Positions 1 to 64,000 of a DNA stretch of 64,000 nt are shown here, piece by piece; positions within the stretch are counted from its first letter, which is position 1; every line of letters begins with the position of its first letter. The position numbers were made by a program, and so were the translations under genes. Below the pieces are notes generated by a model. That model had not been told where the DNA came from. It made no database searches and worked only from the letters and a program-made list of their open reading frames with translations. The stretch spans positions 15,414,651-15,478,650 of the forward strand of contig CM120647.1 in the NCBI GenBank assembly GCA_051362555.1. Reading direction: 5' to 3'. The stretch comes from Lingula anatina (taxonomy: Eukaryota > Animalia > Brachiopoda).

Positions 1-366
1 AAGTGTAGCACGTGCTTCGTGCAGCTGCTGTGGTAACGCGTGTAGCAGTGACCATGGGGCTTGCAGTTGCAATGGCTGCAGCTGTTCTGCAGTTGATCAC
101 CCAAGAAAAAAGGTGTTGTGACCAGATTGTTCATAGCAGTATTTTCACAAATACATATTTAAACCAGCTACTTGTTACACAAAAAATGTTGATTATTAGT
201 AAATTCTGTAAGTCAATTTGGTGATATTGCTGTGAGAAATTATGAGAGTGAATTAATGGCTTATAAAAACACCACCACAGAAAACTTTTTAATAGCAAAT
301 ACAGTTTGTCCAAAGTTATGAGTTTAGAGACCGAAGCAAAAACGAAATGAACGGCCTTTTAAATCC

Positions 367-402
<36 letters not shown>

Positions 403-1036
403 TGAGGGGGGGGGGAAGGGACGGGTTGGTGGAAGGAGAAATAGGTTGAACATACTCCGATAGTCAAATGTGGTGTTTATTTCCATTCACTTTTGTGATT
501 TTATTTATGGCAAGCTATAAAATGTGCACACAAATTATTTTAATAATCTAAAAAAAATGACAACCGTGTTGCAAATGATCAGTTTGAGACCATTCCCAAA
601 GATTATCGTACTAACTTTGGATTGATCTATTTCCAAGGAGGTTCTCAATAAATTGCTATCAACTTAAGCGGCTTAGATGTTTCGCATGCCCACTGAAGCT
701 GTTAGAGGAGAATAAAATATCGTTTAGCGGCTTTAGTAGGCGTGTCAGAGCCGTTTAAGCTAAAAGCAATTTAGTGAGAAAACCCTTGGAGATGGGTCGA
801 TCCAGTGAGATTGATCTAGGCATGGGAACCCTGCCTTAAAATACCATGGTTCATTATTTAACAGTACTATGTTTATGTTTTTTCCCTGTTTTCAGAGGGC
901 CCCCTTCTCCAGCGTAAGCATGACCAGTTGAACATACGGAAGAAAACAGGAAACTCGTCACACAGCTAATTGTGCAGCTCCTGCATTTGGACATTTTTGT
1001 GAATTTTGATTTCAACAATAAGTGGTCACAATAAAG
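1..1036 (+). CDS. Cys-rich secreted peptide gene, copy 0 (5' end outside the window)
   Basis: Frame from nt 2 reads SVARASCSCCGNACSSDHGACSCNGCSCSAVDHPRKKVL* (TGA 119-121), with the 8-Cys pattern of the other copies. An exon-3-like segment follows the acceptor ttttcag at 896, and AATAAA is at ~1030. Confidence 0.75.
588..832. mobile_element. MITE-like repeat in intron 2 of copy 0
   Basis: Imperfect terminal inverted repeats (cattccca...gatcta / gatctag...tgggaac). Homologous to 39477-39730 and related to 5196-5420. Absent at this position in other copies. Confidence 0.6.
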
Positions 1037-2360
1037 ATTGTAGTAAATACGCCGTATTTACTGCATTATCAAACTCTAATTTTACTACCTTTGTCGTTGT
1101 TGGGAATCGTTTGAATGCTAGATACGTATATTAAACCAATAGGCAATGCAAATCAGAGGCTCTATAATTTATATCATAAACATGGATGGAAAAATAGTCT
1201 GATTTAGTTTGCTTTATTAGAATGGGATACATTAGCTTCAGTTATAGTATTTTTTCAATTAAATTAAGGAAAAATATTGTACACAGAAAACTCGCCAATG
1301 CATTTCGAGTTCCAAAATGTTTCCTGCACTATGATTTCTTTTGCATTATTTGTCAAATTCCTCGTGTACAAATACTGACTACAGTTATATTCCTTGCATT
1401 TTAACCACTTCTTTAATGTGATGTCCAAATACAAATTAAATACTATTCACCCCAGTGCCTCGTGATTAAAGACTAAACAGAAAAAGTGAAAATATGTCAA
1501 AATAACTTTTTTTGAGAAATTCAGCTTAATTTATTTAGAAAAATTCTACTTTGTTGCTATAACACTTCCAAAAAAGGAAAAGTTGCAAAATTTCAGGCTG
1601 TAGCCATCTGGACATTGGCCGTAGTGGCCAATCAAGGTCATCACGCACGCGCCACCGATGGCGCACTTTTTACGGCATTCATTGGTCAGCTGCGTAATGC
1701 ACTATTTTCCACCGAAACCACTTCTACAGCTGCGGCAAAAATAACAAAGTATGATGAACAGTTTTTATATAGGTGCTATTAGATATCACCTGGAATTCTG
1801 ACAAAAATAGAATGATACTAGTAAAAAATAAACAAAGCAGAGAGCATATATAGTAGTCTGATTCTTTTTATATACATTACTTATTTCCACCTGTGTTCTA
1901 GCTTCTGCATTATATTTGACAAACTGACTAACGTACCTACAGACTGGTTCATCATCGTGAAAGACGCAGGTGCTTCCATTCTTACATTGAAAGTAACGGT
2001 CTACCCCTCACCATGGATATCTCTTCTTAAACTTCTCATCTTATTCAACATGAAACATGAAACCGTAAATTAAAAGAGCAGAACTTTAATAAATAAATGA
2101 ATAAAAATAAATAAATAATTACGGCTATTGCATATTATGTTAAAAAATAATACGTTGTTGAAAATGAAATGTCAAGACATGAAGAAAAATACTAGTAAAA
2201 AAGATAAGTTCTTGCAGTCAAACACTGACACAGAGTTTGCAGATACTTCTCATGTTTTTTTTCACAATCTTTCACTTGGCAAGACTGGTAGCATTTGAAT
2301 CTGCCACCATAAAGTCCTGCTCCAGGCTCATGTTTTCGCATTAGGCTGAAGAAGTGGCCT

Positions 2361-2783
2361 ATGTTTACTGAAATCTACATGTTCGGACTACACCTGGTGA
2401 TAGTTTCTGTGGTGCCGCTTTGCATTCTGGTATACACCAATGTCCGGATTCCCGTAACTGTTTGGGCCAGTGATAGACGTGTCGGGGACGCACTCCAAAA
2501 CGCCACCAAACCTAGCCGAGAAGTCACCATTGTAATTATTATCCTAATCATGGTGTTCGTTGTGACAAACATACCGGTAGATGTCGTCCTGGCCATGATG
2601 GCACTGTCTGCAAAACTGCCAAGTTCTTTCCGAAAGGCGGTCGTGTATCTTGTCCCCTTCACTGTGTCCGTTAAATTGTTGGTGCCCGTCTTCAACTTTG
2701 CCATATATGGACTCCGGAAGTCGTTCCGGAAGTATTTGAGATACATCTGGTCTAAAATGTCCGAAACCTCCGTGGATTCGTGA
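2361..2783 (+). pseudogene. Class A GPCR fragment (TM5-TM7 plus helix 8), FMRFamide-receptor-like
   Basis: TM5 VVPLCILVYTNVRI, TM6 VTIVIIILIMVFVVTNIP, TM7 VFNFAIY and helix-8 SFRKYL. No TM1-4 is recognisable, and the upstream frame is broken relative to the 8246 copy. Confidence 0.75.
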
Positions 2784-4360
2784 CTTCAACAGCAGTTCTT
2801 AAGTCATAAACTAATGTATGCAGTTTGCTCTAATTTAAGGAACACTGAAAGAAATACACGTGGCTCCTTTTAACGAGGCGTATTTTAAAAGCAGCGTTCA
2901 ATTTGAGCAGAAAGCCACCACATGCGCTGGCAGTTATAGCTTATATAAATAGCAATATAGTTATAGCAGAATAGTGATGTAGGCTTACACAGGTACTTCG
3001 TAGGAAAATAAGGTGTGCACATAAGCCATTTCCGATGGCCAGCCAGTAACAGTGCGTAGAAAAAAGCATGAAATTCCCCGTTGTTGTATATGAAATACTG
3101 GTAATACCTCGATATCTTAGCCTAGTATGTGTAATGCATAGATCATGGCTACGATAGGTTAAAAGAAGAACCACCGTAGGCCATATTGCCCACAACCCTC
3201 AGAATCGTTGGCACCTATGTGCATGTAACAGCTATAACGTGAACATAAAGCAACATCTAAAAGGATCTTTCTGGAGATGTTTCCACGTATTTCAAAATAA
3301 GTGTCTTTACAGCACCCTGTATGTAGTGCTACATAAGCACAACACGTTTAAAATGATCATTGGCCTTTTGCACGACGCTTGGAAACTGATTTAAGACACG
3401 CAATAAACGTTATACCTTGTTGAACATAATAGTAAAAAATTAATTGGAAATTCCAAAAGTTTTCCATTGATCCTTAACTTATTTTTTTATATTTTGTGAA
3501 CGGAATGAGGAAACATGAATATTTACAAGTTGAAAGCGGGTTCATAAATTATGAATTTGTCACGTTGGTGATCGATTTAAGGCATATCTGCTGAAATTTC
3601 CACCGAAGGTGACCTTGGGCTTTATAATTGCCTAACATGTATTACTCGTCTTTTAAATTTTGAAACTAAATTGCCTACATACCATCTCGGATGCGGAGCA
3701 CAATAATATAATGAGGACACATGATTGGCATCTCTAGCGGGTGTTAATTAACTGTTTATAAACCAAACTAATTGACTAATTTCCATTGGATTTATCATTT
3801 TGATTATCATGCACACGGTAGGTTCCTTTGCTAGAAAGTAACATACTCCTCACTAATCAAAAGCAGATGTTTTTAGATTAAATCGTTTTAAAATTACTAT
3901 TGTGTGTCTGTGACGATTTTACTACAGTGGCAAAGAACGGCTGACTTTATTTTCGAAATAGTTCCGTGTGTATTAAAGACAGAGGGAAGCTTGTATACTT
4001 GTAGGGAAAAGAAATGTGCTCGTAGAATGCATTAAACAGGAAGAACTTTGAACAAGCAGGTAATACTTGTCATTAGGATCGCTTTAACAAATGATAATGG
4101 TTTTATTACGTTGAGCTGTGTACTAATGACAAAGGAAATACATTGCTGGGACCATATATATGTTTCCTTGCTGAAAAATGATAAAAAATTTAATATACAC
4201 ATATTGCATGTATGCAATCATAAGGAGGGGGGGTAGTGAACAGATACATATCAAAATTAACTAACTACGTATTTGCTTGGTAACAGATAATACGAAAGGA
4301 GAACTTGAGTGAATTATCTTACACTGATTCTTATGCATAGCAGTTCGACATTAGAGAGTA

Positions 4361-4740
4361 AGATTTCCCTTACCAAATAAACATTTTAGAATTTAAATTA
4401 AAATAATGTAACAATGAAAATTAAATTAAATTCTGCCTATCATTTGTATGTTGTAAACAGGATTTTTACCACGACACAAAAGGGTAATGTATGCAAATTT
4501 TTTTAGGTTAGGAACTGAAAGAAGGAGAAAAAGAAAAACAAAAAAGAGAGAGAGCGCGCCCTGCTTTTAGACGTCGCTTTGAGAAATGATAATGATTCTC
4601 ATGCGTAACACCGTGTATAAGTGATTAAGGAAAGTTTGAAACAGAAAATACCTTGCTGGGGCCATATTTCATGATAATGTTATTCTGTGTTTCCTTGCTG
4701 AAGACTGATAGCGATTTGTTTGCACAGAAACGTATATATA
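4361..4740 (+). promoter_or_regulatory. Promoter of copy A
   Basis: TATATATA at 4733-4740 (TATAAATA in the paralogs), ~80 nt before the ATG. kB-like AGATTTCCC at 4361, plus a conserved GATA-containing module. Confidence 0.6.
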
Positions 4741-4811
4741 CCGGCTTGGGTTGCAAATCTCATCGTAGGGAACAGATCCAGTCTTCTGCTACGACAACTT
4801 TCATTGGAACA

Positions 4812-5933
4812 ATGAAGTCTTGCGTTCTTCTTGTGCTTTTGGTGCTCTTTGCCACTCTTGTCATAGAAGGTGAGAGACACAACGTATTTATATTGATTTA
4901 AAGCGTAAAGACGGACGCAAATAAAAGTGATACATCAGATCTGAGACCGTAATCTAGGCAGACATTATCTCCGCTAGGGGGGAATTTAATTAGAAGTGTT
5001 ACATTAGTATGTCGTAACTTTACCAAAAGAGGTCGTGATCAATATCTCACCCAATAAGATAGACTAAAAATGAAAAATAGTTAATGTATAAATAACAATA
5101 TTCTACTTAATAAAGTTACAGTGTTCAGTAATTCAAAATTTGCAAATAGGCAGTTGTGAGTGCTTACTAACAGTGGTATTTTGTTTCCTATTAAAGGGTG
5201 CCTTCCCAGATATTTAAATCGATCCAGAGATTTAGATTTAGATCGACCTTACTCCCTGGGGGTTCACGCTAAATTGCAGTCAGCCGAGCGCACACCATAG
5301 TTAATTACCCCCTTACAGCTTTTAGTAGGCGGGACAGACGCCTAAGCCGGCTAATCTGACAGTAATCTAGTGAGACTCTCCACAGGGATAGATCGATTTA
5401 AAATCTATGGGAATGGGGTCAAAGACACTCAGTGAAACTAATAGTTGTGTATTAATTTGCATCTAATATATACACAAAACCATTTTAGTCTCTTCTGAAA
5501 GGGGTGTCTTTTCTTTGTAGGTCATTCATATAAATAAGCGAAAACAATAATATAGCTTATTTGTCACAACTGAGGAACATCAGAAAGAAATTGAATGAAA
5601 TCGAGGCCAGGAAATTCTTCTTCGAGTTCAGAAAGGTCATATACGGTGCCACGCATTACTGGCACCACTCCTAAGCAAAACTGGAAGGAGCTCAACTTTT
5701 AAGTTCCACTCTGTTGCTCTCCTTCATTAACATCTGAATACCTAGGGACTTTAGTAACATCGTTTATATTTTCCATTTTTTATTTTGATATAGAAACAGC
5801 CGGGCAATTGGGAGCTGCGAGAGCTCCAACGCGTGCTTCGTGCACCTGCTGTAATCGTAACTCGTGTAGCACCGACAATGGATATTGCTACTGCAGCGGC
5901 TGCACCTGTGTTGCAGTCGATTACCGAAGATAA
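4812..5933 (+). CDS. Cys-rich secreted peptide, copy A (65 aa)
   Basis: Exon 1 4812-4869 (G|GTGAGA), exon 2 5794-5933 (tatag|). Protein MKSCVLLVLLVLFATLVIE-ETAGQLGAARAPTRASCTCCNRNSCSTDNGYCYCSGCTCVAVDYRR*. Exon-3-like segment at 6506, AATAAA at 6639. Confidence 0.88.
5196..5420. mobile_element. MITE in intron 1 of copy A
   Basis: Inverted ends ttcccaga..tttaaatcgatc / gatcgatttaaa..tgggaa. Absent from intron 1 of copy B (empty site ~11495). Confidence 0.65.
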
Positions 5934-6124
5934 AAGGTGTGATCACATTCTTCATGGCAATATTTTCACAACTAAATATTCTGACCAGCTACTTGTTTTA
6001 CATAAATGCTGTTTATTGTGATAATCTGAGACTGCTAAAACCGAGTAGTAGATTCCGCAATCAGATTGGTGCAGTTGTTGTGATATATTATAAGAATGGC
6101 TTAACACAAAGGCTACAGACACCA

Positions 6125-6125
<1 letters not shown>

Positions 6126-6187
<62 letters not shown>

Positions 6188-6270
6188 CCAAAACGTTTGT
6201 CCAAAGGCATTAGTGTAATGACCAAAACAAAGAGAGAGAGAGAGAGGCAAATGTTCTCTTTAAGTTCTTT

Positions 6271-6302
<32 letters not shown>
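6126..6302. repeat. Poly(A) run and (GA)n microsatellites in intron 2 of copy A
   Basis: About 60 A followed by two (GA)n tracts. (GA)n recurs in intron 2 of most copies. Confidence 0.95.
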
Positions 6303-6304
<2 letters not shown>

Positions 6305-6909
6305 AAGGAATATGAGAAGGCGGAAGAGAGAGCCAGGTTGTGTGTATGTATGTCATATACGGCACTTATTTCCATTCATTTACATGTTATTATCCAATGG
6401 AAACTAAATGATGTGCATTATATATATTGATGTCGTGCTGTAAATGGACAGTTTAATGCAACAGTTATTTATTTTACAGTGTATAATAAAAATATTCTTT
6501 TTCAGAATAGCCTCCTGTTGAGAGAAACATGACCAGTTATGGAAGAAACCATGAAACTAGTCACTCAGCTAAATGTAACGCATTTACTACGTATTTGGAT
6601 ATTTTTTGTGAATTTTGAGTTTAACAATAAGTGGTTCTAATAAAGATTGTAGTAAATACACTGTATTTACTGCATTATGAAAGCTCTAATTTTACTACCT
6701 TTGTTTTTTGCTGGAAATCGTTTGAATGCTTAATACGTATATTAAGCAAATGGGCCATGCAGTACTAAAAACTAGAGGCTCTTTCATTTATTTCATTAAC
6801 AAAAATGAAAAAGTAAACTTATCAAGTTCGCTTCATTAAAACGGAGTGCTTTAATTTCAGTTATAGTAAGGGTGGGGGAATGTTGTGCACAGGTTAGTCA
6901 TATCAAGTA

Positions 6910-6956
<47 letters not shown>

Positions 6957-7426
6957 ATTGCCTTTGGTATACTTCCTTTATGAAATTCTAATAGCCAATA
7001 GTCACCAGGACCAAAAGATGTTAAGTATTTTTAATCAACATTTTTAAACAATTTGTGTTACTGAAATTAAGGAGAAATTTTACTACACAGAAAACTTGCC
7101 AAAGCATTTCGAATACCAAAATGCTATCTGCACTTTCAATATGGACATTCTTTCATCATTTGTCAAATTTTTGGCATATGTAATATTCCTGTGTATTTTA
7201 ACTTCTTCTTTAATGTGATGTCCACACAAATTTAACACTATTCACCCCAGAAACTAATCTCAATTTATTTAGATAAAATCTACTAAAAGTTATAAAATTT
7301 TAGGCTGTAGCCATCTGGACATTCGCTGTAGTGGTCAATCAAGGTCAGCACGCACAAGCCACCGATGACGCACTTTTTAAGGCATTAATTGGTCAGCTGC
7401 ATAATGCACTTTATGTCTCCTCATTC

Positions 7427-7590
7427 AGGGGCGGATCCAGAGCTATTTTCTGACAGTCTTCCAAATTATCTTTGTTGATCCATCCTCTAATTTTGGCCGT
7501 CTTCCAACAGAAAAAAATTAGCTGTCAATGTAAACTTGAAAATCTGACCGTCTTCTGGAAGACCCAGAAGACGGCCTAAATCCGCCCCTG
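7427..7590. mobile_element. ~165 bp MITE with CAGGGGCGGAT termini
   Basis: caggggcggatcc ... aaatccgcccctg. A second copy lies at ~48356-48522. Confidence 0.7.
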
Positions 7591-8245
7591 CCATTAACCC
7601 AAGCGAAAAGATAAGTAAATGACAAACGCAGATATAGTGTTCGAAATTTGGCCGCGTTTATTGAAAGGTCCCCCTAGTAAAGAATGGTGTTATATATTAT
7701 ATATTATATAGCATTAAATAATGTTAATTAGTTAAAATTACGTAATGTTATATCTTAAAAAATAAATATCAAAACAAATAGTGCAAATATTTTCATTTGT
7801 GGGGTTGGATGATGAAAAGTTTTTATATAAGTGCTATTAGATACCACCTGGAATTCTGACAAAAACAGAGTGATACTAGTAAAAAATAAACGAAGGAGAG
7901 AGCATATATAGTAGTCTGATTCTTTATATATATACATATTTCCATCTGTGCTCTAGCTTCTGCATTATATTTGATAAACTGACTAACATACCTACAGACT
8001 GGTTCATCATCGTCGTTAAAGATACAGGTGCCCCCATTGTTACATTGTAGATAGCAGCCTCCCCCTAACCATGGGTATCTCTTCTTAAACTTCTCATCTT
8101 ATGTAACATGAAAGATGAAACCGTAGATTAAAAGAGCAAATTTTTTAAGAAAAAAAATACGGCTTTTGCATATTATGTCAAGAAATAGTAAGTTGTTGAA
8201 AATGAAATTTCAAGACATGAAGAAAAATACTAGCAAAAAGATAAG

Positions 8246-8821
8246 TTGTTGCAGTCAAACACTGACACAGAGTTTGCAGATACTTCTCATGTTTATTTTA
8301 CAATCTTTCACTTGGCAAGGCTGTTAGCAACTGAGTTTGCCACCCTAAAGCCCTGCGTCAGTGGCTCGTGTTTTCACATTCGGCTGAAGAAGTGGCCCAT
8401 GTTTACTGAAGTCTACATGTTCGGGCTCCACCTGTTGATAGTTTCTGTGGTGCCGGTTTGCATTCTGGTATACACCAATGTCCGGATCCTCCTAACTGTT
8501 TGGGCCAGTGATAGACGTGTCGGGGACGCACTCCAAAACGCCACAAAACCTAGCCGAGAAGTCACCATTGTAATTATTATCCTAATCATGATATTCGTCG
8601 TGACAAACATACCGGTAGATGTCGTCCTGGCCATGATGGCACTGTCTGCAAAACTGCCAAGTTCTTTCCGAAAGGCGGTGGTGTATCTCGTCTCCTTCAC
8701 TGTGTCCGTTAAATTGTTGGTGCCCGTCTTCAACTTTGCAATATATAGGCTTCGGAAGTCGTTCCGGAAGTATCTGAGATACATCTGTTCTAAAAAGTCC
8801 GAAACCTCCGTGGATTCGTGA
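8246..8821 (+). pseudogene. Class A GPCR fragment (TM5-TM7), second open copy
   Basis: 191-codon open frame with the same TM5/TM6/TM7 motifs as 2361-2783. Possible acceptor ttgcag at ~8254. No N-terminal exons seen. Confidence 0.75.
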
Positions 8822-11118
8822 ATTCAACGGCAGTTCCTAAGTCATAAACTACTGTATGCAGTTTGCTCTAATTCAGAAAATCCGAAAGAAATACACGTAG
8901 CACCTTTTCAACAAGAAGTATTTTAACAACAGTATTCAATCTGAGAAAAAAGCCAGCACATGTGCTGGTAATTATAGCTTATATTAATAGCAATATACTT
9001 AAAGCAGAATAGTGATATAGGCCTGCACAGGTATTTCGTAGGAATATAAGGTGTGCACATATGCCATTTCCGATGGGCCAGCCAGAAACACTGCGTAGAA
9101 AAAAGCATGACATCCCCCGTTGCTGTATATGTCATACTGGTAATAAGTTGATGTCTTAGCCTAGTATATGTAATACATACATAATTACTACGATCAGTTA
9201 ACAAAAGAGCCGCCACTTTGCCGTATTGCCCACAACCCTAAGAATCGTTGGCACCTTTGTGCATGTAACAGCTATAACGTGAACATTAAGCAACATCTAA
9301 AATAATCTTGCTGTGAGACGTTTCCATGTGTTTCAAAATAAGTGTCTTTACAGCACCCTGTATGTAATGCTATATAAGCACATCATGCTTAAAATGATCA
9401 TTGGCCTTTTGCACGACGCTTGGAAACTGATTTAGGAAGCACAATAAACGTAATGCCTTATCCTACATATTAGAAAAAATAATATGACTGAGAATTTTAA
9501 AACATTTCCATAAATCCCAGATTTGTTTTATATATTCTGTGAATGGAATGAGGAAGCATGAATATTTATAAGTTGGAAACGGGTTCATAAATTATGGAGT
9601 TGTCACGCTGGTTATCGATTTAAGGCATATCTGCTGAAATTTCCGCCGGAGGTGATCTTGGGCTTTATAATTGTCTAACATGTATTTTGATGACATTAAT
9701 TTAATTAAAATTGTCTTTGAAATTTAGGAACTTTATCGCCTACATACCACCTCAGATGTGGACAATGCATTGAGGACAGTATTCCTAGCGGGCGTTAATT
9801 AACTAGTTAGCCTATAAACAACCCAATTTGACTAATTCCCAATGAATTTGCCATTTTGTTTATCATGCACGCGGTAGATTCATTTGCTAGAAAGTTACAA
9901 CCTCCTCACCAATTAACAGCAGATGTTAAAGAATGAATCGTAGAAAAATTATGATTGTGTTTAAGTGACGGTTTTACTACAACGGCAACAAAAAGGGACG
10001 TTTTTTTTGTTGATATTATTTCGTGTGCATTAAAGACAGAAGGAAGCATGTACACTTGTAGAGAAAAGAAATGCAGATATAAATGTGCTCGTAGATTGCA
10101 TTAAACAGAGAAAACAGAGAGGACTTTGAACAAGCAGGCAATACTTGTCATTAGAAGACGCTTTAACAAATGATAATGATTTTATTGCGTTGAACTGTGT
10201 AATAATGATAAAGGGAATGTTTGAAACAGAAGATACCTTTCTGGGACCATATCTCATGTCGCCGTTATTCTGTATGTTTCCTTGTTGAAGAATGATAAAA
10301 ATTTCATATACACAAATTGCATGTATGCAATCATAAAGGGGGGGGGGGTAGCGAACAGATACATAACAAACTACATATTTGCTTGGTAAAAGAGAGAATA
10401 CAAAAGGAAAACTGGAGTGAATTATCTTTAATTGAAAGTTTTAGATATATTTTACCAGCCACAAAATACTCCATAAGACAAATGAATGTCTTTTGCAGCG
10501 ATATTTGGTGTGTGCAGAATACAGAACCAAAGGGTAGTTTTTCATCATTTAAGGTAAATGTACAACATTTTCCAGATACTGAACGAAAGATGTGAATACG
10601 ACATGTCTATTGCAAGTGAATCTTTGTCGTGCTTTATCTTAAACGTAGCAGTACGATATTAACGTGTCAGATTCCCCTTACCAAACCAAATAAACGTTTT
10701 AGATTTTGAATTTAAATGATGTAAGAATGGGAATCAAAATAAGTTTTGGCATTCATTTATTTGTTAAAAAATTCTGATTTTTACCACGACAAAAAAGGGT
10801 AATGTTTGCAAAATTGTTAGGTTAGGAACTTAAAGAAGGAGAAAAAGAAAACAAACGAGAGTGCGCTTTAGACGTCGCTTTGACAAATGATAATTATATT
10901 ATTTTATTGCATTACAACGTGTATAAATGTTTAAGGAAAAATTTGGAACAGAAAATACCTTGCTGGGACCATATTTCATGACAATGTTATTCTGTGTTTC
11001 CTTGCTGAAGATTGATAGTGATTTGCTTGCACAGAAACGTATAAATAGCGGCTTGGGTTGCAAATCTCATCATAGAGAACTGATCCAGTCTCCTGCTAGG
11101 ACAACTTCCATTGGAACA

Positions 11119-12035
11119 ATGAAGTCTTGCGCTCTTCTTGTGCTGTTGGTGCTCTTTGCCACTGTTGTCATAGAAGGTGAGAGACACAAAGTATTTATAA
11201 TAACTTAAAGCGTAAAGTAGGACGCAAAGAAAAAAGATACGTCAGTACTTAGACTGTAATCTAGGCAGACATTATCTTTGCGAGGGGGAAATGTAATTTT
11301 AAATCTTACAATAGTATGTCGTAACTTGACCAAAAAGAGGTCGTGATCAATATCACACCCAATAAGATAAACTAAAAATGTAAAATAGTAAATGTATAAA
11401 TAAGAACATCCTACTTAATAAAGTTACAGTGTTCAGTAATTCAAAATTAGGCAGTTGTGAGTGCTTACTAGCAGTGGTGTTTTGTATCCTTTTAAAAACA
11501 CGCAGTGAAACTAATAGTTGTGTATTAATTTGCATCTAATATATATGCAAAACCATTTTAGTCTCTTCTATAAGGGGTGTCTTTTCTTTGTAGGTCACTC
11601 ATAAAAATAAGCGAAAACAATAATATAGATAATTTGTCACTACTGAGAATTTACTAGTAAGAAACTGAATAGAATTGAGACCAGGAAATTCTTTTCGGAG
11701 TTTATGAAAGTCATAGACCGTGCCACGCATTACTGGCACCATTCCTAAGCAATATTGGAAGGAACACAAATTTTAAGTTCCACTCTGCTACTTTCCTTCA
11801 TTAACATCTGAATACCTTTCAGATGTTAATGAAGGACTTTCAGTAACATCGTTCAGTAACATCATTTATATTTTCCATTTTTTATTTTGATATAGACACA
11901 GCCGGGCAAGGGGGAGCTCCGGGAGCTGCATTGCGTGCTTCGTGCAGTTGCTGTGGTGTTAACACGTGTAGCACCGACCGTGGGAGATGCTACTGCAGAG
12001 GCTGCACCTGTGTTGCAATCGATTACCCAAGATAA
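11119..12035 (+). CDS. Cys-rich secreted peptide, copy B (65 aa)
   Basis: TATAAA 11040; exon 1 11119-11176; exon 2 11896-12035. Protein MKSCALLVLLVLFATVVIE-DTAGQGGAPGAALRASCSCCGVNTCSTDRGRCYCRGCTCVAIDYPR*. Exon-3-like segment at 12576, AATAAA at 12704. Confidence 0.9.
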
Positions 12036-13993
12036 AAGGTGTGTGATCACATTCTTCATGGCAATATTTTCACAACTAAATGTTCTGACCAGCTACTTAA
12101 TTTACGTAAATGTTGTTTATTGTGTTAATATGAGACTAATAAAACCGAGTAGTAGATTCCACAATCAGATTGGTGCTGTTATTGTGATATATTATAAGAA
12201 TGGCTTAAAACAATGGTTATAGGCACCACAAAAAACTCTTTTTCATATCAAATACCGATTGTGCAAAGACATTAGTTTAATGACCAAAACAAAGAGAGAG
12301 AGAGAGAGAGAGAGAGGCATGGTGTGCATGTGTGTTTTCGAGTATGTGTGTGAGAGAGAATATGAGGAGGAGGAAGAAAGAGACAGGTTGTGCGTATGTA
12401 TGTCATATACTCCGGTTTTCATATACGGCATTTATTTCCATTTATTTTCGTGTTATTATCCAATGGAAGCTAAATGATGTGCATTGTATATATGGGCGTC
12501 GTGCTGTAAATGGTCAGTTTAATGCAACAGTTCTTTATTTTACAGTGTATACTTACAATATTTTTATGTTTTCAGAATAGCCTCCCGTCGAGAGGAAACA
12601 TGACCAGTTACGGAAGAAAACACGAAACTAGTCACTCAGCTAAATGTAAAGCTGGTGTATCTGGACATTTTTGTGAATTTTGAGTTCAGCAATAAGTGGT
12701 CATAATAAAGATTGTAGTAAATACGGTGTATCTACTGCATTGTCAAAGTCCCAATTTCACCACCTTTGTCGTTGTTGGAAATCGTTTGAATGCTTAATAC
12801 GTATATTAAACCAATGGGTCATGGAGCACTAAAATTAGAGGCACTTTCATTTATTTCATTAGTATAAATGAAAAAGCTAACTTATCAAGTTCGTTCCATT
12901 AAAGTGGAATGTTATAGTAATAGTAACGGTGGGCCAATTTTGTGCACAGGTTAGTCATGTCAAGTACCAATAAATAAATAGCCTTTGATACACTTTCTTT
13001 ATGGAATTCTAATAGCCAATAAGGGCTAGAACCAAAAGATGTTGAGTATTTTTAATCAACATTTTTAAACAATTTGTGTTACTGAAATTAAGGAGAAATC
13101 TTGCTACACAGAAAACCTGCCAAAGCAGGTTTTCTGCACTATTTGTCATTTGTCAAATTCCTGGCACATGTAATATTCATGTAGATTTTAACTTCTTTTT
13201 TAATGTGATGCCCAAACACAAATTTAACACAATTCACCCCATTGTGTCGTAATAAAAGACTAAACAGAAAAAGGGAAAGTTTGTCAAAAATACTTCATTT
13301 TTTTTAGAAACTAATCCCAATTTATAAAAAAAAATGCTACGTTGCAATAACACATCGAAAAAAACTTTTTACGGCATTCATTGGTCAGCTGCATCATGTA
13401 CTGTTTTCTGCCGAAACCACTTTAACATCTGTCGCAAAAATGGAACAGATTCTATAAAAGTGCTATTAGATATCACCTGGAATTCTGACAAAAATAGAAT
13501 GACACATTTAAAAAAGTAATGAAGCGGCGAGCATACATAGTCTCATGGTTTTCTTTCACATATTGTTCATCTTAACCTATGACGGCATGTAACATTGATA
13601 AAATAGCTCTTTTAAGACATAATACATTTTGGGGAATATAAGATAAGGAATAAATTGGTATCATGCTTTAATTAACATTTCTTTAGTAAATGTTACTAAA
13701 TCAATCTACATGCCTTCTCTTTAAACATTAACATCTTTTAAAGTATCATCCTCAGATGTATTATACAAATTACAGGTAATGAAACACAACTATATCTCAT
13801 TTGCCACACCTGTAATTTATCCTTAAGAGAATGCAGATATTTTCAAAACTTCTCGACAAAATAGGAATGGCCAGACTTTTTCCTATAATCTGCACAAAAC
13901 CTAGATAATTAAAATAACACACTAACAAATGGCAGCTCGCCTTTAAATTAACATGTCTTTAGTAGATGTTACTAAATCAACCTACATGCCTTT

Positions 13994-16900
13994 TAGTCTA
14001 GTGGGATTTCCACAAAAGATGAAAAGTAGGGGCATTTTGGGGTAAAAGTTGGGAACCAGGCTAATGAGCATAATTTTGGGATGCTGAATCCGATTTATCC
14101 GGTTCCCAAGCGAAATTTTGCGTTTTAACGGTCTAATTTGCAAAAAAAAACAAAATGGCCGCCAGATTTCCTATTTTCTGCAATATCTCTGGAACTCAAC
14201 AGGCGAATATGACAAATGAAGTGTCTTTACCTATATTTTCAGGGTCGAGGAACATTATTAAGATTTACGCAATTTTCCTAAATATGCAAATTAGGATCGC
14301 CATTACTTAAAAATCGTTTTACTTCTGTATCTCTGTAACTAGGCAAGCAAACATGACAAATGAAGTGTCTACACCTATGTTCTCAGGGTCAGAGAATGTA
14401 ATACATCAGATGTCTTGTCTTATGGGTAGCACTGACTTTGTGAATCGTGTCCGAGTAGCACCTTTTATTGTTTCTTCCCTGTATCTGTCAAACACAAGTC
14501 AATCTGCTGATAGTTAGCACTGCTTTTTCGTTAACTAGGCAAGCAAACATGACATATGAAGTGCCCACACCCATGTTTTCAGCGTTAGGGAAAGTGATTA
14601 AGACAATTTCACTATAATCAAATCAGCAATGAGTGCTACACTGTCACACTGTAGCAATTATTCGAATCTGAATTAAATTTTGCAATTAAATACTGCGCTG
14701 CCATTGGGATGTTAACATATTGGATCACACAACTGCCCCTTTTACCTAGATTTAAAAAATATTACCTTATTAATGCAATGGAGGGATTTGCTGAATCAGG
14801 TAATTCATGTGATGCAATGTACAGACTTCACATTTGAAATGGATTTTTTTCTAACATATTTTCTTTGAATTTTTCCCATATATTAGTAATAGATGAAAAA
14901 CACTTGTTATCGTGTTCGATATGGCTTAAATAAATCAACCCGTGTGAATACATCATCAAAAATTTAATTTAAATACGTATTCAAATCAGCATTTTAACAG
15001 CGCATGGATAATTTTATAGCTGATAACAACGAGGTATTAAATTCTTATGAACTGGATATTATCAAGAATATCTGTTGGTGAGGATTTTCTCTCTCACAAA
15101 AGAATCATCAATACAAATGTGAAAAATGGTAACTGATAACAACGCGTGCAGCCTCTTCTAGCTGCAACCAGAGCCCTCATTCCATGCAGAGAGGTTTCTG
15201 AAATTATGATCCAGTATTGTGTTACACGCATTAGTCAGAGCTTGCCTAAGCTTGTGCCGACTTGTAGGGCGGACGGGTAAGCTCTTGATTCTGCTAGCGA
15301 TTTATGCCCACTGGTTTTCTATAGAATTCATGTCAGGGGAATTTCGTCGGCCAAGGCAACTGGTTTACCTCTTGGTTTTGAAGAAAAGCAGTTATTGCAT
15401 GGGCATGGTGTGGTCGGGCATTGTCATCTTGCAGGAGGAAGTTGTCCCGGAAGTACTTTCTTACAAATTTCAAGCAAGTATTCTCTAAAATGTCCCTGTA
15501 TTTTATCTGGTTGAGGTTTCCGTCAATTGCCACCAATAGTGTTTTGGCTCCAGAGTAGAAACCGGCCCATACACAGATACTGCCACGGCCACAAGTCACT
15601 GTAGTGTGACACAATTCTCGTGCAGTAACTCGTCTGGAAACCTACTGATCATGACTCTGATTCAGCCATCGCGGTGGTGGAACTCAAACCCTGCCTCATC
15701 TGTAAAAATCTACATGAACCCAGTGCTGTGCCTGGAACCGCAAATGGCGTCTAGCCCACCATGTTGCTCTGTTCATAGAGTTAACCAGCTAAAAGTAGCC
15801 TTGCATTCTCTAGAGTTCTAGAAACATGCTTTTGAATGGTAATTTGCCACTCATTTTGTACAGCAAGAGTTGTTTTGTCCGGTTGTTGCGACATAACCGA
15901 AGAAGCAAGCGGTTTTTCCCTTCTGGTAGTGACTTTAGGACATCCTGGCCGTGGTCTCTATGTTAATGCACCAATCTCGGCATGTGTCTGTAAGACGTTA
16001 GAAACTGCTCCCTTGGACACATTCAGCTGTCTGGCAATAGCAGTTTGCTTCTGTCCATTCTGGCATAATGCAACAATAGTGTGGCAAGTTGCTGCCGTTA
16101 GTTCACATACCGTAAGTTCAGCTAAGAGTCTGCAAAATATCAAACTCTTCTGACTGGACGTTGCCGAAATAAAGAGACTTATTCTGCAGAACTGCTGCCC
16201 GTTTATACGCATTCTGTAACCAGCCAAAGAGGACTGCCCAGAGAAACTGCCACATATTGCGTAAGGCGGGCCCTGACCTCCCCCCCCCCATTCGATTTCT
16301 GGTCCCCCCTTGAAATTATAATTTTTACTAGCTGAATCATAGTTGTAAACCATACCAAATGGCACCGTTCGCCCTCTTAAATACCAAAATTCAACAAAGC
16401 ATCCGCGGACTCCCCCTTCAAATAATCCTGGATCCGCCTCTGCTCACCTTGCCTTATAACTGATGGGCAAGCACTGACAATTTCACTGGGAAAGCCTGAC
16501 AATGCAGTGACCTTTGGTAGTTTGGCTGACACGTACGTAATGAGCAGTTCTGAAGGCAGGTTCTAACTATCAGCAGATTGACTTGTGTTTGACAGATACA
16601 GGGAAGAAACAATAAAAGGAGCTACTCGGACACGATTCACAAAGTTAGTGCTACCCATAAGACAAGAAATCTGATTAATTACAATCCCTGACCCTGAGAA
16701 CATAGGTGTAGACACTTCATTTGTCATGTTTGCTTGCCTAGTTACAGAGATACAGAAGTAAAACGGTTTTTCAGTAATGGCGATCCTAATTTGCATATTT
16801 AGGAAAATTGCGTAAATCTAATTCTAACAAAAACATCTTAATAATGTTCCTCGACCCTGAAAATATAGGTAAAGAAACTTTATTTGTCATATTTGCCTGT

Positions 16901-17113
16901 CTAGTTCCAGAGGTATTGCAGAAAATAGGAAATCTGGCGGCCATTTTGTTTTTTTGCAAATTAGACCGTTAAAAACGCAAAATTTCGCTTGGGAACCGGG
17001 TAAATCGGATTCAGCATCCCAAAATTATGCTAATAAGCCTGGTTCCCAACTTTTACCCCAAAATGCCCCTTGCCTCTTATGCAGAGCCTTTTTCCAAAAA
17101 TCTCACTAGACTA
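13994..17113. mobile_element. Non-autonomous DNA transposon with ~520 bp TIRs (Academ-like)
   Basis: TAGTCTAGTG...CACTAGACTA termini. 13994-~14518 is the inverse of ~16563-17113. 3-bp TTT duplication on both sides; the empty site is visible in the adjacent duplicate at ~13710. Confidence 0.8.
15200..16120 (-). pseudogene. Degraded Tc1-family transposase
   Basis: HTH IVALCQNGQKQTAIARQLNVSKGAVS, then IFTDEAGF, GRGSICVWAGF, LQDDNARPH and WPTKFPDMNSIENQW, split by frameshifts. Confidence 0.85.
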
Positions 17114-17422
17114 TTTTCTTTAAACATTAAACATCTTTTAAAGTATCATCCTCAGATGTATTTTTCAAATCTCAGTTAATGAAATACAGCTATATCTCAT
17201 TTGCCACACCTGTAAGGATCATAATATGTGCCTTGATCTAAGACATCCTGTACACATGCCATAAAAACAAACTGGTAGCTTGGCCAATTAACTTGGTCAA
17301 TTAACTTGCCCATTATGCTGTTAACAATGCAAATACACTATTAAGACGTGGTCTGGGCCAGGTCCTAATTAGGATGTGGTCTGGGCCATTTAGGAAATGG
17401 ACTAGATTAGTACTGAGCCTAT

Positions 17423-17461
<39 letters not shown>

Positions 17462-17683
17462 TCATTAGTATTCAAGCTTCTGCATTATATTTGATAAACT
17501 GACTAACAGACTGGTTTATCATCGCCGTAAAAGACGAATGTGTCTCCATTATTATAGTGTATTTAACAACCTCCTCTAACCATGGATATCCCTTTTTAAA
17601 CTTCTCATCTTATTCAACATGAAAGATAAAATCGTAAATTTAAATAGAAAAAATTCAATCAATCAATGAATAAATAAAAAAAA

Positions 17684-17743
<60 letters not shown>

Positions 17744-19629
17744 AAATCATGCTTTGTCAAAAAATAATATTGATAAAAATGTCACTTGAAGGAACGAAGA
17801 AATATACTCATACATATGAACGTGCTGTTGAACAGTGTCGAAGAGTTTGTGGACGAGTCAGCACATTGTGCAGTGGCTTTTCCTGATTCTTTTTTCACAT
17901 ACTCTCACCAATTTGAAGTCTTATTAGTCAAAAGCAATACCTTTGTGACGCTTTCTGCTTTCCTCGGATTGATTTTTTTTCATTGAGGTGAAAATGAAGA
18001 GTTTCACATAAATAAAAAGGGAAAATGAAAAGGGTGCTACATAATTTGATCTTGTTGATATCAATCAACCCTTCAGAGATTGCTGTTTATGTAATTGTTT
18101 CCACATCCTTATTGATAGAGATATAAAAGATATGTTTACTAGTACTGATTATTTGGACAGGACTAAAGCCACTAAAGGAACATAGACTTGATAGTCACTA
18201 TAATACTTCAATAATAGTGTGCAAAAATATTGCTGAAAACTAATAGCTGGTGGTTTACCACCTAATTGTTGGCTTATAATATCCAAACAGAAAGACAGAA
18301 AAGGGATGGAAAAAAATAATGGAAAAGGGTATTTTGCTGTTTAATATACACTGTTCATGCCCTCTCTAGGATTCATGAACAACATTTTGTAAAAGAACAT
18401 GCAAAATATGGTAATGTGATTAACAGAGTTCAATGTCTAGAGGAGTTCTTTAACATAAAACAACCAAATAGTGCATTTAAATCATTGAAATTGTAACATA
18501 ATTATGCCTTGGTTTTAAAGGTGGATTAATTTCTATAATAATGTTGATTTATCATTTTTCCCTACTATTATAACTTGACAGATATTTGATCAACATGTCT
18601 CAGAATGTGGTATATGTTGAATTAAGAATGTTTATGAAATATGTATCCATTAAAGATACCTAACTGCCAGTTAAAATAAGAAAACATCCTACTTATCTCA
18701 TCAATGTCAAATGTTACACAAATAACATTTATAAATATATATGCTAGCCACTTTTAGTTTGCTCGTGTGCCACTGAAAATTTTGACCTAATCTTTAGATA
18801 TTGATTTTGTAATAATCTCACTCAAAACATCGTAAAATGGAGTTGGGACCAAAACCTATACGGAAAGTAACATATATCAAGATAGAAATGGAATTACCGA
18901 CCATATTTAACACAAGTACTCATCAAAGTAGAAATAGATGAAAATGTAAACAAACATTTTCCCGTACAGTTTCCAGTTTACAAGTTGTGATGAAAGTTAT
19001 AATGTTGCCAAGGAAAAATGTCACCTCGACGTGCGAATTTGGCATACATAAACTCGGTTAAATCAAAATTTTCCAAATAAAATATTACATGGGTATGAAG
19101 CCTAAATACCCAATTTATATACCATCTTATTGGAAATAGTAGATATTTACTTCTGTAGATAATATTGACGTAACGTAATGGCAAGTAAAAAAATACGTAC
19201 ATTTCCTGACACTATGTGTCCTATTGTAAATGGATAAAGAAATACTAAAAAATAGAAAAGAACTAAGAAATTCAAACCTCTTATCTAGACCGGTAGTTTG
19301 TATTTATTTGCCATGGGAAATGTCAAATATGGTATGTAGAATAAAATCACTGTTGAAAATGGCTAACAGAAGTGAGATGATCACTTGTAAACAAACACAT
19401 AGGACTTAGGGTGGGACAACATTTTTGACCAAGTCGGTACACACGCAATATAAACTATTTTGCATTATTTCATTCATGCTGTCATTGCTCATTCTCTACT
19501 ACAGAAAAAACGTGGACAGTAGCACTGTATGGCGCGACACGCATTAACGTTACATGTAGTTGGAATGTTTTGTGGTCAACTCTGCAAGTGAAAACTTTGA
19601 TTCAATTTCACTACCACGCTAATTTGCCA

Positions 19630-20060
19630 ATCGTTGACAGTTATGATCTAACACCCTTGGCTATTGTAATTTGTGTTGGCTACAGTCACTGGATGACTAT
19701 TGCCATGACCCTATAGCGACGGTGTGTCGTTACCGAGCGAGACACCTGTAACAACACAATAGGCATCTTTAATGCTGTTTCTCTTTATTCTTCTTTGACT
19801 TGACATCATTGTTTGCTGGGCCTGATACTGGAGTTTGTGACCCATGTTCCTTCTCCAGATTATTTAACCTATGTTTGGGGTAAATGGCCGTTGGCTCTTA
19901 AAGGAGCTAGTCGCTCTCTGACAGATTTTGTTTTTAGTCCTGCTGAGTGTTCACGCACCCTCCTCGCTGGGCAAGCCCGGTGGGGGAGCCGTTTTAGCCG
20001 CCGACAACCCAACCATGGAACAGGTAGTACTGGTTTACGTTACCACTAGCAGGCGAAACC
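19630..20060. repeat. GC-richer interspersed repeat, possibly a retroelement 3' end
   Basis: Near-identical to ~51600-52030 and absent upstream of the other peptide genes. Class not determinable by eye. Confidence 0.4.
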
Positions 20061-20408
20061 TGACTTGACTGGCTTAGCATTTCTAGCGGGCTTTAATGAA
20101 CTGTTTTAGGGCACAATTATTAGTTTCGCTGTGTGTTTCAAAAGGAAGCGAAATACCATTGTAAGTATAAGCACTCACAACTGCCTATCTGCAAATTTTG
20201 AATTACTTTACATTTTTAGTATATCTTATTGAGTGTGATTTCGATCAAGACCTTTTTTGTCAAGTTACGACATACTAATGTAACATTAAAATTATATTTG
20301 CCCCTAGCGGAGATAATATCTGCCTAGATTACGGTCTCAGTACTGACGTATCTCTTTTCTTTGCGTCCGTTACGCTTTAAGTCATTATAAATACTTTGTG
20401 ACTCTCAC

Positions 20409-20466
20409 CTTCTATGACAACAGTGGCAAAGAGTACTATGAGCACAAGAAGAACGCAAGACTTCAC
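20409..20466 (-). pseudogene. Inverted signal-peptide exon 1 with ATG changed to GTG
   Basis: Reads (V)KSCVLLVLIVLFATVVIE, then G|GTGAGA, on the minus strand. Confidence 0.85.
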
Positions 20467-20669
20467 TGTTCTAGGGCCACTGGACGTTGCCCTAGCAGGA
20501 GACTGCATCAGTTCTCTAACATTTCTAATTAACATTGTAACATTTCTAATTAAATTTCGCACTAGCTGAGATGACGTTTGACTAAATTATGGTTTGAGTA
20601 CAGACGTATCTCTTTTCTTTGCGTCAGTACTTACGCTTCAAGTCATTATGAATATTTTGTGTCTCTTAC

Positions 20670-20726
20670 CTTCTATGACACAGTGGTAAAGAGCTCTAAG
20701 AGCGAAAGAAGAGCGCAAGACTTCAT
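20670..20726 (-). pseudogene. Second inverted exon 1, frameshifted
   Basis: ATG intact but the exon is 57 nt (1-nt deletion), giving MKSCALLSLLELFTTVS*. TATAAATA lies upstream on the minus strand at ~20800. Confidence 0.8.
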
Positions 20727-22173
20727 TGTTCCAATGGAAGTTGTCCTAGCAGGAGACTTGATCAGTTCTCTACGATGAGACTTGCAACCTAAGCCGCTAT
20801 TTATACGTTTCTGTGCAAGTTAATCACTATCAATCTTCAGCAAGAAAACACAGAATAATAATGTCATGAAATATGGTCCCAACAAGGTATTTTCTGTTTC
20901 AAACTCTTCCTTAATCATTTATACACGGTGTTACGTAAGAAAACCATTATCATTTGTCAAAGCGACGTCTAAAAGCAGAAGCGCTCTCTCATTTTGTTTT
21001 CTTTTTCTCCTTTTTTAGTTCCTAACCTAAACAATTTTGCAAACATTACCCTTTTCCTGTCGTAATAAAAATGATAGGCAAAACTTAATATAATTTTCAT
21101 TGTTGCATTATTTTAATTCAAATTCTAAAAAAGTTTATTTTGTAAGGGAAATCTTATCCTCTAATATCTATACATAAGATATGCATAAGATACAAGCACG
21201 CAAAAGATGCACTTGCAGTAGACCCGTCGTATTCACATCTTTCGTACAAGATCTGAAAAAATGCTGTGAATTTATCTTAAACTGAATAAATAAAAACAAT
21301 AATTCAATTATTGCTATTTTTAATATTAATTTTATTTTACTCGAGGCTTATATTTGTTGAATTATAAATTTCACTATATTTTCTTCTTATATTATTGGAA
21401 ACTGACCTCTGGATTTTATTGAGAAAATCAGACCGTTCAGCAATGTATTATCTTTAAATCGCAATTGAGAAGTTTCACAATTTTTGTTTTAATGATGAAA
21501 AACTTCCCCTTGATTCTGTATTCTGCACTCGCCAAACACCGCTGCAAAAGACATTCCTTTATCTTATGGACTATTCTGTGGCTGGTAAAAAATACTCCCG
21601 GCCCTAATGATTGCATAAATACAATACGTAAATGTATTAAAATTTTATCAATCTTCAACAAGGACACATACAGAATGAGATATGGTCCCAGCAAGGTATT
21701 TTCTGTTTCAAACATTTCCTTAATCATTATTACGTAACTCAACGCAATAAAACAATAAACATTTGTTAAAGTGTCTTCTAATGACAAGTATTACCTGCTT
21801 GTTCAAAATCCTTCCCGTTTAATGCAATCTACCAGCACATTTATTTCTGCACTTATTTTTTTTCTACAAGTACATGCTTCCTTTATTCTTTAATACACAC
21901 AGAATAATATCAAAAATTAAACCGAGCCTTTTTGCCGTTGAAATAAAACCGTCACTTACACACTACGATTCATTCTTAAACATCTGCTGTCGATTGGTGA
22001 GGAGGATGTTACCTTTTAGCAAATGAATTTACCACGTATGTGATAAAACAAAATGACAAATTCAATGGAAATTAGTCAATTTGTTTAGTTTAATTTGCAT
22101 TTTTATAATTTATCTTGACACTGTCAAATTAGAAAATATCTTAAAAAAAAAGAAAATATCTTTAAAAAAATAA

Positions 22174-22257
<84 letters not shown>

Positions 22258-22370
22258 GAGAATAAAGTTGATACACTATGGAAAAGTGCTCCACCCATGC
22301 ATGGGCAGCTAGTGTAGAAAGACAAGGAACAAATTAGTCTTTTCTCTCCATTTAATTAAAAATTTTAAAA

Positions 22371-22411
22371 GCCCGACACATGTTTCGGCCCGGAGGCCTC
22401 GTCAGGGGCGC
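22371..22411 (-). ncRNA. Minimal type I hammerhead ribozyme (Penelope-like)
   Basis: Minus strand: gccc CTGACGA ggcc-tccg-ggcc GAAA c-atgt-GTC gggc. Full catalytic core, 4-bp stem I, stem II, and a minimal palindromic stem III. Confidence 0.8.
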
Positions 22412-22490
22412 AAACAGAAACAAAATACAAAAACAAAATGCAAAAAAATACAAAAAAAGACTGATTATAAATGGTATTTTGTTTCTGTTT

Positions 22491-22531
22491 GCGTCCCTGA
22501 CGAGGCCTCCGGGCCGAAACACGTGTCGAGC
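22491..22531 (+). ncRNA. Minimal type I hammerhead ribozyme, inverted partner
   Basis: gtcc CTGACGA ggcc-tccg-ggcc GAAA c-acgt-GTC gagc. Stem I has a mismatch; predicted cleavage after 22527. Confidence 0.7.
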
Positions 22532-22577
22532 TTTTTAAATTTTAAATTAAATGGAGAGAAAAGACTAATTTGTTCCT

Positions 22578-22667
<90 letters not shown>

Positions 22668-22945
22668 TCTCTTCTATGAGGTGTGTCTGTCCTTTGTAGA
22701 TCACTCTCAAAAATATGCTAAAATAACCCATAATTTAATTAAATTTAATAATTTGTCACGATAAACACTTACCAGTTAGAAATTGAATTTTATCTAGACA
22801 AAGAAAGTGTGTTTGGAGTTAAGGAAGGGCATAGCTGGTGCCACCCATTACTGGCACAAATTTAGAAAGAACACAACATTTTAAGTCCACTGTGTTGTTT
22901 TCTTCAATTAACATGGGAATTGAGAAATTACGCGCAAAATAAATA

Positions 22946-23292
22946 ATAATATTTTTTTTTATAATAATGATATTAATAATAAATTTATTTTAAGTCTAAA
23001 ATCTATTTAAAATGTTCAGTAGACTTTACCTAAAATATCATAAATAATACTATATATAATATCATAAATAAAATCTAGGTAAAACAACCATTATTCCATA
23101 CAATTAAATGCAATTAATACAAGATTTATAAAACCGATTAAGAGTTAATCAAAATATTTCCTAAAAAAAGTATGTTTTGAGTCCTTTTTAAAATGTTTGG
23201 TAGACTTAATTGCTCGGATTTCGAGCGGTAATGGATTCCATTCCTGCAGCTTTAAAAGATATATCACCGTAGGTTTTTAATCGCATTTTGTG
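22946..23292 (-). mobile_element. 3' fragment of an L2/CR1-type LINE in intron 1 of copy C
   Basis: Minus strand reads EWNPLPLEIRAIKSTKHFKK, matching the WNxLP...IR...FK end of L2/CR1 ORF2, followed by an AT-rich tail. Absent in the duplicate (empty site ~54158). Confidence 0.65.
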
Positions 23293-23348
23293 ATGCACAT
23301 GGACTTTCAGTAACGCGATTATATTTTCATTTTTTTATTTTGATATAG

Positions 23349-23504
23349 ACACAGTAGGGCAAAGTGTACACAGCCGGGCAAAGTGTAGCGCGTGCTTCGT
23401 GCGAATGCTGTGGTCGCACGTGTAGCAGCGACCATGGGAGTTGCAGGTGCGGCGGAAGGCCTCCCCACTGCTACTGCCTTGCAGTTGATCACACAACAGC
23501 GTAA
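23349..23504 (+). pseudogene. Orphan exon 2, copy C
   Basis: Core AGQSVARASCECCGRTCSSDHGSCRCGGRPPHCYCLAVDHTTA* is intact. A 19-nt duplication follows the acceptor, its own exon 1 is inverted, and exon 3 is deleted. Confidence 0.8.
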
Positions 23505-26500
23505 GGGGTGTTGTGATGAAATTGTTCATAGTAGTGTTTTCTCAAAAACATTTTAGACCAGCTACAAGTTACACATAAAAATGTTGATTATTATCCGAAC
23601 CTTAGACTACTGAACCGATTAGTAAATTCTGCAAATCAATTTGGTGATATTGTTGTGAGAAATCATGAGAGTGTATTAATGGCTTGTAAAAACACCACCA
23701 CAGAAAACTTTTAAATAAAAAATACAGTTTGCCCAAAGTTATTAGTTTAGAGACCGGGAAAAAATAACAAGATGGACGGTCTTGTAAATTCTATTAAAGA
23801 GAGAGAGAGAGATGAGAGGTGGGGGTGGTGGGGGGGGGGGGGGGTGGAGGTGGAAGGAGAATTAGAGAACCAGGTTGTACGTGTGTATGTCATTTACTCT
23901 GTCATATTTGGCGTTTATTTCAAAACCTACATCCTCGACTTCAACAACAGTTCGGCGCTTAAGTCATAAAATCATTTATGTAGTTTGCTCTAATTGGAGG
24001 AAAACCGAAAGAAACACAAGTAGCCCCTTTCAACGAAACATATGTTAAAGGGATAATAACTCTTCGTATGCGATCTATATTTTACAATAAAAACATTGTG
24101 AATAACACATAGAAATACAATATATTCTGTTTTACCACAAAAACGGCAGTTATAGCTATTTTTACTGATATCTGAGCTTGTCTTTAGAACACGTGACCTC
24201 CATTGATGGCTATACAAAAAAAAAAACTTTTTTAGAAAAAAAAAAAAAAAAAACAGGGACTAACTTTGAATGTAAAAATGGATTCATTAACCATTGGTAA
24301 GTATGGGAAAATTGTTGTTTACTCCAGGATAATTAATTTTTTGGCCGAAACGAAGAGTTATTATCCCTTTAATCTGAGCAGAAATCCAGCACCTGCTGGT
24401 AATTATAGTTTAAATGAATAGCAATATAGTGATAGAGTATAGTGATATAGGTTTACACAGGTAATTCGTAGGGAAAAATGTGTGCACATCAGCCCTTTCC
24501 GATGGGGTAGCTAGTGAAACTGCATAGAAATAAGCATGAGATCCCCCACTGTTGTATATGTAATACTGGTAATAACTAGATAAAATACGAAATACATAGA
24601 TAAATTAAAAGAGGACGAACATACACAATCAAAGTACTATACCAGCTGTGTGCAACCCTTTCTTTAAACTAAAACTCTCTACACAACTAAGTTGATCTAT
24701 CTGATCCGGGGATCAAATATAGCGCGACCCACTTGTAAACTTGCCGCCTAAATTACTCGGGAAATCCATCAGGGGGTCATGAAGCCGGTTTATGTCTGTA
24801 AACAGTTTTTCACCAATAAACATAGTTGGTGAAGCTTTTAGATTTAAAATGAAAGACAATGCAATGTCTTCCGATCAGGTTTTCTTTCCGGTTTCAAATA
24901 AGATTAAAATTGAAAAATAAAGATAACAATATTGAATAAAGTAATAATAAACTATGAGACCCAAATACTGTAAAATTCGGTTTCAAATGAATTTATTCAA
25001 GTCCACTTAAAAATGAAATCATTGTTCTGAACAATTAGCAATTTTGTGACAATAAGGATGTAATTATTCATTAAATGGAAGTGCTACTGATACATCTGTG
25101 GTCAAAGTAGACTTAGAAATCTCAATTATAAGAATATGCTATGAACGTAGGGCATTTATATCTAGCAACCAAACGAAATGTTCTGTCAATTATGAAGTGG
25201 ATAAAAAAATTATAAAATAGAAAAGAACTGAAAATTCAAGCCTCCTATCTTCACTGATAGTTTGTATCATGTTTCCATGAGTCATGTCAAATATGTCATC
25301 GGGAATAAGTGGTAAAAATGGTTAACAGATGTGAGATGATCATTTGTAAACAAACACATGAGATTTAAGTTAAACGTTAAACCTTGATTTATATATAAGA
25401 AAAATTATTTTACCGGAAATTTCAAAAATTTTCCATAAATTCCAACTTTTTTATATTTTGTTAATAGAATGGAGAAACATGAATATTTATGAGTTGAAAA
25501 CAGGTTCATAAATTATGAAGTTGTCACGTTGGTGATCGATTAAAGGCATATCTATGGTTTTATAATGGTTTAACATGTGTAACTTTTATTTGAAATTTAG
25601 AGACTTAATTGCCTACACACCACCTCAGATTTAGAGCACAATAAGGTAATGAGGACAGGTAAATTAGCATCTCTAGCAGTCGTTTATTAACTATTTATAA
25701 ACAAAACAAATTGACTAAATCCCATTCAATTTACAATTTTGTTTATCATGCACGCGATAGATTCATTTGCTAGAAAGTTACATCCTCCTCACCAACCAAC
25801 AGCAGATGTTTAAGAATAAACTGTTGTAAAATTATCATTGTGTGTCGGTGTTGATTTTACTATAACGACAAAAAAGGGTTTTTTTCATTTTCCAAATTAT
25901 TCCGTGTGTATTAAAGACAGAAGGAAGCATGTACACTTGTGGAGAAAAGAAATGAAGATTTAAATGTGCTCGTAGAATGAATTAAATAGGAAAGACTTTG
26001 AACAAGCAGTTAATACTTGCCACTAGAGGACGCTTTAACAAATGATAATGGTTTTCTTACGTTGAGTTGTGTAATAATGATAAAGGAAATGTTTGAAACA
26101 GAAAATACCTTGCTGGGTCCATATCTCATTCTGTATGTGTCCTTCTTGAAGACTGATAATTTTTACTTCGTAACAGAGAGAATGCACGTGGAAACTGGAG
26201 TGAATTATCTGAATTTTGAAAGTTTTAGATATATTTTACAAATGCTGTGAATATTCTTGCTTGCGGAACGATCTGGTTTTCTTAATATCCAGGGGTCGAT
26301 TTTCAATAAGATAATAAATAAAATATGGTGAAAACTAAAATCCCAAAATTGTAAGTTATGAGAAAAATAAAACTCAAAATAGCAATAATTGAGTTTCTGG
26401 GTAATCAATATTTAGTTTTAAGTAAATGCACATATTTCCAGATGTTGTACAAAAGATATGAATATGACGGGTCTATTGCAAATGCATCTTTATGTGCTTT

Positions 26501-27360
26501 TACCTTATGCTTAGCAGTTGGATATTAGAGAGTTAGGTTCCCCTTTAAGAAATTAGAATAATGAAACAATGGAAAATTGAATTAAGTTGTGGTTATCACT
26601 TGCATGTCCTAAAATTGGATTTTTATACGACAAAAAATGGTAATGTTTGCAAAATTGTTTAGGTTAGGAGAAAAAGAAAAAAAAAATATGAGAGAGTGCT
26701 TCTGCTTTTAGACGTCGCTTCGACAAATGATAATGGTTTTCGTGCAAAAAACCATGATAATGGTTTTCATGCAAAACACCGTGAATAAATGATTAAGGAA
26801 AAGTTTGAAACAGAAAATACCTTGCTGGGACCATATTTCATGACAACGTTATTCTGTGGTGAAGATTGATAGTGATTTGTTTGCACAGAAGCGTATAAAT
26901 ACCGGCTTGGGTTGCAAATCTCATCGTAGAGAACTTATCAAGTCTCCTGCTTCCATTGGAACAATAAAAGATTGCGCTCTTCTTGTGCTCTTGGTGCCCT
27001 TTGCCACTTTTTCCATAGAAAGTGAGCGATACCATGCTCTTAAGATGATATCAAAAGTAAATTCTGAAGCAGAGTAAAGAAATAACTCACAGTTGTGTGC
27101 AAGATTCAGGCAGAGGGTATATCTCCGCTTAGGCGAGATTGATTTAGAAATGTTACATTTATCTATCAAAACCTGACTTACAGAGGCTGTGGTCAGAAAC
27201 ATATCCAATAAGATATTCTCAAAATTAGAAAAATATGATTTATCAAATTTAGCATCCAACGGAATGAAGTGGCAGTGATCAGCAATTCAAAATTTGCAGA
27301 TAGGCTGTTGTGAGTGCTTAAGAAATTGGTCATTCCTTCGTTTTAAAACTCTAAGTGATA

Positions 27361-29276
27361 CAACATCCCGCACGAAAACGCAGTAGATACTCCATTGCAG
27401 TAGACTACTGCAATCATACTGCAAATATGCTTCAAATCTGCTTCGATGTGGGAGCTAATTAGCATATTTGAAACATGCTTCTATCATGCTGCTAATCTAC
27501 TGCATTAATGCTCCTCCTCTGTACAACCCTATGTAATTTTTGAAGTAGAATTGCAGTAGGCTATACTGCATTTCTACTGCAAATATGCTCCACACCACTA
27601 CTGCGTTAATGCTTCTTTGCTACTTCGATACTACTGCATTTTCGTGCGGGATTGGTCATAAAGGTTGTCCCACCCCCATTTCCATGTACTTTTATTTACA
27701 AATGATCACCTTACAGGTGTATATTGTTATAAACGGTGCTTTTTATTCTAGATACCATGTCTAACATGATTAATGGTTCAAAAAACACAAAATAGTGGTG
27801 TGAATATGCACATTTTATACCATTTAGTCAAATTTATAACAGGTACCCCCTCAAATCCAATGTTTCACTGTGGTTTCCACAGATGTAAAGAAGTGTCTAT
27901 TAAATTGAAAAGACGCCATCAAATGTCACCAAATTTACACATAATTAAAATTAGAATGTGCTCGTTAAAGGTCACATATGCCTAATAGCGTGTGCGTCTA
28001 CCGCGTACTGTAATTATGTCCTGTAGATGGCGCAACAAGCCTTCAACAATTGTAATAATTCTGTTTTGTAGGATATTGCCCCATTCATCCGGAATTGGTC
28101 CAGATTATTTCGGAATTGGTTCTCCTCTGCAATGCACATTCCAATTAATGCCACAGGGGCTCAGTAGGATTAATATCAGGGCTCAAAGACGGTTTTCCCA
28201 TCCTCAGAGCCCTGTGTTTCAGCAACAAATCACTTGCCAGATGAGAGCTGTGAGCAAGTGCGTTGTCACAATGAAGCCGGTAGCATCCCTGAAGTCACCT
28301 CTTGCAAATGGAGTGAGCTATCTATTGAAAATGTTACCGTAAAATGCCCCAGTTACGTTTTGTTCCACAAGGAACAATGTTGGCTTGGAATGTTCCCCAA
28401 ATGCCGACTGATCTAACACCTCAGGCGATATTATCCTGCACACGCCCTTCCAAGAGGCATTTTTCAACATGTCTACGGACCTTCATTTGACCATCGATGA
28501 GATACAAGAAATAATTTGATTCTGCAGCAAAACCGACTTCCTTCCAGCGATGGATGGGCAGGTTCAGGTCCCTGTGGGATCACTGAACGTTGCATTCTCA
28601 GCTGATATCTCGCTCCATCTTCAAGAACTGACCTTAACTCTGGGCTTCATCATAACAGCACATTTGCTCACACTATTCGCCTGGCAAGTGATTTGTTGTA
28701 GAAACACAATGTTCTAAGGATGGAACCACCATCTTTGAGCCCTGATATTAACCTTACTAATCACCTATGACATGAATTGGAGTGTGCAATGCAGAGGGGA
28801 ACCAACCCCATAAAAACGTGAACCAACTCCCCCAAGCTGTTTAGGAAGGATGGGATAATATCCCACGAAACAGAATTTTTACCCTTGTTGAAGGCTTGGC
28901 GCGCCATCTACAGGAGATAATTGCAGTATGCGGTAGACGCACACGCTATTAGGCACGTGACCTATAACGAGCACATCCTAATGCTAATTGTGTGTAAATT
29001 TGGTGACATTTGATGGCGTCTTTTCAATTCAATAGACATTTCTTTACATCTGTAGAAATCACAATGAAACATTGGATTTGAGGGGGTACCTGTACCTGAG
29101 GGGGTGTAAAATGTATATATTTTCACCACTATTTTGTATTTTTTAACCATTTATCATGTTAGACATGGTATCTGGAATAAAAATCATTAATTATAGCAAT
29201 TTACACCTGTGAGCTGATCATTTGTAATAAAAAGTACATGGAAATGGGGGTGGGACAACCTTTATGACCAATGTTG
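27361..29276 (-). mobile_element. Tc1-like element with ~450 bp TIRs and transposase remnants
   Basis: TA|CAACATTGGTCATAAAGG...CCTTTATGACCAATGTTG|TA. Minus-strand remnant SPDINPTEPLW (SPDLNPIE motif) at ~28150-28190. Confidence 0.8.
27367..27650. mobile_element. EnSpm/CMC-like MITE nested in the left TIR of the Tc1-like element
   Basis: CCCGCACGAAAA...TTTTCGTGCGGG, 2-bp AT duplication, repeated GCAGTAG/CTACTGC subterminal motifs. Confidence 0.75.
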
Positions 29277-32200
29277 TATATTCAAGCGCCCACCTTTAAT
29301 AATTACATCTTTCTTTTCAGTTAATTTTCATGACGTTATCATAATTTATTAGCCTTATCGCATAATTAGCTTTACTTGTCCCATATCGAATATCCCTGTG
29401 ATTCTCTTCGCCACAAAAGTTTTCATGTAAAAATTAAACAGAGCAAAAGTGTATTTCAATGTCTGGAGTTTTATAAAATAAAATTGAAAAGAACATGGAT
29501 TTTTTGTTTCGCTGTATTACTTTACTTCACTAACATTTGGATTGAGACATTTCACGCAAAATAAACACAAATGGTTGTTGAGTAACATGCCCATCGTTGT
29601 CATTTACTTATATTTTATACAGACACACCCTAGCATCCTAACCCTGTAGCATTTGCATCTGCTCTGATTATGTCACTGGAATCTAGAAATTTTACGTAAT
29701 ATATATTCCTCTGGTCTTTTGAAAAGATGCTTATCCGGGCAATGTACAGGCTCTGTGTACATCTGCTGTGGTCACGTATGTAGTAACGACTATGGAAGAT
29801 GATGGTGCGTTGGAATCCCACACAACTGCTACTGTCCGGCAATTGATCACACAGGGTAAAATGTGTTGTGATGAGATTGTTCATAGCATTGTTTTCACGA
29901 TTACATTTTAGACCAGCTACAAGTTACACATAAATGATGTTGATTATTTTTCCCAGCTAATACTGCTGGACCGATTAGTAAATTCTGCAGGTCAATTTGG
30001 TTATATTGTTGTGAGAAATCATGAAAGTATATTAATTGCTTGTAAAAACACCACCACACAACAGCTTTTTAATAGCAAATACAGTTTGACCAAAGTTATC
30101 AATTTAGAGCCCGAAAAAAATAACAAGATGGACGGTCTTGTAAATTCTATTAGAGAGAGAGAGAGAGAGAGAGAGGAGGGAGGGGGGATGGAAGGAGAAT
30201 TAGAGAACCAAGCTGTACGTTTGTATGCCATATACTCTGATTGTAATATGTGACGTTTATTTCCATTCAATTTTGTGATAAAATCTAATGCAAGCTATAT
30301 AATGTGCGTTCAAATAAGTAAATAGAAAAAAATGAACATCGTGCTGTAAATGATCAGTTAAATACAATGGTTAATTATTTAATAGTTTATAATAACAATG
30401 TTTTTTGTTCACAGAAGACCCTTCCATCGAGGGTAAGCATGACCAGTTGAAACTAAAGAAGAAAACAGAAAACTAGTCACTCAGCTCAATGTAATCTTAT
30501 AGTTGATGTAAAGCTGCTGTATTTGGATATTTTTGTGAATTTTGAATTCAACAGTTAGTGGTCATAATAAAGATTGAGTAAATGCACTTGTATATTAGTT
30601 TTTCTTAATTCAATAAAATTATTTTACAGAGCTTTACATAGCACATCCACTGAAATAGTACAACCCATCCAACTTCTACCATATGTACATAAATGTGCAA
30701 AGAAAATTACTTTCCTTCAACGCCATATCCGTGCACAAAAGTAAGAAAAAGCTGTAAATACACATCTTTATTAGAAAGTATAAAATACAAATTTATAATA
30801 AGAACAAAAAGTTCCTTTCAGTTTACACGTATTTTAATCCTGTAGCTAAACAGGTTATAAGACGAGTACTGCCACTAGTCAGAAGAAATCTTTCCAGTTA
30901 ATGGTAGCATTACTATATAATACAGTAATATCAAATCAGTAGAGATACAAATGCTGACAAAATAACATTGAGTGAGTGGAAGATGGCCTGTCCCCTGTCC
31001 TCTAATTTGTGACCCACATCTAGGAAAGTAAACTTGTATATCGTCCTATAGAGGTAGATAAATTTATCTGTGATTTTCCAAATACAAGTAAGGATTACCC
31101 TGTAATCTCCCACAGGGGGTCTGTGGTATTTCCAGGATATAATATATGTTGCATACTGGGGTTGTCTTTTTCCCCTCTTGTCGGTAATGGTCACTGCCTT
31201 GCCTTTGTATTTTCTCTAAATTAAACTGGAAATAACATGCGCAGGGTAAATGTTGATAGAATTTACATCACTTATTGGTTGCTGTAGACCGATAGTTTTT
31301 ACTAGTACTTGAAGGAGACATTGTAAAGAAAAATATTATGCTGATAGAAACAACTGGTGGAAACAACTGCATACACACCGTGATGGCTGGATACTGAGAT
31401 CTTTATTGGTGTGCAATTTGTTTCTTGTTCCTTTTTTGGTCTCACTGTGCTCATCTCAGATTTGCTGAAAAAAGGATCCCATCATGTACAAATATTTCAA
31501 ACTGTAATAAAGAGTTCATTCAAATTTTGCAGCACAACAGTCCTTGGCATAAAGGACATATTTACATATCTTCATTATGCTTCCATTTTGCATTCCATTA
31601 AAAATATGATGCATCAGCAAGCCTACCTGCCCTGAGCTTTGTTGCTCCCACTAGCTTTCCCAACAAGTGGTGGAAGATCTTTGGCTTCTTCCTCCTGAAT
31701 AAACCAATGAGGATAGTCAACCTAATAATGCATGCATTAATACAAACACATATGCCCCACCTCAGATTCTACCTACTAAATAATTAATATATTCCTCAAC
31801 CCTCTACTAGTCATAATATCCCAAACACTTCAACTAACTCCCGTTATCAACAATTACAAAACAACATTTTATCTGGCAAATTTGGATAATGTAATAATTT
31901 CATGTAATATATATTTCCTCGATAATTGTGAGGTCACCCGTACACGAAAAACCAATGCTTACATCGCTTTATTCATCGCTTTATTGATTTATTCATTCAT
32001 TAGCTGTCTGGATTTGGAGACTAAGCAAGTCCGATAATATAGACGTTTCTCAAGACATTTGTGTCTCGTTATACACAACGTATACATAACGAAATCATAT
32101 GCAAAAAATGCGTATCGCTAGACTTTTCATTAAGTGACATAATGTATAAATAACTCAAAACTTACCCGCCGGTGGCTAAATCATACACTTTCAGAATTAC

Positions 32201-32803
32201 GCCGCCATTGTTAATTGTTTTGGTCTCGAATGAAAGCGAGAATCCACGGGACATCAAAAGGTCATTAGCAACGCATTGCTTGACGATCGGCAAGGAGAGC
32301 ATCGAAAGCCCCATCGACAATCACAGTTTTCATAATGATTACGATAACTGCAGTTTTGGTGGTGAAATGCAATTTATTATATATTCATATGTTGTTTACA
32401 ATGTATTTCTTGTGGCATATTGAATCTCAAACGAACAGTTGTTATGCCTTTAAGTTTAATGAGCAATGCAAATGTCTATAATTTGTGTGTAATGATATTG
32501 GATATTAATCACGACGGAAAAGTGGCATTGTTTACAAATTTTTTTACTGCGACAAGCAGGACAAGAAATATTGTGAGTACACTTTCGCTTTTAAAGTACT
32601 TTTGACAAATGGTAATTGTTTTATTGCGTAACGCTGTGTATAAATGATTAAGGAAAGTTTGAAACAGAAAATATCTCGCAGCAACCATATTTCATTATAA
32701 TTTATAGTATATGTTTCCGTGCTGACGATTATTTGGCAGAAAAATGAACAATCTGTATTGATCCTATTATTAGGAGAGGTAAAAAAACAATAGATATATG
32801 ACT

Positions 32804-33202
32804 CACTGAGAAGAAATTGGAGTCATTTGACTCTCTAGTCAGAGTCCAGCACCCCTTGACCCTCATGGAGTTAATTTGACTCTAAAATCAGAGTCAAATT
32901 ATCAGGGGCCAGTGTCTGGCTGACCCCTTTCACCGACTCTTTTTCGCTCGCTGGACAGTAAGCTTCGTTTCATTACTTGTGATGGCAGTGAGCAGACGGC
33001 GTGGAGAGAACAGTTTTCATCATTCTTTGTCAGTATAAACATTACTTTATTGGCCATAGTTGGTTTTATGCATAAACAAGTGGTTTTCTGTGTGTTTCTG
33101 CATGCAGAACTCGTGCACTTAATTATTACTGGTCCCGGCTTTCAGTTGCCACACCCTTTATGTGATATGTTGGTATACAGGTTGTAGGTTTGACCCACCA
33201 AT

Positions 33203-33253
<51 letters not shown>

Positions 33254-33660
33254 TGTTTATTACCAGATTTACAAACTGTTTGTTATTGCTGTTTCAACAC
33301 CACATGTGACCGCATGGCCTAGTGGTTAGGGTGTCTGCCTCTGGGGTTCGAGGCCGTCCGGGGACACAACAATCTGAAGTGAACGTTACTTGCTGTTTCT
33401 CCCCTTGGCGATGTTGTTGTTTTTGTTCATGATGTGCCTAGGAGTAAAAAAATTCCTTAATATGGGGTCATGGTGACTCTTTTGTAGAGATAAATCAAGG
33501 GATGAAGGGATGTGTGAATTGAGTTAATTGTGACCCTCCTTTGGGGTCTGGGGTGGCATTTCTCCATCGGAGTCAACTTGACTCCAATTGGGAGTTATTT
33601 TAGGCACCACTGCTGGACTTCAAGTTTGGAGTCACTTGGACTCCGATTTTATTCTCAGTG
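32804..33660. mobile_element. CACTG-ended non-autonomous element
   Basis: CACTGAGAA...TTCTCAGTG termini with many GAGTC/GACTC subterminal repeats. Duplicate at 59016-59998. Confidence 0.7.
33309..33410 (+). mobile_element. tRNA-derived SINE-like head
   Basis: A-box TGGCCTAGTGG and B-box-like GGTTCGAGGCC with an internal deletion; no cloverleaf. Duplicate at ~59647. Confidence 0.5.
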
Positions 33661-34463
33661 GCTGAGTACACAAACAATTGGTGACGTCTGGAGTTGAAAA
33701 TCAAACCCCAGTGTATTGTTTATATTTTGAAAGTTATAGACACATATAACCAGCCAGAAAATTAGCGATAGGCCAAATGCTTGCCTTTCTAATCGATGTT
33801 ACTTGTGTGTAAAATACAGCGTCATGTGCATTTTTCCTCAATGTTCAAATGCAGTGAATCTTCTAGATTCCTGCAAATCGGTCTTATTTTCGCAATGAAG
33901 GCCAGAGGTTGACTTCTAATAAAATAAGAAATGAAATATAATTAATGAAAATTCCGATTCATTTAAATAAAAATAAGTAATACATTAAATATGATAAATT
34001 TAAAGTTAAAAAATCAAAATAAAATTTTTTTGTACATTAAATCATTTATATCAGTTGAAGATATTATAAAGGCTTAAAGGTAAACCTTACGCGTGCAGTA
34101 GCTAACTGTTTACGAAATTAACAGATGTGTTTGCAAATTTTCGAATTGTTTAATTTGTACGTGGCAATTAGATACTAGAGAGTAAGATCTCTTTCACCAA
34201 ATAAGACATTTTGAGAAATGATAATGATTTTATTGCATAACACTGCGTATTAATGATTCAGAAAAAAATTGGAAACAGAAAACATCTTGCTGGCACCATA
34301 TTTCAGGGCAATCTGTTTCTGTTTCCTTGCTGAGGGTAAACAGATATTTCCTTGTACAGAATTGTATAAATAACGGCTTGGGATGCGTAAGATAGCAAGT
34401 CTCTTAGAAGAGAACAAATTCTTGAGATTTCATTCTCCTGCTAGGACAACTTCCATTGGAACA

Positions 34464-35868
34464 ATGAAGTCGTGCGCTCTTCTTGTGCTTTTGGTGCTCT
34501 TTGCCGCTGTTGTCATAGAAGGTGAGAAACAAAATATTTATAATGACTTAAAGCGTAAGTAATGACGAAAAGAAGAGATGTTAAAAGTGAGACAGTACTC
34601 TAGACAGGCAGTATCTCAGCTCGGGTGAGATTTATTTAGAAATGTTACCATACTATGACATGAGTGCTTACTAACAGTGGTATTTTGCTTTCTTTTGAAA
34701 TACACAGTGAAACTAATAATTGTGCCTGAATTTGCATTTCCACAAATTATCTTGAGTCAAGTTAGAAAATATCTGAATACATATATAAAACCATTTTAGT
34801 CTCTTCTTTGAGGGGTGTCTGTTCTTTGAAGATCACTCTCAAGAACAAGCTAAAGCAATCAAAAATCATTTGTCACTACCAAAATATACCAGTAAGAAAT
34901 TGAATTTAATGGAGACCAAAAATGTACATGGAGTTCAGAAAGGGCATGGATGGTGACACATATTACTGACACCTTTCCTAAGTAAAATTGGAAAGAACAC
35001 ATCTTTTAAGTTCCAAATTGTTATTTTCTTTTATTAACAATTAAATTTAGAAACTACGCGCAAAATAAATGCTCACGGGATTTCAGTAACGGATTTATAT
35101 TTACCATTTTTTCATTTTGATATAGACACATCCGGGCAAGCTGTAGCGTATGCCACGTGCAACTGCTGTGGTCACGAGTGTAGCAGCGACCATGGGAGTT
35201 GCGAGTGCGGCGGAATTCCACCCAACTGCTACTGTGCTGCAGCTGATCACACAACAAGGTAAAAGGTTTTGCAATCAGATTGTTCATAGCAGTATTTTCA
35301 CAAATACATATTTAGACCAGCTGCTTGTTACACATAAAAAAATTTGATTATTGTTCGAACCTTAGACTTCTAGCTAATTAGTACATTCTGCAAGTCAATT
35401 TTTATGATATTGTTGTGAGAAACCATGAGAGTGACTTAATGGCTAGTACAAACACCACAACAGAAAACTATTTAATAACAAATACAGTTTGCCCAAAAAA
35501 CCGAAAGACCGAAAAAATAACGAGATGGACGGTCTTGTAAATTCTATGAATGAGAGAGAGGATCGAGAGAGAGAGAGAGGGCGAGAGAGAGAGAGGTGGG
35601 GAAGGGAGGGGGAGATGGAAAGAGGATTAAAGAACCAGGTTGTACGTGTGTATGTCATTTACTTTGTTTGTCATATGTGGTGTTTATTTCCATTCACTTT
35701 TGTCATATAATCTATACAATGTGCGTTCAAATAAGTAAATAGAAAAAAAATATCGTATTGTAAATGTTCAGTTAAATACAATGGTTCATTATTTAAAAGT
35801 TTATAATAACAGTTAAGAACAGTTTACACATATTTTTTGTTTGCAGAAGACCCTTCTTTCGAGGGTAA
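34464..35868 (+). CDS. Cys-rich secreted peptide, copy E (70 aa, 3 coding exons)
   Basis: TATAAA 34365; exons 34464-34521, 35126-35258, 35847-35868. Protein MKSCALLVLLVLFAAVVIE-DTSGQAVAYATCNCCGHECSSDHGSCECGGIPPNCYCAAADHTTR-RPFFRG*. AATAAA at 35983. Confidence 0.9.
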
Positions 35869-37149
35869 GCATGGCCAGTTGGACATAAAGAAGAAAACAG
35901 GAAACTAGTCACTCAGCTAAATGTAAAACTGCTGTATTTGGACGTTTTTTTGTGAATTTTGAGTTCAACAATAAGTGGCCATAATAAAGATTGTAGTAAT
36001 TACGTTGTATTTACTGCATTATCAAAACTCTTATTTTACTGCTTTTGTCGTTGTTGAAAATAGTTTGAATGCTTGATACGTATATTAAATCAATGGGCAA
36101 TGCACCACTGAAAATTAGAGGCTCTATCATTTATTTCATAAGCATGAATGAAAAAGTAAACTTATCAAGATATCTTTATTACAACGGAATGCTTTAACCT
36201 CTGTTATAGATATTTGTGTTACTTAAAAATATTGCTGCACAGGAAAAATCTTGATACACAGAAAACTAGCCAAAGCATTTCAAGTACCAAAATGTTTCCA
36301 GCACTATATATATATTAAGATTCTTTTGCATTATTGGTCAAATTCCTCGTATAAAAATACTGACTACAGTAACATTTGTTGCATTTTAACTATTTCTTGA
36401 ATGTGATGTCCAAATACAAATTTAACATTATTACCCAAGTGCCTCGTGATTAAAGTTTAAACAGAAAAAGCGTTTTTTGTCGAAAAACAGCACAATTTAT
36501 TAAGAAACAACTCTACTTGTTGCAATAACACATCAGTTAATGAAAAGTTGCAAAGTTTTTGGCTGTAGCCAACAGGGCATTCGCCATATTGGTCAATCAA
36601 GGTCATCACACACTTTTACGGCATTCATTGCTCTGCTGTTTAATGCACTATTTTCCACCGCAACCACTTCTACAGCTGCGGCAAAAGTTTTAAAAAATAT
36701 ATATGATGAACAGTTTTTATACAAATGCTATTAGATATCATCTTGAATTCTGACAAAAATAGAATGATATTATTAAAAATAAACGAAACACAGAGAATAC
36801 ATAGTATTCTGATTTTTTTATATATATACACGCACATTTATTTTTATCTGTGTTCTAGTTTCTGCATTTTATTTGATAAAGTGACTAACATAGCTACAGA
36901 CTGAGTTATCATTGTCGTAAAAAAACCAGGTGCCTCCATTGTTACATTGTATGTGACAGCTTACTTTAACCATGGTTATATCTTCTTAAACTACGCATCT
37001 TCTTCAACATGAAATATAAAATATGAAATTAAAAGATAAATAAATAAATAAATAAAGAAAGAAATAAATAAATAAAATAAATAACAACATTTTGTTCCAA
37101 GAAATAATACTATGAGATATTTTAATGCAAATGAGACTTGAAGAAATAT

Positions 37150-37542
37150 ACTAGTATACATGTACGTGCTGTAGAGCACTGACAAAGATTTTGTGGACTA
37201 GTCTTCTGTTTTCCTTTCCTTCTGTTTTCCTCGGTACATGTGTATGTTATTTACAGTTGGTGCATGTTTCCATGCACTTCTCAAGTGACGTTTTCGCTCC
37301 AATTCTACCACTGCACTGCTCTTCTGTGACACCTTTTCCATGAAGCCTACAAGACCGTGTCACCACCTGTAGGCTGTACTGCCCACATCCCTCATAAGCG
37401 CCTTTCTACCTCGTCCCGCCACTGTGGCCGTTAAATTGTTGGTGCCTGTCTTCAGTTTTGCCATATATGGACTTAAGAAGTCGTACCAGAAGTATTTGAA
37501 ATACATCTGCTTTGAAAAGCCCGAACATTTCGTATATTCGTG
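37150..37542 (+). pseudogene. Decayed GPCR remnant
   Basis: Nucleotide similarity to the TM7/helix-8 end of 2361-2783 (gttaaattgttggtgcctgtcttcagttttgccatatatgga), with stops and deletions. Confidence 0.65.
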
Positions 37543-38099
37543 ACTACAACAACAGTACTTAAGTTATAAGCTAATGTATGTAGTTTGCTTTAATTCAAGG
37601 AATACTGAAAGAAATACACGTAGCCAATTTTCAACGAGGTGTTTTTTAATATCAGCATTCAGTCTGAGCAGAAAGCCAGGACAGGTGCTGGTAGTTAAAG
37701 TTTATATAAATAACAATATAATAATAGCAGTATGATGATATAGGCCTACACAGGTAATGCGTAGGGAATAATTGTGTGCACATAAGCTTTTTCCGGTGGG
37801 GTAGGTAGTGAATCTGCATAGAAATAAGCATGAGATCCCCCGTTGTTGTATATGTTATGCTGGTAATACCTCGACATCTTAGCCTAGTATATGTAATACA
37901 TAGGTAATTACTAGGATCAGTTAAAAGAGGACAAACATACGTAGGCCCAACATGCAGCAATACACATACCTTTAATATAAATACAATTAGTTCTGCCAGA
38001 GGCATGTTCACAATCGAAATACTACTAGCAACGTGCAACCCTTTCTTTAAACTAAGTAAGGCTCTTTTCACAACTAAGTTGTATTATCTGAGCTGGAGT

Positions 38100-38650
38100 T
38101 GTTTAATTATAGTTGTCTTTAGCTTTTGTTTTACTCATAACTAACAATTTGGAATTTAATTTTTTCACTATATTTTAATTCTTATCTTATTGAAAACTGT
38201 TACCAAGCAAAAACTATCAGTCTTCAACAAGGAAACACACAGAATAACGTCGACTTGAGATATGGTCCTAGCAAGATATTTTCTGTTTCAAACATTTCCT
38301 CAATCATTATTACGTAACTCAACGCAATAAAACAATTACCATTTGTTAAAGCGTCTTCTAATGACAAGTATTACCTGCTTGTTCAAAGTCCTTCCTGTTT
38401 AATGCAAGCTACTAGCACATTTATATATGCACTTCTTTTTTTTTTACAAGTACGCAAGCTTCCTTTATTCTGTAATATACACGGGACAATTTTGAAAATA
38501 AAAAAGTCAACATTTTTGTTGTTGTAGTAAAACTGAAACTGACACACAATAATAATTTTATGATTTATTATAAAACATCTGCTGTTAATTGGCGAGGAGG
38601 ATGTTATTTTCTAGCAAATGAATCTACCACGTACATACATGATAAACAAA
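38100..38650 (-). other. Inverted distal upstream module of copy F
   Basis: Reverse complement of the distal promoter block seen on the plus strand at e.g. 9860-10300. Boundaries are approximate. Confidence 0.7.
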
Positions 38651-39076
38651 TATAAAGAGAGTTAGATTCCCCTTTTAAAATTTAAATTTAAATAATGAAA
38701 AAATGCAAATTAAATGAGGTTGTGGTTATTACTTGTATGTAATAAAATTGGTTTTTTAGTTTTTTGCTAAACTGTTAAGTTTGGGAACTAAAGGAAGGAG
38801 AAGAGAAAAAAATGAGAGAGCGCTTCTGCTTTTAGACGTCGCTTTGACAAATGATAATGATTTTCTTGCGTAACACCGTGTACAAATGATTAAGGGGAGT
38901 TTGAAACAGAAAATACCTTGCTGGGGCCATATGTCATGACAATGTTATTCTGTGTTTCTTTGTTGAAGACAAATAGGGATTTGCTCGCACAGAAACGTAT
39001 AAATAGCGACTTGGGTTGCAAATCTCATCATAGAGAACTGATCCAGTCTCCTGCTACGACAACTTCCTTTGGAACA

Positions 39077-40542
39077 ATGAAGTCTTGCGCTCTTCTTGTG
39101 CTCTTGGTGCTCTTTGCCACTGTTGTCATAGAAGGTGAGAGGCACACAGTATTAATAATGACTTGAAATGAAAACTCTGAAGCAAAGAAAATAGATATGT
39201 CAGAACTGAGACCGAAAACTAGTCAGACGGTATCTCCGCTAGGGCGAGATTTAATTAGAAATGTTACCTCAGTATGACGTAACTTTACCAAAAGAGGTCG
39301 TGATCAATATCACACCCAAAAAGATAAATTAAAAATGTAAAATAGTTTATACATAAATAACAGTATCCAACTTAAGAAAGCGACAGTGTTAAGTAATTCA
39401 GACCTTACAGATAGGCAGTTACGAGTTCTTACTAACAGTGGTAATTTGCTTCCTTTTGAAACTCAATGAAACTTAAGGACCATTCCCAGACCCTATCGCA
39501 CTAACTGTGGGTTGATCTATCTCCTAGGGTATTCTCATTTTATTGCAATCAACTTAAGCGGCTTAGTTGTCTTTCACGCCTACTGAAGCTGCTAGGGAGT
39601 AATTAATTATCGTTTATCAGCTTCAGTAAACGTGCCAGACCTCCAAGCCGCTTAAGCTGAAAGCAATTTAGCGAAAAATTCCTTGGAAATGGCTCGATCC
39701 TTGTAGTTCAATCTAGGTATGGGAACCCAGTATAATAATTCAAGTTAGAGATATCTAATTTGTATGCACAACCATTTTAGTCTCTTCTATGAGGGGTGAC
39801 TGTTCTTTGTATTTCACTCTCAAAAATAAGCTAAAACAACCAAAAAAATTATGTGTCACTACCAACAAATACCGATCAGAAATTGAATTGAATCGAGACC
39901 ATAAAAATGTATTTGGAGTTCACAAGGGCATGGATAGTGCCACTCATTACCCATTCCTAAAGCCTAGGTCCCAACTACGTTTTGGACGCACGTTTTTTTG
40001 GTTCCTTGCGTCCGGCTAGGACGTAGCTAAATCGCACGTAGCAGCTGTTGATCATGTCGAAAAGTTACTACGTGCTGTTTGCGTCCTCCAAAAGTCGCAC
40101 GATGGACTTGCTCCTCACGCACGAACTCCCACGTTTTCCCCATTTTTTTGGCCGTAGACCACAAGTAGCAGCCCCTACGTTCGGTTGGGACCTAGGCTTA
40201 AGCAAATTTGGAAAGAACACACATTTTAGGTTCCACTATGTTGCTTTCCTTCATTAAAATTTGAATTGAGAAATTACGCGTAAATTAAATGCATATGGAC
40301 TTTCAGTAACACCTTTATATTTTGTATTTTTTATTTTGATATTAGACACAGCCGGACAAAGTGTAGCGCGTGCTACGTGCTACTGCTGTGGTCATATTTG
40401 TCATACCAACCAGGGGAGATGCTACTGCATCGGAAGGCGCCCATATTGCCGCTGTGCTGCGATCGATGATAAATGGTGCTGTGATCCCATTGTTCATGCC
40501 AGTATTTTCATTAATATAAATTCAGACCAGCTACTTATTTAA
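39077..40542 (+). CDS. Cys-rich secreted peptide, copy F (84 aa if read through)
   Basis: TATAAA 38998; exon 1 39077-39134; exon 2 from 40346 reads DTAGQSVARATCYCCGHICHTNQGRCYCIGRRPYCRCAAIDDKWCCDPIVHASIFININSDQLLI*. The 3' end is uncertain. Exon-3-like segment at 41059. Confidence 0.8.
39477..39730. mobile_element. MITE in intron 1 of copy F (family of 588-832)
   Basis: gaccattccca...tgggaacc, clearly homologous to 588-832. Confidence 0.65.
39961..40198. mobile_element. PIF/Harbinger-type MITE
   Basis: TAA|AGCCTAGGTCCCAAC...GTTGGGACCTAGGCT|TAA. Paralogous introns show the empty site attcctaagc. Confidence 0.85.
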
Positions 40543-40808
40543 CATAAAAATGTTGATAAATGTGCTTATCTGAGACTGATTAAACCGATTAGTAAATTCC
40601 ACAAGTCAATTTGGTGATATTGTTGTTAGAGATTATGAGAAGGAATTAATGGCTCATTAAAACAAAGTGTACTGACTCCACAGAAAAGTTTTTTTCATAA
40701 CAGATTAAGTTTGCCCAAATGCATCAGTTTCAAGACTGAAAAAAAAAAAAAAAAACAGATAAACGTTTTTTAGTTTTTTTCGACAAAGTGTGTGTGTGTG
40801 TGTGTGTG

Positions 40809-40844
<36 letters not shown>

Positions 40845-40896
40845 AGAGAGAGAGAGAGAGAGAGAGAGATGAGAGTGAGGGACAGAGAAAGCCATG

Positions 40897-40931
<35 letters not shown>

Positions 40932-41569
40932 AGATTATATTATCTAATGCAACCATATTATGTTCATTCAAGTAAGTTAATAAAACAAATTCATATTGAG
41001 TTGTATATGGTTAGTTAAATGCAACAGCGTATTATTTTACAGTTTTTTTTGTTTTCAGAATAGCCACCCGTCGAGAGGAACCATGACCAGTTGAACATAC
41101 GGAAGAAAACAGGAAACTAGTCACTCAGCTAAATGTAAAGCTGCTGTATTTGGACATTTTTTTGGACTTTTTTGTGAATTTTAAGTTCAACAATAAGTGG
41201 TCACAATAAAGGTTGTAGTAAATGCGCTGTATTTACTGCATCGTCAAAGCTCAGGATTTATTTTCTTTATCGTTGTTAGAAATCGTTTGAATGCTTAGTA
41301 CGTTTATTACACCGATGGGCAATGCACTAAAATTTAGAATCTCTAAAATTAATCTCATAAACATGAATGAAAAAGTATACCTATCAAGTTCGCTTAATTG
41401 AAATCAAAAGCACTAACTTAAGTTATAGTAATGATTGGGTAATTTTGCGCACAGGTTAGTCATATAAATAAATAAATAAATAAATAAATAAATACGGTTA
41501 TTACATATTTTACCAAGAAATAATGCTAGGTGATAACTCTTTGAAAATGACATTACAAGAAACGAAATA

Positions 41570-42015
41570 GTATACTAGTGCAAATTATATGTACGTGCTG
41601 TCGAACACTGACAAAAAGTTTGCAGATGTTTTCTTCTGGCTTTTTTTCACATTCTCTCATTAATATAAAATCATATAAGCCAAAAGCAATACAAATATTA
41701 TGCCTTTTGTTTTCCTTGGTACATGTAACTAAGTTGGTGTATGTTTTCATGAACTTCCTAAGTGACGTTTTTGCTCCAATTCCTCCACCGCACTGCTCTT
41801 CTGATACACGTTTTCCACGAGGTCTACAAGACCATGTCGCCACCTCTAGGCCGTACATCCCTTTGAACCGCCTTTGTACCTCGCCCCCTTCACTTTATCC
41901 ATTAAATTTTTGGTGTCGGTCTTCAATTTTGCCATATAAGGACATAAGGAATTCGTACTGGATGTATTTGAGATACATCTGTGATGAAAAGCCCGAAACC
42001 TCCGTTGATTCATGA
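41570..42015 (+). pseudogene. Decayed GPCR remnant
   Basis: Ends YLRYICDEKPETSVDS like the 2361/8246 copies; the upstream part is frameshifted. Confidence 0.65.
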
Positions 42016-42399
42016 ATTTAAGAACAGTTTTTAAATCATAAACATATGTATGTGGTTTGCTGTAATTCAAGGAACAACGAAAGATATACACGTAGCCCCT
42101 TTTCAACGAGGCGTTCAATCTGAGCAGAAAACCAGCACATGTGCTGTTTGTTATAGTATATATAACTAGCAATATACAGACTTGACATTTAATATGGAAT
42201 ATTTCAAAGATAAACCTGGGTAAAAATGCATGATATTTTTTTCGAAAACACCCGATCTCTTATAAGATATGCATTGTTCTGTCAAAAAATTATCCGTATG
42301 TCGGCAACTACTTCATAAAAGAATTTGAATTTCAGGTACAAGAGATCGGATTTGCAGTGCGTAAAATGAACTAAGCAGTGCTTTACAAAATTGTTGATC

Positions 42400-43030
42400 T
42401 GTAGCAGAATTTTGCGCAAAGGCAAACATTGGCAGACAGATTGTTGCTCCAAAAGGAACAGTCTGCACAGTTTAACAGAGTAATGTCCAGACTGGTGTAC
42501 CTACACAGAGGATACGGCCAATTTATCAAAATCTAACCACAAGGATACAGGAACCACTGTCTTTCGGGATATGCTGCTGCAACTAACCAAATACCACCCA
42601 GTCCGTTCATGAGGGGTAAATTGCCACCAAAACGCGTTTTTCAAGGACGTTAGCGGACACTAAACTGCTTTTAACAGGTTACTGGTTTTAACAAGTTAGA
42701 ATACCAGGCGACCTCCGAGGAACCCACTGTAAACAGTAAAACACTGTCATCTGTTTCTCTAATGAATTGGAGACCATGACCGTTTCTGGGTAGAGCACTG
42801 AAACCACGTACGAGGCTTACTTTACTGAGGTCAGATTTCACCTGTACTACTCAACTAGCCAAAATAGAGTTTACGAACACCCAGAAGAAGCTTACGACGA
42901 AGCGTGTGCCGCGTCTAAGGTGACCACAGTCGTTGACAACATCAGTATTTGGAGTTGATACCACATTGGTGCCAAAACACCAATGGTAGTCATCGGCATG
43001 AACCTGAATTAGATCAAATAAAGGAATAAT
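42400..43030 (+). pseudogene. Degraded Tc1 transposase, related to 15200-16120
   Basis: YFTEVRFHL (FSDESRF-like) and IWS*YHIGAKTPMVVIGMNLN*IK align with VWAGFYSGAKTLLVAIDGNLNQIK of the other remnant. Confidence 0.65.
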
Positions 43031-43237
43031 CTGGGAACCACTTGACTATCATTGTCACCACTAAGCCATATTTCACACAACCCTCACATCTTTGTGCATG
43101 TAACAGTTACAGCGTGCCCATAAAGCAGCATCTAAAATGATCTTCCTTAGAGACGCTTCCATGTGTTTCAAAACGAGTGTCTTTACACCGCCCTGTATTT
43201 AATGCTACATAAACAACCCAATTAAAAATAGACGATA

Positions 43238-44207
43238 AGGCCACACTTTTTTAATTTTATGGATGACATCCTGCGCACGCATGGATTTTCACCCGTTCTC
43301 CAAAAAAAAAAAAAAAAAAAAAAGCCCCCCCCCAGCCCCCAACGAAGTCGGTTGTCGCAAACATTGTTATTGAATTTGCAAGGAAATGAGCTTTCTGCGC
43401 ATGCGTATTTTCGCCACGTGGAAATGCGGCCACTTTGCTGTCAAATTCATCTCTAGGATTACTTTCAAATTACACAACAATAAAAGTCATAAAGAGAACG
43501 GGTGCCATCGTTTTGGATTGGTATGCCATTGATATTGGGCATGGAGATATCACCTTTTTACAATTGTGCGAAAGGCTGGCGGCGGCCGAAACATTTCTGT
43601 GACATTCTGTATAAAGCAGCACATTAATACCAGGTTTTCTGTAGCGAAAAAACGGTCGACAAGGGCGTCGAGGTATTTGGTGGGCTGAAGGTCGGACAGG
43701 CCACCTGACAGTTTAGCTGCTTCGTGTGAGTAGAAGTTGACAAAATGGCATCGTCTGAAATGACCTTTAATAGATTTGGTAGTATTAAGCATATCTTTGC
43801 ATCATTTTTTAAACATTTCTGTGAAGTGTTCAAAATGTTTTTATATTCTGAGAATACAAATAAAGACACACTGTTTGATTGATATTTGTTTTATTGATTG
43901 CTATACCAAATGAATGCATGAAATAACCTTAAATAGATTTGGTAATATGAAGTATATCAATTCATGACTTTTTTTTACATTTCTACGAAGTATTTACAAT
44001 GCTTTAATATTTTGAGAGCATGGATAAAGACATATTGTTAGTTTGATACGTGTTTCTGTGGTTAAATTTGTGTTTCCAGCTGTGTACTGACAGCATTCCT
44101 TTACTTAAGCAGTTTTTTTTTTTTTGGACTGTTTTTTTTTTCGCCCTCTCGCACCGATTTTGGGGTACCCAGAGGATGTCATCCATAAAAATAAAAAAGT
44201 GTGGCCT
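43238..44207. mobile_element. Unclassified non-autonomous TIR element
   Basis: AGGCCACACTTTTTT.ATTTTATGGATGACATCCT ... AGGATGTCATCCATAAAAATAAAAAAGTGTGGCCT. Absent in paralogous units. Confidence 0.75.
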
Positions 44208-44809
44208 AATTATCCTTCTGCACGACGCTTGGAAACTGAATTAAGACACGCAATGGCCGTTAAACCTTATTTTTTTTTATATTAGGAAACTAATTTTACT
44301 GGAAATTTCAGAACTTTTCCATAAATCCCAGACTTTTTATCATGTTTTGTAAATAGAATCAGGCAATATAATATTTATTAGTTGAAAACGGGTTCATAAA
44401 TTATGAAGTCACATTGGTGGTCGTTTTAAGGCATATCTGCTGAAATTACCATTGAGATTAATCTTGAGTTTTATAATTGTTAAACATGCGCCACTTGTCC
44501 TTGACATTTAGAAACTTAATTGTTTACATACCACCTCAGATGCGGAGCACAATAATGTAATGAGGGCAGATGGTTAGCGCCTCTAGCGGGCGTTAATTAA
44601 CTGTTTATAAAGAAAATAAATTGACTAATTTCCATTGAATTTGTAATTTTTTTATCATGTACGTGGTAGATTTATTTGCTAGAAAGTGACATCTTCCTCG
44701 CCAATCAACAGTAAATGTTGTACAACAATAACAAAGGGTTGACTTTATTTTCGAATTTGTTCCGTGTGCATTCAAAATAGAAGAAAGCATGTACACTTAA
44801 AAAGAAGTG

Positions 44810-44859
<50 letters not shown>

Positions 44860-45802
44860 TGGTGGACTGCTGGTACACTTTGGACAAGCAGGTAATATCT
44901 GTCGGTAGAAGACGCTTTAACAAATGGTCATTGCTTTATTACGTTGAGTTGTGTAATAATGATAAAGGAAATGTTTGAAACAAAATATCTTGTTGGGACA
45001 ATATCTCATGTCGACGTTATTCTGTATATTTCCTTGTTGAAGACTGATAATTTTGCTCGATAACAGAGAGAATTCAAATGGAAAACTGGAGTGAATTATC
45101 TAAATTTTGAAAGTTTTAGGTATTTTTTACAAATTCTGTGAATATTCTCGCTTTTCTCACGATCTGGTTTTCTCAATATCCAGAGGTAGATTTTCAATAA
45201 GATGAGAAATAAGATATAGTGAAAATTAAATTCCAAAATTATAAATTATGAGTAAAATAAAATGAAAGCTAAAAACAAATTAAAATAATCTTAAATTAGT
45301 TTAAGGTAAATGCACAGTTCTTTGAAGATGTTGTACGAAAGATGTGAATACGTCTGGTCTATTACAAATGCATCTTTGCTTGCCTTTATCTTATTAGTTC
45401 GATATCAGATAGTAAGATTTAATTAAAATAATGAAACTATGCAAATTAAATTAAGTTGAGGTTATCACTTGTATGTAAAACAAATTGGAATTTTACCACG
45501 ACAAAAAGGGTAATGGTGACAAAATTGTTTAGGTTGAAAAATGAGAGAGCGCTTCTGCTTTTAGACGTTGCTTTGACAAATGATAATGATTTTGTTGCAT
45601 AACACCGTGTACAGTCGAGGAAAAGTTGGAAACAGAATATACCTTCCTGGGTCCATATTTCATGACAATTTTATTCTGTGTTTCCTTAATGAAGATTGAT
45701 AGGGATTTGCTTGCACTGAAACGTATAAATAGCGGCTTGGGTTGCAAATCTCATCGTAGAGAACTGATCCAGTCTCCTGCTACGACAACTTCCATTGGAA
45801 AA

Positions 45803-46761
45803 ATGAAGTCGTGCGCTCTTCTTGTGCTCTTGCATGGTGCTCTTTGTTGCTGTTGTCATAGAAGTGAGAGACACAAAGTATTTAATTAAAAGTATTTAAT
45901 AATGACTTGAAGTGTAAAATCTGAAGCGAAGAAAAGGGGTACGTCAGAACTGAGATCGTAATCTAGGCAGACGTTATCTCCGCTAGGGGGGAATTTAATC
46001 TGAAATGTTACATTAGTATGTCGTAATTTGACCAAAAGAGGTTGTGATCAAAATCACACCCAATAAGATATACTAAAAATGTAAAATTGTTTAAACATAA
46101 ATTACAGCATCCAACTAAATAAAGTGCAGTGTTCAGTAATTCAAAATTTGCAGATAGACGTGAGTGCTTACTGACAGTGGTATTTTGCTTCCCTTTGAAA
46201 CACAAAGTGAAACGTATAATTCTGCCTTAATTTGTATTTCCATAAACTATCTTGACACTGTCAAGATAGAAAATATCTCAATATATATGCAAATTCATTA
46301 TAGTATCTTCTATGAGAAATGTCTGTTCTTTGTATTTCACTCTCAAAAATAAGCTAAAACAGCCAAAAAGATTATTTGTCACTACCGACAAATACCGGTA
46401 AGAAATTGAATGGAATGGAGACCAGAAAAATGTATTTGGAGTTCACAAGGGCATGGATAGTGCCACGCATTACCCACTACTAAGCAAAGTTGGAAAGAAC
46501 GCACACTTTAAGTTCCACTATGTTGCTTTCCTTCATTAACATTTGAATTGAGAAATTACGCGTAAAATAAATGCACATGGACTTTCAGTAACACCTTTAT
46601 ATTTTGCATTTTTTATTTTGATATAAGACACAGCCGGACAAAGTATAGCGCGTGCTACGTGCTCCTGCTGTGGACAAACATGTCATACCGACCATGGGAC
46701 TTGCTACTGCGTCGGCAAGCCCCCAAATTGCCGCTGTGGTGCCAGCGATTACACAAAATAA
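45803..46761 (+). CDS. Cys-rich peptide, copy G (64 aa, altered signal peptide)
   Basis: TATAAA 45724; exon 1 45803-45863 (61 nt, A|GTGAGA); exon 2 46628-46761. Protein MKSCALLVLLHGALCCCCHR-NTAGQSIARATCSCCGQTCHTDHGTCYCVGKPPNCRCGASDYTK*. Exon-3-like segment at 47335. Confidence 0.7.
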
Positions 46762-47130
46762 ATGGTGCTGTGATCACATTGTTCATGCCAGTATTTTCAC
46801 TAATATATATTCAGACCAGCTACTTTTTTTAACATAAATATGTTGATAACTGTGCTTATCTGAGACTGATAAAACCGATTATTAAATTCCACAAGTCAAT
46901 TTGGTGATATTGTTGTTAGAGATTATGAGAAGGAATTAATGGCTCATTTAAACAAAGTGTACTGACTCCACAGAAAAGTTTTTCTTTTCATAACAAATTA
47001 AGTTTGCCTAAATGCATTAGTTTAAAGACCGAAACAGAAAACCGAGATAAACGTTTCTTGAATTTTTTTTTTCAAGAAAGAAAGAGAGAGAGGAGAGAAA
47101 ATGAGAGTGAGCTGAGACAGAGGAAGCCAT

Positions 47131-47201
<71 letters not shown>

Positions 47202-48355
47202 ATTATCTAAGGCAACCACATTATGTTCATTCAAGTAACTTAGTAGAACAAATGCATATTGAATTATATATGGTCATATTAATGCAACGGTTTGTTATTT
47301 TACAGTTTAAAATTAATTTTTTTTTTGTTTTCAGGATAGCCGCCCGTCCAAAGTAAGCATGACCAGTTGGACATACGGAAGAAAACAGGAAATTAGTCAC
47401 TCAGCTAAATGTACAGCTGCTGTATTTGGACTTTTTTGTGAATTTTGAGTTCAACAATAAATGGTCATAATAAAGAATGTAGTAAATACGCTGTATTTAC
47501 TGCATTGTCAAAGCTCTAATTTTACTGCCTTTGTCGTTGTTGGAAATCGTTTGAATGCTTGATATGTGTATTAAGCCAATGTGTCATTAGCATTAATATT
47601 AGAGGCTCTATCATTTATTTCGTAAAAATGGATGAAAAACTAAATTCATCAAGTTCGCTTTCTTTAAACGGAATGCATATATATTACCTTCAGATGTAGT
47701 TATGGTGGGGCAATTTTGTGCATATAACAGGTTAGTCATATCAAATTTTTTTGTGGCCATTGTTATGATATATTATAAAATGTATTTATGTATCATTAAA
47801 ACAATGGCTACAGCTGACTCTGCAGAAAAAAAATAAAAACATATTTTTTCATAACAATTACCGTTTGCCGAAAGGCATAAGTTTAATGACCAAAGCAAAA
47901 ATAGCGACACAAATGTTTTTTTTTTAAGAGAGAGAGAGAGAGAGAGAGCCATGGTGTGCATGCGTGCGTGTGTTCGAGTGATAAATAAATAATTACCCTA
48001 CGATACACTTACTTAATGAAATTATAATCGCCAATATTTGCTAGGACCAAAAGATGTGAAGTATTTTCGATGACATTTTTTAAAACAATTTGTGTTACTG
48101 AAATAAGGGAGATATCTTGCTTATATAAGTGACATAAGATATCACCTGGAATTCTGACAAAACTGTAATGATAATATTTAAAAAAATATGAAGCATATTT
48201 ATCATATTTAGTAGTCTGATTCTTCATATATACGTGCATATTTATTTTTATCTGTGTTCTTGCTTATGCATTAAATTTGATAAACTGATTCACATACCAA
48301 CAGACTGGTTTATCATCGTCGTAAAAGACGCAGGGGCTTCCATTGTTACATTGTA

Positions 48356-48522
48356 CAAGGGGTGGATCCAGAGATATTTTCTGAAAGTCTTCTAAATTAT
48401 TTTTGTTGGTCCATCCTACATTTTTGACCGTCTACTGACAGAAAAATAGATACCCGTCAATCTAAACTTGAAAATCTGACCTTTTTTCCGAAAGACCAAG
48501 AAGACTGCCTAAATCCGCCCCT
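48356..48522. mobile_element. MITE, family of 7427-7590
   Basis: ggggtggatccag...aaatccgcccctg, flanked by ttgta on both sides. Confidence 0.7.
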
Positions 48523-48632
48523 GTTGTACGTATTAGCTTCCCCCAAACCAAGGATTTCTCTTCTAACTACATATGATATCAAGAAATAATATTATAAGAT
48601 AATTTGATGCAAATGACACTTGAAGAAACGGA

Positions 48633-48776
48633 CTCTTTAATGGTCTCTCCGCCTCTCACTCGGCTCCCCACGCGTCGTCCCTCGACCGGTTGAATTGAGA
48701 AGAGATTTAATTAGTGTGCCCCTGCAGAGACGACGCACGGGGAGGCATGTGAGAGGCGGAAAGACAATTAAAGGAT
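48633..48776. repeat. GC-rich foldback (MITE-like hairpin)
   Basis: tctttaatggtctctccgcctctcac...cgtcgtc pairs with gacgacg...gtgagaggcggaaagacaattaaagg. Confidence 0.7.
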
Positions 48777-49479
48777 TACGCGGTTTTCCTTTCATGTAGG
48801 TCCGACATATTTAGGTCTAGTCCTTGCTAGACCTCGGCACTTCTCGATGTAAATGCTCTCTATTTGACCCAAATCCTGTAAAATTCAGTTTAGAATTCAG
48901 GTCTACCTAAAAAAAAAAAAAAAAAAATAAATCATTGTTCTGAACAATTAGGAATGTCATTTTGTGACAACAACGATGCAATCGTTCATAAAATGGAAGT
49001 CTATTTATATACCAGACAAAATGTTCCGTTAATTAATGAATAAAGAAATATTACAAAAGGGAAAAGCACTCTTAAAATGCAAATCTCACATCTTCCCTCG
49101 TAATTGGACTCAGTTGCCATGAGTCATGTTAAATATGATATCTAGAATTAAATCACTGGTGAAAATGGTGAAAATGGTGAACAGATGTGAGATGATCAAA
49201 CAAACACGTGATTTAGGGTGATTAAATTTGTACACACACAATACAAAATGTTTTGCATTATTTCATTTTTACTGGCATTTTGTCATACACCTACCGAAAA
49301 TCGAGGACAGTAGCACTGCATGGAGCGTTATGATTCCTTCGACACGTACTGCTGTTATAAGCAGTTGGAATGATTTGTGCTCCACTCTGCGTATTAAAAG
49401 TTTGGCTCAATTTCACTGCCATCGTATTTTGCCGCCTCCTGTTTTCGGCGACGCCTACAAGAGCGTGTTGCAACCACTA

Positions 49480-50110
49480 GGCCGTATTGCCCACGACTCT
49501 TATAACCGTTGACACCTTTGTGCATGTTACAGCTATAACATTCCCATAAAGCACGATCTAAAAGGATCTTTCTGCGAGACGTTTCCATTTGTTTCAAAAT
49601 AAGTGTCTTTACAGCACGATGCATGCAATGCTATTTAAGCACATAATGCTTATAAAGTGACAATTTGACTTTTGCACGACGTTTCGTATCAGATTTAGGT
49701 AGCACAATAAACGTTAAACATTAGTCTATACATAAGAACGATATTTACTGTAAATTTCGAATTTTTTTTTTATTTTGTAAATGGAAAAAAATACTGTAAA
49801 TTTCAAACCTTGTCTATTAATCCGAAATTTATTTATATTTTTAATTGGAATGTGGAAATATGAATATTTATAAGTTGAAAACGTGTTCACAAATTGTGAC
49901 ATTATCACGTTGGTGATCGATTCAAGGCAAATCTGCTGACGTTTCCAAGGTAGGTGATCTTAGGCTTTATAATGGTCTAACATGAATTACTTTTCTTTGA
50001 AATTTTGAAACTAAATTGCCTATATTCCATCTCGGATGCGGAGAACAATACTGTAATGAGGACAGAAAGCATCTCTAGCAGGCGTTTATTAAATGTCTGT
50101 AAACAAAAAC

Positions 50111-50141
<31 letters not shown>

Positions 50142-50990
50142 CTAATTTCGATTGAATTTGCAAATTTGTTTTTTATGTAGATTCATTTGTTAGAAAGCAA
50201 CATCCTCCTCACCAATCAACAGCAGATGATTTAGAATAGTAAATTTATTATTGCGTGTCATTGACGGTTTTACTACAACGACAAAAAGGGTCGACTTTTT
50301 ACTTTCAAAATTGTCCGGTGTGTATTAAAGAATAAAGGAAGCATGTACACTTGTAGAAAAAAAAAGAAGTGCAGAAATAAATGTGCTGGTAGATTGCATT
50401 AAAGAGGAAGGACTTTAAAGAAACTAGTGATACTCTTATTAAAAGACGCTTTAACAAATGGTTATTGTTTTATTACGTTGAGTTGTGTAATAATGATTAA
50501 GGAAATGTTTAAAAAGAAAATACCTTGCTAGGACCATATCTAATGTCGACGTTATTCTGTATGTTTCTTTGGTGAAGACTGATACTTTTTGCTTGGTAAC
50601 AGAGAAAAACAAATGGAAAACTGGAGTGAATTTTCTTTATTTTGAAAGTTTAAGACATATATATATTTAGAAATGCTGTGAATATTCTCGCTTGCGATTT
50701 AAAGATAATACATTGCGGCACGATATGGTTTTCACAATTACCAGGGGTCGATATTCGATAAGATAAGATATAAAATATAATGAAAAATTAAAATTCCAAA
50801 ATTGTAAGTTATGAGTAAAACCAAATAAAGGCTAAAAACATTAATAATTGAATTTAAAAAAATTTATTAAGTTTAAGGTAAATGCACAGCTCTTTCTAGA
50901 TGTTGTACGAAAGATTTGAATACGACTGGTTTAATGCAAATGCATCTTTGCGTGCTTTTATCTTATGCGTACCAGTTCGATATTAAAAAG
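49480..50990 (+). other. Truncated repeat unit: distal upstream region with no gene
   Basis: Homologous to the distal upstream block of the other copies, but ends before the proximal module, TATA box and exon 1. Confidence 0.65.
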
Positions 50991-52069
50991 TTATAAAATA
51001 AATAAATAAATAAATAAAGATAACAATATTGAATAAAGTAATAATAAACTATTTGACCAAAATCCTGTTGAATTCAGTTAAAAAAGATTTATTCAGGTCC
51101 ACTTAAAAATAGAAATCATTATTCTGAACAATTAACAGTGCGGTATTTATATAAGAATATAATTTGAATTTATATCTAGCAACCAGACAAAATGTTCCGT
51201 CAATTAATAAATGAATAAAGAAATATTACAAAAGAGAAAAAACTAAAAAAAATCAAATATACACTGGTAGTTTGTATTTAGTTGCCATGGGTCATATTAA
51301 ATATGACATCTAGAAAAAAATCACTCGTGAAAATGGCTAACAGACGTGAGATGATCATTTGTAAACAAACACATAAGATTTAGGGTGGGACAACATTTTT
51401 GACCAAGTGTGTACACACGCAATATCCAATATTTTGCATTATTTCATTCATGCTGGTATTTTTTTCATTCACCTACCGAAAATAGCAGTGGACAGTAGCA
51501 CTGCATGGCGCGTTATGCTTCCTTCGACACGTGCAATGTATTGTAGTTCTCTCTGCAAGTGAAAACTTTGCCTCAGTTTCACTGCCACGCAATTTTGACA
51601 GTTAGTTATGATCTAACTCCCTTGGCTGTTGTAATGTGTGTTGGCTACAGTCACTGGATGACTATTGCGATGACCCTGTAGCAACGGTGTGTCGTTACCG
51701 AGCGAGACACCTGTAACAACACAATAGGCATCTTTAATGCTGTTTCTCTTTATTTTTCTTTGATTTGACATCATTGTTTGCTGGGTCTGATACTGGGGTT
51801 TGTGACCCATGTTCCTTCTCCAGATTATTTAACCTATGTTTGGGGTAAATGGCCGTTGGCTCTTAAAGTAGCTAGTTGCCCTTTGTCGGGTTTTGTTTTT
51901 AGTCCTGCTGGGTGTTCACGCAAACTCCTTGCTGGGCAAGCCCAGTGGGGGGGAGCCGTTTTAGCCGCCGACAACCCAACCATGGAACAGGTAGTACTGG
52001 TTTACGTTACCACTAGCAGGCGAAACTGACTTGACTGGCTTAGCATTTCTAGCGGGCTTTAATTAACTG

Positions 52070-53797
52070 TTTTAAGGCACAATTATTAGTTTCGCTGTGT
52101 GTTTCAAAAGGAAGCGAAATACTATTGTAAGTATAAGCACTCACAACTGCCTATCTGCAAATTTTGAATTACTTTACATTTTTAGTATATATTATTGAGT
52201 GTGATTTCGATCACGACCTTTTTTGTCAAGTTACGACATACTAATGTAACATTAAAATTAAATTTGCCCCTAGCGGAGATAATATCTACCTAGATTACGG
52301 TCTCAGTACTGACGTATCTCTTGTCTTTGCGTCCGTTACGCTTTAAGTCATTATAAATACTTTGAGAATCTCACCTTCTATGACAACAGTGGCAAAGAGT
52401 ACTATGAGCACAAGAAGAACGCAAGACTTCACTGTTCCAATGGACGTTGTCCTAGCAGGAGACTCGATCAGTTCTCTACGATGAGATTTGCAGCCCAAGC
52501 CGCTATTTATACGTTTCTGTGCAAGCAAATCCCTATCAATCTTCAGCAAGGAAACACAGAATAATAAGGTCATGAAATATGGTCCCAGCAAGGTATTTTT
52601 TGTTTCAGACTTTTCCTTAATCATTTATACACGGTGTTACGTACGAAAACCATTATCATTTTTCAAAGCGATGTCTAAAAGCAGAAGCGCTCTCTAATTT
52701 TGCTTTCTTTTCCCCTTTTTTAGTTCCTAACCTAAACAATTTTGCAAACATTACCCCTTTCCTGTCGTGATACAAATGATAGGCAAAACTTAATATAATT
52801 TTCATTGTTGCATTATTTTAATTCAAATTCTGAAAAAAGTTTATTTTGTAAGGGAAATCTTACTCTCTAATATCTATACATAAGATATGCATAAAATACA
52901 AGCACGCAAAAGATGCACTTGCAGTAGACCCGTCGTATTCACATCTTTCGTACAACATCTGAAAAAATGCTGTGAATTTATCTTAAACTGAATAAATAAA
53001 AACAATTATTCAATTATTGCTATTTTTAAAGATTAATTTTATTTTACTCGCGGCTTATATTTGTTGAATTATAAATTTCACTATATTTTCTTCTTATATT
53101 ATTGGAAACTGACCTCTGGACGTTATTGAGAAAATCAGACCGTCCAGCAATATTTTTTCTTTAAATCGCCATTGAGAAGTTTCACAACTCTTATTTTAAG
53201 GATGAAAAACTTCCCCTTGATTCTGTATTCTGCACTCGCCAAACACCGCTGCAAAAGACATTCCTTTATTATATGGACTATTTTGTGGCTGGTAAAAAAT
53301 ACTCCCGCCCCTAATGATTGCATAAATACAATACGTAAATGTATTAAAATTTTATCAATCTTCAACAAGGACACATACAGAATGAGATATGGTCCCAGCA
53401 AGGTATTTTCTGTTTCCAACATTTCCTTAATCATTATTACGTAACTCGACGTAATAAAACAATTATCATTTGTTAAAGCGATCCTAATGACAAGTATTAC
53501 CTGCTTGTTCAAAGTCCGCCCTGTTTAATGCAATCTACCAGCACATTTATTTCTGCACTTCTTTTTTTCCACAAGTATACATGCTTCCTTTATTCTTTAA
53601 TACACATAGAATAATATCAAAAATTAAACCGAGCCTTTTTGCCGTTGAAATAAAATCGTCACTTACACACAATGATTCATTCTTAAACACCTGCTGTTGA
53701 TTGGTGAGGAGGATGTTACCTTTTAGCAAATGAATTTACCACGTATATGATAAACAAAATGACAAATTCAATGAAAATTAGTCAATTTGTTTAGTTT
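52070..53797 (-). other. Inversion carrying the promoter and exon 1 of copy I
   Basis: Same breakpoints as 20107-22091. Contains exon 1 at 52375-52432 (minus strand, GTG in place of ATG) and TATAAATA at ~52505-52512. Confidence 0.85.
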
Positions 53798-53811
53798 AAT
53801 TTGCATTAAAA

Positions 53812-53879
<68 letters not shown>

Positions 53880-54208
53880 GTAAAACCATTATAGTCTCTT
53901 CTATGAGGTGTGCCTGTCCTTTGTAAATCACTCTCAAAAATATGCTAAAACAATCCAAAATATTATTTGTTACTACAAACAAGAGCCAGTTAGAAATTTT
54001 ATTTAGACCAGGAAAATGAATTTGTTCAGAAAGGGCAAAGATGGTGCCACCAATTACTGGCACCACTCCTAAGCAAAATTAGAAAGAACACACGTTTTAT
54101 GTCCACTGTGTTATTTTCTTCAATTAACATGTGAATTGAGAAATTACGCGCAAAATAAATGCACATGGATTTACAGTTACACGTTTTTGTTTTCATTTTT
54201 TTATATAG

Positions 54209-54345
54209 ACACGGCCGGGCAAAGTGTAGCGCGTGCTTCGTGCGAATGCTGTGGTCGCACGTGTAGCAGCGACCATGGGAGTTGCAGGTGCGGCGGAAGG
54301 CCACCCCACTGCTACTGCCTTGCAGTTGATCACACCACAGCGTAA
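54209..54345 (+). pseudogene. Orphan exon 2, copy I (intact frame and splice sites)
   Basis: tatag|AC ACG GCC... reads DTAGQSVARASCECCGRTCSSDHGSCRCGGRPPHCYCLAVDHTTA*. Donor GC|GTAAGG; D-type exon 3 at 55117. Confidence 0.8.
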
Positions 54346-56105
54346 GGGGTGTTGTGATGAGATTGTTCATAGCAGTGTTTTCACAAATACATTAAGGCCA
54401 GATACAAGTTACACATAAAAATGTTGATTATTGTCCAAACCATAGACTAGTAAATTCTACAAATCAATTTGGTAATATTGTTGTGAGAAATCATGAGAAT
54501 GTATTAATGGCTTGTAAAAACACCACCAAAGAAAACTTTATAATAGAAAATACAGTTTGCCCAAAGTTATTAGTTGAGAGACCGGAAAAAATAATGAGAT
54601 GGACGGTCTTGTAAAATCTATTAAAGAGAGAGATAAAAGGTGGGGGAGGGAAGATGAGGTGGAAGGAGAACCAGGTTGTACGTGTGTATGTCATTTACTC
54701 TGTCATATTTGGCGTCTATTTCGAAACCTCCATTCTTGACTTCAACAACATTTCTGCGCTTAAGTCATAAAATTATGTATGTAATTTTCTCTAATTGGGG
54801 GGAAACCGAAAGATATACAGGTAGCCCCAAGATGGACGTTCTTGTAAATTCTATTAAAGAGAGAGAGAGAGAGAGAGGAGGGAGGGGGATGGAAGGAGAA
54901 TTAGAGAACCAGGCTGTACGTTTGTTTGCCACATACTCTGATTGTAATATGTGGCGTTTATTTCCATTCAATTTTGTGATAAAGTCTAATTCAAGCTATA
55001 TAATGTGCGTTCAAATAAGTAAATAGAAAAAAAATGAACATCGTGCTGTAAATGATCAGTTAAATACAATGGTTAATTATTTAATAGTTTATAATAACAA
55101 TGTTTTTTGTTCACAGATGACCCTTCCATCGAGGGTAAGCATGACCAGTTGAAACTAAAGAAGAAAACAGAAAACTAGTCACTCAGCTCAATGTAATCTT
55201 ATAGTTGATGTAAAACTGCTGTACCTGGATATTTTTGTGAATTTTGAGTTCAACAGTTAGTGGTCATAACAAAGATTGAGTAAATGCACCTGTATATTAG
55301 GTTTTCTTAATTCAATAAAATGATTTTACAGAGCTTTACATAGCACATCCACTGAAATAGTACAACCCATCCAACTTCTACCATATGTACATAAATGTGC
55401 AAAGAAAATTACTTTCCTTCAACGCCATATCCTTGCACAAAAGTAAGAAAAAGCTGTAAATACACATCTTTATTAGAAAGTATAAAATACAAATTTATAA
55501 TAAGAACAAAAAGTTGCTTTTCAGTTTACACGTATTTTAATCCTGTAGCTAAACAGGTTATAAGACGAGTACTGCCACTAGTCAGAAGAAATCTTTCCAG
55601 TTAATGGTAGCATTAGTATATAATATAGTAATATCAAATCAGTAGAGATACAAATGCTGACAAAATAAAATTGAGTGAGTGGAAGATGGCCTGTCCCCTG
55701 TCCTCTAATTTGTGACCCACATCTAGGAAAGTAAACTTGTATATCGTCCTATAGATGTAGATAAATTTATCTGTGATTTTCCAAATACAAGTAAGGATTA
55801 CCCTGTAATCTCCCACAGGGGGTCTGTGGTATTTCCAGGATATAATATATGTTGCATACTGGTATTGTCTTTTTCCCCTCTTGTCGGTAATGGTCACTGC
55901 CTTGCCTTTGTATTTTCTCTAAATTAAACTGGAAATGACATGCGCAGGGTAAATGTTGATAGAATATACATCACTTATTGGTTGGTTTAGACCGTTAGTT
56001 TTTACTAGTACTTGAAGGAGACATTGTAAAGAAAAATATTATGCTGATAGAAACAACTGGTGGAAAAAACTGCATACACACCGTGATGGCTGGATACTAA
56101 GATCT

Positions 56106-56663
56106 TTATTGGTGTGCAATTTGTTTCTTGTTCCTTTTTGGTCCCACTGTGCTCATTTCAGGTTTGCTGACAGACAGGTACATTACGTTGACATTGGGGC
56201 ATAATTCTTTGCCAGCCAAATAGAATTGATAAGGTGTATCTACAACCATTTTTCTCCGGAGCACTGCTCTCCAAACCTGATGTTTCATTTCCCCTACGAT
56301 CCCATCCACTGGCCCTTTGCCATGGGCAGTGGTATAAAAAGTACCACTGCGCTTCCATACCAAAATCTCTTTCATGATAGTACCATGTTTAGACAGTAAA
56401 AACCAACTTTTTAACTGACTGGGGGTTCCGGATCCATCTGACCAGTAATGGACTTTGCTGAATGATTGCTGGTGTTGGAGGTCTTCGAGAATGGCCTTAT
56501 TACAAGTGAAGACGGACTGTTTGTTATGGTGCAGATCATCAGATACCACAACATATGGTTGGAGCTGGAGGTCTCCTTCAGACTGTTCTAAATCATGCAC
56601 ATGCAGTGAACAGAATGACTTGCTCACAGTTCTAGTGCTCTGACATGATCTCTGGCGGCACAT
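56106..56663 (-). pseudogene. Degraded DNA transposase fragment (possibly Sola-like; superfamily uncertain)
   Basis: KVHYWSDG..SQLK and FYTTAHGKGPVDGIVGEMKHQV are transposase-type motifs. Mostly deleted in the duplicate at ~31470. Confidence 0.6.
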
Positions 56664-59015
56664 GTCAACACCTTATCACTGACAGTCAACCTAGCTAATA
56701 ATCAGTAATGGTTAATGAATTACCCAGTAATGATCAGTTGCAAAAGAAAAATAAGAAATGTAACACACCAGAACACTTGAAAATGATTCAATTGAAGATG
56801 AAAAACCTTGTGTTTCACATCTGTCAGAAAATGTCCCGTCAGAGACAGAAAATGTCCCGTCAGAGACAATGATAAAATGTGGCAATAAATTCACTGTTAA
56901 TTGTTTTAATTTTGTAATCTTTAGCTATAATCATTACTTATCATTATTTAAAAGAGGATTTTAAGTTTCATTTATACAACCTACCAGATGTGGAAAATAT
57001 GAAAACTTTTCGAAGTCAAATGTCTCTGACGGGACACACCACTCCTAGTGCTAAATAATTTTTTACTCAAAATAAGTGAAAGGTGGCAATTTTCTATGTT
57101 CTACTATTACTTCTGATTAGTTTACCATATTTGGGTGATAAAAACAACCTTATATCTGACTCAGGCCAATATGACCATGTGTCCCGTCAGAGACAATTTT
57201 TTTTTCCTTTATGTTTCCCAGTGGCTCACAGAAAAAGTACTGGGAGTATATCAATGAAACTTACATTGTCTGAAAATTTGATTTCTTTTCTACAAAAATG
57301 TAAAAGTTTTAAATTTCAATGAAACAAAAAAAAAATTTGACACCCATGGCACCGTTACCGTGTTTTGACCCATATTCACTATTTTTATTAATTATGAAAT
57401 GTGGATTTAATTCTTCAAACCCAGTTTTGAAGCACTGAGACAACACCCCCTTATGATTTAAACTAAAACTGATAACATTCCATTAGACTTTCATTAGTTT
57501 GTGCAAAATATATTACCCAGGGTAACGCGTCTTGGATTTGGTGGATATAGCTGTTCAACTGTCCTGTGTGCCATAAAAAGGGCAGCTGCTGTTTCCCTTT
57601 TTATGAAATGATAAACTGTGATGGTGTAGCTATCACATCGCAAAATTACAGCTTCCCAGAGAAAGTTTGAAATTTTCGGTCAAATTCAACATTTTGTAAC
57701 CACTAGCAAAGAATGACAGTAATATATAGTTCATTTAAATTATGCAGCACAACAGTCCTTGGCATAAGGGACTTATTTACATTTCTTCATCATAAATGCT
57801 TCAATTTTGCATTCCATTAAAAATATGATGCATCAGCAAGCCTACCTGCCCTGAGCTTTGTTGCTCTCACTAGCTTTCCCATCAAGTGGTGGAAGATCTT
57901 TGGCTTCTTCTTCCTGAATAAACCAATGAGGAAAGTCAACCTAATAATGCATGCATTAATACGAACACATATGCCCCACCTCAGATTCTAACTACTAAAT
58001 AAATAATATATTCTTCAACCCTCTACTAGTCATAATATCCTAAACACTTCAACTAACTCCCGTTATCAACATTTACAAAACAACATTTTATCTAGCAAAT
58101 TTGGATAATGTAATTATTTCATGTAATATATATTTCCTCGATAATTGTGAGGTCACCCGTACACGAAAAACAATGCTTACATCGCTTTATTCATCGCTTT
58201 ATTACTTTATTCATTTATTAGCTGTCTGGATTTGGAGACTAAGCAAGTCCGATAATATAGACGTTTCTCAAGACATTTGCGTCTCGTTATACACAACGTA
58301 TACATAACGAAATCATATGCAAAAAATGCGTATCGCTAGAATTTTCATTACGTGACATAATGTATAAATAACTCAAAACTTACCCGCCGGTGGCTAAATC
58401 ACACACTTTCAGAATTACGCCGCCATTGTTAATTGTTTTGGTCTCGAATGAAAGCGAGAATCCACGGGACATCAAAAGGTCATTGGCAACGCATTGCTTG
58501 ACGAACGGCAAGGAGAGCATCGAAAGCCCCATTGACAATCACAGTTTTCATAATGATTACGATAACTGCAGTTTTGGTGGTGAAATGCAATTAATTATAT
58601 ATTCATATGTTGTTTACAACGTATTTCTTGTGGAATATTGAATCTCAAACGAACAGTTGTTATGCCTTTAAGTTTAAGGAGCAATGCAAATGTCTATAAT
58701 TTGTGTGTAATAATAATGGATATTAATCACGAAGGAAAAGTGGTATTGTTTACAAAAGTGTTTAAGTTTAACTGCGACAAGCAGGAAAAGAAATATTGTG
58801 AGTACACTTTCGCTTTTAAAGTAGTTTTGACAAATGGTAATTGTTTTATTGCGTAACGCCGTGTATAAATGATTAAGGAAACGTTTGAAACAGCGACCAT
58901 ATTTCATTATAATTTATAGTATATGTTTCCATGCTGACGATTATTTGGCAGAAAATTGAACAATCTGTATTGATCCGATTATTAGGAGAGGTAAAAAACC
59001 AATAGATACATGACT

Positions 59016-59503
59016 CACTGAGAAGAAATTGGAGTCATTTGACTCTCTACTCAGAGTCCAGCACCCCTTGACCCTCATGGAGTTAATTTGACTCCTATAA
59101 GGGTCAAATTACCTCACTACCAGAGCTTTAGACTCTCTTATCAGAGTCAATCACCCCCTGGCTCTCATGGAGTCAATCTGACTCTAAAATCAGAGTCAAA
59201 TTATCGGGGGCCAGTGTCTGGCTGACCCCTTTCACCGACTTTTTTCGCTCGCTGGACAGTAAGGTTTGATTCATTACTTGTGATGGCAGTGTGCAGACGG
59301 CGTGGAGAGAACAGTTTTCATCATCCTTTGTCAGTATAAACATTACTTTATTGGCCATAGTTGGTTTTATGCATAAACAAGTGGTTTTCTGTGTGTTTCT
59401 GCATGCAGAACTCGTGCGCTTAATTATTACTGGCCCCGGCTTTCAGTTGCCACACCCTTTATGTGATATGTTGGTATACAGGTTGTAGGTTTGACCCACC
59501 AAT

Positions 59504-59592
<89 letters not shown>

Positions 59593-59998
59593 TGTTTATT
59601 ACCAGATTTACAAACTGTTTGTTATTGCTGTTTCAACACCACATGTGACCGCATGGCCTAGTGGTTAGGGTGTCTGCCTCTGGGGTTCAAGGCCGTCCGG
59701 GGACACAACAATCTGAAATGAACGTTACTTGCTCTTTCTCCCCTTGGCGATGTTGTTGTTTTTGTTCATGATGTGCCTAGGAGTAAAAAAATCCTTAAAA
59801 TGGGGTCATGGTGACTCTTTTGTAGAGATAGATCAAGGGATGAAGTGATGTGTGAATGGAGTTAATTGTGACCCTCCTTTGGGGTCTGGGCTGGCATTTC
59901 TTCATCGGAGTCAACTTGACTCCAATTGGGAGTTATTTTAGGCACCACTGCTGGACTCCAAGTTTGGAGTCACTTGGACTCCGATTTTATTCTCAGTG
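59016..59998. mobile_element. CACTG-ended element, duplicate of 32804-33660
   Basis: Same termini, with one extra subterminal repeat block. Confidence 0.7.
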
Positions 59999-60785
59999 GC
60001 TGAGTACATATACAGTTGGTGACGAATCAAACCACAGAGTATCATTTATATTTTGAAAGTTATAGACACATATAACCAGCCAGAAAATTAGCGATAGGCC
60101 AAATGCTTGCCTTTTTAATCGATGTTTCTTGTGTGTAAAATACAGCGTCCTGTGCATTCAATATTCAAATGCAGTGAATCTTCTAGATTCCTGCAAATCG
60201 GTCTTATTTTTGCAATGAAGGCCAGAGGTTGACTTGTAATAAAATAAGAAATGAAATATAATTAATGAAAATTCTGATTCATTTAAATAAAAATAAGTAA
60301 TACATTAAATATGATAAATTTAAAGTTAAAAAATAAAAAAAAAAATATTTTTTGACCATAATATCATTTATATCAGTTGAAGATATTATGAAGGCTTAAA
60401 GGTAAACCTTACGCGTGCAGTAGCTAACTGTTAACGAAATTAACAGATGTGTTTGCAAATTTTCGAATTGTTTATTTTGTACGTGGCAATTAGATACTAG
60501 AGAGTAAGATTGCTTTCACCAAATAAGACATTTTGAGAAATGATAATGATTTTATTGCATAACACTGCGTATTAATGATTCAGAAAAAAGTCTGAAACAG
60601 AAAACATCTTGCTGGCACCATATTTCAGGGCAATCTGTTTCTGTTTCCTTGCTGAGGGTAAACAGATATTTCCTTGTACAGAATTGTATAAATAGCGGCT
60701 TGGGATGCGTAAGATAGCAAGTCTCTTAGAAGAGAACAAATTCCTGAGATTTCATTCTCCTGCTAGGACAACTTCCATTGGAACA

Positions 60786-62183
60786 ATGAAGTCGTGCGCT
60801 CTTCTTGTGCTTTTGGTGCTCTTTGCCGCTGTTGTCATAGAAGGTGAGAAACAAAATATTTATAATGACTTAAAGCGTAAGTAATGACGAAAAGAAAAGA
60901 GATGTCAGAAGTGAGACAGTACTCTAGACAGGCAGTATCTCAGCTCGGGCGAGATTTATTTAGAAATGTTAACAAACTATGACATGAGTGCTTACTAACA
61001 GTGGTATTTTGCTTTCTTTTGAAATACACAGTGAAACTAATAATTGTGCCTGAATTTGCATTTCCACAAATTATCTTGAGTCAAGTTAGAAAATATCTGA
61101 ATACATATATAAAACCATTTTAGTCTGTTCTATGAGGGGTGTCTGTTCTTTGAAGATCACTCTGAAGAAGAAGCTAAAACAATCAAAAATTATTTGTCAC
61201 TACCAAAGTATACCAGTAAGAAAATTATTGAATTTAATGGAGACCAAGAAATGTACATGGAGTTCAGAAAGGGCATAGATGGTGACACACATAACTGACA
61301 CCATTCCTAAGTAAAATTGGAAAGAACACATCTTTTAAGTTCCAATTTGTTATTTTTTTATTAACAATTGAATTTAGAAACTACGCGCAAAATAAATGCT
61401 CACGGGATTTCAGTAACGGATTTATATTTACCATTTTTTCATTTTGATATAGACACATCCGGGCAAGCTGTAGCGTATGCCACGTGCACCTGCTGTGGTC
61501 ACAGGTGTAGCAGCGACCATGGGAGATGCGAGTGCGGCGGAATTCCACCCAACTGCTACTGTGCTGCAGTTGATTACACAACAAGGTAAAAGGTTTTGCA
61601 ATCAGATTGTTCATAGCAGTATTTTCACAAATACATATTTAGACCAGCTGCTTGTTACACATAAAAAAATGTTGATTATTGTTCGAACCTTAGACTTCTA
61701 GCTAATTAGTAAATTCTGCAAGTCAATTTTTATGACATTGTTGTGAGAAACCATGAGAGTGACTTTATGGCTAGTAAAAACACCACAACAGAACACTATT
61801 TAATAACAAATACAGTTTGCCCAAAAAACCGAAAGACCGAAAAAATAACGAGATGGACGGTCTTGTAAATTCTATGAAGGAGAGAGAGAGAGAGAGGTGG
61901 GGGAGGGAGGGGAAGGTGGAAAGAGGATTAAAGAACCAGGTTGTACGTGTGTATGTCTTTTACTTTGATTGTCGTATGTAGTGTTTATTTCCATTCACTT
62001 TTGTCATATAATCTAATGCAAGCTATATAATGTGCGTTCAAATAAGTAAATAGAAAAAAAATAAATATCGTATTGTAAATGTTCAGTTAAATACAATGGT
62101 TCATTATTTAAAAGTTTATAATAACAGTTAAGAACAGTTTACACATATTTTTTGTTTGCAGAAGACCCTTCTTTCGAGGGTAA
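60786..62183 (+). CDS. Cys-rich secreted peptide, copy J (70 aa, 3 coding exons)
   Basis: TATAAA 60687; exons 60786-60843, 61453-61585, 62162-62183. Protein MKSCALLVLLVLFAAVVIE-DTSGQAVAYATCTCCGHRCSSDHGRCECGGIPPNCYCAAVDYTTR-RPFFRG*. AATAAA at ~62298. Confidence 0.9.
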
Positions 62184-63052
62184 GCATGGCCAGTTGGACA
62201 TAAAGAAGAAAACAGGAAACTAGTCACTCAGCTAAATGTAAAGCTGCTGTATTTGGACATTTTTTTGTGAATTTTGAGTTCAACAATAAGTGGCCATAAT
62301 AAAGATTGTAGTAAATACGTTGTATTTACTGCATTATCAAAACTCTAATTTTACTGCTTTTGTCGTTGTTGAAAATAGTTTAAATGCTTGATACGTATAT
62401 TAAATCAATGGGCAATGCACCACTGAAAATTAGAGGCTATATCATTTATTTCATAAGCATGAATGAAAAAGTAAACTTATCAAGATCTCTTTATTAGAAC
62501 GGAATGCTTTAACCTCTGTTATAGTTATTTGTGTTACTTAAAAATATTGCTGCACCGGAAAAATCTTGATACACAGAAAACTAGCCAAAGCATTTCGAGT
62601 ACCAAAATGTTTCCAGCACTATATATATATTAAGATTCTTTTGCATTATTCGTCATATTCCTCGTATAAAAATACTGACTACAGTAACATTTGTTGCATT
62701 TTAACTATTTCTTGAATGTGATGTCCAAATACAAATTTAACATTATTACCCAAGTGCCTCGTGATTAAAGTCTAAACAGAAAAAGCGAAAGTATGTCAAA
62801 ATCATTTCATGTTTTTTGTCGAAATTCAGCACAATTTATTAAGAAACAAATCTACTTTGTTGCAATAACACATCAGTTAATGAAAAGTTGCAAAGTTTTT
62901 GGCTGTAGCCAACAGGGCATTCGCCATATTGGTCAATCAAGGTCATCACGCACGCGCCACCGATGACACACTTTTTACGGCATTCATTGGTCAGCTGTGT
63001 AATGCACTATTTTCCACCGCAACCACTTCTACAGCTGCGGCAAAAATTAAAA

Positions 63053-63142
<90 letters not shown>

Positions 63143-63559
63143 GATGAACAGTTTTTATACAAGTGCTATTAGATATCACCTTGAATTCTGACAAAAATAG
63201 AATGATACTTTTAAAAATAAACGAAACGCAGAGAATACATAGTATTCTGATTTTTTTATATATATACACGCACATTTATTTTTTATCTGTGTTCTAGTTT
63301 CTGCATTTTATTTGATTAAGTGACTAACATAGCTACAGACTGAGTTATCATTGTCGTAAAAAAACCAGGTGCCTCCATTTTTACATTGTATGTAACAGCT
63401 TACTTTAACCATGGGTATATCTTCTTAAACTTCGCATCTTCTTCAACATGAAAGATAAAATATGAAATTAAAAGATAAATAAATACATAAATAAATAACA
63501 ACATTTTGTGCCAAGAAATAATACTATGAGATATTTTAATGCAAATGAGACTTGAAGAA

Positions 63560-63882
63560 ATATACTAGTATACATGTACGTGCTGTAGAGCACTGACAAA
63601 GATTTTGTGGACTAGTCTTCTGTTTTCCTTTCCTTCTGTTTTCCTCGGTACATTTATATGTTATTTACAGTTGGTGCATGTTTGCATGCACTTTTCAAGT
63701 GACGTTTTTGCTTCAGTTCTACCACATCCCTCATAACCGCCTTTGTACCTCGTCCCGCCACTGTGGCCGTTAAGTTGTTGGTGGCTGTCTTCAGTTTTGC
63801 CATATATGGACTTAAGAAGACGTACCAGAAGTATTTGAAATACATCTGCTTTGAAAAGCTCGAAAATTTCGTATATTCGTGA
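63560..63882 (+). pseudogene. Decayed GPCR remnant, duplicate of 37150-37542
   Basis: TM7/helix-8-like VKLLVAVFSFAIYGLKKTYQKYLKYI. Confidence 0.65.
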
Positions 63883-64000
63883 CTACAACAACAGTACTTA
63901 AGTTATAAGCTAATGTATGTAGTTTGCTTTAATTCAAGGAATACTGAAAGAAATACACGTAGCCAATTTTCAACGAGGTGTTTTTTTAATAGCAGCATTC

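Follow-up and report, generated by a model that had tools for sequence, protein, structure and literature searches.

A putative host-defence family of hypervariable eight-cysteine peptides encoded by a tandem gene array in Lingula anatina

Here, I show that a 64,000-nucleotide stretch of Lingula anatina DNA (hereafter the window) contains ten tandem copies, all on the plus strand, of an exon encoding a hypervariable eight-cysteine peptide, that spliced transcripts of the family exist, and that its expression differs strongly between RNA runs. Protein matches agree with L. anatina as the host. The encoded peptides are predicted to be secreted and to form a small four-stranded beta sheet with four disulfides; comparison of the copies points to diversifying selection on the residues between the fixed cysteines, and no true homologue outside Lingula was found in sequence, Pfam and fold searches. 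I give about even chances to the reading that this is a lineage-restricted, putative host-defence peptide family of L. anatina.

The array of ten copies of exon 2 had been recognised in an earlier note made from the letters alone, and it stands. The cysteines, there called invariant, follow the frame C-x-CC-x3/4-C-x6-C-x-C-x2/6-C-x-C in nine of the ten copies (shuffle matches, 0/100) but not in copy E, where a stop replaces the fifth Cys codon. A near-constant signal exon, a phase-1 intron and a TATA box had also been claimed: B, C, F, G and J have a 58-nt coding signal exon, a phase-1 GT-AG intron and a TATA box, whereas in D, E, H and I the signal exon is inverted or damaged. The AATAAA signal is present, but the two-exon model has to be abandoned, for the genes have three exons; the third, found in nine copies within the window, had been overlooked, and it is there that AATAAA sits. 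Within the window five copies are intact (B, C, F, G, J), one is cut by the edge (A) and four out of ten are damaged (D, E, H, I), so that the array displays both birth and death of genes.

All intact copies are on the plus strand. In copy B, the TATA box (4733), start site (4775), ATG (4812) and signal-exon donor (4869) span 4733-4869; exon 2 (5794-5936) encodes the end of the signal, a short spacer and the 8-Cys core (x4 and x2 loops), with a stop at 5933 and a donor at 5936; exon 3 (6506-6644) is 3' UTR and includes AATAAA. Copy C (11040-12709) has its TATA box at 11040, exon 1 coding sequence at 11119-11176, exon 2 at 11896-12038 and exon 3 from 12576. The acidic copy F (34365-35988; TATA box 34365, exon 1 34464-34521, exon 2 35126-35258/35265, exon 3 from 35847) and copy J (60687-62303; TATA box 60687, exon 1 60786-60843, exon 2 61453-61585/61592, exon 3 from 62162) are built likewise. 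Copy G (38998-41210; exon 1 39077-39134, exon 2 40346-40475, exon 3 from 41059), the most cationic of all, would be intact if splicing takes place at the homologous donor, 40475; a C-terminal extension by read-through is judged unlikely because that donor yields a stop. The 5' part of exon 2 and the whole of exon 1 of copy A lie beyond the window edge; what remains of its exon 2 (1-112, plus strand) is an open frame up to a phase-0 donor at 112, the same splice into exon 3 appears in the A-type protein model P0004, and exon 3 up to AATAAA (896-1035, plus strand) encodes an 11-residue tail in phase 0, matching the tail of P0004.

The damaged copies fall apart in different ways. In two of them, D and I, the minus strand carries the promoter and the signal exon, in opposite orientation to exon 2, the inversion breakpoints are identical, and the exon-1 copies have a GTG start or a frameshift. 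The inverted part of D (20112-22092, minus strand) consists of the promoter, the 5' portion of intron 1 and exon 1 in two defective versions, one frameshifted (20670-20726) and one with a GTG start (20409-20466); exon 2 of D (23349-23507, plus strand) keeps the full Cys core, its frame being shifted by a duplication of 19 nt where the exon begins, and there is no exon 3 downstream. The inverted part of I (52072-53798, minus strand) comprises the promoter, exon 1 (52375-52432, GTG start) and the 5' portion of intron 1, followed on the plus strand (54209-55319) by exon 2 (54209-54348) and then, from 55117, by an exon 3 of the E type. The pseudogene E (26892-30571, plus strand) is left with an ATG-less exon-1 relic near 26970, an exon-2 relic (29752-29859, stop at Cys5) and exon 3 from 30415. 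Copy H (45724-47474, plus strand) has an intact exon 2 (46628-46764) and an exon 3 from 47335; in its signal exon (45803-45863) a small insertion and a deletion have replaced the hydrophobic core, the best 11-residue hydropathy being 2.4 against 3.3-3.55.

Of nine raw-read runs labelled with the species, the RNA reads of four (X1, X4, X6 and X7) were placed on window positions 1-7600. The gene models came through this check, since spliced transcripts exist: in X7, reads begin at 4775, the start site of copy B, and depart exactly at its predicted donor 4869, and reads carry the joint from its exon-2 donor (5936) to exon 3. At similar read numbers, exon 1 is covered by 508 reads in X7, two in X6 and none in X1 and X4. 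The exact start of copy C exon 3 is carried by 33 reads, and 38 spliced reads carry the exon-2 start common to F and J; starts of the F/J type are the commonest of those listed for X7 (148 of 260 reads over six listed rows). Five of the six exon-2 starts listed for X7 are absent from the window; therefore, alleles or copy number vary between animals. The protein model XP_013403637 likewise contains a further copy not present in the window. No kappa-B-like site was found within 1 kb of any of the six promoters scanned, which counts against a role in defence.

The hypervariability of the inter-Cys residues in a birth-and-death family, as the earlier note had it, is upheld both by the damaged copies and by the comparison with introns. 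Among copies the signal exon shows 0-3 amino-acid-changing differences per 57 nt. Three independent pairs of copies show the non-Cys residues changing at about three times the rate of the adjoining introns, pN at those codons being higher than the divergence of the flanking introns in every pair (F/J, 0.075 against 0.028, Fisher p 0.03; B/C, 0.258 against 0.095, p 0.0001; G/H, 0.188 against 0.052, p 0.0002), which points to diversifying selection. Pooled pN/pS is 2.1 (p 0.043); among single pairs only B/C is significant, pN and pS being 0.188 each in G/H and p being 0.33 in F/J. Cysteine codons are specially conserved in conotoxins; such conservation was rejected here (14/288 pairwise differences against 4/104 at other two-fold codons).

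A signal peptide, some 23 residues long, would be cleaved ahead of a glutamine, and the product of about 40 residues would be oxidised in the secretory pathway, where four disulfides are predicted to form. Two moderately confident AlphaFold2 models (mean pLDDT 72 and 62, pTM 0.38 and 0.35) give four beta strands and no helix; the predicted hairpin strands are 23-30/33-40 in one and 30-34/37-41 in the other, and the C-terminal CxC lies on the last predicted strand. The x6 loop, with its paired prolines, would lie at the tip of this disulfide-flanked hairpin and varies among copies. The scaffold would be maintained by two glycines, a C-terminal aspartate and the fixed cysteines, and the variation would fall on exposed residues of the loops. 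Depending on the copy, exon 3 would supply 3' UTR only or a short tail, which in F and J ends in Gly-stop and would be amidated.

Along the line of a role in host defence, the peptides would bind microbial or parasite surface targets that shift over time. The exon-2 products range in charge from -4 to +4, six of eight being cationic (+1 to +4); variable exposed residues on a fixed scaffold would therefore be better suited to recognising specific targets than to lysing membranes in general. It counts against a defence role that F (-4) and J (-1), unlike membrane-lytic peptides, are of the commonest type listed in X7. A broader composite proposal is possible, if doubtful: that this is the first Lingula-specific putative host-defence family; that its beta scaffold of four strands and four disulfides is undescribed and evolved within the brachiopods; that copy number and alleles vary between animals; and that the C-terminal end is changed by moving the donor of exon 2 and the phase in which the common exon 3 is read, so as to give no tail, a tail without structure or an amidated one of the sequence Arg-Pro-Phe-Phe-Arg.

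As to relatives, a word-based homology search with an 8-sequence alignment gave 49 candidates and none at E 10, and the precursor part of P0002 gave no candidate. An exhaustive HMMER search made three matches, two Lingula models and the 1200-residue repeat protein P0003, which was dropped as a relative because it matches by cysteine spacing only. Pfam matched none of eight members at E 10, PDB sequences and Rfam gave no match, and the fold searches, a weak test for 45-residue models, gave no significant one. It thus holds, as proposed, that no named family claims these peptides in the HMM, Pfam, PDB and fold searches. That ORF callers would miss them is half right: two uncharacterized L. anatina models are annotated, both automatic, without function and imperfect. 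The first half of XP_013403637.1 (LOC106168921) is identical to copy F, the model being a chimera of two fused copies; P0004 is A-like, with one exon-2 residue different, and begins upstream of the start site that reads give for copy B. The family was not found described in the literature, its accessions being absent from the full texts, and the Lingula immune-gene survey of Gerdol 2018 may already mention it.

Selection on a fixed scaffold is not peculiar to defence. Secreted ligands for recognition or signalling (in reproduction or self/non-self contact, for instance as cues on the gamete surface or in the water), diversifying together with a receptor of the animal itself, would be expected to leave the identical signature, and on/off expression between runs, mixed charge and rhodopsin-type GPCR gene fragments at five places in the array are in their favour; these fragments, however, are 5'-truncated, nearly silent relics (depth <2, positions 1-7600) that resemble passengers of the duplicated unit, and I consider this reading unlikely, though not negligible.

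The alternative that these are anti-predator or anti-fouling neuroactive peptides, with ion channels or receptors in other animals as their targets, is improbable. Like venom peptides, they have a conserved signal and a hypervariable core with disulfides, and they may be amidated; Lingula, a burrowing filter feeder, is however not known to have a venom organ. The Atlas gave no usable match for F exon 2; the nearest feature clusters of the precursor are a spider toxin and the conotoxin I2 family, but the scores do not exceed 0.79, a value that one shuffled protein in three attains, and sequence and fold searches found no match. The toxin reading of the earlier note hence falls back on generic architecture, its Atlas score of 0.79 being below chance level. 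In the text available of the conoidean sources, the teretoxin 10-Cys frame begins C-CC-C-C-C (PMC4494067), and the string C-CC-C-C-C-C-C is, in the cases examined, part of longer 10-14 Cys frames.

Small inhibitors of proteases or hydrolases could use the variable hairpin loop (x2 or x6) as reactive loop, and the position of the x6 loop at the predicted tip agrees with this; no inhibitor family or fold was matched, however, and three copies are without the loop, so that only a small chance is left to this reading. Smaller still is the chance that the secreted peptides bind metal in the manner of metallothioneins or belong to the matrix of shell, pedicle or mucus, for, though the motifs CxCC and CxC, together with His, Ser and Gly, resemble metallothioneins and eight Cys lie within about 25 residues, metallothioneins are cytosolic and without signal peptide, whereas here a hydrophobic signal exon routes the product to an oxidising compartment, Pfam gave no metallothionein match at E 10, MRE-like promoter sites are not above background (five in 6 kb against 3.5 expected), and a chelator is not expected to show diversifying selection. 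XP_013403637 and a core motif are also missing from the Lingula shell proteome supplement, in which small peptides or poor gene models can be missed (PMC13425148).

Returning to host defence, an expressed family under putative diversifying selection offers candidate effectors of lingulid immunity that are short and can be synthesised, making the question of its effectors directly testable, and may contribute a new disulfide scaffold to peptide design.

With CS-alpha-beta defensins, whose disulfides pair C1-C4, C2-C5 and C3-C6, the Lingula peptides share a signal peptide, CxxxC (seven of nine copies; Cx4C in B and C), GxC and a C-terminal CxC; they differ by an N-terminal CxCC and an extra Cys two residues past GxC. 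All nine copies fit the gamma-core pattern of host-defence peptides, GXC-X3-9-C (PMC9820530, in part), a loose one, as G-x-C5 followed by four or eight residues to C7, and the motif is an antiparallel hairpin in both models. The earlier suggestion of a gamma-core-like motif is thus retained, but not that of CS-alpha-beta likeness: six residues separate CxxxC from the GxC cysteine in all nine copies against 9-10 among the tabulated plant defensins (PMC9820530, in part), and the models show no counterpart of the alpha-helix that bears CxxxC and packs on the beta hairpin. Because four strands and no helix are predicted, the family, as modelled, is not one of CS-alpha-beta defensins.

Mytilins also have eight cysteines, according to the portions available of PMC9820530 and PMC10414684. 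The predicted C-terminal hairpin, with C-x-C on both strands, recalls the beta-hairpin peptides protegrin, tachyplesin and gomesin, the last also in a possible N-terminal pyroglutamate and C-terminal amide; in the available part of that source (PMC13001179) such peptides are single hairpins of 11-25 residues with charge +1 to +8, whereas the Lingula peptides have about 40 residues, four predicted strands and two members that are not cationic. Big defensins are secreted, cysteine-rich and found in brachiopods, and in the accessible part of PMC10414684 they make up all four brachiopod entries, none from Lingula, of a 390-entry lophotrochozoan AMP library; their six-Cys beta-defensin domain ending in CC and their hydrophobic N-terminal domain are both absent here.

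The closest analogue is MgCRP-I of Mytilus. The sections available of PMC4558851 describe six cysteines (C-C-CC-C-C), four exons and a dibasic pro-peptide site, and report that MgCRP-I proved inactive as an antimicrobial, antifungal, insecticidal or cytotoxic agent, which tells against a defence role in Lingula; the Lingula family has eight cysteines (C-CC-C-C-C-C-C), three exons and no dibasic site before the core, and the two show no sequence match. Both are lineage-restricted multigene families with a conserved pre-region, a hypervariable mature part, fixed cysteines, a phase-1 intron near the signal end, pseudogenes and signs of positive selection (PMC4558851, in part). Lineage-restricted, hypervariable cysteine-rich peptides encoded in tandem are of a kind already well known from mussels and cone snails.

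The tandem array of eight-cysteine peptide genes in Lingula anatina is real and expressed. A six-frame scan of the window places ten cysteine-rich exon copies (A to J, left to right) on the + strand, the number the earlier note had given; the frame C-x-CC-x3/4-C-x6-C-x-C-x2/6-C-x-C, claimed there to be invariant, is present in nine of them, versus none in 100 shuffles of the window. Beside the cysteines, the Ala before the core, the Gly of GxC, a second Gly and the Ala-x-Asp after the core are invariant among eight aligned copies (D and E excluded); the exon-2 products span net charges of -4 (F) to +4 (G).

In each of the intact copies B, C, F, G and J, a TATA box precedes a first exon whose 58 coding nt specify a hydrophobic, putatively secretory signal, and a phase-1 GT-AG intron separates this exon from exon 2. 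This part of the earlier gene model stands, but its two-exon structure does not, for AATAAA sits, along with a pyrimidine tract and AG, in a conserved block lying 540-780 nt farther down: a third exon, which nine copies have and D lacks. Copy A is incomplete, the window edge cutting the gene; E has no ATG and carries a stop as its fifth cysteine codon, and H has a damaged signal exon. D and I have one inversion in common, with the same junction sequences (20112-22092 and 52072-53798, respectively), which puts the start of the gene, from promoter through exon 1 into the 5' part of intron 1, on the - strand, and their exon-1 copies show a GTG start or a frameshift.

RNA reads from four of the nine listed runs (6-25% of each run read) were aligned at 85% likeness to positions 1-7600. 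Exon-1 position 4825 is covered by 508 reads in X7, 2 in X6 and none in X1 or X4; library type varies among the runs and tissues are unspecified, therefore this on/off contrast may be partly technical. Molecules start at 4775, 36 nt past the TATA box. At 4825 and 4857 almost every exon-1 read has the letters of a paralogue, so these reads represent expression of the family, not of copy B itself. The predicted splicing is borne out by X7 reads: donor 4869 is joined to at least six exon-2 starts (110, 50, 38, 34, 17 and 11 reads among the joints listed), of which, by eye, the 38-read start equals F/J exactly, the 110-read start matches F/J but for one synonymous base, three are B/C-type variants and one has no near counterpart in the window. 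Exon 2 is in turn joined to exon 3 from 5934/5936 (X7: 44 and 34 reads; X6: 2), with the exact start of C exon 3 in 33 of these reads. Short interspersed repeats at about 590-840, 5200-5420 and 7420-7590 draw very deep RNA coverage in each of the four runs, with loose ends on both sides; this depth reflects carriage by many other transcripts, not expression at this locus.

A profile run exhaustively against 1.84 billion representatives matched three. The first, the uncharacterized L. anatina protein XP_013403637.1, corresponds to copy F in its first half and to a copy absent from the window in its second; aligned to 34464-35258, it is copy F fused to another copy's 5' UTR and coding exons. It is either an annotation chimera or read-through, and indicates that copies differ from one assembly to another. 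The second is P0004, an A-like L. anatina model; the third, a repeat protein, was rejected as a homologue, cysteine spacing alone agreeing. Word-based, Pfam, PDB-sequence and Atlas searches gave no further homologue. Exon 2 in both halves of XP_013403637.1 ends at a donor homologous to F 35258, and the P0004 model continues into exon 3. If that donor is used, F and J have RPFFRG-stop in exon 3 and E has RPFHRG-stop; given these frames and a junction itself predicted from sequence, the tails would be amidated. F/J- or E-type exon-3 letters occur at 910 and 913 in 16 of 16 X7 reads.

The D-E-F block (19227-37311) is repeated as I-J (51208-63725) at 84-97% identity; in the latter a deletion has brought I together with an E-type exon 3, and an unrelated insert lies near 56170-57716. 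The repeat is either a tandem duplication or an uncollapsed second haplotype. Exon 1 of D and I (20409-20466 and 52375-52432) is identical at 58 of 58 positions, the nearby flank at about 97%; exon 2 (23370-23504 and 54211-54345) differs at 3 of 135 nt and intron 2 at 29 of 372 (p 0.02), and the core protein is identical despite an inverted exon 1 without ATG. Recent gene conversion is the plain reading of coding parts closer than their flanks, whereas use of the inverted exon through trans-splicing is a remote prospect. Pieces of a single-exon rhodopsin-type GPCR gene (7tm_1) accompany the duplicated unit: 3' halves at 2313-2783 and 8234-8821 (94% and 91% to L. anatina LOC106168901) and relics at 37415-37540, 41874-42012 and 63754-63879, with RNA depth below 2 in the four runs mapped (positions 1-7600). 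The 94% match, which spans 2313-2780, marks L. anatina as the host. Inverted repeats of 513 nt (14028-14520 and 16560-17070; 92% identity) flank about 2 kb between C and D, arranged as in a DNA transposon, and a 696-nt inverted pair within intron 1 of pseudogene E (27651-28333 and 28593-29272; 80% identity) is probably a fold-back or MITE-like insertion.

Between intact copies, 0-3 base differences in the signal exon alter an amino acid. In the non-cysteine codons of exon 2, pN exceeds intron divergence in the three closest independent pairs, on uncorrected counts, few codons and analyst-chosen intron windows from alignable parts: 0.258 versus 0.095 in B/C (p 0.0001), 0.188 versus 0.052 in G/H (p 0.0002) and 0.075 versus 0.028 in F/J (p 0.03). 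Pooled pN/pS is 2.1 (p 0.043), mainly due to B/C; in G/H pN equals pS.

A secreted host-defence role is about an even call. A rigid disulfide scaffold would present variable residues binding changing microbial or parasite targets, and variants would arise by duplication while old copies decay. The array, its splicing, the contrast in expression and the surplus of amino-acid change are direct observations; secretion, folding, processing and target are predictions. Three observations count against it: the listed X7 exon-2 reads come mostly from acidic members; no kappa-B-like site was found within 1 kb of the six promoters scanned; and MgCRP-I, whose signature is the same, had no activity in antimicrobial and toxicity assays (PMC4558851). 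That the peptides are instead reproductive or recognition ligands is unlikely; an anti-predator toxin would be improbable, an enzyme inhibitor equally so, and a metal or matrix peptide is the least probable.

AlphaFold2 predicts four strands and no helix for exon 2 of F (mean pLDDT 72, about 80 in the core) and likewise for C (mean 62). Foldseek and VIA-align found no significant match of either model in the Protein Data Bank; models this short rarely score, therefore a new fold is possible at most. The family carries the loose gamma-core pattern noticed earlier, yet the suggested likeness to CS-alpha-beta defensins fails: by cysteine spacing or predicted fold, the family falls outside these, as it does outside MgCRP-I, big defensins and beta-hairpin peptides. 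In a lophotrochozoan AMP library (PMC10414684, supplement 1), a search by terms retrieves 8 rows for five CxCC motifs; each is a mytilin or a big defensin that has its cysteine runs at the C-terminus. The same search found no Lingula entry. The family is probably undescribed, the main risk to novelty being the 2018 survey of Lingula immune genes by Gerdol et al., outside this comparison. In its way of working it resembles mussel and cone-snail families of hypervariable, cysteine-rich peptides.
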